This document shows, in pieces, positions 1 to 32,000 of a stretch of 32,000 bases of DNA. The stretch comes from Candidatus Saccharimonadota bacterium (GTDB lineage Archaea > Nanohalarchaeota > Nanosalinia > Nanosalinales > Nanosalinaceae). The stretch spans positions 60,001-92,000 of the forward strand of contig CP012986.1 of assembly GCA_001761425.1 (NCBI GenBank), in the 5' to 3' direction. A program made the position numbers and the translations under genes. Every line of letters starts with the position of its first letter. Position 1 is the stretch's first letter. The notes beneath the pieces are model-generated. The model did not search any database, was not told the origin of the DNA, and worked only from the letters and a program-made list of their open reading frames with translations.

Positions 1-751
1 CTTTCTCGAAGTCTCTCAGGTATTCAGTACATGTCTGGTGTCCGAGGCCTCTACTCCCGGAATGTATCATTATCACGATCTGGTTTTTTTCAAGACCGAA
101 GGCCTTGGCTTTTTCCTCTTCGAAGGTTTCTTCTACTTTCTGTACTTCGAGGAAGTGGTTTCCTGATCCGAGGCTTCCGACCTGTTTGAGGCCTCTCTTT
201 TTAGCGTCTTCCGGGACTTTTTCTGGCTTTCCTGGAAGCCTCCCATTTTCCTCGCATCTTTTGAGATCGCTTTCCTTGGCGTGGCCGTTTTGCAGCATCC
301 ATTCAGCTCCTTTTTCAAGAATTTCTTCAAGATCTTCTTTATCGACGTCGATGTAGCCTCCTTTGCCGAGTCCGCACGGTACTTTGTCGAAGAGGATATT
401 TGCGATTTGTTCCTCTTTTCCCTTGATATCGTCGTATTTGAGCGAGGTTTTGAGGACTCGTACGCCACAGTTTATGTCGTAGCCGATTCCTCCAGGACTT
501 ATTACGCCGTTTTCCATGTCTATGGCTGCGACTCCTCCGATTGGGAAGCCGTAGCCCTGGTGTCCGTCGGGCATGACGATCGAGTGTTTCTGGAGGCCTG
601 GCAGGGTTGCCACGTTTTTGATCTGTTCTAGTGTATCGTCTCCTTTGATCTCTTCCAGCAGTTCTTCGTTTGCGTAGATCCTGGCAGGTTTCTTCATCTT
701 TCCTTCTTTCGGGATCTCGTAGATATTTTCGGATACTTTGTTGAGTTCCAT
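1..751 (-). CDS. rtcB: RNA 3'-phosphate (tRNA-splicing) ligase RtcB, N-terminal ~250 codons; the gene continues beyond the window start
   Basis: Not in the ORF track because it runs off the edge. My reverse-strand translation from ATG (751..749) reads MELNKVSENIYEIPKEGKMKKPARIYANEELL..VMPDGHQGYGFPIGGVAA..GGIGYDINCGVR..GSLGSGNHFLEVQ..IHSGSRGLGHQ. These are the characteristic RtcB metal/GMP-binding motifs. Confidence 0.9.
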   Translation of the reverse strand, partial: MELNKVSENIYEIPKEGKMKKPARIYANEELLEEIKGDDTLEQIKNVATLPGLQKHSIVMPDGHQGYGFPIGGVAAIDMENGVISPGGIGYDINCGVRVLKTSLKYDDIKGKEEQIANILFDKVPCGLGKGGYIDVDKEDLEEILEKGAEWMLQNGHAKESDLKRCEENGRLPGKPEKVPEDAKKRGLKQVGSLGSGNHFLEVQKVEETFEEEKAKAFGLEKNQIVIMIHSGSRGLGHQTCTEYLRDFEK

Positions 752-919
752 ACCTGGTATTTGGCAGGGAAAGTTTACAAGTATGGTAGAGATCGCCTTT
801 TGAATCTGACTTAGTCTTCTTGCTTCTCTACCGATAGGTTTGCAGAGTTTGCCTGGAGATCCTGCGGAAAGTTTTGGACAAGTTAAAGAGAAAAATGAGA
901 GGGAAACAGTTTGGGAGGC

Positions 920-1150
920 CTAGGTTCGGCGGTCTGTCCAGTCTTCGGGCAGAAGGCCTATGATTAGTAGTATTGCTCCGAGTGTTGCTCCTGCGAGACT
1001 GAGTGACTTTATTAGAGGCCAGTCCATGTCTTCACCTGATATTACGTCTTCTGCCTGGGATGCTAGGTCCTGTTGGTCCTGTGCGTAGGTGTAGCCGAAA
1101 AGGCCTATTACTAGGAGTACTGCGCCGATTACAGCGAGTTCTGTTCTCAT
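920..1150 (-). CDS. Small membrane protein (76 aa, two hydrophobic helices), function unknown
   Basis: The ORF has two clear hydrophobic segments (AVIGAVLLVIGLFGY, LAGATLGAILLIIGLL). It is co-directional between archease and rtcB, with a GAGGT about 12 nt upstream of the ATG. Confidence 0.5.
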   Translation of the reverse strand: MRTELAVIGAVLLVIGLFGYTYAQDQQDLASQAEDVISGEDMDWPLIKSLSLAGATLGAILLIIGLLPEDWTDRRT

Positions 1151-1215
1151 TGTGGGTTCTTACCTCTGTAAACAAGAGGTAGTTAGATACAGAAACCGTT
1201 TGTTGCAGTAAGAAA

Positions 1216-1626
1216 CTATATATCCAGTACTGCCTGTAAAACCCATTTGCCGTCCTCGTGGTCGACTTTCATCTCGCTGTAGGTGGGGGCCTTGATATCG
1301 AGGAGTGCCATCTCATCGCTGATGTTGTCGACGACAATCTTCGCGGTCAAGCGGTGGCCTTCATCCGTATCCTCTATCTCAAGCTCTTCTGCGGACGAGA
1401 CGACGACACCTTCAGTATCCTGAAGGAATATCAGTTCGTCCAGGAAATCAAAAAGCAGAGGTTCATATCCCTCTGACTCGACCTCGATGTCATGGTGGTA
1501 CATGCCTCCTTCACCGCCGACGATCTCGGAGAAGGCCTCCACTGCATCGGAGAACGCCTTCTCTATGGTTTCTCCTTCTGTTCTGAACTTTTCGTCTGCC
1601 GGATGCTCAAGTATCTCGTAGCTCAC
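1216..1626 (-). CDS. Archease (RtcB activator / tRNA-modification chaperone family)
   Basis: GTG start. The N-terminus SYEILEHPADEKFRTEGETIEKAFSDAVEAF matches the archease signature (xEx[LF]EHTAD[IV]xxxxxG), and the ~136 aa length is typical. It lies in the same strand block as rtcB. Confidence 0.85.
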   Translation of the reverse strand: MSYEILEHPADEKFRTEGETIEKAFSDAVEAFSEIVGGEGGMYHHDIEVESEGYEPLLFDFLDELIFLQDTEGVVVSSAEELEIEDTDEGHRLTAKIVVDNISDEMALLDIKAPTYSEMKVDHEDGKWVLQAVLDI

Positions 1627-1655
1627 CCTGTCTCACCCGTAAGTTGAGCGATCTC

Positions 1656-1666
1656 ATAAATTTTTA
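1656..1666 (-). promoter_or_regulatory. Candidate TATA box for archease
   Basis: The reverse strand reads TAAAAATTTAT about 30 nt upstream of the GTG start at 1626. This spacing fits a leaderless or short-leader archaeal promoter. Confidence 0.35.
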
Positions 1667-1680
1667 GTCCTCGGCTCATC

Positions 1681-2316
1681 TTACTTTTCCTCAAACCTGT
1701 TTGGGAACTGCTCCTTCAAGGCCTTTTTGACCAGGCCCTGCTGTTTTCCTATACTCATCTCAGTGTTGTCGATTATCAGGTCGTACATTTCAAGGTCTTT
1801 GACGTCTATGCCGTAGTAGTTGCTGTAGCGTTCCTTGTTATCTCTGTCGCGTTTTTTGATTTTTTTCTTGACTTCTTCAACGTCTGTAATTTGTTCCTCA
1901 GCTTTTCTCTGACCTTCTTCAAGATCTCTGGCAGTCCTGCGCGCTCTTTCCTCGAGATCAGCCGTCACATAGATCCTGAAATCACTGTATGTTCCAAGCA
2001 CCCAGGAAGAAATCCTTGACTCGATCACACAGTCTTTTTCAAGGCCTTTCTCCAGCGTCCGTTTGTCTACTTTGATATCGGTCTGTTTGTCTGCCTGTTC
2101 ACTCAGTTCTTCTACTGTAAGGCCTTTTTCATCCGCCAGGTCGCGGAAGAAGTCTCCTGCAGAGTAATTCGGTATATCCAGTGTTTCTGCGATGAAGTAT
2201 GCCAGAGTTCCTTTTCCTGCGCCTGAAGGCCCGTCTATGGTTATGACGAGATCTGATTTTTTCTCGTGATCTCCGTGGAAATCCTGTATTTTACTTTCCA
2301 TGAAGGATTCTTCCAT
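1681..2316 (-). CDS. cmk: Cytidylate (CMP) kinase, archaeal type
   Basis: P-loop ITIDGPSGAGKGT, then SAGDFFRDLADEKGL and a C-terminal YDLIIDNT block. These are colinear with archaeal Cmk proteins. The exact start (M1 versus M6) is uncertain. Confidence 0.8.
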   Translation of the reverse strand: MEESFMESKIQDFHGDHEKKSDLVITIDGPSGAGKGTLAYFIAETLDIPNYSAGDFFRDLADEKGLTVEELSEQADKQTDIKVDKRTLEKGLEKDCVIESRISSWVLGTYSDFRIYVTADLEERARRTARDLEEGQRKAEEQITDVEEVKKKIKKRDRDNKERYSNYYGIDVKDLEMYDLIIDNTEMSIGKQQGLVKKALKEQFPNRFEEK

Positions 2317-2341
2317 CGCTTCTATTTTATTTCAATGGGAG

Positions 2342-2863
2342 TTAGGTCTTATTTTTAAGGACCTCTCTCATTGCGGAGACAAAGTGTTTTCTAAGTTTCT
2401 CGTCTGAGGCCTCAAGCTCCTCCAGCGTCCAGAACCTGGCTTCCTCTGCATCGTCTCCTGCGGATATTTCTCCTTCCGCCTTTTCCATGTCAGCGGAAAA
2501 GATGAACGCCACCAGTTTCTGGCCTGGAAATCTTTCCAGAGCCATTGATTCAAATATCTCTATGTCCTCTGTCTTGAGTTTCAGGCCTGTCTCTTCTTCA
2601 AGCTCTCTTACAGCAGCATGTGTGGGTTCTTCGCTGTGCTCCAGGAATCCTGCCGGAAGACTCCATTCTCCTTTACCTGGTTCGATACCTCTTTTGACGA
2701 AAAGTATCTCTTCTCCCCTTCTCAGTACTGTCGCAGCCACAGGATCTGCGTTCTGCCATATGATTCTGTCACATCCGGGGCAGTAAGGCCTTTCTCTTCC
2801 CTCTGAATGCTTTTCCTCAAGTTCATGTCCGCAGTACCTGCAGTAACTGGGTTCAAACTCCAT
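2342..2863 (-). CDS. NUDIX hydrolase with N-terminal zinc ribbon (NudC-like architecture)
   Basis: CRYCGHE..CPGCD forms a four-Cys ribbon. It is followed by the Nudix box GEWSLPAGFLEHSEEPTHAAVRELEEETGL (GX5EX7REUXEEXGU). Confidence 0.85.
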   Translation of the reverse strand: MEFEPSYCRYCGHELEEKHSEGRERPYCPGCDRIIWQNADPVAATVLRRGEEILFVKRGIEPGKGEWSLPAGFLEHSEEPTHAAVRELEEETGLKLKTEDIEIFESMALERFPGQKLVAFIFSADMEKAEGEISAGDDAEEARFWTLEELEASDEKLRKHFVSAMREVLKNKT

Positions 2864-2921
2864 AACAGTTTGATAGAGACCTTCATCGAATTTATGCCTA
2901 CCGCCTCAAGAAAAACAGGGT

Positions 2922-3470
2922 TTACCGGGAAACATACACTGAATTCTTAGCAGAATACCTGTAATCATGTTGAAGGCCTTCAGAGATACCTATACGGGAA
3001 CTTTCCTCGACCTCTTCTCCCAGGTTTCCTTCCTCAATCCTGAAACTGCCTTCCAGAAGATCCGTTCTATTATCCGCTTTATCTATGTTAAGGGCTTCTG
3101 TAAGCTTTCCAGGCCCATCGCCGAGACTTCCTTCGTCTTCAAGACCTCTCCGCTCTTTCATGACATCGAGGCCTTTCACAGGTTTGACAGCTCTTATCAG
3201 TACAGCTCCAACCTCGTTTTCTTCATGGGCTACGATGTTGAACATGTTATGTATGCCGTAGCTGACATAGACATAGGCCTTGCCAGGTTCTTCGTACATC
3301 GGCGCGTTTCTCTCTGTCTTTCCGTTCCTTGCGTGTGAAGCCGGATCTTTTTCCCCGAGATAGGCCTCAGTTTCCACTATATCAGCTTCGACACCTTCTT
3401 TGATTATTTTACAGCCTAGAAGGCCTTTTGCTACTTTTCTCGGATCCCTGGAGAAGAATTCATATTTCAT
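2922..3470 (-). CDS. mpg: DNA-3-methyladenine glycosylase (AAG/MPG family)
   Basis: IVETEAYLGEKDPASHARNGKTERNAPMYEEPGKAYVYVSYGIHNMFNIV matches the conserved ETEAY..DPASHA..G.T.RN..M...G..YVY..YG core of the MPG family. Confidence 0.85.
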   Translation of the reverse strand: MKYEFFSRDPRKVAKGLLGCKIIKEGVEADIVETEAYLGEKDPASHARNGKTERNAPMYEEPGKAYVYVSYGIHNMFNIVAHEENEVGAVLIRAVKPVKGLDVMKERRGLEDEGSLGDGPGKLTEALNIDKADNRTDLLEGSFRIEEGNLGEEVEESSRIGISEGLQHDYRYSAKNSVYVSR

Positions 3471-3555
3471 AGAATATCGTAGGATAATATGTAGGTTCGC
3501 GGAATGAAGGATTCGAAAACGATTCCTTCTTGAGCACCTTTCTCATGCGAGAAGG

Positions 3556-3573
3556 TCGCGGAGCCCGGGATTT
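3556..3573. repeat. 18-nt exact direct copy of the 3' end of tRNA-Asp (tcgcggagcccgggattt), 111 bp from the original at 3667..3684
   Basis: Direct comparison of the two stretches gives 18/18 identity. Patchy similarity continues for about 15 more nt. Confidence 0.9.
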
Positions 3574-3667
3574 CTACCCCGAACTTCTGAAAGTTCGATC
3601 ATTAGTGCCGGGCTATGCCCGGCGACCACCGGAGGTGGTCATTGCGTATCGATCGAGCGTAACCAAT

Positions 3668-3742
3668 CGCGGAGCCCGGGATTTGAACCCGGGTCTTCAC
3701 CGTGACAGGGTGAAATGATGGGCCAGACTACACCAGCTCCGC
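3668..3742 (-). tRNA. tRNA-Asp (anticodon GUC)
   Basis: Manual cloverleaf on the reverse strand: acceptor GCGGAGC/GCTCCGC, anticodon stem TCACC/GGTGA with loop CTGTCAC, T arm CCGGG-TTCAAAT-CCCGG, discriminator G. CCA is not encoded. Confidence 0.9.
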
Positions 3743-3769
3743 TTTCGTATCCTAGGATACTACCGGGAA

Positions 3770-3778
3770 TTTTTTAAA
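3770..3778 (-). promoter_or_regulatory. Candidate TATA box for tRNA-Asp
   Basis: The reverse strand reads TTTAAAAAA about 30-36 nt upstream of the tRNA 5' end at 3742. Confidence 0.4.
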
Positions 3779-4525
3779 CTAAAAGGTTCCTAGGAGCCTG
3801 AGACCTACGAGTACAAGCAGTGTTAGTGAGGCCTTTTCGATTGTTTTCTGAGGTAGTTTTTGTGCAAGCATGTCTCCGGTTTTAACCGCTACTATGCCGG
3901 TTAGTCCGAGGAGTGTTGATAGGAGGATTGTGTCTGTCCCTGTGTAGAGGCCTGTTTTCTGTGCTATTGGCACTCTGATGAAGGATGCTGAGAGGATTGT
4001 CAGTGCTATCATGGACAGGAATTTGTCTCTGGAGAGTTCTAGTTCCTTGAAGTACGCGACTACCGGGACGCCTACGTTTGATGATCCGAAGACGAGGCCT
4101 GAGAGAATGCCGAGGACCGGCTCCAGTTTCGGGTTTTCCACGCAGAATTTTTTGATGTCGGAAAAATTTTCTGCGATACGCGGTATTCTTGAGGCTACGA
4201 AGAGGAGGACTAGGAGGCCTACTGCTTTTTTGAGCAGTGTCTGTGGCATGTAGTCTATCAGGAGCATTCCTGCTGTTACTCCGAAGAATACTCCGGTTAT
4301 GTATGATTTGAATCTTTCGAGACAGGCCTTTACCTCTTTTATTGATAGTTTAGCTGTTAGTTCGATGTTTGCCAGTATGACAGGTATTATCATGAGGGCT
4401 ACGGCTTCCTGAGGCGGCATGATTAATGTGAGAAGTGAGGTTGATACGAGTGCGTAGCCGAAGCCGTTGAGGCCTTTTATCAGGCCTCCGAGGACGATGG
4501 CTGTGGTTATCAGGAGGAGATTCAT
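3779..4525 (-). CDS. TauE/SafE (DUF81, TSUP) family membrane transporter
   Basis: 248 aa with about 8 hydrophobic helices. The N-terminal GGLIKGLNGFGYALVSTSLL and internal GSSNVGVPVVAYF repeat pattern are typical of DUF81 anion exporters. Confidence 0.8.
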   Translation of the reverse strand: MNLLLITTAIVLGGLIKGLNGFGYALVSTSLLTLIMPPQEAVALMIIPVILANIELTAKLSIKEVKACLERFKSYITGVFFGVTAGMLLIDYMPQTLLKKAVGLLVLLFVASRIPRIAENFSDIKKFCVENPKLEPVLGILSGLVFGSSNVGVPVVAYFKELELSRDKFLSMIALTILSASFIRVPIAQKTGLYTGTDTILLSTLLGLTGIVAVKTGDMLAQKLPQKTIEKASLTLLVLVGLRLLGTF

Positions 4526-4824
4526 CTGTTTCTGTCTATTTTTCTTCCCAGGATCTGTTTTTCTCTGTCGATGGCTGTTGCGATAAGAAGCTCTGCGAGT
4601 TCTCTACCTCTCTTCTCTGGAAGGCCTTTTTCCCTGTAGAGTTTTTCGAACTCCTGTTTAACCTCTTTTTCTCTTTCCTCGTCCACGATCTGCATATCGT
4701 TCTCTTCCTTGTACTCTGCAACTTTGACTACTATATCCATTCTTTCTGCGATGAGTTCCACGATTTCGTTGTTGAGAGAGTCCAGGTCTTCTCTGATCTG
4801 TTCAAGGTCGAGTTCTTCACTCAT
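4522..4824 (-). CDS. Chorismate mutase, AroQ (type II) class, monofunctional
   Basis: LEQIREDLDSLNNEIVELIAERMDIVVKVAEYKEENDMQIVDEEREKEV matches the AroQ helix-1/helix-2 pattern (R..ID.lD..ll.LlaeR......K......d..RE). The stop overlaps the TauE start by 4 nt. Confidence 0.8.
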   Translation of the reverse strand: MSEELDLEQIREDLDSLNNEIVELIAERMDIVVKVAEYKEENDMQIVDEEREKEVKQEFEKLYREKGLPEKRGRELAELLIATAIDREKQILGRKIDRNR

Positions 4825-5220
4825 AACTTCCCTATACAGCTTCTATTACTAAATGAGTTGCGGTGAAAAAAGCTTGGAACCAGACTTCCTTCCCGCCATA
4901 GCAGAAATCTAGGCGCCTCATTGCCGACTGTAAAACAGCAGGCACGGTAGTTAAAGGCCTTCACCGCATTTACAGGATCAGCGGTAAAGAAACATTTTCT
5001 GGAGCTATTTTTTAACGTATCACAGGCAGAAAGATTTCTGAAAACGGTACAGACATACAACTGAGCGTTTCCGGCGTAGCGGAAGATTCTGAAGTCGATT
5101 AAATTGTCCGAAAAGATGGAAGAGGCCTTATTTTTGAGGGAGAAACTGTTACTTAAAACTGGGAACTCCGTTGTCTAACGGGAGGAATGTATCGGCTCCC
5201 GGTATTTAGAGGAATAATTT

Positions 5221-6423
5221 ATGGGCGAAAAATACGTTATAATCGGAGAAGGTATAGCAGGGGCGACAGCAGCGGAAGAAATCAGAGAAAAAAACGAAGA
5301 AGCAGAGATACATGTTTTCACGGATGAGAACGAGCCTCTGTATAACAGGATCATGCTGAAAAATTACATGAAAGGCTCTCTGCCCAAACAGTATACCAAG
5401 GTCCATGATGAGAACTGGTACGAGTCCAGGGACATCGAACTCAGTCTCCAGACACGGGTAACAGATGTAGATAGGGAAAGGAAAACTATCGAGACCGAAG
5501 AAGGAGAGGCCTTTGAGTACGATACCTTGCTGGTCGCTGCTGGCGGTAGCCCTCGCGGGTTCCCTGCTGATGAAGGATACAGTAACGTTCACTACATGTG
5601 GAGTATTGAGAAAGCCGAGGCGATCAAAAAAGCTGCCGAGGAGTCTGAAGAGGCCGTTGTCATCGGTGGAGGCCTTTTGGGGATTGATCTGGCTGTAGCC
5701 TTTGCGGAGAACGGTGCAGACACACATTATCTGATCAGAGGTTCTAACTGGTGGAGCAGAGGCCTTGATGAGGAAGGAGCGGGTATAATACATGATAAGC
5801 TGGAGGATCTCGGTGTTAACGTTGTAACGGATATTGAGGCCTCAGAGTTCGTCGCCGAGGATGGGGAAGTTACGAAAGTTGTCTCTGAAGGCGGTGAGGA
5901 GTTTTCCTGTGATGACGTGGCGATTGCGATCGGTCAGACTCCGAATTCTGAGATTGTTGACGTGGAAAAGACTGATGGAGGCCTTATACAGGTTGATGAG
6001 TATCTGAGGACTTCTGATGAGGATATCTATGCTGCGGGTAACATGGTTGAGTATTACTCTCCTGTCTTCGAGGAAAGGACTGTGAAGGGTTCATGGGACC
6101 ACTCGGATGCTATGGGAGAAAGAGCAGGTAGAAACATGGCAGCGAAAAGTAGTGAGGAGCGGAAGGCCTTTGATTACGTTAATACTTACGGTGTTGGCCA
6201 TTTCACGACGCAGTTCTTGGCTATAGGTGACTGGACGGGAGAACCTGTCTCGAAGAAGTATGATGAGAATCATTACCGCAGACTTTACTTCAAGGATGAT
6301 AGAATTGTTGGCGCGGTGATGATCGGCTTTACGAGGGGACAGGAACGGCTCAAAGACATGATCAAGGACAGGGAAGAGTTTGACAATAGAGAGGCCTTGC
6401 TTGAGAAAAGTTACTGGGAGTGA
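5221..6423 (+). CDS. FAD-dependent pyridine nucleotide-disulfide oxidoreductase (class I/II, NADH-oxidase / ferredoxin-reductase-like)
   Basis: N-terminal FAD motif VIIGEGIAGATAA, a second Rossmann motif AVVIGGGLLGIDLA, and the GD motif IYAAGNM. Confidence 0.85.
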   Translation: MGEKYVIIGEGIAGATAAEEIREKNEEAEIHVFTDENEPLYNRIMLKNYMKGSLPKQYTKVHDENWYESRDIELSLQTRVTDVDRERKTIETEEGEAFEYDTLLVAAGGSPRGFPADEGYSNVHYMWSIEKAEAIKKAAEESEEAVVIGGGLLGIDLAVAFAENGADTHYLIRGSNWWSRGLDEEGAGIIHDKLEDLGVNVVTDIEASEFVAEDGEVTKVVSEGGEEFSCDDVAIAIGQTPNSEIVDVEKTDGGLIQVDEYLRTSDEDIYAAGNMVEYYSPVFEERTVKGSWDHSDAMGERAGRNMAAKSSEERKAFDYVNTYGVGHFTTQFLAIGDWTGEPVSKKYDENHYRRLYFKDDRIVGAVMIGFTRGQERLKDMIKDREEFDNREALLEKSYWE

Positions 6424-6425
6424 CT

Positions 6426-6749
6426 TTACATCCAGGTTAGGTTTTCCTCCAGTCTCTCTTTTTCCTCCAGGTATTCGGATTCGATGTATTCCCAGGCCTC
6501 TATACTTGACTGGGACCATTCTGTTCTGATTTTTTCTCTTTCTATACCGTGGAACTGGAGGCCTTGATCTGTAAGGAAGACGTTGTAGTCTTCAGTCTGG
6601 AGGAAGACATCGTAACGTGTGTTTTCATCGAAATCAGGTTTTACTCTTGGCAGGTAGCTTTCAGAATTTTCTATGATCTCTTCCAGGTACTGTTTTACGT
6701 CCTGCAGATCTTTTGAGGGACCAGAATCGAGAGAGGCCTGAAAACTCAT
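6426..6749 (-). CDS. Hypothetical acidic protein (107 aa)
   Basis: The ORF has an acidic composition like the confident genes and fills an otherwise empty slot. I recognise no motif. Confidence 0.45.
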   Translation of the reverse strand: MSFQASLDSGPSKDLQDVKQYLEEIIENSESYLPRVKPDFDENTRYDVFLQTEDYNVFLTDQGLQFHGIEREKIRTEWSQSSIEAWEYIESEYLEEKERLEENLTWM

Positions 6750-6804
6750 GTATACATATTGTTCAGGCTCTGATGAAAACTACTGTTGCAGTGAAAGTCA
6801 ACCT

Positions 6805-7815
6805 TTACTCGTGTTCGATTTCGACTTCGTCGAGAACGTCTAGTGCTCTTGTGGACACGAAAGAGAGGTCCTGCCAGTCCTTTGTCATCCTTGGACATGC
6901 ACAGTTTACATAGATATCAATATTGTATCCCTTGTAATCTGACTCGAAGATGCGGTCTTCTACGAACAGGAAAACTTCTTTGCCGTGTCTTTCAAGCTTT
7001 TCCTTTGCGATCTCCGCTGCTCTCATATAGTTCTGCCCTTTCTTGGATGAAGTTACTACGCCCCAGCGTTTCTTGTCCTTGTGCTTGATAACACGGGCGT
7101 ACTCTGCCTGCATCTCGTCATCCAGCGAGTTAGGTGGTTCGATCCAGATATGCCTTTCGTAAGGATCGACTACGTACACTTTTTTCCCGGCTTCCGAGAC
7201 CTGTGAAGGATGGAACTCTCCAGAACCCAGGAAAACAAATGCATCAACTTTATGTGAAATGTTATGTGCGGCGCCTGCATCGCATCCCAGGACCTGGCCC
7301 GGCTCCGTCGTCCTTAGGCCTTTCTTTCCATCTACGACGTTGTATCCTTTGCTCTCCAGGAACTCTCTTGCCTGATCAGCACGGTCCATGTACTGGGTTA
7401 CACCGACAAGGCCTACAGTCTGTTCCTCAATCTTGTTGTAATCCTCTTCAAGGACTCCCATAAGATCTCTGTCTTCTCTGTACGGAAGATAGTACACGTT
7501 TACATCGTTCATCTCCGCTCCCTCAGGATGAAGGAAACGTGTATGCCCTACGTGGACTAAAGCATCTGCACCCATCCTCTCCGCTTTTTCATTGGCGATA
7601 CCGCATGCTCCGAACGAAGAGGCCCCGATCATAACCGGTTCGATACCATGTTCCTTTAAATCCGATCCGAATTCGATCAGCTCGTCTTTGATACCGTCAG
7701 GACCCTGAAGGCCTACCTTATCATAGTCCTGGGCCTTCAGCTCTTCCATTATCTCCTCAAATGTTTCGTAGTTGTACTGACTGCGTTCTTCCTGTTCGGC
7801 TTTTTGATCTGTCAT
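6805..7815 (-). CDS. dph2: Diphthamide biosynthesis enzyme Dph2 (2-(3-amino-3-carboxypropyl)histidine synthase, radical SAM-type)
   Basis: The pattern VGLQGPDGIK..SSFGACGI..GADALVHVGHT..VLGCDAGAA..NCACPRM carries the three conserved Cys regions of archaeal Dph2. The ~336 aa length is typical. Confidence 0.85.
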   Translation of the reverse strand: MTDQKAEQEERSQYNYETFEEIMEELKAQDYDKVGLQGPDGIKDELIEFGSDLKEHGIEPVMIGASSFGACGIANEKAERMGADALVHVGHTRFLHPEGAEMNDVNVYYLPYREDRDLMGVLEEDYNKIEEQTVGLVGVTQYMDRADQAREFLESKGYNVVDGKKGLRTTEPGQVLGCDAGAAHNISHKVDAFVFLGSGEFHPSQVSEAGKKVYVVDPYERHIWIEPPNSLDDEMQAEYARVIKHKDKKRWGVVTSSKKGQNYMRAAEIAKEKLERHGKEVFLFVEDRIFESDYKGYNIDIYVNCACPRMTKDWQDLSFVSTRALDVLDEVEIEHE

Positions 7816-7907
7816 ATCAGAGAATTTGGAGCGAATTTTTTTAACAGCGGATTTTTCTACCCTTTTCCCGATGTAGACGCAGGTAAAGAAAGTTTTTCTC
7901 AGGGATC

Positions 7908-7926
7908 GGCATTACTCTCTAATGCC
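7908..7926. terminator. Stem-loop GGCATTA-ctctc-TAATGCC between the PEP-utilising-like gene and dph2
   Basis: Perfect 7-bp inverted repeat read directly from the sequence, located in a 171-bp spacer. Its role as a terminator is an inference. Confidence 0.3.
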
Positions 7927-7986
7927 AGGTACAATCTGGAAAGCAAATTTTCTCACCGCTCCAGTCATAAGTCTTTTTCTAGAGGC

Positions 7987-9474
7987 CTATCTTAGTTCGT
8001 TCAGGATAAGTCTTTTTTCTTCTTCTGCAAGAATTTTCTCGACGTGATGAACCTCTGATTCAGGGACGATAACCGAGGCCTTTTCCTCGACAATCTTTCT
8101 TAAAAGATCTCTTTCAGGCCCTGAAACAGCTACAAACTTTTTCTCTGCGTCAAGGTAATCAAGGGAGTTCAGCAGGGCTTCGCCTTCAAGGTTCCTGGCG
8201 TCTAGAACGAAACGGTTGCCTGAGAACTCGAGGACTTCTCTGTAGCTCTGAAGGATTTCTCCAGAATCTAGTTCAAGGCCTTTCACCTGGTAACCGGAGA
8301 AAGGGCTGCTGGATATGTTGACTTCTCCGGATTCAAGCGCAAGCACTTCTGTCGCAGTGACCGCCTCGGAGCCTTTTCTCTCGGCTTTAAGGCCTTCAGC
8401 TGTTGCCTGGGGTTCGCTGATTTCTACGTCTGTTTCAGGGATGTAGATCTGTTGTTCCTGCTCTATCTCACCTGAAAAGCTGAAGACTGCGGGTTTCCCT
8501 TCTTTCCTTGCTTTTTGCGCATCTGATGACACGAAACTACCTCTTCTGGCAATCAGAGAGTTATTAAAATCTTCTGGACCTGCGGTCTGGTCAGAAAGCG
8601 AGATCTCGATGCCTGCCCTGCCCTCTATTTCGCCTCTGGAGACACGGAGGCCTTTAAGGGTTTCCTGGTCGGAGATCTGATCTGTTTTGAAGGCATCGAC
8701 GATGTAGAAGGTTCCTCTTTTATGCACAAATTTGAGGTTGAGGCCTTCTCTTTTTGTTTTCTGTATGAATTTTTTGACTTCTCTGTCTTTAAAGGAGGCT
8801 CCGTTCTTTGTTACTTTTCTCTTTCTTTTCTGGCCGTTCATAGGGTTTCTGCTCATCTTGACCTGTTTATCTGGTATCTTCTTTTCCTTGACTCCTTCTT
8901 CATTGACCAGGTACAGGTCTGGGTCTGTTATACCTTCTTCTAGAGAGTTTCCAAGGCCTTCCGTGGCTTCGAACAGCGAATAGTTTCTTGTGAAGTTAAT
9001 GACTGCTGTCCCTGTTTCCCCAGGTTCTACCATTTTCTGTATTATTATTGCAGGGTATTCCTGTTTTCCTGCGCTGTAGTATGATGCTATGACTTTTTTC
9101 AGGGCTTTTTCTATGTTTGATGATCCTACGTTGAGTTCGTAGTCGTAGAGACCTTTTTCTTCGTCGCTTATCCTTATTGATACGCGCTGTGAGTCCCTCT
9201 GTCCTCCGACGAGGTTTTTGGCTTTTCCTGATGCGTTTCGGACTTCAGAGCTCATGCCGATTTTTTCCTGTGCGTCTTTTATCTCCTGCATCAGGTCTGA
9301 GGGTATCGTGGCATTGAGTATTTTCTGTGGGTCTTTGTCTCTGCCGATGAATTCCTTGATCTCTCCGCGTGTGATGGTGAAGAAGTTAGGTACTTCAAAA
9401 GTGTTTAAGCTGTCTAGTCTTGCGGCTTTGAGGCCTGACTTTGCTCTATCGATTTCTCCCTGCCACTGAACCAT
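7987..9474 (-). CDS. PEP-utilising-enzyme-like protein (PPDK_N ATP-grasp-like N-terminus plus degenerate mobile-domain motif)
   Basis: The N-terminus SGLKAARLDSLNTFEVPNFFTIT resembles GGKAANL..L....VP.GF.iT. The central SLIARRGSFVSSDAQKARKEGKPAVFSF aligns to ilVt..GG.tsHAAi.AREl GIPAV, but with Ser at the His position. No TIM-barrel PEP-binding domain is evident. Confidence 0.55.
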   Translation of the reverse strand: MVQWQGEIDRAKSGLKAARLDSLNTFEVPNFFTITRGEIKEFIGRDKDPQKILNATIPSDLMQEIKDAQEKIGMSSEVRNASGKAKNLVGGQRDSQRVSIRISDEEKGLYDYELNVGSSNIEKALKKVIASYYSAGKQEYPAIIIQKMVEPGETGTAVINFTRNYSLFEATEGLGNSLEEGITDPDLYLVNEEGVKEKKIPDKQVKMSRNPMNGQKRKRKVTKNGASFKDREVKKFIQKTKREGLNLKFVHKRGTFYIVDAFKTDQISDQETLKGLRVSRGEIEGRAGIEISLSDQTAGPEDFNNSLIARRGSFVSSDAQKARKEGKPAVFSFSGEIEQEQQIYIPETDVEISEPQATAEGLKAERKGSEAVTATEVLALESGEVNISSSPFSGYQVKGLELDSGEILQSYREVLEFSGNRFVLDARNLEGEALLNSLDYLDAEKKFVAVSGPERDLLRKIVEEKASVIVPESEVHHVEKILAEEEKRLILNELR

Positions 9475-9571
9475 ACATAGTTTTAGGCCTTGAACCGATT
9501 AAAATCTTCCGGAATCCAGGAAATCCTGTTTACTGGTTGATAGAAAAATTCAGAGAATTTTTCGGGAGTTC

Positions 9572-10099
9572 TTATCTGTCTCTGTCGATCTTGACTCTGC
9601 ATTTGACAGGCATTTTGTGTGTGGCTCTTTCCAAGGCTTTTCTTGCGACCTGGATGTCTCCTTCGTCTACGTCGATTCTGTAGACTTTCTGCTGTGCGTC
9701 GACAAGTGCTGCGCGTCCGATCGGTCGTCCGAATGGTTTACGCATACCTTCGTAGTAACGGTCTGCCTGTGCAACACCGGCTAGCGGGTGGTATCTGAGA
9801 ACGTGGTGTGGGTAAGGCAGAATCCTGAGGTAATAGTCTTCTTCCGGGTCTAGCTCCTTGGATAGGTAGGAGTTCGCTGCGACACGTCCTGCCTCGAGTG
9901 CTTCGCTCCTGACTCCGCAGTCTTCTTCGACTACGAGCTTGATTGAAGCGTCGAACTCTGTATTCCTTGCACCCTGGTCGAACTGTGTCACTCTCGGAGC
10001 TGGAGCTCCTTTAATGTAATTGTCCTTCTTTTTCTGACTCTGCCGGGTGTAAGGCTGGTTCGGCTGCTCTCTGTAAATCCTTGCAGGACGATCTCCCAT
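9572..10099 (-). CDS. rpl10e: Large-subunit ribosomal protein L10e (uL16)
   Basis: RPARIYREQPNQPYTRQSQKKKDNYIKGAPAPRVTQFDQG and the downstream RILPYPHHVLRYHP..AGVAQADR..GMRKPFGRP are the conserved L10e blocks. Confidence 0.92.
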   Translation of the reverse strand: MGDRPARIYREQPNQPYTRQSQKKKDNYIKGAPAPRVTQFDQGARNTEFDASIKLVVEEDCGVRSEALEAGRVAANSYLSKELDPEEDYYLRILPYPHHVLRYHPLAGVAQADRYYEGMRKPFGRPIGRAALVDAQQKVYRIDVDEGDIQVARKALERATHKMPVKCRVKIDRDR

Positions 10100-10134
10100 A
10101 TTATTACCTCGTGAACTAACCCGCGGACTTAAAT

Positions 10135-10142
10135 TTTATATA
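10135..10142 (-). promoter_or_regulatory. Candidate TATA box for rpl10e
   Basis: The reverse strand reads TATATAAA 36-43 nt upstream of the ATG (10099). A GAGGT Shine-Dalgarno-like element (10106..10110) lies 7-11 nt upstream of the start. Confidence 0.4.
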
Positions 10143-10149
10143 GGGTATG

Positions 10150-10527
10150 TTATAGATAGCCTATACTGTCGGCAAGATCGGAGTCAGGAAAATGCTGTTC
10201 TATCTCTTGCTCGCTCAGCTTCTGGAGATACTCCATCCTATTATCGGCAGGTCTGCTCTCATTATGAGAGACCAAATACACAGTAGAGGCAAAATCGAAG
10301 TGGTCAAAACCACTTGAAGAAAGTTGATCTAAGCCTAGTTCGGCTGCCTTCGCCTTGAAATTATCGATATCGGACCTGTAGTCTCCGTCAGTGGCACTTT
10401 CAAGAGCGTAATCAGTTACGGTCTGGTAGAATTCAGACTTGTTCTCAAGATACTCAGAGGCCTCAACTATATTTTCAACCTGTTCAAAGGCCTTATCTGA
10501 ATGCCTGAACGTTGCTTTTGCCATCAA
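10150..10527 (-). CDS. Hypothetical acidic protein (125 aa)
   Basis: The ORF has proteome-typical acidic composition and is divergent from the sugar operon. I recognise no motif. Confidence 0.45.
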   Translation of the reverse strand: MMAKATFRHSDKAFEQVENIVEASEYLENKSEFYQTVTDYALESATDGDYRSDIDNFKAKAAELGLDQLSSSGFDHFDFASTVYLVSHNESRPADNRMEYLQKLSEQEIEQHFPDSDLADSIGYL

Positions 10528-10598
10528 TTAGTAACAAATAACCGAAGTTTTTTATCTTTGACCGGAAGTTTTAATCCCTCCAGGACCAATTTCTGAAC

Positions 10599-11849
10599 GT
10601 GGAAACTGTAAAAGTATATCAGATAGGCCTTGGCGACTTCGGACGCAACGGTTTTGAGAAGCTTATTGAACTCCAGAGGTACTTCGGAAAAGTCGATGTA
10701 CAGCTGAAGGGCATATGCGATACGGATTTTGAAAGACTGGAGAAAGCCGAAAAGTTCGCGGAGGCTCATGACTTTTTTATCGAGACCTTTCAGGATGTAG
10801 AGGAGATGTACGAGGTAGCAGAGCAGGAACGTGGAAAGATCATGATCTATGACTCGGGGCCTTCCGAGACTCATTCCAGACATATTCACAGGTCGCTTCA
10901 GAACAGTTTCTTCCATCTTGCGGAAAAGCCTCCGTCCATGTCACGTGAGGAGCATCTGAGCGAGAAGGAGATGAGCCGTGAACAGGAGATAATGTACATG
11001 GTGGATTTCATAGAGCGGGAAAGCCCTGTAGTGAAAAAAGCTCAGCAGCTACTTGAAGAAGAGGAAGTTGAAAGACTGGATATCTTCCGTCAAAGCTCTA
11101 TAGGCCTCCAGAAGCTCATGCAGCCTGTTAAAAGAGCAGGAGTGAAAGGAGGAGCAGTCCTGGATAAAATGATACATGAGGCCTACCTCTTCGATTTACT
11201 GGGCACTGAGGAGATGGAGTTCCAGTCCGCCGGGGTACAGAGGTTCATGCCGAAGACGCTGGGCGCTGAAAAGTTCATGTCAATCAGAGGAGGCTATACA
11301 GAAAATATAGGGAAAAACACTGCTTTAGGAGATGTGAAGGCCTTGTTCAAATCCGGCGGTACGGATGTTACGCTTCACGGTTCCTGGCTAGGTTTCAGCG
11401 AGGACGCGAGGAAAGCCGGGAAAAAAGTAAGAGATGCTGCGGAGCACAGTGTGCTTGAATCAGGTTATCAGACAGTGGAAGGTAAGGCCTTTCTTGATGA
11501 GGAGTGCAGATTCTTCACCGTTCAGGGAACCAGGAATTTAGCTGGTGATATGCTGAACGGGAAACTTTTTGATCTTGATACAGGTGAAGAGGTTGATACT
11601 CCTGATCTTATCCATGATCAGTTGCACAGAGTTATCGAGAAAGCAGTTCTGAACGCTGCGGGTAAGCGGAGTGATGGAATCGGTCAGCATGAGGTAGATG
11701 AGTTCATGGATTCTCTTTTCATGGTTCAGGAGTCTGCGTCCGGTGACGAGTTCGATGAGCTGGAGAAAAGCCGCGAACGGCTGAAGGAGATGGTCGTGGA
11801 GGATAGAAAGATACTTGAACGTGAGGAAAGCGATACTATAGCAGGGTAG
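10599..11849 (+). CDS. Gfo/Idh/MocA-like NAD(P)-dependent oxidoreductase (unusually long, 416 aa)
   Basis: GTG start. It has the Rossmann motif VYQIGLGDFGRNG and the family-typical EKP motif (FHLAEKPPS). It is the first gene of a tightly spaced + strand operon. Confidence 0.65.
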   Translation: METVKVYQIGLGDFGRNGFEKLIELQRYFGKVDVQLKGICDTDFERLEKAEKFAEAHDFFIETFQDVEEMYEVAEQERGKIMIYDSGPSETHSRHIHRSLQNSFFHLAEKPPSMSREEHLSEKEMSREQEIMYMVDFIERESPVVKKAQQLLEEEEVERLDIFRQSSIGLQKLMQPVKRAGVKGGAVLDKMIHEAYLFDLLGTEEMEFQSAGVQRFMPKTLGAEKFMSIRGGYTENIGKNTALGDVKALFKSGGTDVTLHGSWLGFSEDARKAGKKVRDAAEHSVLESGYQTVEGKAFLDEECRFFTVQGTRNLAGDMLNGKLFDLDTGEEVDTPDLIHDQLHRVIEKAVLNAAGKRSDGIGQHEVDEFMDSLFMVQESASGDEFDELEKSRERLKEMVVEDRKILEREESDTIAG

Positions 11850-11854
11850 TACCG

Positions 11855-12955
11855 ATGAAAGCCGTTGTTCCTTGTGCGAAAAAGAAAGAAGGCCTTTTTC
11901 CTTTCTCTGAGTCGAAACCTACAGCTTTGATGCCTGTCATGGGTAAAGCACTTGTGAAGCATAATATCGAGGCCTTGAGAGATAACGGCGTGGACGAAGT
12001 ATATCTTGTTACTAACTACCTTGAGGAAAAATTTGAACAGGAGTTCGGAGAAAGAACTGACGTGAACATCGTCCATCAGGAAGAAGTTACAGGCACTGCC
12101 TCAGCCCTGAAAAAAGTTGACTTTATCGAAGACGATTTCCTAGTCGTGAACGGAGACGTCATAGTTTCAGAGAACGACCTTGAAAGCCTTCTGACACACC
12201 ACGAAAACAACGACAGTACTGTAACCCTTCTAGGGACGGATGAGTCAAAGCCGGAAAAATTCGGCGTCCTGAGTATAACGAACGACGACGTCGTCGATAT
12301 AAGAGAGAAGCCAGATACACCGGAAAACAACCTGATCAACACAGGGATCTACGTCTTCACACCGGAAATCTTCAGAGAGATAGATGAACTGGAAGAAGAC
12401 CAGAAATCAGTCACAGACGCTGTAAAAAATCTTGCACAACGAGAGGAAGCAAAATACGAACTGATAGACGATTACTGGATCGATATCAACTCCCCTGAAA
12501 AGCTCTGGGAAGCCGACAAAATCAAAAGAGAATTTGAGATAACAGATACAGATACAGAAAACGCAAAAATATCGGAAAACGCAGAAATCAAAGGAAAAGC
12601 CAGAATAGAGAAAGGAGCAAAAATCAAAGCAGGCACAGTTATCGAAGGAAAGGCCTTCATCGGAAAAAACTCTGTTATAGGCCCGAACACAGTTATCAGA
12701 GATTCTACAGTTACCAAAAATTCCCAGATCCGGAATGCAAACGTCGAGGAAGGCCTTCTGTTTGAACGCTGTATCGTTGATCCGCATGTACATCTTGAGA
12801 ACTTTATACTAGGTGAAGAATCCGATGTGAAATCAGGTACAGTTATCCGTGAATCCTTTATCGGCGCCCGGAGCTTTATAGAGATGAACAACTCGATTTA
12901 CGGGAAGAAGTTTGTTCCTGATGCCAGGACGGATCTGTCGGAGATCAGTAAATAA
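11855..12955 (+). CDS. Sugar-phosphate nucleotidyltransferase-like protein with C-terminal left-handed beta-helix; N-terminal G-x-G-T-R signature degenerate
   Basis: KPTALMPVMGKALVKHNIEAL..VDEVYLVTNY..GTASAL..FLVVNGDV..FGV..INTGIYVF matches the NTP_transferase fold. Hexapeptide repeats follow (ISENAEIKGKARIEKGAKIKAGTVIEGKAFIGKNSVIGPNTVI). The expected LAAGxGTR is replaced by PCAKKKEGLFPF. Confidence 0.7.
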   Translation: MKAVVPCAKKKEGLFPFSESKPTALMPVMGKALVKHNIEALRDNGVDEVYLVTNYLEEKFEQEFGERTDVNIVHQEEVTGTASALKKVDFIEDDFLVVNGDVIVSENDLESLLTHHENNDSTVTLLGTDESKPEKFGVLSITNDDVVDIREKPDTPENNLINTGIYVFTPEIFREIDELEEDQKSVTDAVKNLAQREEAKYELIDDYWIDINSPEKLWEADKIKREFEITDTDTENAKISENAEIKGKARIEKGAKIKAGTVIEGKAFIGKNSVIGPNTVIRDSTVTKNSQIRNANVEEGLLFERCIVDPHVHLENFILGEESDVKSGTVIRESFIGARSFIEMNNSIYGKKFVPDARTDLSEISK

Positions 12956-12985
12956 TAAAATCCTCTGTCCAGACTTTCTGTTTTC

Positions 12986-13741
12986 ATGAAGGCCTTGTTT
13001 TTCGAGCCACATGACGATGACCTGATCATAGGTGCCGGCGGTACCGTGATCCAGATGTTAGAGGAGGGATGGGAGGTCAGGACCGTCCAGATGACCGATT
13101 GCAGACACGGCAGCACCGAGATCGATCCTGAAGAGCTTGTGGAGATACGGAAGGAAGAAAAAGAAGAGGAGATAGAGTTCCTCGGGATCGAATGCGATTT
13201 CCTGGACTTTGAAGATGGATCTCTACAGGAGCTGGCAGAAGAAAACCCAGGAAAAGCCCTGGAAGAGATCAAGAACCGTCTTCAGGATTTCAGGCCAGAC
13301 GTGGTCTTCATGCCAGGCCTTGACGAAGGACACCCCGATCACCGCGGTACACATCAACTGGTTTCACAGGCTATCGATGAGACAGGCCTTGAGGCCCTGA
13401 AACTTTCCTATCTTGTCTGGCAGCTACCTTTCCTCGAAGGCGAAAACCGTATCGAAAAGGTGCTTGAGGTTGAGGTAAACGAAGAGATCTATGAGGAGAA
13501 ACTTGACGGGATCAAGTTACATGAATCTCAGGAAGTTGAAGGCCGTTACTCCGAGATGGCCGAGCATTTCAACAGTTATCTAGGTCTTCTGTACTCTTCA
13601 AGAGGAGAAAAAGGCCTGAAGAGATCCGAAGTCCTGGGAGTTCAAAACCCTGAGAAGATGGAGATCCTGGAAGGCCTCGATTTCAACGATGTATCCGGGC
13701 TAAGTCATGGACGTGAAAGCGAGGATATCAGCGTAAATTAA
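12986..13741 (+). CDS. PIG-L / LmbE family N-acetylglucosaminyl deacetylase
   Basis: EPHDDDLIIGAGGT (PHPDD..iG.GG) and GHPDHRGTHQL (HPDH) are the zinc-binding signatures of the family. Confidence 0.85.
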   Translation: MKALFFEPHDDDLIIGAGGTVIQMLEEGWEVRTVQMTDCRHGSTEIDPEELVEIRKEEKEEEIEFLGIECDFLDFEDGSLQELAEENPGKALEEIKNRLQDFRPDVVFMPGLDEGHPDHRGTHQLVSQAIDETGLEALKLSYLVWQLPFLEGENRIEKVLEVEVNEEIYEEKLDGIKLHESQEVEGRYSEMAEHFNSYLGLLYSSRGEKGLKRSEVLGVQNPEKMEILEGLDFNDVSGLSHGRESEDISVN

Positions 13742-13808
13742 ACCAGGAGCTTTTCCAGTTGATTAAAGTAGATTAGTCATTAATTTTTTCCCATAAAGTG
13801 GAGTTTAG

Positions 13809-15071
13809 ATGAAAGCCGTAATCCTTGCAGCGGGCGAAAGCACCAGGTTCAAACCTCTGAGCGATAACAGGCACAAAGGCCTTACAGAGGTTCTTGGAAG
13901 ACCTATCCTTTCCCATACTATAGAGGAGCTTAGAGAAGCCGGCGTTGACGAAGTTATAGTGGTTCAAGGCCCTGAAGGCGAAATCCAGGATGAGTTAGGT
14001 GATGAAGCAGATCACTTCGTGGTTCAGGAAAGTCCTGAGGGAATGGGGAATGCTCTGCGCCAGGCTGAACCGCTTCTGGATGATAAATTCCTTGTGCTGA
14101 CTCCTTACCGCGCAAATGCCTCCCAGTTCTTCGAGCCGATGATCAAGAAGGCGGAAGAAGAGGATTCTGACATAGTCTTTGTCTCAACTCCGACAGATAA
14201 GCCCGGGAAATACGGCATCCTGGAGCTTGAAGACGGGAAAGCTGTTGACATGGTCGAAAAACCTGAGCCCGAAGAGGCACCAGGCAACCAGAAAGTCGTC
14301 GGCATGTACCTCCTGAACAAGTCATTCTTCAGTTACCTTGACGAAGTTGAGACCTGGGAGTACCAGTACGAAGACGCCCTGAGCAAACAGATGAAAGATT
14401 CTACAGCCTCCGTGCTGAAGATAAAACAGGAAACGAACTCGATAAAGTACCCATGGGACCTTTTTTCCGTCACAAGAGAACTGCTGGAAAAGAAAGACAG
14501 AAAAATATCGGACAAGGCCTCAATCATGGATTCAGCCGAAATCAAGGGAGATGTGATAGTTGAAGACGGCGCAAAGATATTTGAAAACGCTGTAGTCAAA
14601 GGCCCTGCCTACATAGGAAAAAACGCGGTTATCGGAAACAATGCACTTATCAGAGACCATTCTGTAATCGAAAAAGAGGTTACTGTAGGCGCTAACTCCG
14701 AGGTAAAAAACTCTGTACTACAGCCCGAAAGCTCCATACATTCAGGTTTCATAGGAGATTCTGTAATCGGAAGAAACACTAAAATCGGCGCCGAGACAGT
14801 AACAGCCAACAGAGAGTTCAGAGAAAACGGCGAAAGGCCTGAAATCCGTTCAGATCTTATAGGAAAAGACTACGAAAAAGATACAGGCAGAAGTTTCATG
14901 GGCGCGGTGATCGGAGAGGACGTCGATATCGGAGTAAACGTCTCTCTCATGCCCGGAGTCCAGATAGGCACAGAAGCGAAGATAGGACCAGGAACAGTCG
15001 TCCATGAAAACGTCGAGAACAGTGAAACCATCTTCGTCAACCAGGAGCAGGTGAGAAAATCCAGTGAGTAA
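13809..15071 (+). CDS. Bifunctional-type sugar-1-phosphate nucleotidyltransferase / hexapeptide acyltransferase (GlmU-like architecture)
   Basis: Canonical N-terminus KAVILAAGESTRFKPLS..K.L..VLGRPIL, then GMGNAL, KYGILE, VGMYL. The C-terminal LbH repeats are IKGDVIVEDGAKIFENAVVKGPAYIGKNAVIGNNALI. Confidence 0.85.
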   Translation: MKAVILAAGESTRFKPLSDNRHKGLTEVLGRPILSHTIEELREAGVDEVIVVQGPEGEIQDELGDEADHFVVQESPEGMGNALRQAEPLLDDKFLVLTPYRANASQFFEPMIKKAEEEDSDIVFVSTPTDKPGKYGILELEDGKAVDMVEKPEPEEAPGNQKVVGMYLLNKSFFSYLDEVETWEYQYEDALSKQMKDSTASVLKIKQETNSIKYPWDLFSVTRELLEKKDRKISDKASIMDSAEIKGDVIVEDGAKIFENAVVKGPAYIGKNAVIGNNALIRDHSVIEKEVTVGANSEVKNSVLQPESSIHSGFIGDSVIGRNTKIGAETVTANREFRENGERPEIRSDLIGKDYEKDTGRSFMGAVIGEDVDIGVNVSLMPGVQIGTEAKIGPGTVVHENVENSETIFVNQEQVRKSSE

Positions 15072-15089
15072 AAAACAGGAGGCCTCAAG

Positions 15090-15578
15090 ATGAAGATAGG
15101 AATAGACTTTGACAGAGTTCTTTTCGATACAGACAGGTTCAACGAATACATGAAAAAAGAGACAGGCCTCAAACACGTCGAAGAAAATGTATACGATGAA
15201 AGAGGATGCTACTCGCCAGAAAAGCACGCAGAGGCCTCAGGAATCGATGTAAAAGAAGTTTACGACGCTGTCAAGGATCTTGAGAGCTTTGTCTACGATG
15301 ACATAGATCTACTGGAAGATCTTGAAAGCCATACCCTGGTGATAGTGACCAGAGGCGAGGAAAAATATCAGAAGGCCAAGATAGAGGCCTCAGGTATCGG
15401 AGACATCTTCGAGGAAATCTATGTGGTCCAGGAAGGATCCAAAGACGTTGACGGCCTGGAGTTTCTAGTCGATGACCGTGAAGAAGAAATCCACCGAGCC
15501 GGAATTCCAGGCCTTGTTCTAAACCGTGAAGAACACGGCATGAAACACGTCGTGAAGTTCGCAGGCGGTAAAAAATGA
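15090..15578 (+). CDS. HAD-superfamily-like hydrolase/phosphatase (small, 162 aa)
   Basis: The N-terminal KIGIDFDRVLFDT fits the HAD motif I (DxDx[TV]). A late acidic motif FLVDDRE is consistent with motif IV. The assignment is tentative. Confidence 0.5.
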   Translation: MKIGIDFDRVLFDTDRFNEYMKKETGLKHVEENVYDERGCYSPEKHAEASGIDVKEVYDAVKDLESFVYDDIDLLEDLESHTLVIVTRGEEKYQKAKIEASGIGDIFEEIYVVQEGSKDVDGLEFLVDDREEEIHRAGIPGLVLNREEHGMKHVVKFAGGKK

Positions 15579-16879
15579 GGCCCGAAAAAGTTTTCAAACG
15601 CTATGACATAAGAGGAAGATTCGGAGACGAGATAGATAAAGAATTCGCCGAAATACTGGGCAAAGCACTCGGAACCTTCACAAAAAGAAACTACGGCAAC
15701 AGAGCAGTAGTCTCAAAAGATAACAAAGGAAGCTCCAACCTTCTGAAAGATCCTCTGATACAAGGCCTCCGCTCAACAGGCATAAAAGTTATAGATGTCG
15801 GTACAGGGCCTACAGATTACACTGCTTTCTGCGGGAAAGAACACGGCGCCGTTTCAGTCCAGATTACTTCTTCGCATATGCCACTGGACTTCAACGGCTT
15901 CAAACTGATGTATCCAGAAGGAAACGGCTTTGTAAACGAAGATATGGACAGAGTCAAAGATCTTTTTAGAGACAGAGACCTGGATTCAGGCGAAGGAGGC
16001 CTGAACGAAATGGAGGATACCATGAAGCAGAGGTACAGAGGCCGGATCAGGATCCACGGCTCAAAGCTCTGTACACAGACTGTAGACCGGACAGTAGCAG
16101 TCGATACCATGGGAGGAGCGACCTCAGGCCTTCTACCGGAGCTTCTGGAGCATATAGGGGCGGATGTGATTGATATCACTGAGGAGGACAGGCCTTACAG
16201 AGATCCTCCTGACCCGAAGCCCGAGCAGTTACAGGAGCTGAAAAAGCGTGTGGATGAGGGAGAAGCGGATCTAGGCCTTGCTACGGATATGGACGGCGAC
16301 AGGATCACAGCTTACACGAACAGGTTCCTGACCGGAGATGAAATCTTCGGAATCATGGCTCAGGCAGTAAACGATGACGTGGTTGCTTCCATCGATACTT
16401 CGGAGGCCCTGGAAGATCTTATGGATGACAGAGGTAAAGAAATCCATTATACCCGTGTCGGAGATCCCTTTGTCATGGATAAAGCTATTGAAGAAGACGT
16501 AGGCCTTGCAGGTGAGCCTAACGGGCATTACTCTGTACTTGATTTCGTGCCGTACAACTCCGGTATCCTGACCGCTCTAGTCCTCACCGGGACCGATATA
16601 GAGGAGGCACTGGACCGTATGCCGAAGTATCACGTGAAAAGGTTCAGTTTCGAGGTCGACAATAAAGAGAAAGCGATGAAAGAAATCAAGGCCTCCGTTG
16701 AGGAAAGTTACGATATTATTTCAGAGGTTGACGGTGTAAAGTTCGAGACCGAGCACTGTGATGTTGTTGTGAGGCCTTCCGGTTCCTCTCCGAAGGTCCG
16801 TGTGATGGCCGAGTCTGAGAGGCGTTCATGGCTGAACGATGAGCTACCTGAGATCAGGGAGAAGGTCCGGAAACCATAA
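15575..16879 (+). CDS. Phosphohexomutase (phosphoglucosamine / phosphomanno / phosphoglucomutase family)
   Basis: Active-site loop ITSSHMPLDFNGFK (T[AS]SHNP..yNG.K), metal loop GLATDMDGDR, sugar loop GEPNGH, and phosphate loop VVRPSGSSPKVRVMAE. ATGA overlap with the upstream HAD gene. Confidence 0.9.
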   Translation: MRPEKVFKRYDIRGRFGDEIDKEFAEILGKALGTFTKRNYGNRAVVSKDNKGSSNLLKDPLIQGLRSTGIKVIDVGTGPTDYTAFCGKEHGAVSVQITSSHMPLDFNGFKLMYPEGNGFVNEDMDRVKDLFRDRDLDSGEGGLNEMEDTMKQRYRGRIRIHGSKLCTQTVDRTVAVDTMGGATSGLLPELLEHIGADVIDITEEDRPYRDPPDPKPEQLQELKKRVDEGEADLGLATDMDGDRITAYTNRFLTGDEIFGIMAQAVNDDVVASIDTSEALEDLMDDRGKEIHYTRVGDPFVMDKAIEEDVGLAGEPNGHYSVLDFVPYNSGILTALVLTGTDIEEALDRMPKYHVKRFSFEVDNKEKAMKEIKASVEESYDIISEVDGVKFETEHCDVVVRPSGSSPKVRVMAESERRSWLNDELPEIREKVRKP

Positions 16880-16904
16880 AACCTCTGAGGCCTACATTTT
16901 TTGT

Positions 16905-17132
16905 ATGACAGAATCAGAAGACAGTATCCTGTTCGAATTTACTGAAGGCCCTCAAGACGTTTTGACTTTCCGTTTCAAGGAGAAAAACGGTAAAGCTGTG
17001 ATTGATATCAACGACGGTGATCTAGGCCGGCTTCCTATGGAAAATTTGCGTACGGTTGAAGAGCTGAGAGAAGGCCTTGACCGTGCTGAAGAATTTTTTA
17101 AGGAGCAGGAACGTCGTAAAGAAGAACTGTAG
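16905..17132 (+). CDS. Hypothetical small acidic protein (75 aa)
   Basis: I chose the internal ATG of track ORF 16839..17132 because the upstream 22 codons overlap the mutase gene. MTESEDSILFEF.. begins 26 nt after the mutase stop. Confidence 0.4.
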   Translation: MTESEDSILFEFTEGPQDVLTFRFKEKNGKAVIDINDGDLGRLPMENLRTVEELREGLDRAEEFFKEQERRKEEL

Positions 17133-17159
17133 AAAACAAAAAGAGAAAAATTAAATTGT

Positions 17160-17179
17160 GAGACGTTTTTATACGTCTC
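17160..17179. terminator. Stem-loop GAGACGT-ttttat-ACGTCTC between convergent genes
   Basis: Perfect 7-bp inverted repeat with a T/A-rich loop. It lies between the end of 16905..17132 (+) and overlaps the stop of 17169..17336 (-). Confidence 0.4.
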
Positions 17180-17336
17180 TTGCTTTTACTGTCTTTCGTC
17201 CGTTGTCCTGTGCTCTTTCTACGGCTCTTTCGACGAGATGTTTCACTTCGTCGTCCAGAGCATCGTAGAAGTCGCTTCCGACATTGACGCCATCAGCTGC
17301 GTCACGAACGCCAGACTTCTTTAGTACATCTACCAT
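17169..17336 (-). CDS. Small histone-fold-like protein (55 aa; DUF1931-like)
   Basis: Below the ORF-track size cutoff. My translation is MVDVLKKSGVRDAADGVNVGSDFYDALDDEVKHLVERAVERAQDNGRKTVKARDV. The ...A..N.RKT[VI]...D[VL] ending and the preceding long helix resemble histone-fold and DUF1931 proteins. A TATAAAAAA lies about 35 nt upstream (17369..17377). Confidence 0.55.
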   Translation of the reverse strand: MVDVLKKSGVRDAADGVNVGSDFYDALDDEVKHLVERAVERAQDNGRKTVKARDV

Positions 17337-17525
17337 GTTAATTCACCATTAATGGTTTGTAAAGGCTCTTTTTTATAGGCAGGGGGATTTAGGCCGGAAA
17401 AACATCTCATCAAGTTCTGATAAAGCAGATTTCAAAACGATTTTATCATCGAGTGATGAAAAACGTTCGGATCCAGGCGAACAGAGGCCTTACCTAAAAA
17501 ACTGTTTCCTATCCAATGTTCAGGT

Positions 17526-18152
17526 ATGGAGCTGGATTTCAAATCGATAAGAGCACTTTCATCACCGACAAGGCTGAAGATACTGAAAAGTATCCTGGAC
17601 AGCGATTCCACGACCACAAAGCTGAGCGATGAACTGGGAAAAAGCAAGTCCACAATCTCCTCTCACCTGAAAGACCTTAACGAAGCCGACTTAGTGGAGA
17701 AGGATGAGAAAGAAGGACGCAGAAGAGTTGTCTATAGGCCTACCAGGAAAGCAGAGGCCATAGTCAAAGGAAAGGAGAGAAAAGTCAAGTTTTCAGTCGC
17801 CTCCTCCGTCTTCTCCGCATTCATCGGAACATTCCTGATCTGGAAAGACCTGACCCGTGAAAAGGCCTCGACAGCTTTACAGACCGCTAAAGACACCGTC
17901 AGTCCCGAAGGCCCAGAAGGAATGGAGGCCTTCACCATGGAATCTGCAGGAAACGCGACCAGAGAAGCTGTAAACAACACGACACAGAACGTTGCGGATA
18001 CAGCACAGGCAGCAGGTATCGAACAGTTTTTCCTGTTCCTCGGCCTAGGCCTTCTGATGATCTCTGCCTCAACCCTGATCTACGGCCTGGCGATCAAACA
18101 CCTTGGTTCCAGAGCCGTTGAACAGGAAGGTAGAGAAGCCGAGGTTATGTAA
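17526..18152 (+). CDS. ArsR-type winged-helix transcriptional regulator fused to C-terminal transmembrane segments
   Basis: IRALSSPTRLKILKSILDSDSTTTKLSDELGKSKSTISSHLKDLNEADLVEK is a typical ArsR/SmtB HTH. Two hydrophobic segments follow (VASSVFSAFIGTFLIW, FFLFLGLGLLMISASTLIYGLAI). Confidence 0.75.
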   Translation: MELDFKSIRALSSPTRLKILKSILDSDSTTTKLSDELGKSKSTISSHLKDLNEADLVEKDEKEGRRRVVYRPTRKAEAIVKGKERKVKFSVASSVFSAFIGTFLIWKDLTREKASTALQTAKDTVSPEGPEGMEAFTMESAGNATREAVNNTTQNVADTAQAAGIEQFFLFLGLGLLMISASTLIYGLAIKHLGSRAVEQEGREAEVM

Positions 18153-18284
18153 GGCCTTTCACTGGGATAAGGTTTATACTGCTGACAGACTGATATTTAA
18201 CTGTTCGATAGGAATTATGTCTCAAACACCATTAGATCTCAAATGAGAAAAACACTGATTCTAGCCAATTTTCTGTGAACCGAA

Positions 18285-18743
18285 ATGTCATCATGTGAAC
18301 TATGTGGTCAAGACGCTGACTCTTTAACCAAGACCAAAATCGAAGGAGCCAAACTCAAGGTCTGCGATTCGTGCGCTGAAATGGGTGAAAAGGTGGAGAC
18401 ACCTTCGAAGAACATGAACAGGAAAAAGAAAAAACGTTCATCCCGGAGCACGAAAAGAGAGACCAAGACACTGACAAACAACTACGGATCCAAAGTAAAG
18501 GAAGCCAGAGAAGAAAAACAGCTCTCAATACAGGAACTAAGCGACGACCTCAACGAAAAAACATCCCTGCTGAAAAAAATCGAACAGGAGCAACTAAAGC
18601 CGGAAAAAAGCCTTGCTGAGAAACTGGAGAAAAAATTCGGTATCGAACTATACGTCAACCCGGAAGTAACAGATTACGACGACAGAGACGGCGGAGACGA
18701 CAGAAAAGCTACCCTCGGAGATGTAGCAGACGTCAAAGAATAA
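18285..18743 (+). CDS. mbf1: Archaeal multiprotein-bridging factor 1 (aMBF1): zinc ribbon plus XRE-type HTH
   Basis: The N-terminal CELCG..(15)..CDSC ribbon and the C-terminal GSKVKEAREEKQLSIQELSDDLNEKTSLLKKIEQEQLKPEKSLAEKLEKKFGIEL HTH give the aMBF1 domain order. Confidence 0.85.
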   Translation: MSSCELCGQDADSLTKTKIEGAKLKVCDSCAEMGEKVETPSKNMNRKKKKRSSRSTKRETKTLTNNYGSKVKEAREEKQLSIQELSDDLNEKTSLLKKIEQEQLKPEKSLAEKLEKKFGIELYVNPEVTDYDDRDGGDDRKATLGDVADVKE

Positions 18744-18754
18744 ATCCTCAAAAA

Positions 18755-18775
18755 AAGGCCCTCCTCAGAGGCCTT
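18755..18775. terminator. Stem-loop AAGGCC-ctcctcaga-GGCCTT between convergent mbf1 and DUF457 genes
   Basis: 6-bp inverted repeat flanked by an A-run and a T-run. Weak, inferred bidirectional terminator. Confidence 0.25.
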
Positions 18776-18790
18776 AAACCGGGTTTTTCC

Positions 18791-19261
18791 CTATTTTATC
18801 TTGAATTCTCTGTCCAGCATGAGATGTGATATCATTCCCAGGCCCACGGCAAGGCCTGGAACCGGAGAGGCATAGAGGTAGACGGATGCGATAACAGTTA
18901 GGGAAGTGACTGTACTGCAGAAGCTGAAACTATGGGTAAATCCTCTGTGGGTGATTCGCATACTCGATATAGAGGTATAGACCAGCAGAAAAGCTGCTGA
19001 CGAAAACACAAAGTTCACATGGATAGGGAAAGGTAACAGAACGAGTGAAAGAACCGCTGCTCCTACACTGGCCAAGGCCTTCGCCGCCCTGTGAACATAG
19101 GAGTTTTCATGATCTATATCAGGAAGTATGGAGCCAACCACAAGCATGGTAACGGATAAAATAAGTTCTAACGGCTGGAGAAAAAGGTAGCCTCGGAGCA
19201 GGAAGGAGACGATGGAAGCGGTCAGGAATCCGAACAGTATGTGTTCTTTGAAGTCTCCCAT
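18791..19261 (-). CDS. Membrane-bound metal-dependent hydrolase family protein (DUF457 / YdjM-like)
   Basis: Four to five hydrophobic helices carrying LPDIDHENSYVHR and HRGFTHS, the conserved His/Asp motifs of DUF457. Confidence 0.7.
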   Translation of the reverse strand: MGDFKEHILFGFLTASIVSFLLRGYLFLQPLELILSVTMLVVGSILPDIDHENSYVHRAAKALASVGAAVLSLVLLPFPIHVNFVFSSAAFLLVYTSISSMRITHRGFTHSFSFCSTVTSLTVIASVYLYASPVPGLAVGLGMISHLMLDREFKIK

Positions 19262-19270
19262 GTAAAGGCC

Positions 19271-20164
19271 TTAGAGCTGGGATGGCTTAAATTTTCCATT
19301 GCATACTGCGCGCAGGCCCTGGATTACAGATTTCTCTCCGAGGTCGCACAGTTCTATCTGTGGAGGGCTGTTGACTGATTCTTCTTTTACCTCTTTTTTC
19401 AGAGGTTCAAGTATCATTTCTGTATGGTTCAGGGGTACTGCCCCGCCAAAGACTATTTTCTCCGGGTTAAAGACGTTTGCTATATTGGTTACGCCTATAG
19501 CGTTGGCTTCATGCATCTTCGAGATCACTTTCTCCGCTGTAGAGTCATAGCTTTTGTAGGATTTGAAGATCTCCAGTGCATCGTCGTATTCTGCGCTGAA
19601 AAGCTCTTCTGCCATCTCTGGAAGATTTTCTCCAGACGAGTAGGCCTCCCAGTGAGCTGTCCCTCCGCATCCGCATTCAGGGCCTTCCTCGTTTATCTTC
19701 ATGTGACCTACTTCACCAAAGTTTCCGTTCCAGGCCTCAATAACCCTGCCTTCAAGTATGACTCCTGCTCCGATCCCTGAGCTTATAGTCACGTAGACTA
19801 GGTTTTCCGCGTCGTGATCTCCGTAGTGGTATTCGCCGAGAACTGCTGCAGTACCGTCATTGAGTATCGTTATCTTTCCAAAGTCCCTGAAGGCCTCTCC
19901 AAGATCTACTTTTTCAAGGCCTGATCTGGAGAAGTTTGGAGGCCTGAAAGTTTTTTCCTCCCTGTCTATAGGTCCTGCTGCGGCGACGGCAACTTTCTCC
20001 AGCTGTTCTCTGCTGTAATCTGTATCTTTCAGTGCTTCATCGACTTTTCCGTCGACATCTTTCAGAAATTTCTCTGTACCGTATTTTTCTATCACCTGGA
20101 AATCGCCGTTTCCTATGCCCAGGAGCGTGTTCGTGCCTCCTATATCGACGCAGAGAAAAACCAT
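19271..20164 (-). CDS. ROK-family sugar kinase (glucokinase-like)
   Basis: I place the start at the internal ATG (20164..20162), which gives MVFLCVDIGGTNTLLG (ATP motif DIGGT). The ROK zinc motif GHMKINEEGPECGCGGTAHWEAYSSG and the GGAV motif are present. The track's 87-codon N-terminal extension is non-acidic and overlaps the divergent PHP gene. Confidence 0.85.
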   Translation of the reverse strand: MVFLCVDIGGTNTLLGIGNGDFQVIEKYGTEKFLKDVDGKVDEALKDTDYSREQLEKVAVAAAGPIDREEKTFRPPNFSRSGLEKVDLGEAFRDFGKITILNDGTAAVLGEYHYGDHDAENLVYVTISSGIGAGVILEGRVIEAWNGNFGEVGHMKINEEGPECGCGGTAHWEAYSSGENLPEMAEELFSAEYDDALEIFKSYKSYDSTAEKVISKMHEANAIGVTNIANVFNPEKIVFGGAVPLNHTEMILEPLKKEVKEESVNSPPQIELCDLGEKSVIQGLRAVCNGKFKPSQL

Positions 20165-20185
20165 AATACCTTGTATTACCGCCGG

Positions 20186-20192
20186 TTTAAAT
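20186..20192 (+). promoter_or_regulatory. Candidate TATA box for the PHP-domain gene
   Basis: TTTAAAT lies 25-31 nt upstream of the ATG at 20217, in the 52-bp divergent spacer. Confidence 0.35.
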
Positions 20193-20216
20193 CTCTGACT
20201 AAAAAACTGTAAAGAC

Positions 20217-21086
20217 ATGAAAGAGGGAAAAGCCGACCTACACATGCACACGAATGCCAGCGACGGCACAGACACGCTTGAGGAACGCATAGAGGACGCA
20301 AAAAGAAAAGGCCTCGACGCAATCGCAGTAACAGACCATGATAAAGTAAACGAAGGCCTTGAACAGAGAAGTTTTACAGCAGAAAACGGTGTAGAAGTTA
20401 TAACCGGTGCAGAGATCAAATGCAAGGTGAAAGGACGGAAGATAGAGATCCTGGGCTACTTCATAGATCCAGAAGACGAAAAGATGAAGGAAATGTTCCA
20501 GGAACTGTCCAGAAGAAGAGAAAAACGCATGGAAAAGTTTGTAGAAAATCTGAACCAGGTTCACGGCCTAGGCCTTGAACTAGAAGATGTTGTGGAAAGA
20601 GCTGACGGCAACGTGGGAAGGCCTCACCTCGCCAGAGAACTGAAAGAAAGAGAAATCGTCGGTTCGACTCAGGAGGCCTTTGACAGGTTTATCGGCTCCG
20701 AACAGGATGAATACGTCCCTGTGGAAAAAATTGAGGCTGGAAAAGTGATTGAGACAGTTCATGAAAACGGAGGTGTTACAAGTCTCGCTCATCCTGGCAG
20801 AAGCCTGGGAGAAGATGAAGTCAGGGAGATAATCCATGACCTGACTGGGAAAGGCCTTGATGCGCTCGAAGTAGATTACACCTACAGGGAGAGGAGAGGC
20901 CTTAACTCGTACAGGGTTAATTTCGGGGTGGAAAAGGCCTCGGAACTGGCGGATAGATTTGATCTTCTGAGGACGGGTGGAAGCGACTGTCATGGTTCAC
21001 GGTCGGACAAGTATTTCCTCGGGGAGGTAAGTATACCGTACAGCCGTGTTGAAACTCTGCGGGATGCAGCGAGTTTCTCACGGTGA
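20217..21086 (+). CDS. PHP-domain metal-dependent phosphoesterase (TrpH/YciV-like)
   Basis: The ADLHMHTNASDGT, AIAVTDHD, LAHPGR and GGSDCHG motifs are the four PHP metal-ligand blocks. Confidence 0.85.
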   Translation: MKEGKADLHMHTNASDGTDTLEERIEDAKRKGLDAIAVTDHDKVNEGLEQRSFTAENGVEVITGAEIKCKVKGRKIEILGYFIDPEDEKMKEMFQELSRRREKRMEKFVENLNQVHGLGLELEDVVERADGNVGRPHLARELKEREIVGSTQEAFDRFIGSEQDEYVPVEKIEAGKVIETVHENGGVTSLAHPGRSLGEDEVREIIHDLTGKGLDALEVDYTYRERRGLNSYRVNFGVEKASELADRFDLLRTGGSDCHGSRSDKYFLGEVSIPYSRVETLRDAASFSR

Positions 21087-21143
21087 AGAGTAATAATTTA
21101 AGGCGGTGAGGAGATCATTTTACTGTTAGGGAGATAGCACCGG

Positions 21144-22109
21144 ATGAACGAGTTTCTGATTTTTAAGGTCCTTGAACTTTCTGTAGCTCTCGGCATTCTC
21201 TATAGCACATACAGGATCAGTGAGTCCACAAACTCCGGTGCCTGGGAGAAGATTTCTCTCGTAGCAGTGGTTTTGTCGGTGAAATCTGTTGCGGAGATCT
21301 TTCTCTTCGCCCGAAGTTTCACCTTGGGAAGTATAGAAGGAGTTTTTATGCCGTCTGTGGCCTTGCTTCTTTCTGGTGCGGGGCTCTCATTTATGGATAG
21401 CTACGGCGATCTTGGCAGGTTCAAGGCCCTGGGCTTTCTTGGCACGTCTGCAGCGGTAGTAAGTGCTGTCGTTGCTGCTTCGCTCTATGTTCCGAGATCT
21501 ATGGTGCATGCTGTCTATTATATGGCTACTCCGGTACTTTTGATCCCTGCAGTATATTCCTTTTACCTGATGCAGGACAGAGGTGAGAGGGCTGTTTTCA
21601 TGTCTATGCTGGCCGGCACAGGACTTATTTTCGTCGGCTCGATGATGAACATCTACCTGGCCTCAGTATGCAAATGTTCGCCCATATACGGGTTCTCCCT
21701 GCCGATAGGCCTGCCTTCCTCGGAGATACTTGAGGCAACAGCAGTTTCGGCACCTGTACTACAGATGACTGGGATACTGTTCCTGGGCTTTGCAGTTTAC
21801 CTGTTTCACCACGGAGTCTTCAGAGATGTAAGCCTGAACCGTCAGGAGTCCGACACCTCAAGAGAACTGGTATCAGAAACAATCCAGAACCTTGGCGCCA
21901 TAGTTGGAGAACCTGTCGTGGAAAGAATGACACTCCAGGCCCTGAACGATGATATGGAGAAAAACGCTGAAGACCCTGAAAAAGCAGCAGAAGGCGAAGA
22001 CCTTGAAAAAGTAAAAGAAACTCTCAAAGAATCTCTTGGAAAAACTATCGGGCCTGTAGCGGAGAGAAAAATCGATGAGATATACGAAGAGGAAAAAGGT
22101 GAAGACTAG
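21144..22109 (+). CDS. Polytopic membrane protein with acidic C-terminal tail, function unknown
   Basis: About 7 hydrophobic helices followed by a roughly 90-aa highly acidic soluble tail. I recognise no family. Confidence 0.55.
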   Translation: MNEFLIFKVLELSVALGILYSTYRISESTNSGAWEKISLVAVVLSVKSVAEIFLFARSFTLGSIEGVFMPSVALLLSGAGLSFMDSYGDLGRFKALGFLGTSAAVVSAVVAASLYVPRSMVHAVYYMATPVLLIPAVYSFYLMQDRGERAVFMSMLAGTGLIFVGSMMNIYLASVCKCSPIYGFSLPIGLPSSEILEATAVSAPVLQMTGILFLGFAVYLFHHGVFRDVSLNRQESDTSRELVSETIQNLGAIVGEPVVERMTLQALNDDMEKNAEDPEKAAEGEDLEKVKETLKESLGKTIGPVAERKIDEIYEEEKGED

Positions 22110-22229
22110 ATGGCAGCAACATGCTCAAGATGTAATATCAAGAACGAAGGCCTCTGTATCCACGAAAAAACAATCCTTCTTTCGATCATAATGACAGGCC
22201 TGATCTCCCTGATAATATGGACCTTTTAG
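22110..22229 (+). CDS. Possible 39-aa Cys-containing single-pass membrane peptide
   Basis: My translation is MAATCSRCNIKNEGLCIHEKTILLSIIMTGLISLIIWTF. Its ATG directly abuts the upstream stop (TAGATG). It is below the ORF-track cutoff and has no homology support. Confidence 0.25.
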   Translation: MAATCSRCNIKNEGLCIHEKTILLSIIMTGLISLIIWTF

Positions 22230-22601
22230 TCAGACGGCCAGAAGCAGGTAAGTCCATCCTGTGAACAGCAGTGTCAGTATTAGGGCTGCAGAATTCTGTC
22301 TAAGAGATTTCCTGATGTCTGCGGACCTGTTTTCCTCATCGCTGGTCTTCTCGAGGCCTTCCTCGCCGTAGTGAAATCCTATGGCTCCAAATGTTCCGCA
22401 AAAGCTCTGTTCTTCCTGTATAAAGTTGTAGAAACCGAAGTAAAGCAGAAATGATCCTAGCACGATACCTCTCAGAGATAGCAGGGCCTCGGAGTAAACC
22501 GCCAGTAGTAGCAGGAAGCCTGAAAATCCTATAACCGATCCTATTTCTCTGCCTAGACGGCCTCCAGCATCAATGTTTCTCTCACCTGGAATGTACTCCA
22601 T
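22230..22601 (-). CDS. Small membrane protein (123 aa), possibly DUF2892/YgaP-TM-like
   Basis: ERNIDAGGRLGREIGSVIGFSGFLLLLAV loosely resembles the N.g..dR..R...G motif of DUF2892. It has three hydrophobic segments, and a TTTTAAAA lies about 22 nt upstream. Confidence 0.45.
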   Translation of the reverse strand: MEYIPGERNIDAGGRLGREIGSVIGFSGFLLLLAVYSEALLSLRGIVLGSFLLYFGFYNFIQEEQSFCGTFGAIGFHYGEEGLEKTSDEENRSADIRKSLRQNSAALILTLLFTGWTYLLLAV

Positions 22602-22705
22602 AATAGTGAGTTCGAGGCTCTTTTAAAATAGGTTACGACTCCTCAGAAAAGGATTAGTGACATCTGACCTGTACATTCAAGTTAACCTGAAGACTATATA
22701 CACGT

Positions 22706-22939
22706 ATGGATAAGCATCACGTTGAGAGATTCCTGGAGTTTCTTACTATCGGTGTTTTGATGGGTGTTATCGAGGATCTGATAGCTGTGAAGCTTGCGAC
22801 AGGTGAGACTATCGATCTCCGTATGATCGGTGTTGTTCTCCTGGTTGCGATACCTTTCGCGGCTTTCTCGGAGCTTATCGTGGATCACGATGACTTCCGG
22901 TTCCCTGAAAAGATTGCGAACAGGATAAGCAGCGATTAG
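22706..22939 (+). CDS. Small membrane protein (77 aa), function unknown
   Basis: I prefer this over the antisense 22694..22954 ORF. It has two hydrophobic helices and acidic loops, and it precedes the GT2 gene by 21 nt; that gene has a GGAGGAG Shine-Dalgarno. Confidence 0.4.
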   Translation: MDKHHVERFLEFLTIGVLMGVIEDLIAVKLATGETIDLRMIGVVLLVAIPFAAFSELIVDHDDFRFPEKIANRISSD

Positions 22940-22960
22940 ATAGGAGGAGATCACTGGAAA

Positions 22961-23884
22961 ATGAGTGAAAAAGGATCGTACCCGGCGACCAGTATAATCC
23001 TTCCTACAAGAACAGAGACCTCTGTAGTAGAAGAAGTGAAAGATCAGATGTCGGAGAACGATGAACTGATCGTGGTCTGCGACTCTGAAGACGACAGCAT
23101 CGCACAGTCCGGTTTCGACTCAAAGGTAAATCTGGTCGTAGCCGGCGAACCTGAAAACTGTTCAGGCAAGGCGAACGCCATATACCACGGCATGAAGGCC
23201 TCGAAAAACAACAGGGTCGTATGGACGGACGACGACTTCAGACATCCTGATGACTGGCTAGAGCAGATGCACAGAGACTGCGACAGATACGGAGGGGTAT
23301 CGGAACTACCTTTCTTCATAGGAAATAATCCTCTGACCATGCTTAACGAACCGATCTACGCCTTCACCATGTTCATGGCCTACCTGAACAATCAGGCCTG
23401 GGGCGGATCAGTCATGTTCGACAGAGACGGCTTCAACGAGGAAAAATTCATGGAAGAACTCCAGGAAACCGTCGGCGATGACGTACTGCTCTCCGAACAC
23501 CTCGAATCAAAGACAGTGATGAGAACACACCGCGTCGAGATCGATGAAAAAATCAGAGACTCGCTCGAACGCATCACAAGATTTGTCAAACACGTAAGAT
23601 ACCACGAACCCCTCCAGACAGGCCTGCTGACCATAGCATCCTTCTTCATCGCAGCCACAGCTATCACCTATCCAATCCCATCGATCCTTGCCTCCACAGC
23701 TTTCTTCATCGCACTCTACAACTTCATGGACAACAGGACAAGGCCTTCATTCCTACTCGGCTATACAGCAGTTATAATACTTCCTTTCTTCCTGTTATAC
23801 GGCCTCGCAAGAAGAACTTTTGTCTGGCAGGGCAGAAGATACAGATACAACAGCAAACTAGATGTGGACATCCTGGAGAAGTAA
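22961..23884 (+). CDS. Family-2/21-like glycosyltransferase with C-terminal transmembrane helices
   Basis: It shows a GT-A pattern: SIILPTR, LIVVCDSEDD, GKANAIYHGMKAS, VVWTDDDF (DxD-like). Three hydrophobic helices follow. Confidence 0.7.
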   Translation: MSEKGSYPATSIILPTRTETSVVEEVKDQMSENDELIVVCDSEDDSIAQSGFDSKVNLVVAGEPENCSGKANAIYHGMKASKNNRVVWTDDDFRHPDDWLEQMHRDCDRYGGVSELPFFIGNNPLTMLNEPIYAFTMFMAYLNNQAWGGSVMFDRDGFNEEKFMEELQETVGDDVLLSEHLESKTVMRTHRVEIDEKIRDSLERITRFVKHVRYHEPLQTGLLTIASFFIAATAITYPIPSILASTAFFIALYNFMDNRTRPSFLLGYTAVIILPFFLLYGLARRTFVWQGRRYRYNSKLDVDILEK

Positions 23885-24060
23885 GAAAAAGGTCTTAATA
23901 AACTGTGGAAAAAAGCTGTAGAAAGATTTTTTGTTCAAAGAAATAAACTCAGCGTTCGGGGGAGGTCACGAAAATCTGGGAGAAGATTTTCTGAAGCAGA
24001 AATTCTTGTAAAGAATTTCAAGATTTGAACCAGAATCCCGGCGAAGAATTAAAGTTTGAG

Positions 24061-24144
24061 CGTCGGGGGCGGGATTTGAACCCGCGTGGGCTCGCGCCCA
24101 GTAGCTTAGCAAGCTACCGCAATACCAGACTATGCGACCCCGAC
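24061..24144 (-). tRNA. tRNA-Ser (anticodon GCU) with long variable arm
   Basis: Manual cloverleaf: acceptor GTCGGGG/CCCCGAC, D stem GCA/TGC, anticodon stem GTAGC/GCTAC with loop TTGCTAA, variable arm TGGGCGCGAGCCCAC, T arm GCGGG-TTCAAAT-CCCGC, discriminator G. Confidence 0.9.
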
Positions 24145-24172
24145 TAGCATGAATTTAGTGGACCGTGAAGGG

Positions 24173-24178
24173 TTTAAA
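24173..24178 (-). promoter_or_regulatory. Candidate TATA box for tRNA-Ser
   Basis: TTTAAA lies 29-34 nt upstream of the tRNA 5' end (24144). Confidence 0.4.
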
Positions 24179-24190
24179 TCCCCTGTTTTT

Positions 24191-24601
24191 TTAGATGGTC
24201 TTGAGTCTTGCTATGATGAACTTTATGCGTGCTGAGACGATCTTTCCTGCTATTCTGAGTGTTGAGTGATGGGAGTTTTTGAAGGCCTCTTTGAGCGTTT
24301 CTTCCTGGTTTTTCTTTATCTGGTTGTAGCATTTGTCTGCTTTGTCTCTTGTGAGGCCTGCCTGTTTTTCTTCGCGGTATTTGTCGAATTTTTTCCTTAG
24401 TTCTCTTCTCTGTTTTATGTATTCTTGAGATGTGATTTCTTCTTCAGCATGTTTTTCCGCCAGTTCCTGGAACTCTTCGGATAGTTCTTGCCATTCTTCT
24501 CTGTCTATTCTTCCTGTCTGAAGGAGGTTTCGGACTATGACCTGTTCGTTCTCTATGTACGTTGCTACGAATCCCTGGATCACTTTCTCTCTTAGATTCA
24601 T
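24191..24601 (-). CDS. Hypothetical helical (coiled-coil-like) protein, 136 aa
   Basis: I chose the internal ATG (24601..24599), MNLREKVIQGF... The track's longer N-terminus runs across the divergent promoter region and into the neighbouring PRC-barrel gene (from 24702). An ATTTTAAG lies about 30 nt upstream of this ATG. Confidence 0.45.
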   Translation of the reverse strand: MNLREKVIQGFVATYIENEQVIVRNLLQTGRIDREEWQELSEEFQELAEKHAEEEITSQEYIKQRRELRKKFDKYREEKQAGLTRDKADKCYNQIKKNQEETLKEAFKNSHHSTLRIAGKIVSARIKFIIARLKTI

Positions 24602-24701
24602 GTAGAAAGGGATTTCTCTGCAAAGACTTAAAATCCGACGGTTTCTGCGGATAAGGTATTTAAGTTTCTGAAGGTTATTACTCGTTGTAGAGTGATAAAA
24701 A

Positions 24702-24974
24702 GTGGCCGAAAACATACTCGATTTCTCGACCATCAAGGGGAAAGATGTATTCACAAGCAGCGGATCCTACTGCGGGAAGGTAAAAGATGTAGAGCTTAAC
24801 CTTGGAAAGTTCGCAGCAAGAGCAGTAGTCGTAGGAGCAGAAGATGGTTCCTACCTGGCCCAGAAGGTCGGAGGATCAAAGAACGTTGTCATCCCCTACA
24901 GGATGGTACAGAGCATCGACGATATCATAGTGATGAACGACTTCCAGACCAGCGAAGTAGAAGGCAAAGAATAG
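24702..24974 (+). CDS. PRC-barrel domain protein
   Basis: GTG start. IKGKDVFTSSGSYCGKVKDVELNLGKFAARAVVVG...VIPYRMVQSIDDIIVM fits the archaeal PRC-barrel pattern (l.GkeV.t..G..lG.V.Dv.....g.v..lvv). Confidence 0.65.
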   Translation: MAENILDFSTIKGKDVFTSSGSYCGKVKDVELNLGKFAARAVVVGAEDGSYLAQKVGGSKNVVIPYRMVQSIDDIIVMNDFQTSEVEGKE

Positions 24975-24991
24975 AAGGCTTCTAAACTCCA

Positions 24992-25291
24992 ATGGTTATT
25001 CCTTCAATCACTTCAGCTATCATCGCAGTAATCGAAGGAAGCTGGATAGCATCATCAATTTTCCTCAAATACTTCTTGATAGGCCTCATCGCCAAAAACT
25101 TTTACCAGGATTCTTTCACCAGGGAGGAAATTGTAGAAGATGTGGTGGAGAGTTCTGAACTTGTAGTACCTCTTCTCATCGTTTCAGGCCTTTTCTTAAC
25201 TGTTTCAGGCCTTGAAGTTACGCCTGTGTTGATGCTTTTCAGCGAACTGGCGGCTCTAGGTTATTTTACGGTGCTTTTCTGGAAGTGCTAG
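24992..25291 (+). CDS. Small membrane protein (99 aa), function unknown
   Basis: Three hydrophobic segments, starting 17 nt after the PRC-barrel gene. Confidence 0.4.
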   Translation: MVIPSITSAIIAVIEGSWIASSIFLKYFLIGLIAKNFYQDSFTREEIVEDVVESSELVVPLLIVSGLFLTVSGLEVTPVLMLFSELAALGYFTVLFWKC

Positions 25292-25614
25292 TCCAGTTTG
25301 TTCTTTACTTCTCTGTGCCATGAATCTATGGCCTCTAAAGTTACTTCCTTGAGTTCGGAAACCGGAAGCGTGGTGTAGATGTAGTAGACTGTCTTGTCGG
25401 TCTTTCCTTCTCTCATGAGGATGTCTTTGTCTATCATTTCTTGGAGGGCTCTCTGTGCGGTGGATCTGTTCCTGTCTACCCGGTCTGCGATCTCTTGAAC
25501 TGTTAACTTGTTCTCCTCGAGTTCGCGGAAGATCTCTCTCTGGAGAGAGTTGAGGTCAAAGACTTCAAATATTATCTCAAGATCCTCTTTGTCCTCAAGA
25601 TCGAGAAAATCCAT
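25288..25614 (-). CDS. Winged-helix transcriptional regulator (TrmB/MarR-like N-terminal domain only)
   Basis: LNSLQREIFRELEENKLTVQEIADRVDRNRSTAQRALQEMIDKDILMREGKTDKTVYYIYT is a classic wHTH with a wing. A TATA-like TTTTAATCTTAAAG lies upstream. Confidence 0.7.
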   Translation of the reverse strand: MDFLDLEDKEDLEIIFEVFDLNSLQREIFRELEENKLTVQEIADRVDRNRSTAQRALQEMIDKDILMREGKTDKTVYYIYTTLPVSELKEVTLEAIDSWHREVKNKLD

Positions 25615-25727
25615 TGTAGAATACTTTACCCTTTAAGATTAAAAGCGTTTCAGAACCGACTCCAGTAAGGGTCAGATAGAAGGACTTCCAGAGATATTTT
25701 TTCCAGGAGAGCTTACAGAAATCTTCT

Positions 25728-25940
25728 CTATCCGCCTGCGATTACGTCAAATACTCTGATCCTGTCCTCGTCTTCTAACTCATGTCTACCTGAGATGATC
25801 GTCCCGTTCCTTGAGACCAGAACCTCCTGCCTCTCGATACCCTCGTCATCAAGAAGCTCGTCCACCATAAGGCCTTGATCGACTTCGATCTCTTTCTCCT
25901 CTTCTTTATCCAGGTCGTCTCTTACGAGTGTGATCCTGAT
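25728..25940 (-). CDS. Ubiquitin-like beta-grasp protein of the ThiS/MoaD/SAMP type ending in Gly-Gly; start codon uncertain (ATC at 25940 or ATG at 25868)
   Basis: Not in the ORF track. The open frame reads (I)RITLVRDDLDKEEEKEIEVDQGLMVDELLDDEGIERQEVLVSRNGTIISGRHELEDEDRIRVFDVIAGG-stop. This matches the ThiS/SAMP2 layout (V.V....E.e....t..dLl........v.vNG..v.....L.dgD.i.v...v.GG). A perfect GGAGGTGA lies 6 nt upstream of the ATC. Confidence 0.6.
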   Translation of the reverse strand: MRITLVRDDLDKEEEKEIEVDQGLMVDELLDDEGIERQEVLVSRNGTIISGRHELEDEDRIRVFDVIAGG

Positions 25941-26236
25941 CCGGGATCACCTCCTTCATCTATCCTTTTCTCATATTTCTCCAGAGCTTCGTTGAAGGCC
26001 TCTTCGGCATCTATGTCAAGATCGTCCGCGACAGCAAACAGAGAAAAAAGTACGTCTCCTATCTCGTCCTTTTTTACTTCAAGTTCCTCTTCTCTCTCGC
26101 CATACTCCGCAGTTTTTGTCGCGTCTTTGGCGACTTCACCGACCTCTGAGACAAGGTCAAGGACTCTGAACGCAGTTGTTCCGCCCAGCTCATGTTCTTC
26201 CATAAACTCAGCTACCTGATCTTGATGTCTCTTCAT
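25922..26236 (-). CDS. mazG: MazG-type nucleoside triphosphate pyrophosphohydrolase (single-domain)
   Basis: LVSEVGEVAKD...(18)...EIGDVLFSLFAVADDLDID fits the EXXE(12-28)EXXD MazG motif. The ATG directly abuts the ogg stop, and a GAGGT lies 7 nt upstream. Confidence 0.85.
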   Translation of the reverse strand: MKRHQDQVAEFMEEHELGGTTAFRVLDLVSEVGEVAKDATKTAEYGEREEELEVKKDEIGDVLFSLFAVADDLDIDAEEAFNEALEKYEKRIDEGGDPGSGSHS

Positions 26237-27097
26237 CTATTCTACCTCTATTATTCCGTTTCTTGCTGCGTGAAAGATATATTCCTGGGCGTAACCTGAG
26301 TGCTCTCCGAAATACTCTCTCATATTCCGGGAGAGTTGTTCGTAGTCATCGCTGTAAAGCTCAGGGTACTGCTTTTTCAGAGCTTTTTCCGCCCATGTAT
26401 CGATCGGATAGGCCTCAAGCTGCTCCTGGGAAAAAAGCAGGACGCAGTCCGCGACTTTATCGCCTACGCCGTAAAGCTCTTTCATCTTCCGGCGGGCTTC
26501 CTCGTAATCCCCCGGGAAATCAGGCTCAAAGCCATCGTTCAGGATCTTCATACTCTCTATAATGTACTTGGCACGGTAGCCGACACCAAGATCTCTCAGA
26601 TCTTCTTCAGAGGCGTGAGATAGTTGTTCAAGCGTCGGAAACCGCAGAAGCTCATGTCCATCGAACTCTACAGTTTCTCCGAACTCCTCTGCTATTTTAT
26701 TGTGCATTTCTTTGATACGGGGAATCCTCATCTGCGGAGAACAAAGGTAGCTTACCAGGCACGGGAAAAAATCGTCCTGAACCACTCTCAGGCCCCATAT
26801 CTCGTCTTTAGCTTTCTCAAGGTTTTCATCCTCTGGAAATTTATCGAAAATTTGTTCGAGATTGTGGTTCAGGCCTAAGGCCTTTTCTACAGTTTTTTTA
26901 TCTGTCTCTGTCTTGACATGCAGTTTTCCATCTTCTTTTTCCTCTATTACTATCGCTTTTCCGTTCTTGAAGCTGTAGAAATGTGTTTTTCCGTCTTCAT
27001 ACAGTTTTCCGTCTATCCTGTGCCAGCAGAAGGTCTGGCCGCAGGTCATGGTCTCTTCCAGGTCAAAGTTTTCTGGAGAGATTTCGAATTCTTCCAT
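26237..27097 (-). CDS. ogg: 8-oxoguanine DNA glycosylase / AP lyase, Ogg1-type (HhH-GPD superfamily)
   Basis: N-terminal OGG_N motif TCGQTFCWH. HhH-GPD motif LYGVGDKVADCVLLFS carries the catalytic Lys, and the downstream PIDTW carries the catalytic Asp. Confidence 0.85.
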   Translation of the reverse strand: MEEFEISPENFDLEETMTCGQTFCWHRIDGKLYEDGKTHFYSFKNGKAIVIEEKEDGKLHVKTETDKKTVEKALGLNHNLEQIFDKFPEDENLEKAKDEIWGLRVVQDDFFPCLVSYLCSPQMRIPRIKEMHNKIAEEFGETVEFDGHELLRFPTLEQLSHASEEDLRDLGVGYRAKYIIESMKILNDGFEPDFPGDYEEARRKMKELYGVGDKVADCVLLFSQEQLEAYPIDTWAEKALKKQYPELYSDDYEQLSRNMREYFGEHSGYAQEYIFHAARNGIIEVE

Positions 27098-27125
27098 TAT
27101 CTAAGGCCTTGGTGAGGAAGTTATT

Positions 27126-27320
27126 TCAGTCCGACTTGCTGTAGTTGTGGAAGTTGGCTTTTTTTCGTTCCTCTTCATCTGTGTCCTCGGTCTTTTTTGA
27201 GAATGTTTTGGCATCTCTTTTCAGGTAGCTGCGGTCGCATCTGTGACATTTCACCCGTTTCTGGGCCTTGGTTCTCTGTTTGTATCCACAGTCTGGACAC
27301 TGAAAGTAGACTTCCGGCAT
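27126..27320 (-). CDS. Small zinc-ribbon protein (64 aa; DUF1922-like)
   Basis: CPDCG...(12)...CHRCD forms a four-Cys ribbon, followed by a basic/acidic tail. It lies in the same strand block as aglB and ogg. Confidence 0.55.
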   Translation of the reverse strand: MPEVYFQCPDCGYKQRTKAQKRVKCHRCDRSYLKRDAKTFSKKTEDTDEEERKKANFHNYSKSD

Positions 27321-27365
27321 AGGTTTGTATGGAATCTAAAACGTGTTAAATTCACAGGGTTTTTT

Positions 27366-28511
27366 CTAGAGTACTGTGGTGAAGAGGATGAGGCCTGTGA
27401 TACAGACTACTGTCTGGAGGCCTGCTATTGCGTATGTTATCTGTTTTTCGTTGAGGCCCTGTCTCATGAATACGTGGGTGAGGCTGTATATTTTTTCGTG
27501 CTGGGGCCTGAGTGTTCCGTCTTCCTGTAGGATGCCCCAGCTTCTGGCTGTGAATCTGCTCCTGAGTTTAAGCAGGAACTCCAGTATCCACGGTGCGAAG
27601 ATGAATGATCCGAATTTTTCCATGTTGCCTATGACGACGGCGGAGAAAATTGCTGCTCCACAGAGATAGGTGAGCGAGTCTCCAGGAAGTATGGAAGCCG
27701 GATACATGTTGTATTTGAGGAAGGCGAGCAGTGTAACCGAGAGAGCTGCCGATATAAGCATGGCCTCTGTCTGCTGGTTGAGATAGGCGAAGACTGCCAG
27801 CGATGTGGAGGCTACGAAACTTGTCAGTGCGGATAATCCGTTTGTCCCTGCGAGCATGTTGATAACATTTGATACGAAAAGCATTGCAGCAGGTAAAAGT
27901 ACCAGAGGATAGATCAAGCCCCATTCTATTGTAAGGCCTATCAAAGGTATGTTCATCGTCCATGAGCCAGCTCCTACAGCGATCAGAGGGAATGCAGCGG
28001 GTAAGACGAAAAGCATTTTCGGCAGCTGTCCGAGGCCTCTTCTATGCATATCAGAGTTTTCCTCTTCTGCTCTCTGGAACGGCAGGATGTTCATAAGTGT
28101 CGAAAAGATTAATTCGCCGTGCGTCCTTACTTCTCCAATTTTTTCATGGATCTCGATCTCTGGTTTGCCTTCCAGATCGATCTCTTCTTTTATCAGGACT
28201 TTTAGATCGATATGGATGTCGTCTATAAGGCCTATCAGTGTTATAGTGTTTACTGAGGCAAGCGCTGCTAGCAGAAGTGTCAGGTCCAGGTCCTGTGCTC
28301 CGAAAAGAGAGTTTATACCCATGTAAAAAGTTATAGATGTTACAAAGCCGAAGAAAACGACAAGGCCTCCTGAAGTCGGTACTTTTGGCTTCTCTTCTTT
28401 CTGCTGGTCTATTCCATAGATTCCCGATGTCAGGAGGTATTTTTTGGCGAAAGGTATCCCTATCAGGGTTACCAGAAATCCCATTGCCAGTGACAGGACG
28501 ATGTAGATCAT
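27366..28511 (-). CDS. Dolichyl-phosphate N-acetylhexosamine-1-phosphate transferase (GT4 / MraY-WecA-GPT family; AglH-like)
   Basis: Polytopic membrane protein with LIGLIDDIHIDL (DD motif) and NVINMLAGTNGLSA (N..NmlaG.NGLe motif of archaeal/eukaryal GPT). The ATGA overlap with the aglB stop indicates translational coupling. Confidence 0.85.
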   Translation of the reverse strand: MIYIVLSLAMGFLVTLIGIPFAKKYLLTSGIYGIDQQKEEKPKVPTSGGLVVFFGFVTSITFYMGINSLFGAQDLDLTLLLAALASVNTITLIGLIDDIHIDLKVLIKEEIDLEGKPEIEIHEKIGEVRTHGELIFSTLMNILPFQRAEEENSDMHRRGLGQLPKMLFVLPAAFPLIAVGAGSWTMNIPLIGLTIEWGLIYPLVLLPAAMLFVSNVINMLAGTNGLSALTSFVASTSLAVFAYLNQQTEAMLISAALSVTLLAFLKYNMYPASILPGDSLTYLCGAAIFSAVVIGNMEKFGSFIFAPWILEFLLKLRSRFTARSWGILQEDGTLRPQHEKIYSLTHVFMRQGLNEKQITYAIAGLQTVVCITGLILFTTVL

Positions 28512-31321
28512 TGGATTTCAGAGTTGTCTACTTCCCACATCTTGACGTATTCGAACCTGTTGAGGTCCACTTTTTCCACGAAGTCGATGCCGTAACCATC
28601 CATCAGGTAGAGTCTTACCAGTGTGGAGTCTGAGATCTCCTCAGGTACGAGTACGAGGCCTCCCCGTGATCCGGAGCTTGCTGCCTGCTCCAGTGTTGGT
28701 GCAGGCCTTTCTGCGATGCAGTAAGGAAGTGTTCTTCTCTGGCTTGTGTTTCCTAGCTGTTCTCTGCCGTTTTCTGTCAGTTTACAGTTGATCTTGAGTG
28801 TTGAACCTCCGTTTCTGATCGTCACCGGTGCGTTGAGGTCTATTGAGAAGTCCGTTATCGACCCATTGGATGTCTCTGTCTGCATGTCAAATGGTGCGAT
28901 CGCTGTAAGACCTCTCCGTGATGTGAACTCCATCACTCTTTCACCCTCCTCCTGCTGCAGGTATGCGTTGATAGGCTGAGGACTGGTCAGTGTCTGCATC
29001 GTGGAGAAGTTCTCGTTGCTCCTTCTCGAGATTTGGCTTACTGCCGAGTATTTCCCGATCATCGATCTGTCCAGGGCCATGTAGTCGACAGAGTGTTTTT
29101 TCAGGAAGTCTGTATGGTTCTCAGGGTTGCTGGATGTCAGGAACTGGGCCAGCGGATAGTTGACAGGTCCCGAGTTCGAGTAGTATGCGAGGTTTCCTCC
29201 GTCTGCGACGGAAGGTCTTCTTCCTATGGACTCAAACCAGTAACCGTAGTCCCACCAGGACATGATGACTGATCCTTCAGGAGTCTCGTTTTCGATATAG
29301 TCCAGTGCTGGATCCCAAGCATCCGAAGGCGATTCTCCAAGATCCTGTGCCGTTGCAACACCTGACAGAGTGTTAACGGACAACATGACTGTGATAAGGA
29401 CGATGATCAGGCCTAGCCTTGCGTCCTGAAGGTATTCAGGATTATCCAGATCGAATTCCGGTATTTGAAGGCCTTTGAGCCTTCTGTATGCAGTTGTAAA
29501 GGCGTAACCTGCTGTCAGTGTGACCGGGAATCCTGCCAGGAAGACAAGTCTCGATGTGGATGCTGAGGCAAGGAGATTAGATACTATCCAGAAGACTGGC
29601 AGTGCGTAGTACCATTTTGCTGTTATCTCTGGTTTCCTGAAGTCTTCTGTAATATGCAGGACAAGCAGTGCGAGGAATCCTGCGAGGACTGGGAAGATGA
29701 GGCCTGTTGCGTACGGTGATGCCAGCACTGCGTATGCTACGACCCTCATGTTCTGTGAACCTACTACGCTGAGCGCTGCGACTATCTCTCCCATGACGAG
29801 GAATCCTGATACCATCAGCAGGATCTTGTATGCTTCGTCTTTGAGATAATAGACGAGTGTGTAGAGCAGGCCTGCTGTGATCGATCCGATGATCAGTGAG
29901 TAGAGTCTGAGGCCTGGGTTCTGCAGTGGTGTTGCCAGGAAGAATGCTGTCACTGTGAGCAGCCATGCGATCGCTGTCGCCTGTAGATACGAATAATACG
30001 TCTTCCCTGATATACTGTCGATGATGTCGTATTTTCTTCCAAGCATGACTATGAGAGATGTGGCCATCACCGGTACGCCGAGAAGTGTCAGCGTCCACGG
30101 ATTGACGAAGTGAGATACGAATACTATCAGGTTAGAGATAGGTGCGATTATGACTTCAAGATTTGAGATCAGTTCAGCGCCGCCGAACGTGTTTGTGAAC
30201 CAGGATCCGAATGCCGAGATTCCTGCTCCGGCGTCTACGCCAAGCGATCCCACCATACTCCGAAGGTTAGCCGGCTGGCTCTCCGAAACCGTTCCAAGGA
30301 TAACCGTTCCTGCTTTAGGTGATGTGACACTGTTAATTACACTCACGACCTTTGATGCGATAAACTGCGAGTAAAGAGGTGATAGAAGTGCCATTATTCC
30401 TCCGAGTATGGAAGCTGCTGGCACATAGTACTTGATCTGATGCTCCTCAAGTAGTTCGAACTCCTCTATCACGTAACGACTCCAGAGTACTGCTAGGAGG
30501 CCTATATTTGCCACTAGGTATACGTCCGTGAACCAGAATCTTGCTGAATCAAAAGTTGCTCCTAAGAACCCTCCTACAAGGACTGTAGGTGTGTATGCAG
30601 CGACTAAGGCCTTGATATCTTCGTCTATGAATATGATTGCGCCTACAACTAGAGGATAGAGAAGCCAGAGCATCTTTGAGCCACCCCATGTTACTGTGAA
30701 GATTCCGAGTGAGAGGCCTGAGATCATGCCGTGTTTCCAGTCTACCTGTTTCCAGGCCTTTGTGAAGAAGATCATCGAGATAAGCATAAAGACTGTTCCG
30801 ACAGGTTCTTTATCGAAGAATCCTGCGGATGTTCTGTGCATGACTCCTGTCAGGACTGCGAGGAAGAAAGCTGCTGAGATACCTGTGAATCTGTCGAACA
30901 GTTCTTTACCGAGGAAGTACATGAGTACTACTCCTATTGCTCCCATCAGTGCCGGGAAGAACTGTGCGTATTCCATGTAGTTCGGGAAAAATGCTGAAAG
31001 ACCCAGGTTATGCAGGAATGCCGGTGCTGCGATTTCTCCTATTTGTATAGTATGCGTTGGTGTTGCGTAGGGAAAGTATCGTGAGAAATCCAGTGCCGGG
31101 ACGCCTCCAGACAATGCAAGGTGCTGGGAAATTCTGAATATCATGTACGGGTCCAGGGCCTGTAAGTTTTCCAGACCTCTGTTCGGCAGGTTCCTGATCC
31201 AGAGCGAAAGTACGAATAGGAGGCCTACGGATGGTACCGGCCAGTTTTTCTTTACTGCCTCTTTGAAGTTTTCTGGCTGAGAAAGATGTTCTGCCTTTTC
31301 TCTGTACTGGCTCAGGTTCAT
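28508..31321 (-). CDS. aglB: Archaeal oligosaccharyltransferase AglB (STT3 family)
   Basis: 937 aa with an N-terminal domain of about 13 TM helices, the catalytic WWDYGYW motif (SWWDYGYWFESIG), a downstream DRSMIGKYSAVSQI (DK/MI-type motif) and a soluble C-terminal domain. Confidence 0.95.
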   Translation of the reverse strand: MNLSQYREKAEHLSQPENFKEAVKKNWPVPSVGLLFVLSLWIRNLPNRGLENLQALDPYMIFRISQHLALSGGVPALDFSRYFPYATPTHTIQIGEIAAPAFLHNLGLSAFFPNYMEYAQFFPALMGAIGVVLMYFLGKELFDRFTGISAAFFLAVLTGVMHRTSAGFFDKEPVGTVFMLISMIFFTKAWKQVDWKHGMISGLSLGIFTVTWGGSKMLWLLYPLVVGAIIFIDEDIKALVAAYTPTVLVGGFLGATFDSARFWFTDVYLVANIGLLAVLWSRYVIEEFELLEEHQIKYYVPAASILGGIMALLSPLYSQFIASKVVSVINSVTSPKAGTVILGTVSESQPANLRSMVGSLGVDAGAGISAFGSWFTNTFGGAELISNLEVIIAPISNLIVFVSHFVNPWTLTLLGVPVMATSLIVMLGRKYDIIDSISGKTYYSYLQATAIAWLLTVTAFFLATPLQNPGLRLYSLIIGSITAGLLYTLVYYLKDEAYKILLMVSGFLVMGEIVAALSVVGSQNMRVVAYAVLASPYATGLIFPVLAGFLALLVLHITEDFRKPEITAKWYYALPVFWIVSNLLASASTSRLVFLAGFPVTLTAGYAFTTAYRRLKGLQIPEFDLDNPEYLQDARLGLIIVLITVMLSVNTLSGVATAQDLGESPSDAWDPALDYIENETPEGSVIMSWWDYGYWFESIGRRPSVADGGNLAYYSNSGPVNYPLAQFLTSSNPENHTDFLKKHSVDYMALDRSMIGKYSAVSQISRRSNENFSTMQTLTSPQPINAYLQQEEGERVMEFTSRRGLTAIAPFDMQTETSNGSITDFSIDLNAPVTIRNGGSTLKINCKLTENGREQLGNTSQRRTLPYCIAERPAPTLEQAASSGSRGGLVLVPEEISDSTLVRLYLMDGYGIDFVEKVDLNRFEYVKMWEVDNSEIQ

Positions 31322-31348
31322 TATACTTATTGGGGTTTGATACTAGAG

Positions 31349-31357
31349 TTTTTATAA
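31349..31357 (-). promoter_or_regulatory. Candidate TATA box for aglB
   Basis: The reverse strand reads TTATAAAAA 28-36 nt upstream of the aglB ATG (31321), in a 92-bp divergent spacer. Confidence 0.35.
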
Positions 31358-31382
31358 TCTCTTCCATTTTAACGGCGGAGTG

Positions 31383-31389
31383 TTTAAAA
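31383..31389 (+). promoter_or_regulatory. Candidate TATA box for secF
   Basis: TTTAAAA lies 25-31 nt upstream of the GTG at 31414. Confidence 0.35.
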
Positions 31390-31413
31390 GGATTCCAATA
31401 CACGCATTTTTCT

Positions 31414-32000
31414 GTGAACGCTGAAAAGTACTTTGACAGAGTTTACGAGGATTTTGACAGGTACCTCTGGATTCCTGTAGCTATGATCTTACTGGCTTCC
31501 GGCGTTCTAGGGTTTAATTATGCTACAACCGGAGAGTTCCTGGCAAAAGGGACAGATTTCTCGGGAGGATCCGAGATCCAGTTCGATATCCAGGGAGATT
31601 TCCAGAACTCTGAAATCGAACAGGCCTTCGCCGAAGCAGGCAGAACCCAGACAGATGTTCTTACACAGACCACGGGCAACCAGACACTTACTATCGTAGA
31701 GCTTCCTCCGCCAACCATCGATGAAGAGGAAGCTGCAAATATATTAGGCGATGCAGGGTATGAGGCAGAGGTGATAGGCCTCAGGACGATCTCGGCTGCT
31801 GTTTCCAGCCAGTTCTTCCTCCAGGCACAGATTGCTTTCGTTCTCGCGTTCACCACGATGAGTCTTGTAATTTTCATTGCGTTCAAAGATCTTACTCCTT
31901 CACTAGCTGTTATAATAGCTGCTTTCGGCGACATCGTATTCGCCTCAGCAGGTATGGCAGTGCTGGGAATACCATTAACTCTTGGTTCGCTTGCAGCATT
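31414..32000 (+). CDS. secF: Protein-export membrane protein SecF (N-terminal ~195 codons; continues past the window end)
   Basis: Not in the ORF track because it runs off the edge. My translation from the GTG is MNAEKYFDRVYEDFDRYLWIPVAMILLASGVLGFNYATTGEFLAKGTDFSGGSEIQF...ISAAVSSQFFLQAQIAFVLAFTTMSLVIFIAFKDLTPSLAVIIAAFGDIVFASAGMAVLGIPLTLGSLAA. The order TM1, G.DF.GG, ~90-aa loop, then SecDF TM block matches SecF. Confidence 0.8.
   Translation, partial: MNAEKYFDRVYEDFDRYLWIPVAMILLASGVLGFNYATTGEFLAKGTDFSGGSEIQFDIQGDFQNSEIEQAFAEAGRTQTDVLTQTTGNQTLTIVELPPPTIDEEEAANILGDAGYEAEVIGLRTISAAVSSQFFLQAQIAFVLAFTTMSLVIFIAFKDLTPSLAVIIAAFGDIVFASAGMAVLGIPLTLGSLAA

Follow-up and report, generated by a model that had tools for sequence, protein, structure and literature searches.

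AGGCCT as a highly iterated palindrome in several nanohaloarchaeal clades and a possible archaeal counterpart of cyanobacterial HIP1

The palindromic hexamer AGGCCT occurs 147 times in the 32,000 bases analysed here (the whole stretch, hereafter the window), that is, about once per 220 bases, and ranks first of the 4096 hexamers by frequency. It is best read, by analogy, as an archaeal counterpart of the highly iterated palindromes (HIPs) of cyanobacteria, namely HIP1 (GCGATCGC) and alternate HIPs such as GGCGCC. We tentatively favour the view that a recognition system specific to certain lineages upholds this HIP-like palindrome, the probable agent being an orphan AGGCCT methyltransferase with a biasing effect on repair.

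1..32000, unstranded: AGGCCT copies (n=147), independent, weakly extended to R-AGGCCT-Y, with a mean spacing of 217 bp and occupying 2.8% of bases

A first-pass annotation had tallied about 147 copies by hand against about 6 expected, a roughly 20-fold excess. The exact count is the same as that tally; base composition predicts 6.8 copies (the GC content is 46.9%, rather than the 45% or so that had been estimated), and dinucleotide-preserving shuffles (n=100) give 8.3 ± 2.9, with a largest value of 16. The next palindrome, AGATCT, has 25 copies. Markov expectations, which had been proposed as a check, are 26.8 at order 2 and 60 at order 3, well short of 147; one should keep in mind that the order 4 value of 138 is uninformative because its pentamers come from AGGCCT itself.

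Most GGCC tetramers had been said to sit inside AGGCCT, and 147 of the 216 in the window do. The 69 found elsewhere are mostly one-flank variants (AGGCCC/GGGCCT, 30; AGGCCA/TGGCCT, 11; AGGCCG/CGGCCT, 11), and GGCC with both flanks wrong is depleted (17 versus approximately 54 expected). A purine on the 5' side and a pyrimidine on the 3' side, first noticed among 30 copies, are preferred symmetrically across all 147 (position -1: A58, G51, C22, T16; position +1: T73, C35, G23, A16). The flank bias persists where the choice of base is synonymous, as Leu codons within the motif have T or C as their third base in 79% of cases versus 51% elsewhere. From -8 to -2 and from +2 to +8, base frequencies differ little from background, and the information stops at R-AGGCCT-Y. 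A dispersed repeat or mobile element (REP, MITE) was rejected, with no similarity extending past the core into the flanks; the sequence is random beyond ±1 and the copies are independent.

Using JGI gene calls for the frame and shuffle counts, we placed 132 copies in coding sequences (CDSs), 11 in intergenic DNA, and 4 straddling a gene end. Within CDSs, the motif is read as nnA-GGC-CTn (79), nAG-GCC-Tnn (44), and AGG-CCT (9), in agreement with the claim that all three frames and the spacers are used. The observed/expected ratio (O/E) is 21 in CDSs and 24 in spacers. The annotation had also argued that preferred codons or dipeptides do not explain the excess and that its cause lies in the DNA, and had suggested a codon-preserving shuffle; shuffling synonymous codons within genes (n=1000) gives 24.1 ± 4.1 copies, at most 38, versus 126 observed. 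The force behind AGGCCT acts at the DNA level, independent of coding. The features that illustrate its presence and absence are as follows.

15575..16879, forward strand: phosphohexomutase gene, 8 motif copies in three reading frames
4825..5220, unstranded: true intergenic spacer with two copies (4955 and 5123)
9491..10457, unstranded: longest stretch free of the motif (973 bp from one copy to the next), which includes rpl10e (Ribosomal_L16) at 9572-10099
3668..3742, reverse strand: tRNA-Asp, motif absent
24060..24144, reverse strand: tRNA-Ser, motif absent
18755..18775, forward strand: hairpin AAGGCC-(9 nt)-GGCCTT followed by a T-run, between convergent genes, -13.5 kcal/mol, z = -1.86

The phosphohexomutase gene does carry the motif in several contexts, and the two tRNAs and rpl10e have zero copies each, both as described from the first reading. 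In the close relatives L084 and L085, rpl10e has one AGGCCT where the window has AAGCCT. Of the terminator stem proposed at 18755-18775, the hairpin is present, being built from a full copy at 18769-18774 and a half copy; its stability is marginal (-13.5 kcal/mol, z of about -1.9).

The motif is present at approximately 74% of the sites in the window where the protein permits it (synonymous sites), and across the motif-rich clades 58-76% of such synonymous opportunities are occupied, versus a baseline of 3%. Rich loci have 14-22 motif-compatible peptides per 1000 codons, and poor ones have 9-11. Gly-Leu reaches 9.2-11.5 per 1000 codons in the window, L010, and L011, versus 4.1-7.1, with equal Gly and Leu content; the excess is smaller in the pooled clades (5.5-10.3) and there is none in L109. 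Compatible peptides such as x-Gly-Leu are about twice as frequent as in relatives, and the proteins have therefore been reshaped by this DNA-level force.

Related loci were fetched with a single gene of the window as the anchor:

6805..7815, reverse strand: Dph2 gene, 3 motif copies

Dph2 and its adjoining genes place the host lineage of the window among the Nanohaloarchaea, not the cyanobacteria. Comparison with related genomes, another of the suggested checks, shows that the excess is shared by some nanohaloarchaeal clades and absent from their sisters. The O/E of AGGCCT is 10-19 in 13 related loci, its density is 3.7-4.6 per kb, and across the approximately 90 archaeal loci surveyed it is a striking outlier among palindromes. 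The trait occurs in at least four clades, each with a bootstrap of 100, which are interleaved with poor sister clades; it is thus patchy and lineage-specific. It is seen in independent assemblies (JGI, ENA, NCBI, and Logan), and rich and poor lineages co-occur in the same samples (brines). Some sister lineages strongly avoid GGCC (O/E 0.09-0.3), and GGCC-recognising enzymes are therefore a live selective factor in this group. An earlier report of an AGGCCT excess was not found in the literature searched.

Between related genomes, motif sites are kept in 59-79% of cases versus 17-29% for background hexamers, and whole-locus alignment gives a retention of 0.59-0.79 versus 0.18-0.25; existing sites are kept three to four times better than background. 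Of the five clade-A genomes compared, four (the window, L084, L085, and L083) share all 3 copies in Dph2 and the fifth, L086, has 2 of the 3, whereas the sister L001 has none. The phosphohexomutase orthologue of the motif-rich L086 keeps 5 of the 8 window copies, has other hexamers at the remaining 3, and carries one private copy at a ninth site, whereas the motif-poor L001 has no copy at any of those sites. Both lineage-specific gains and losses are seen, and the motif is thus still turning over.

Spacing gives a further constraint, for which the extreme case within the window is as follows.

26871..26883, unstranded: closest motif pair, 7 bp apart, such close pairs being rare

Pooled over 11 motif-rich loci, gaps below 25 bp number 10 versus 50 expected, and occupancy rises from 0.33 at less than 25 bp from an existing copy, through 0.55 at 25-49 bp, to about 0.7 farther away. 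Copies repel one another within approximately 50 bp. They are spaced more evenly than at random (CV 0.83), short-range repulsion and mild over-dispersion being all that is measurable at the scale of the window.

One-letter variants were compared between motif-rich DNA (158 kb) and motif-poor DNA (293 kb) with the same GC content. All six inner variants have rich/poor density ratios of 0.90-1.18, transitions (AGGTCT/AGACCT, 0.91; AGGCTT/AAGCCT, 0.92) behaving as transversions do, and the shift toward AGGCCT relative to the inner variants is a uniform 16- to 22-fold. Variants at the first or last letter are enriched 1.2-3.1 times in rich DNA. The force prefers the complete hexamer over every inner variant about equally and tolerates the outer two letters better.

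HIP1 is likewise a GC-rich palindrome and the top oligomer of cyanobacterial genomes, in which it is 15- to 300-fold over-represented (PMC5861425, PMC4390886). AGGCCT resembles it in these respects, with an excess of at least 10-fold (147 versus 6.8-8.3), as well as in occupying spacers and all frames of genes, in the conservation of sites between genomes beyond background, and in one-letter deviations that gather at the first and last letters (reported for HIP1 by Elhai, PMC4390886). The two differ in length (8 letters versus 6, weakly 8), in host (cyanobacteria versus a DPANN archaeon), and in density (approximately 0.5-2.5 versus 3.7-4.6 per kb). HIP1 is nearly universal in its phylum, whereas AGGCCT is patchy among close lineages; HIP1 has known associated methyltransferases (GATC, CGATCG), and AGGCCT only a putative one. 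HIP1 also shows a periodicity of 10-90 kb, a scale for which a 32-kb window is too short. Nearer in size are the alternate HIPs, GGCGCC in Calothrix PCC 7103 (O/E of about 15-20), rCCGGy in Oscillatoria PCC 10802, and GCsGC in Cyanothece PCC 7822, which like AGGCCT are hexamer-scale, lineage-specific, sporadic, and outliers among all palindromes. The patchy distribution of AGGCCT parallels theirs, and each has a methyltransferase of matching specificity identified in its cyanobacterial genome (PMC4390886), whereas that of AGGCCT is putative only. Alternate HIPs occur in single strains, whereas AGGCCT is common to whole clades.

The GGCC core of AGGCCT is also that of several methylation systems, including M.Ssp6803II (GGm4CC, Synechocystis), SuaI (GGCC, m4C, Sulfolobus acidocaldarius), and the HaeIII and StuI specificities, although none has been reported with a 20-fold AGGCCT excess. 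GGCC in Synechocystis is described as frequent and methylated (PMC6560206). One archaeal species retains a restriction-modification system for GGCC, and the same survey records no AGGCCT system for DPANN archaea (PMC10609329). The only published nanohaloarchaeal methylome, from a different genus, has the motif GDGCHC, not AGGCCT (PMC10266531).

In the HIP-like reading that we favour, the determinant would be a gene open to gain and loss, the likeliest candidate being either an orphan DNA methyltransferase that recognises the StuI site AGGCCT or an enzyme for GGCC that prefers certain flanks. The putative methyl mark left by this enzyme may skew the choice of strand during mismatch repair or gene conversion, such that site-completing mutations would be kept and site-destroying ones reverted whatever the type of mismatch, which is Elhai's HIP ratchet. 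The density reached would be a by-product of this ratchet, not proof of use for each copy. The symmetric R/Y preference is as expected for a dimeric DNA-recognising protein, and the ratchet model predicts local saturation of the kind seen in the lower occupancy near existing copies. Elhai's model has a range of approximately 1 kb, whereas the repulsion of AGGCCT copies is much shorter (approximately 50 bp) and could instead mean that hairpins between self-complementary copies are avoided. In the window and approximately 12.5 kb of flanks (about 3.2 kb upstream and 9.3 kb downstream), a search covering some 45 kb of the source contig (1.125 Mb), we found neither a methyltransferase gene nor a Vsr/Mig-type or other such repair gene, and the related loci have no methyltransferase gene either.

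It is possible, if somewhat doubtful, that a gain-and-loss element of this sort (e.g., an orphan AGGCCT methyltransferase coupled to archaeal repair or gene conversion) entered several lineages, or had a single origin followed by repeated loss, and imposed a genome-wide sequence drive. Such a drive would have rewritten approximately 3% of bases, filled three quarters of sites, and caused thousands of amino-acid changes (x-Gly-Leu and [K/E]-Ala-x being doubled) without benefit from individual copies.

For HIP1, Xu et al. explained site conservation by functional selection, not repair bias, and preferred a role in nucleoid structure (PMC5861425); the conservation of AGGCCT is open to the same reading. 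The hexamer might accordingly be bound by an abundant, lineage-specific dimeric protein (of chromatin, condensation, or segregation), with each copy under natural selection. The palindrome and its symmetric R/Y extension would suit such a protein, inner mismatches are all equally disfavoured as in a binding consensus, the sites are conserved, and the even spacing (CV 0.83) with repulsion below 50 bp fits a footprint or redundancy. We nevertheless consider it rather unlikely, as some 5000 sites in each 1.1-Mb genome would have to be under selection that overrides protein sequence (the odds at synonymous sites being shifted about 75-fold), which is hard in small-population symbionts. Sisters in the same brine also do without the motif, some even avoiding GGCC, and no candidate protein was found in or near the window.

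Less probable still is an uptake or recombination signal, by which AGGCCT-bearing DNA would be preferentially imported or recombined, a molecular drive like that of the DUS of Neisseria and the USS of Pasteurellaceae. Nanohaloarchaea do rely on imported biomolecules, and AGGCCT shares with DUS/USS a genome-wide excess in any reading frame, a bias unrelated to mismatch type, fairly even spacing, and an intrusion into coding sequence that constrains and reshapes proteins. DUS and USS, however, are non-palindromic, 9-12 bp long, present at about 1 per kb, and served by a known competence receptor, whereas AGGCCT is a palindrome that ends at R-AGGCCT-Y, shorter and less specific at 6-8 bp, and 4-5 times as dense. 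No competence or uptake genes were among the genes read, we know of no sequence-preferring natural transformation in archaea, and the patchy distribution would demand repeated gain of a receptor.

The first-pass annotation had named an uptake signal, a chromatin or segregation site, and a self/non-self mark among its speculative explanations, and the results favour none of these three and reject none. It had also raised VSP-like repair, in which an m5C methyltransferase acts on AGGCCT and Vsr/Mig T:G-to-C:G repair pumps AGGTCT/AGGCTT into it. An archaeal precedent exists in the T/G glycosylase Mig.Mth, which accompanies MthTI GGCC methylation, and in the window alone AAGCCT/AGGCTT seemed low (O/E 0.52). 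E. coli Dcm/Vsr (CCWGG up, CTWGG/CTAG down) likewise resembles the proposed mechanism in that methylation-linked repair bias alters oligomer abundance; its effect, however, is approximately 1.3- to 2-fold, not 20-fold, and its footprint predicts a specific depletion of transition neighbours that is not seen for AGGCCT. The C-to-T neighbours are not selectively lost (0.91-0.92 times, within the 0.90-1.18 of transversions), and an equal shift relative to transversion variants is beyond the reach of a T:G-only pump. The sole HhH-GPD protein of the window is of the OGG type with an orthologue in the motif-poor L002. This explanation is disfavoured and has very little probability left.

Trivial causes, whether preferred codons or dipeptides, a family of dispersed repeats or mobile elements, or an artefact of assembly or adapters, can practically be dismissed, for although x-Gly-Leu is encoded by 59% of coding copies, they are refuted by the codon shuffle (24 versus 126), the equal O/E of spacers, the use of three frames, the random flanks, and the independent assemblies.

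Highly iterated palindromes have been a puzzle for approximately 30 years, and it is still disputed whether HIP1 serves a function or arises as a side effect of methylation-directed repair. As an archaeal counterpart, AGGCCT would be a second, independent case of the HIP type, in another domain of life, and to our knowledge its density of one per 220 bp is the highest for such palindromes. It offers a natural experiment, with well-supported rich clades beside poor, sometimes GGCC-avoiding, sisters in the same samples and nearly complete genomes on both sides. If the sequence-drive reading is true, no earlier system would have allowed a HIP determinant to be identified by simple comparative genomics, as this one would because rich and poor sister clades share the same brines. 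The density of AGGCCT is also a very strong marker for binning hypersaline metagenomes and for telling their lineages apart. Finally, the proteome of a reduced symbiont genome has been visibly reshaped by a DNA-level force, which bears on protein evolution, codon usage, and the phylogenetics of DPANN archaea.

An exact count over the 32,000 bases of the window gives 147 copies of the palindrome AGGCCT, the very number that the first-pass annotation had reached by eye. The large excess over composition that it described is equally clear: at a GC content of 46.9%, base composition predicts 6.8 copies, and dinucleotide-preserving shuffles (n=100) give 8.3 ± 2.9 (maximum 16). Markov models of orders 2 and 3 predict 27 and 60 copies, respectively; the order 4 expectation is 138, though this model is built from the pentamers that AGGCCT itself creates and is, therefore, unusable as a null. 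The motif ranks first among all hexamers in the window, with the second palindrome at 25 copies. Most GGCC tetramers do sit inside it (147 of 216), and GGCC with neither flank correct is depleted (17 observed vs. approximately 54 expected).

The flanks are mirror-symmetric, with A58, G51, C22, and T16 at position -1 and T73, C35, G23, and A16 at position +1; taken over all 147 copies, these counts bear out the R-AGGCCT-Y bias suggested from the first 30. The preference can also be seen at a purely synonymous position: the third base of Leu codons is T or C in 79% of those within the motif, compared with 51% elsewhere. Beyond ±1, base frequencies are near background, which shows that the copies are independent and rules out a dispersed repeat family, a possibility that the first-pass annotation had named as one to check.

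Using the JGI gene models for the source contig, 132 copies are coding, 11 lie in spacers, and 4 run across gene ends, giving observed/expected (O/E) ratios of 21 in coding sequence and 24 in spacers. All three reading frames are used, as had been read by eye (nnA-GGC-CTn 79, nAG-GCC-Tnn 44, and AGG-CCT 9). A within-gene synonymous-codon shuffle, which preserves the protein and a codon usage already inflated by the motif, yields 24.1 ± 4.1 copies (maximum 38 in 1000 trials) vs. 126 observed. A codon or dipeptide preference is ruled out by these shuffles, which fail to reproduce the excess, and by the equal enrichment in spacers; the cause lies at the DNA level, as had been proposed. Of the 173 sites in the window that could carry AGGCCT with the protein unchanged, 128 (74%) do so, and GGCCTN is found at 85 of 99 Gly-Leu dicodons. 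The window's two tRNAs and rpl10e contain no copies, again as first noted. The initial observation is confirmed in every particular of importance.

The genes of the window are archaeal (AglB/STT3, Dph2, Ribosomal_L16/L10e), and its Dph2 protein is 92% identical to a metagenome-assembled genome (MAG) protein labelled Candidatus Nanohalobium. The window corresponds to bases 58,963-90,962 of the 1,125,078-bp contig JGI 3300010222 Ga0136257_100001, and its sequence was assembled independently in Logan SRR2630167. Two gene calls should be corrected. The ORF at 281-631(+) is spurious, and JGI places RtcB on the minus strand there, across the window start (region 1-751). The ROK kinase (region 19271-20425) starts at 20164 and not at the upstream TTG at 20425, because the latter would result in an overlap with the PHP-domain gene.

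Related loci, Dph2 neighbourhoods from GTDB species representatives and metagenomes, fall into two groups. Thirteen nanohaloarchaeal loci are rich in AGGCCT (2.4-5.1 per kb, O/E 10-19), and in each it is the top hexamer (in L083, apart from an N run), whereas more than 25 further nanohaloarchaeal loci carry 0-0.6 per kb. The rich MAGs include those with the contig prefixes JALDAN01 (NHA29), JBKHHG01, and JBDGSM01; JBDGSK01, JBDGSL01, JACOQA01, and JALDAJ01 (NHA25) are motif-poor. No other palindromic hexamer exceeds an O/E of approximately 7 among some 90 archaeal loci of sufficient length. In four rich loci, the second most over-represented palindrome is TCCGGA (observed/expected: L113 16/3.7, L114 19/4.2, L010 10/3.5, and L110 10/2.5), which could represent another iterated palindrome, weaker than AGGCCT. 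Several loci of Micrarchaeota and related DPANN archaea (L020, L022, and L018) have AAGCTT as their most frequent palindromic hexamer (e.g., 20 in 11 kb), at only approximately 2-2.6 times the dinucleotide expectation.

In a Dph2 tree and a six-protein neighbour-joining tree, four rich clades each receive a bootstrap of 100:

Clade 1: the window, L084, and L086, joined in the Dph2 tree by L085 and L083
Clade 2: L010, L113, and L114
Clade 3: L089 and L011, with the weakly enriched L088 nested within
Clade 4: L109 and L110

Poor clades are interleaved with these; the group L105-L108, L116, and L111 is the sister of clade 2 (bootstrap 100), and monophyly of all rich loci receives 0% support in the Dph2 bootstrap. 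The deep nodes are weak (25-57); these trees therefore accommodate one origin followed by repeated loss as well as repeated independent gain. Rich and poor lineages co-occur in the same metagenomes, which excludes the environment as the cause. L088 has 0.58 copies per kb within a rich clade (bootstrap 100) and keeps the AGGCC half-site in 26 of its 33 GGCC; the force that maintains the motif may have been lost in this lineage, whose other genes stand at 51-57% amino-acid identity, too diverged for site-by-site comparison.

Motif-compatible peptide sites number 14-22 per 1000 codons in rich loci vs. 9-11 in poor ones. Gly-Leu occurs 9.2-11.5 times per 1000 codons in the window, L010, and L011 vs. 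4.1-7.1 in poor loci with equal overall Gly and Leu, an excess that is smaller in pooled clades (5.5-10.3) and absent in L109. AGGCCT occupies a fraction of 0.58-0.76 of the compatible sites in rich clades, 0.07-0.14 in the poor clades that nest among these, and 0.03 in other loci; in the nested clades, occupancy is thus slightly raised and compatible peptides are not in excess. Within the window's own clade, where nucleotide identity is 73-80%, motif sites are retained at a rate of 59-79% and background hexamers in matching frames at 17-29%, figures with which whole-locus alignments agree, and the sister locus L001 has no AGGCCT at the corresponding positions. Both lineage-specific gains and losses are visible.

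The one-letter variants speak to the kind of force at work. When 158 kb of rich sequence (GC 0.448) is compared with 293 kb of poor sequence (GC 0.444), the rich pool carries AGGCCT at 19.5 times the density of the poor one, and the density of all six inner variants is unchanged (0.90-1.18 times), transitions and transversions alike, so the motif-to-variant ratio shifts uniformly, by 16-22-fold. Outer-letter variants are enriched 1.2-3.1 times in the rich pool, GGGCCT/AGGCCC being highest. The first-pass annotation had suggested methylation with a VSP-like mismatch-repair bias, which in a Dcm/Vsr- or Mig-like form, correcting T:G mismatches only, would selectively remove AGGTCT or AGGCTT. The window alone gave a hint of AGGCTT depletion, which is gone in the pools, and correction of T:G only is disfavoured. 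The pattern is what would be seen if the intact hexamer were selected for, or if conversion were biased regardless of mismatch type.

Copies in the pooled rich loci are spaced slightly more evenly than at random (CV 0.83), and gaps below 25 bp number 10 where 50 are expected, a fivefold deficit. With protein constraint controlled, occupancy is 0.33 when the nearest copy is 6-24 bp away, 0.55 at 25-49 bp, and approximately 0.7 farther off. This short-range repulsion has three readings: a repair-bias ratchet may saturate locally, a bound protein may leave a footprint, or hairpins formed by self-complementary copies may be avoided. The hairpin at 18755-18775, first put forward as a candidate terminator stem, is an example of the last; it exists, but is only marginally stable.

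No methyltransferase or nuclease was found by Pfam scans of 30 window proteins, in the JGI Pfam calls for the flanks (approximately 3.2 kb upstream and 9.3 kb downstream), or by a signature scan (PCQxFS, [DNS]PP[YFW], FxGxGG) of all ORFs in 57 nanohaloarchaeal loci; the search thus covered approximately 45 kb of the source genome plus related loci. The SPPY/F matches are to a PPDK_N-domain protein adjoining Dph2. The window does hold four DNA-damage or nucleotide-sanitising genes:

2342-2863: NUDIX
2922-3470: methylpurine glycosylase
25922-26236: MazG-like protein
26237-27097: OGG-type HhH-GPD glycosylase

An orthologue of the OGG-type glycosylase is present in L002, a motif-poor locus.

The matches listed in an IMG/VR scan for three spaced AGGCCT are tandem repeats, collagen-like stretches, or GC-rich sequence matching by chance, and they are uninformative on viruses of nanohaloarchaeal hosts. 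In the viral contigs L218 (1433-1821; a 31-bp period in 12 copies), L124 (4273-4580), and L151 (3120-6989), the motif lies inside tandem repeats or a collagen-like repetitive ORF, a pattern other than genome-wide enrichment. Full-text searches returned no description of excess AGGCCT in any archaeon, nanohaloarchaeal or other. The one published nanohaloarchaeal methylome, from another genus, has the motif GDGCHC (PMC10266531), and no AGGCCT system from DPANN archaea appears in a survey of restriction-modification across archaea (PMC10609329).

Several poor nanohaloarchaeal lineages (L004, L006, L112, L105, and L108) strongly avoid GGCC, as do L056 (Methanosarcinales) and L073 and L074 (Bathyarchaeia); O/E is 0.09-0.3, with 0 vs. 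22 expected in L056. Avoidance of this kind is what exposure to GGCC-specific restriction classically leaves behind, and it stands in contrast to the abundance of AGGCCT in sister lineages.

The closest parallel is with the highly iterated palindromes (HIPs) of cyanobacteria. HIP1 exceeds its expected frequency 15-300-fold, is conserved from genome to genome, and has no known function (PMC5861425). Alternate HIPs, for example, the hexamer GGCGCC, are sporadic, each paired with a methyltransferase of the same specificity, and deviations by one letter cluster at the end positions; on these grounds, Elhai proposed a methylation-dependent repair ratchet (PMC4390886). AGGCCT shares five descriptive HIP features, with the matching methyltransferase known only on the HIP side, and differs in its archaeal host and its density (3.7-4.6 vs. 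0.5-2.5 per kb). Our tentative preference is for a HIP-like palindrome kept by a recognition system that lineages can gain and lose, for which an orphan AGGCCT methyltransferase is the likeliest candidate; such an enzyme would tip repair or gene conversion in favour of AGGCCT, whatever the mismatch type. A selected binding site of an abundant protein, to which complete-site selection and a footprint would correspond, is a less probable reading, and an uptake or recombination signal seems improbable. The force behind AGGCCT alters protein sequences; it is conserved and continues to act.

Follow-up and report, generated by a model that had tools for sequence, protein, structure and literature searches.

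The last gene of a nanohaloarchaeal ogg–mazG–ubl operon probably begins at a codon other than ATG, GTG, or TTG. In the window, by which we mean the whole 32,000-nt stretch of DNA that was analyzed and that comes from a nanohaloarchaeon (DPANN), a reverse-strand frame appears to encode a genuine ubiquitin-like or sulfur-carrier protein of the ThiS/MoaD/SAMP superfamily, with the near-cognate AUC at 25940..25938 as its initiation codon. We put the probability of this joint reading—gene identity, place at the end of the operon, and start codon together—at roughly 0.8. The gene itself was assigned from its translation, Pfam, AF2, and Foldseek, and its start from orthologous loci and NCBI CDS records.

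How is the locus arranged? All of the genes concerned lie on the reverse strand. A Zn-ribbon gene (27320..27126; 64 aa, with CxxC pairs in its translation) stands upstream of ogg (27097..26237), which encodes an 8-oxoguanine DNA glycosylase with Pfam OGG_N and HhH-GPD matches and is presumably the first enzyme gene of the operon. The ogg stop codon abuts the ATG of mazG (26236..25922), a gene for a 104-aa MazG-type nucleotide pyrophosphohydrolase (Pfam MazG, 32.5 bits) that ends in the TAA at 25924..25922. Next comes ubl, whose 70 codons would run from the ATC to a TAG at 25730..25728 (25940..25728 in all), followed by the gene for a small winged-helix regulator of the TrmB/Lrs14/Sta1-like kind (25614..25288; 108 aa), which matches Pfam TrmB and stays below the NCBIfam Sta1 cut-off. 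The mazG and ubl frames share 19 nt in the window, with ubl in the −1 (or +2) frame relative to mazG. The proposed start is thereby contained in the mazG codons GGA TCA (Gly-Ser; 25942..25937): the Gly codon GGA (25942..25940) ends in the A of the ATC, and the mazG stop begins 16 nt past this A.

The 3′ end of mazG also holds a Shine–Dalgarno (SD) sequence, AGGAGGTGATCC (25955..25944), within which GGAGGTGA (25954..25947) is spaced 6 nt from the ATC. Its core, GGTGA, also supplies (as GG-TGA) a stop codon in the ubl frame, the TGA at 25949..25947, which lies two codons 5′ of the ATC and ends the open frame on that side. AGGAGGTGATCC should be complementary to the 3′ end of archaeal 16S rRNA, GGAUCACCUCCU. 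The ubl frame, open from this TGA to the TAG, translates to SRIRITLVRDDLDKEEEKEIEVDQGLMVDELLDDEGIERQEVLVSRNGTIISGRHELEDEDRIRVFDVIAGG*; residues 1–24 are RITLVRDDLDKEEEKEIEVDQGL, and the predicted product is (M)RITLVRDDL...VFDVIAGG. A sequence-only reading of this DNA had pointed to a strong SD inside the mazG 3′ end, 6 nt from the ATC, and to a frame that stays open up to the TGA with a single ATG, GTG, or TTG in it. Both observations hold, and the SD register proves to be shared with orthologues. The one canonical codon is the ATG at 25868..25866 (Met25), the start reported by gene callers, and the 46-aa ORF that it opens is the sole version in the ORF list.

What does the frame encode? Both versions were compared with the Pfam ThiS profile (PF02597), as had been proposed along with the sequence-only reading: the 70-aa form scores 39.6 bits (cut-off 22.5), and the 46-aa stretch by itself scores 31.5 bits. 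The AF2 model of the 70-aa form is a β-grasp (pLDDT 88.8), with strands at residues 2–8 (β1), 13–19 (β2), 40–44, 47–49, and 60–65 and a helix at 26–33. Foldseek relates this model with probability 1.00 to TtuB, MTH1743, ThiS, SUMO, and ubiquitin; TtuB is the best structural match (TM 0.74–0.80), with MTH1743 and ThiS also among the best. By sequence, the best matches in the PDB are MTH1743, P. furiosus SAMP2, PF1061, and TtuB. A Gly-Gly pair directly precedes the stop (...VIAGG*) and recurs in every one of the 24 aligned proteins. The earlier assignment to a ThiS/SAMP-type β-grasp gene ending in Gly-Gly is thus well supported.

The predicted product resembles TtuB and the archaeal SAMP2-type and ThiS-type carriers (PF02597; PDB entries for comparison: 5GHA, 5ZTB, 5LDA, 1RYJ, and 1ZUD) in its length of ~70 aa, its β-grasp fold, and its invariant C-terminal Gly-Gly. 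It differs from TtuB, SAMP2, and ThiS in forming a subfamily of its own, here in nanohaloarchaea only, in which EVLV in the core and DVIAGG at the end never vary, with the usual reading EVLVSRNGTIISG...VFDVIAGG; among its 182 homologues, all those with an organism name are nanohaloarchaea. SAMP2 profiles score below their thresholds (NCBIfam NF041919, 19 bits vs. 70; Pfam PF21965, 17.6 vs. 27), as does the ThiS equivalog TIGR01683 (33.7 bits vs. a cut-off of 37.45). By sequence profile, the likeness to SAMP2 is therefore one of superfamily level only. Gene context differs as well: ubl belongs to an ogg–mazG operon and is not accompanied by thiamine, molybdopterin, or tRNA-thiolation genes. Neither the window nor the conserved neighborhood contains thiamine-synthesis genes, and Pfam scans of the 38 window ORFs detected no ThiF/MoeB (E1), JAMM, or NcsA/TtuA. 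An E1-like enzyme may activate the Gly-Gly end of the product, which would then serve tRNA thiolation, protein modification, or both. Literature searches turned up nothing specific on ubiquitin-like proteins or sampylation in Nanohaloarchaea or DPANN.

At which codon would translation begin? Alignment of orthologues, a further check that had been proposed, covered 39 distinct loci. Six codons ahead of a conserved Arg, 27 of these loci have ATC, 9 have ATG, and 2 have GTG; the one remaining locus (L003) has its ATG one codon further upstream, and no other sense codon was found at the start-homologous position. The 70-aa orthologues open with M[RNEK]ITLVRDDL, and their Met aligns with the ATC of the window. 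GGTGN lies 5–6 nt before the start, in the same register, in ATC-type loci and in most ATG/GTG-type loci, and the SD core GGTGA is kept in every locus where ubl overlaps mazG. The ATC loci are far from uniform, comprising at least 18 clusters below 75% nucleotide identity, with a minimum of 49%. In two complete genomes (CP107255.1 and CP046106.1), NCBI has annotated the ubl start at the ATC. What we find is the pattern of a near-cognate start: coding sequence conserved 5′ of the canonical starts, ATC in the position of ATG or GTG, and an SD at normal spacing. Initiation at the ATC to give about 70 aa, one of the options raised earlier, is supported by this exact alignment with orthologous ATG and GTG codons behind the same SD register. 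In the mechanism that we propose, the SD in the last mazG codons (AGGAGGUGAUCC in the window, with a conserved GGUGA core) would position the small ribosomal subunit, and AUC would pair with initiator tRNA to give Met-Arg-Ile-Thr-Leu-Val.... Translation from AUC would accordingly start with Met, and Ubl output would presumably be low.

Could the ATC be kept only for the Gly-Ser of MazG, with ubl starting nearby? The start might then be a downstream canonical codon in β1 (GTG, TTG, or ATG at position −1, −2, or −4) or another non-canonical codon between the TGA and the ATC. Thirteen of the 27 ATC loci do carry such a canonical codon within β1, gene callers use it to produce 65- and 66-aa entries, and the T and C of the ATC are fixed by the MazG Ser codon. 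We nevertheless consider this improbable. The window and 13 other distinct ATC loci have no ATG, GTG, or TTG anywhere from the upstream TGA to the conserved Arg. Among ATC loci, position −2 is filled by all six Leu codons as well as by Met and Phe, and position −1 by Val or Ile only; judged by this substitution pattern, the codons after the ATC are under protein-level selection. As for other non-canonical codons, the in-frame TGA (GG-TGA), present in every mazG-overlap locus, leaves three possible start codons, nCC, nGG, and ATC. The first two vary (TCC/TGC/ACC/AGC, then CGG/AGG/GGG/TGG/GTC) and are not near-cognate starts. The SD register, moreover, gives the ATC the spacing found in ATG/GTG-type loci, and MazG requires neither the A of the ATC nor the T in GGTGA, yet both never vary.

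Why, then, would a near-cognate AUC be used rather than AUG? We attribute this to the embedding of the start in the Gly-Ser codons of mazG (GGA UCN), which belong to an ancient MazG tail motif, G-[DE]-[PA]-G-S-G, whose conservation extends from Halobacteria as far as Chloroflexota and CPR bacteria. An AUG, GUG, or UUG at the ubl start would turn the mazG Ser codon from UCN into UGN; among codons one base from AUG, AUC alone preserves the Ser. The neighboring third positions point the same way. Without exception, the 27 ATC loci have GGA in GG-ATC and GGT in GGTGA, two codons that window genes use for 39% and 17% of their Gly residues, respectively; the loci share ancestry, however, and do not count as independent trials in a codon-usage probability. 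The GGT and GGA third positions do vary in MazG genes that have no ubl downstream (L002, L009, and haloarchaeal homologues). The comparison shows selection, beyond the needs of MazG, on both of the third-codon positions in mazG by which GGTGA and the ATC arise. The T and C of the ATC are also accounted for by the MazG Ser; the MazG-independent evidence is the A, plus the T of GGT.

Canonical ubl starts are found where mazG is absent, decayed, or early-ending. In two loci whose ubl is 93% identical to that of the window (L122 and L123), only 24 codons of a collapsed mazG remain, and ubl starts at an ATG in an ATGA overlap; in mazG-less loci, an ATG or GTG start follows directly after ogg. This distribution suggests that the ATC reverts to ATG or GTG once the overlapping mazG is lost. 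At one locus (L112), SD and ATC are present without a translatable mazG frame, an indication that they are independent of MazG.

Is the ubl frame instead reached by ribosomes translating mazG? A programmed −1 frameshift in the overlap would produce a MazG–Ubl fusion with a free Gly-Gly and make the ATC an internal Ile codon; the 10–19 nt shared by the two frames, a ubl without a canonical start, and a hairpin over the overlap in the window's clade would all fit. A fusion had been suggested before as a +1 change of frame, but the two frames call for −1 instead, and we regard such a fusion as very unlikely. The in-frame TGA confines any shift to 3–8 codons, and no X XXY YYZ heptamer was found in any of the 27 overlaps. 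When 1.84 billion representative proteins were searched with a profile, the best 150 of 492 hits included no homologue of ~170 aa, and the longer ones (88–125 aa) had unrelated N-termini. Since the third position of the Gly codon is free to change, an internal Ile should at times be replaced by Val, Leu, or Phe, which is never observed; in mazG-less genomes, ubl stands by itself and starts with ATG or GTG, and L112 retains SD and ATC without mazG translation to shift from. The hairpin, for its part, is clade-specific and not significant (z = −1.47). The single archaeal −1 frameshift verified to date, in Saccharolobus fucA1 (PMC8211752), likewise has overlapping frames of which the downstream one has no canonical start, but mazG–ubl differs from it in having no slippery heptamer, no conserved stimulatory structure, and no fused homologues, and in a ubl that stands alone elsewhere.

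Equally long odds apply to the view that the product is the 46-aa peptide from the ATG at 25868, or that ubl is a decaying pseudogene with a lost start. That ATG is the sole canonical start, gene callers report its ORF, a database entry of the 46-aa version (P0067) represents 13 member sequences, and the stretch keeps its 31.5 bits against ThiS. Met25, however, is not conserved (T, S, N, M, or D in orthologues), and the 24 codons upstream of it are conserved as protein, with synonymous turnover, in lineages down to 49% nucleotide identity. These codons build β1 and β2, a region with an AF2 pLDDT of 92. The sequence-only reading had expected the 46-aa product to lack the first strands of the fold, and in its AF2 models the β1–β2 hairpin is indeed gone; pTM is 0.51, the five models range in pLDDT from 52 to 82, and the remaining elements reach 81.6 with poor agreement between models. 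As modeled, the fragment appears incomplete, and the model does not argue for function. A pseudogene, in turn, would not retain an open frame, SD, and ATC in at least 18 diverged lineages. Finally, a sequencing or assembly error that masks an ordinary start—a 1-nt indel in GGATCAGGATCA, as the sequence-only reading had allowed, or an ATG misread as ATC—is refuted: that repeat and the GATC motif are an error-prone kind of context, but the sequence from SD to ATC is identical in Logan (SRR7639444), JGI (3300021446, 8 samples), and ENA (ERZ27300263) assemblies, the layout is repeated in 27 distinct loci from many projects, finished genomes included, and an ATG here would break the conserved Ser of MazG.

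If ubl starts at the AUC, is its initiation coupled to the translation of mazG? The layout is that of a termination–reinitiation pair: the genes are co-directional, all 27 loci place the first base of the mazG-frame stop at +7, +13, or +16 nt relative to the ATC, and mazG itself contains the SD. Termination–reinitiation aided by an intragenic SD has been demonstrated experimentally in Haloferax (Huber et al. 2019, PMC6728339). The described pairs (PMC6728339; PMC10666635) resemble mazG–ubl in their co-directional genes, short overlap, SD in the 3′ end of the upstream gene, and halophilic archaeal setting. They differ in that they usually overlap by 1 or 4 nt (ATGA/TGATG), compared with 10–19 nt for mazG–ubl, and in that the restart codon of mazG–ubl is non-canonical. 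Three independent collapses of mazG (L096, L106, and L122) have each left an in-frame ATG mini-ORF that ends at the ubl start; the probability of three in-frame mini-ORFs by chance is ~1 in 27, which makes this argument a weak one. We give coupling of ubl initiation to mazG termination 7–16 nt downstream a little less than an even chance. Still more tentatively, the conserved AUC may be, throughout the Nanohaloarchaea, essentially a restart codon only: ribosomes that end mazG or the retained mini-ORF would be held by the intragenic SD and reinitiate 7–16 nt upstream of the stop, making Ubl strictly at a low, fixed ratio to ogg–mazG translation. If true, a whole archaeal lineage would provide a natural example of AUC as an obligatory start, brought about by the overlap with an ancient Gly-Ser motif.

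We also considered a hairpin that sequesters the SD as a conserved coupling device, and rejected it. In the window, GAGGUGAUCC (25953..25944) pairs with GGAUCAC-CUC (25936..25926), leaving AUC in the loop (−15.6 kcal/mol; z = −1.47). This hairpin is confined to the clade with the codons AGG ATC ACA, and SD accessibility (ensemble, positions −14..+3) is equal between locus types (0.43 in ATC-type vs. 0.45 in canonical-type loci, P = 0.54).

How firmly is ubl tied to its neighbors? An association with ogg and mazG had struck the sequence-only reading as unusual; it is real and conserved, and in 38 of 39 loci ogg precedes ubl in the same orientation. The winged-helix regulator gene lies downstream of ubl, again in that orientation, in 45 of 45 loci, and the Zn-ribbon gene, which belongs to the conserved cluster, is upstream of ogg in most. 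A Gly-Gly β-grasp gene is thus fixed together with an 8-oxoG glycosylase, a MazG pyrophosphohydrolase, and a small regulator across a lineage of reduced-genome symbionts, an arrangement that hints at a link between ubiquitin-like or sulfur-carrier chemistry and the control of oxidative damage. In databases, the proteins of this family are often cut short because ordinary gene callers permit only ATG, GTG, and TTG: about 55 of 120 listed family entries are shorter than 69 aa (46–68 aa). The truncated entries miss the first one or two strands, and surveys of ubiquitin-like proteins in DPANN inherit the error.

Conserved near-cognate starts are known elsewhere, for example, the AUU of bacterial infC, which serves factor-mediated autoregulation. 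Like such starts, the putative ubl start is a codon one base from AUG, placed behind an SD and conserved in orthologues; unlike in infC, its apparent reason is the coding constraint of the overlapping mazG. The locus therefore offers a clean natural experiment on start-codon choice, in which a two-codon overlap with a deeply conserved motif would force AUC. It also provides a compact construct for studying archaeal AUC use and its dependence on termination–reinitiation, for which the overlapping-pair reporters of Haloferax are suited. In E. coli, AUC initiates with Met at ~0.02–3% of the AUG level (10.1101/063800), and near-cognate initiation sites have been seen in Haloferax ribosome profiling (PMC7261190). 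AUC is rarely annotated as a start, and we found no description of it in the literature as a conserved archaeal one. A window-wide screen for further non-canonical starts behind an SD gave no convincing second case. At a separate locus (L124), NCBI has annotated another ATC start, that of a TctA-family gene without an SD.

Where does ubl, the last gene of the ogg-mazG-ubl operon, begin? On the minus strand, ogg (8-oxoguanine DNA glycosylase; 27097 to 26237) ends in a stop that directly adjoins the ATG of mazG (26236 to 25922, with a TAA stop at 25924..25922), and the ubl open frame runs from an in-frame TGA at 25949..25947 to a TAG at 25730..25728, with the translation SRIRITLVRDDLDKEEEKEIEVDQGLMVDELLDDEGIERQEVLVSRNGTIISGRHELEDEDRIRVFDVIAGG*. 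The proposed start, an ATC at 25940..25938, lies in this frame 3' of the Shine-Dalgarno (SD) sequence AGGAGGTGATCC (25955..25944), and its A is the third base of a mazG Gly codon, GGA (25942..25940). The sole ATG, GTG, or TTG in the ubl frame is the ATG at 25868, which gives a 46-aa ORF—the version that mechanical ORF listing and public gene calling both yield. Upon rereading the window sequence, we found every coordinate of the sequence-only reading correct; the ubl frame, which it had called +1, is -1 (or +2) relative to mazG. The SD tail and start codon together form a 13-nt palindrome, TGATCCCGGATCA (25937..25949, minus strand).

The 70-aa product (Ubl) scores 39.6 bits against Pfam ThiS (PF02597, cut-off 22.5), as expected of the ThiS/MoaD-type protein it had been taken for. 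Its AlphaFold2 model, computed from 24 homologues, is a beta-grasp with a mean pLDDT of 88.8 (strands 2-8, 13-19, 40-44, 47-49, and 60-65; helix 26-33). Foldseek against the PDB matched this model to TtuB (5GHA, 5ZTB), MTH1743 (1RYJ), and ThiS (1ZUD), then to SUMO and ubiquitin, while a PDB-sequence profile search returned MTH1743, Pyrococcus furiosus SAMP2 (5LDA), PF1061, and TtuB. The C-terminal Gly-Gly is invariant among the aligned homologues. Because its scores fall under the NCBIfam equivalog cut-offs (thiS, 33.7 vs. 37.45; SAMP2, 19 vs. 70), Ubl is placed at the level of the ThiS/MoaD/SAMP superfamily only, as a separate and new subfamily within a known superfamily. By analogy, its Gly-Gly end would be activated by an E1-like enzyme, and Ubl may carry sulfur for tRNA thiolation, modify other proteins, or do both; a scan of the window ORFs found no E1, JAMM, or NcsA/TtuA gene within the window. 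A very long, repetitive protein in the representative library (P0121, 3042 aa) gave 19 short matches to Ubl profile positions 36-53 (the EVLVSRNGTIISG region), probably a repeat-driven artefact.

How does the ATC compare with the starts of other ubl genes? We gathered 49 orthologous loci as DNA, of which 39 were distinct. Full-length 70-aa orthologues start with M[RNEK][IV]T[LF][VI]RDDL; thus, the window ATC aligns exactly with their Met. The codon six positions before the conserved Arg was ATC in 27 distinct loci, ATG in 9, GTG in 2, and ATA in 1 (L003, whose ATG lies one codon further upstream, where it overlaps the mazG stop as ATGA), and no other sense codon occurred there among the 39. 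The ATC, suggested earlier as an alternative start, is therefore homologous in position to the ATG or GTG of orthologues. ATC-type loci and most of the ATG/GTG type have a GGTGN 5-6 nt 5' of the start, so the ATC stands where the SD would put a start. All 23 ATC-type loci overlapping an intact mazG share the layout GG-TGA-nCC-nGG-ATC, in which the in-frame TGA cuts the candidate start codons to three; the first two (nCC and nGG) vary, and neither is a near-cognate start. Past the ATC, five codons clearly code for protein in the ubl frame (at position -2, Met, Phe, and every one of the six Leu codons occur; at position -1, only Val or Ile), and they encode strand beta1 (pLDDT 92). A canonical start downstream of the ATC could be used instead in 13 of the 27 ATC loci, but this is impossible in the other 14, the window among them, which have no canonical start at all before the conserved Arg. 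We infer that Met-tRNAi would initiate on the AUC of ubl. In Escherichia coli, AUC supports Met-initiated translation at roughly 0.02-3% of the AUG level (10.1101/063800), and ribosome profiling in Haloferax placed ~30% of putative alternative initiation sites at near-cognate codons (PMC7261190).

The sequence-only reading had also entertained a MazG-Ubl fusion made by a change of frame. A -1 frameshift of this kind has been verified only once so far in archaea (PMC8211752) and is very unlikely here: none of the 27 mazG-ubl overlaps holds an X XXY YYZ heptamer, the best 150 of 492 hits in a profile search of 1.84 billion representative proteins include no fused homologue, and ubl is free-standing in other genomes. 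A 46-aa product or a pseudogene is contradicted by the conservation of Ubl residues 1-24 at the protein level; the first two strands are missing from the 46-aa version (pTM 0.51; five models spanning pLDDT 52 to 82), and Met25 is not conserved in orthologues. The 1-nt assembly error that might have hidden an ordinary start is excluded, as the start region reads the same in independent assemblies of near-identical genomes from Logan, JGI (8 samples), and ENA, and the same layout recurs in many projects and finished genomes.

Why ATC? The MazG tail G-[DE]-[PA]-G-S-G is kept from Halobacteria to Chloroflexota, Bacillota, and CPR bacteria, and the nanohaloarchaeal ubl start falls on its Gly-Ser codons, GGA TCN. 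A canonical NTG start in the ubl register would change TCN to TGN (i.e., Cys, Trp, or stop); among codons that differ from ATG by one base, only ATC preserves the Ser. The needs of MazG by themselves account for the T and C of ATC but not for its A (the third Gly base) or the T of GGT that makes GGTGA. Both are invariant in 27/27 ATC-type loci, which form at least 18 clusters under 75% nucleotide identity (minimum 49%); Gly codon use in window genes is 39% GGA and 17% GGT. These sites vary in MazG genes without ubl behind them (e.g., in Nanosalina VS9-1, L009, and haloarchaeal homologues). Judged by this comparative pattern, selection acts on these two bases, the A in ATC and the T in GGTGA. 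No ubl occurs beside mazG in Ca. Nanosalina sp. VS9-1 (L002) or L009 over up to 4 kb of flank on either side, as far as the contigs reach, and their MazG tails, GSPTSG* and GAPDSGG*, come without GGTGA and GGATC.

From the same comparisons, the coding constraint is released exactly where expected (i.e., where mazG is a remnant or missing). In L122/L123, whose ubl is 93% identical to that of the window, only a 24-codon remnant of mazG is left and ubl starts with ATG (AGATGA). Genomes lacking mazG, including the cultivated Ca. Nanohalobium constans, have an ATG or GTG 1-8 nt past the ogg stop and use GAGGTG in the ogg tail as their SD. A 1-nt deletion in L105 brings the SD's GTG into frame. L112 has AGGTGGTAAACC-ATC and no translatable mazG frame; thus, ATC plus SD also stands alone. 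Non-AUG initiation, overlapping and coupled genes, and ATC placement by the NCBI pipeline in two genomes are already known. The literature searched contained no description of a lineage-wide conserved AUC start, no account tracing one to an ancient MazG motif that it overlaps by two codons, and no report of AUC reverting to a canonical start upon mazG loss.

Those two complete genomes, CP107255.1 (Ca. Nanohalovita haloferacivicina) and CP046106.1, have NCBI CDS records beginning at the ubl ATC. Approximately 55 of 120 listed database Ubl proteins fall below 69 aa (46-68 aa, counted from listed lengths), and in the short entries checked at the DNA level the caller had started at an internal GTG, TTG, or ATG (e.g., locus L083, the counterpart of protein P0003). 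We regard ubl as a neat case that lends itself to testing and as an instance of systematic misannotation rather than as a system of a new kind. CP046106.1 also carries a second NCBI-annotated ATC start, in a TctA-family transporter gene (4799..6013 of locus L124) with no SD upstream.

Is ubl translation coupled to that of mazG? Coupling by termination-reinitiation has, in our estimate, slightly less than an even chance. The mazG-frame stop starts +7, +13, or +16 nt from the A of ATC in 27/27 loci. Three independent mazG collapses each leave an in-frame, ATG-initiated mini-ORF of 10-24 codons, extending from the mazG ATG to an end at or over the ubl start (L096, ~1467..1505; L106, ~1346..1378, MKFKGDLGSK*; L122, ~495..569). 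L107, a 93-94% identical relative of L106, has a full mazG; L096 and L106 are 72-77% identical. With a chance probability of ~1 in 27, the mini-ORFs are only suggestive of coupling. A predicted 10-bp hairpin (25926..25953, minus strand), in which the SD pairs with a downstream GGAUCAC mimicking the 16S 3' end, was rejected as support, since it occurs only in the window's clade and lacks significance (z = -1.47).

Every Ubl homologue bearing an organism name is nanohaloarchaeal (DPANN), as are the best mazG matches among GTDB genomes. The conserved gene order is Zn-ribbon, ogg, (mazG), ubl, and a small winged-helix regulator, with ogg 5' of ubl on the same strand in 38/39 loci with enough flank and the regulator 3' in 45/45. 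In the window, this TrmB/Lrs14/Sta1-like gene (25288..25614, minus strand) lies 113 nt (25615..25727) from ubl, and an A/T-rich TTTAATCTTAAAGG box ~17-30 nt before its ATG suggests a candidate promoter of its own, with little or no leader. Over 4.5 kb, the window shares 96.3% identity with L117/L118, yet their MazG proteins are only ~67% identical. The divergence lies mostly in the N-terminal half (window 26236..26080 set against 2627..2800) and suggests local replacement or a recombination patch. The window contains four genes for DNA repair or nucleotide sanitising—methylpurine glycosylase (2922..3470, minus strand), NUDIX (2342..2863, minus strand), ogg, and mazG—along with diphthamide synthase, archease, and an N-glycosylation cluster (STT3, GT4, GT2, and sugar nucleotidyltransferases).
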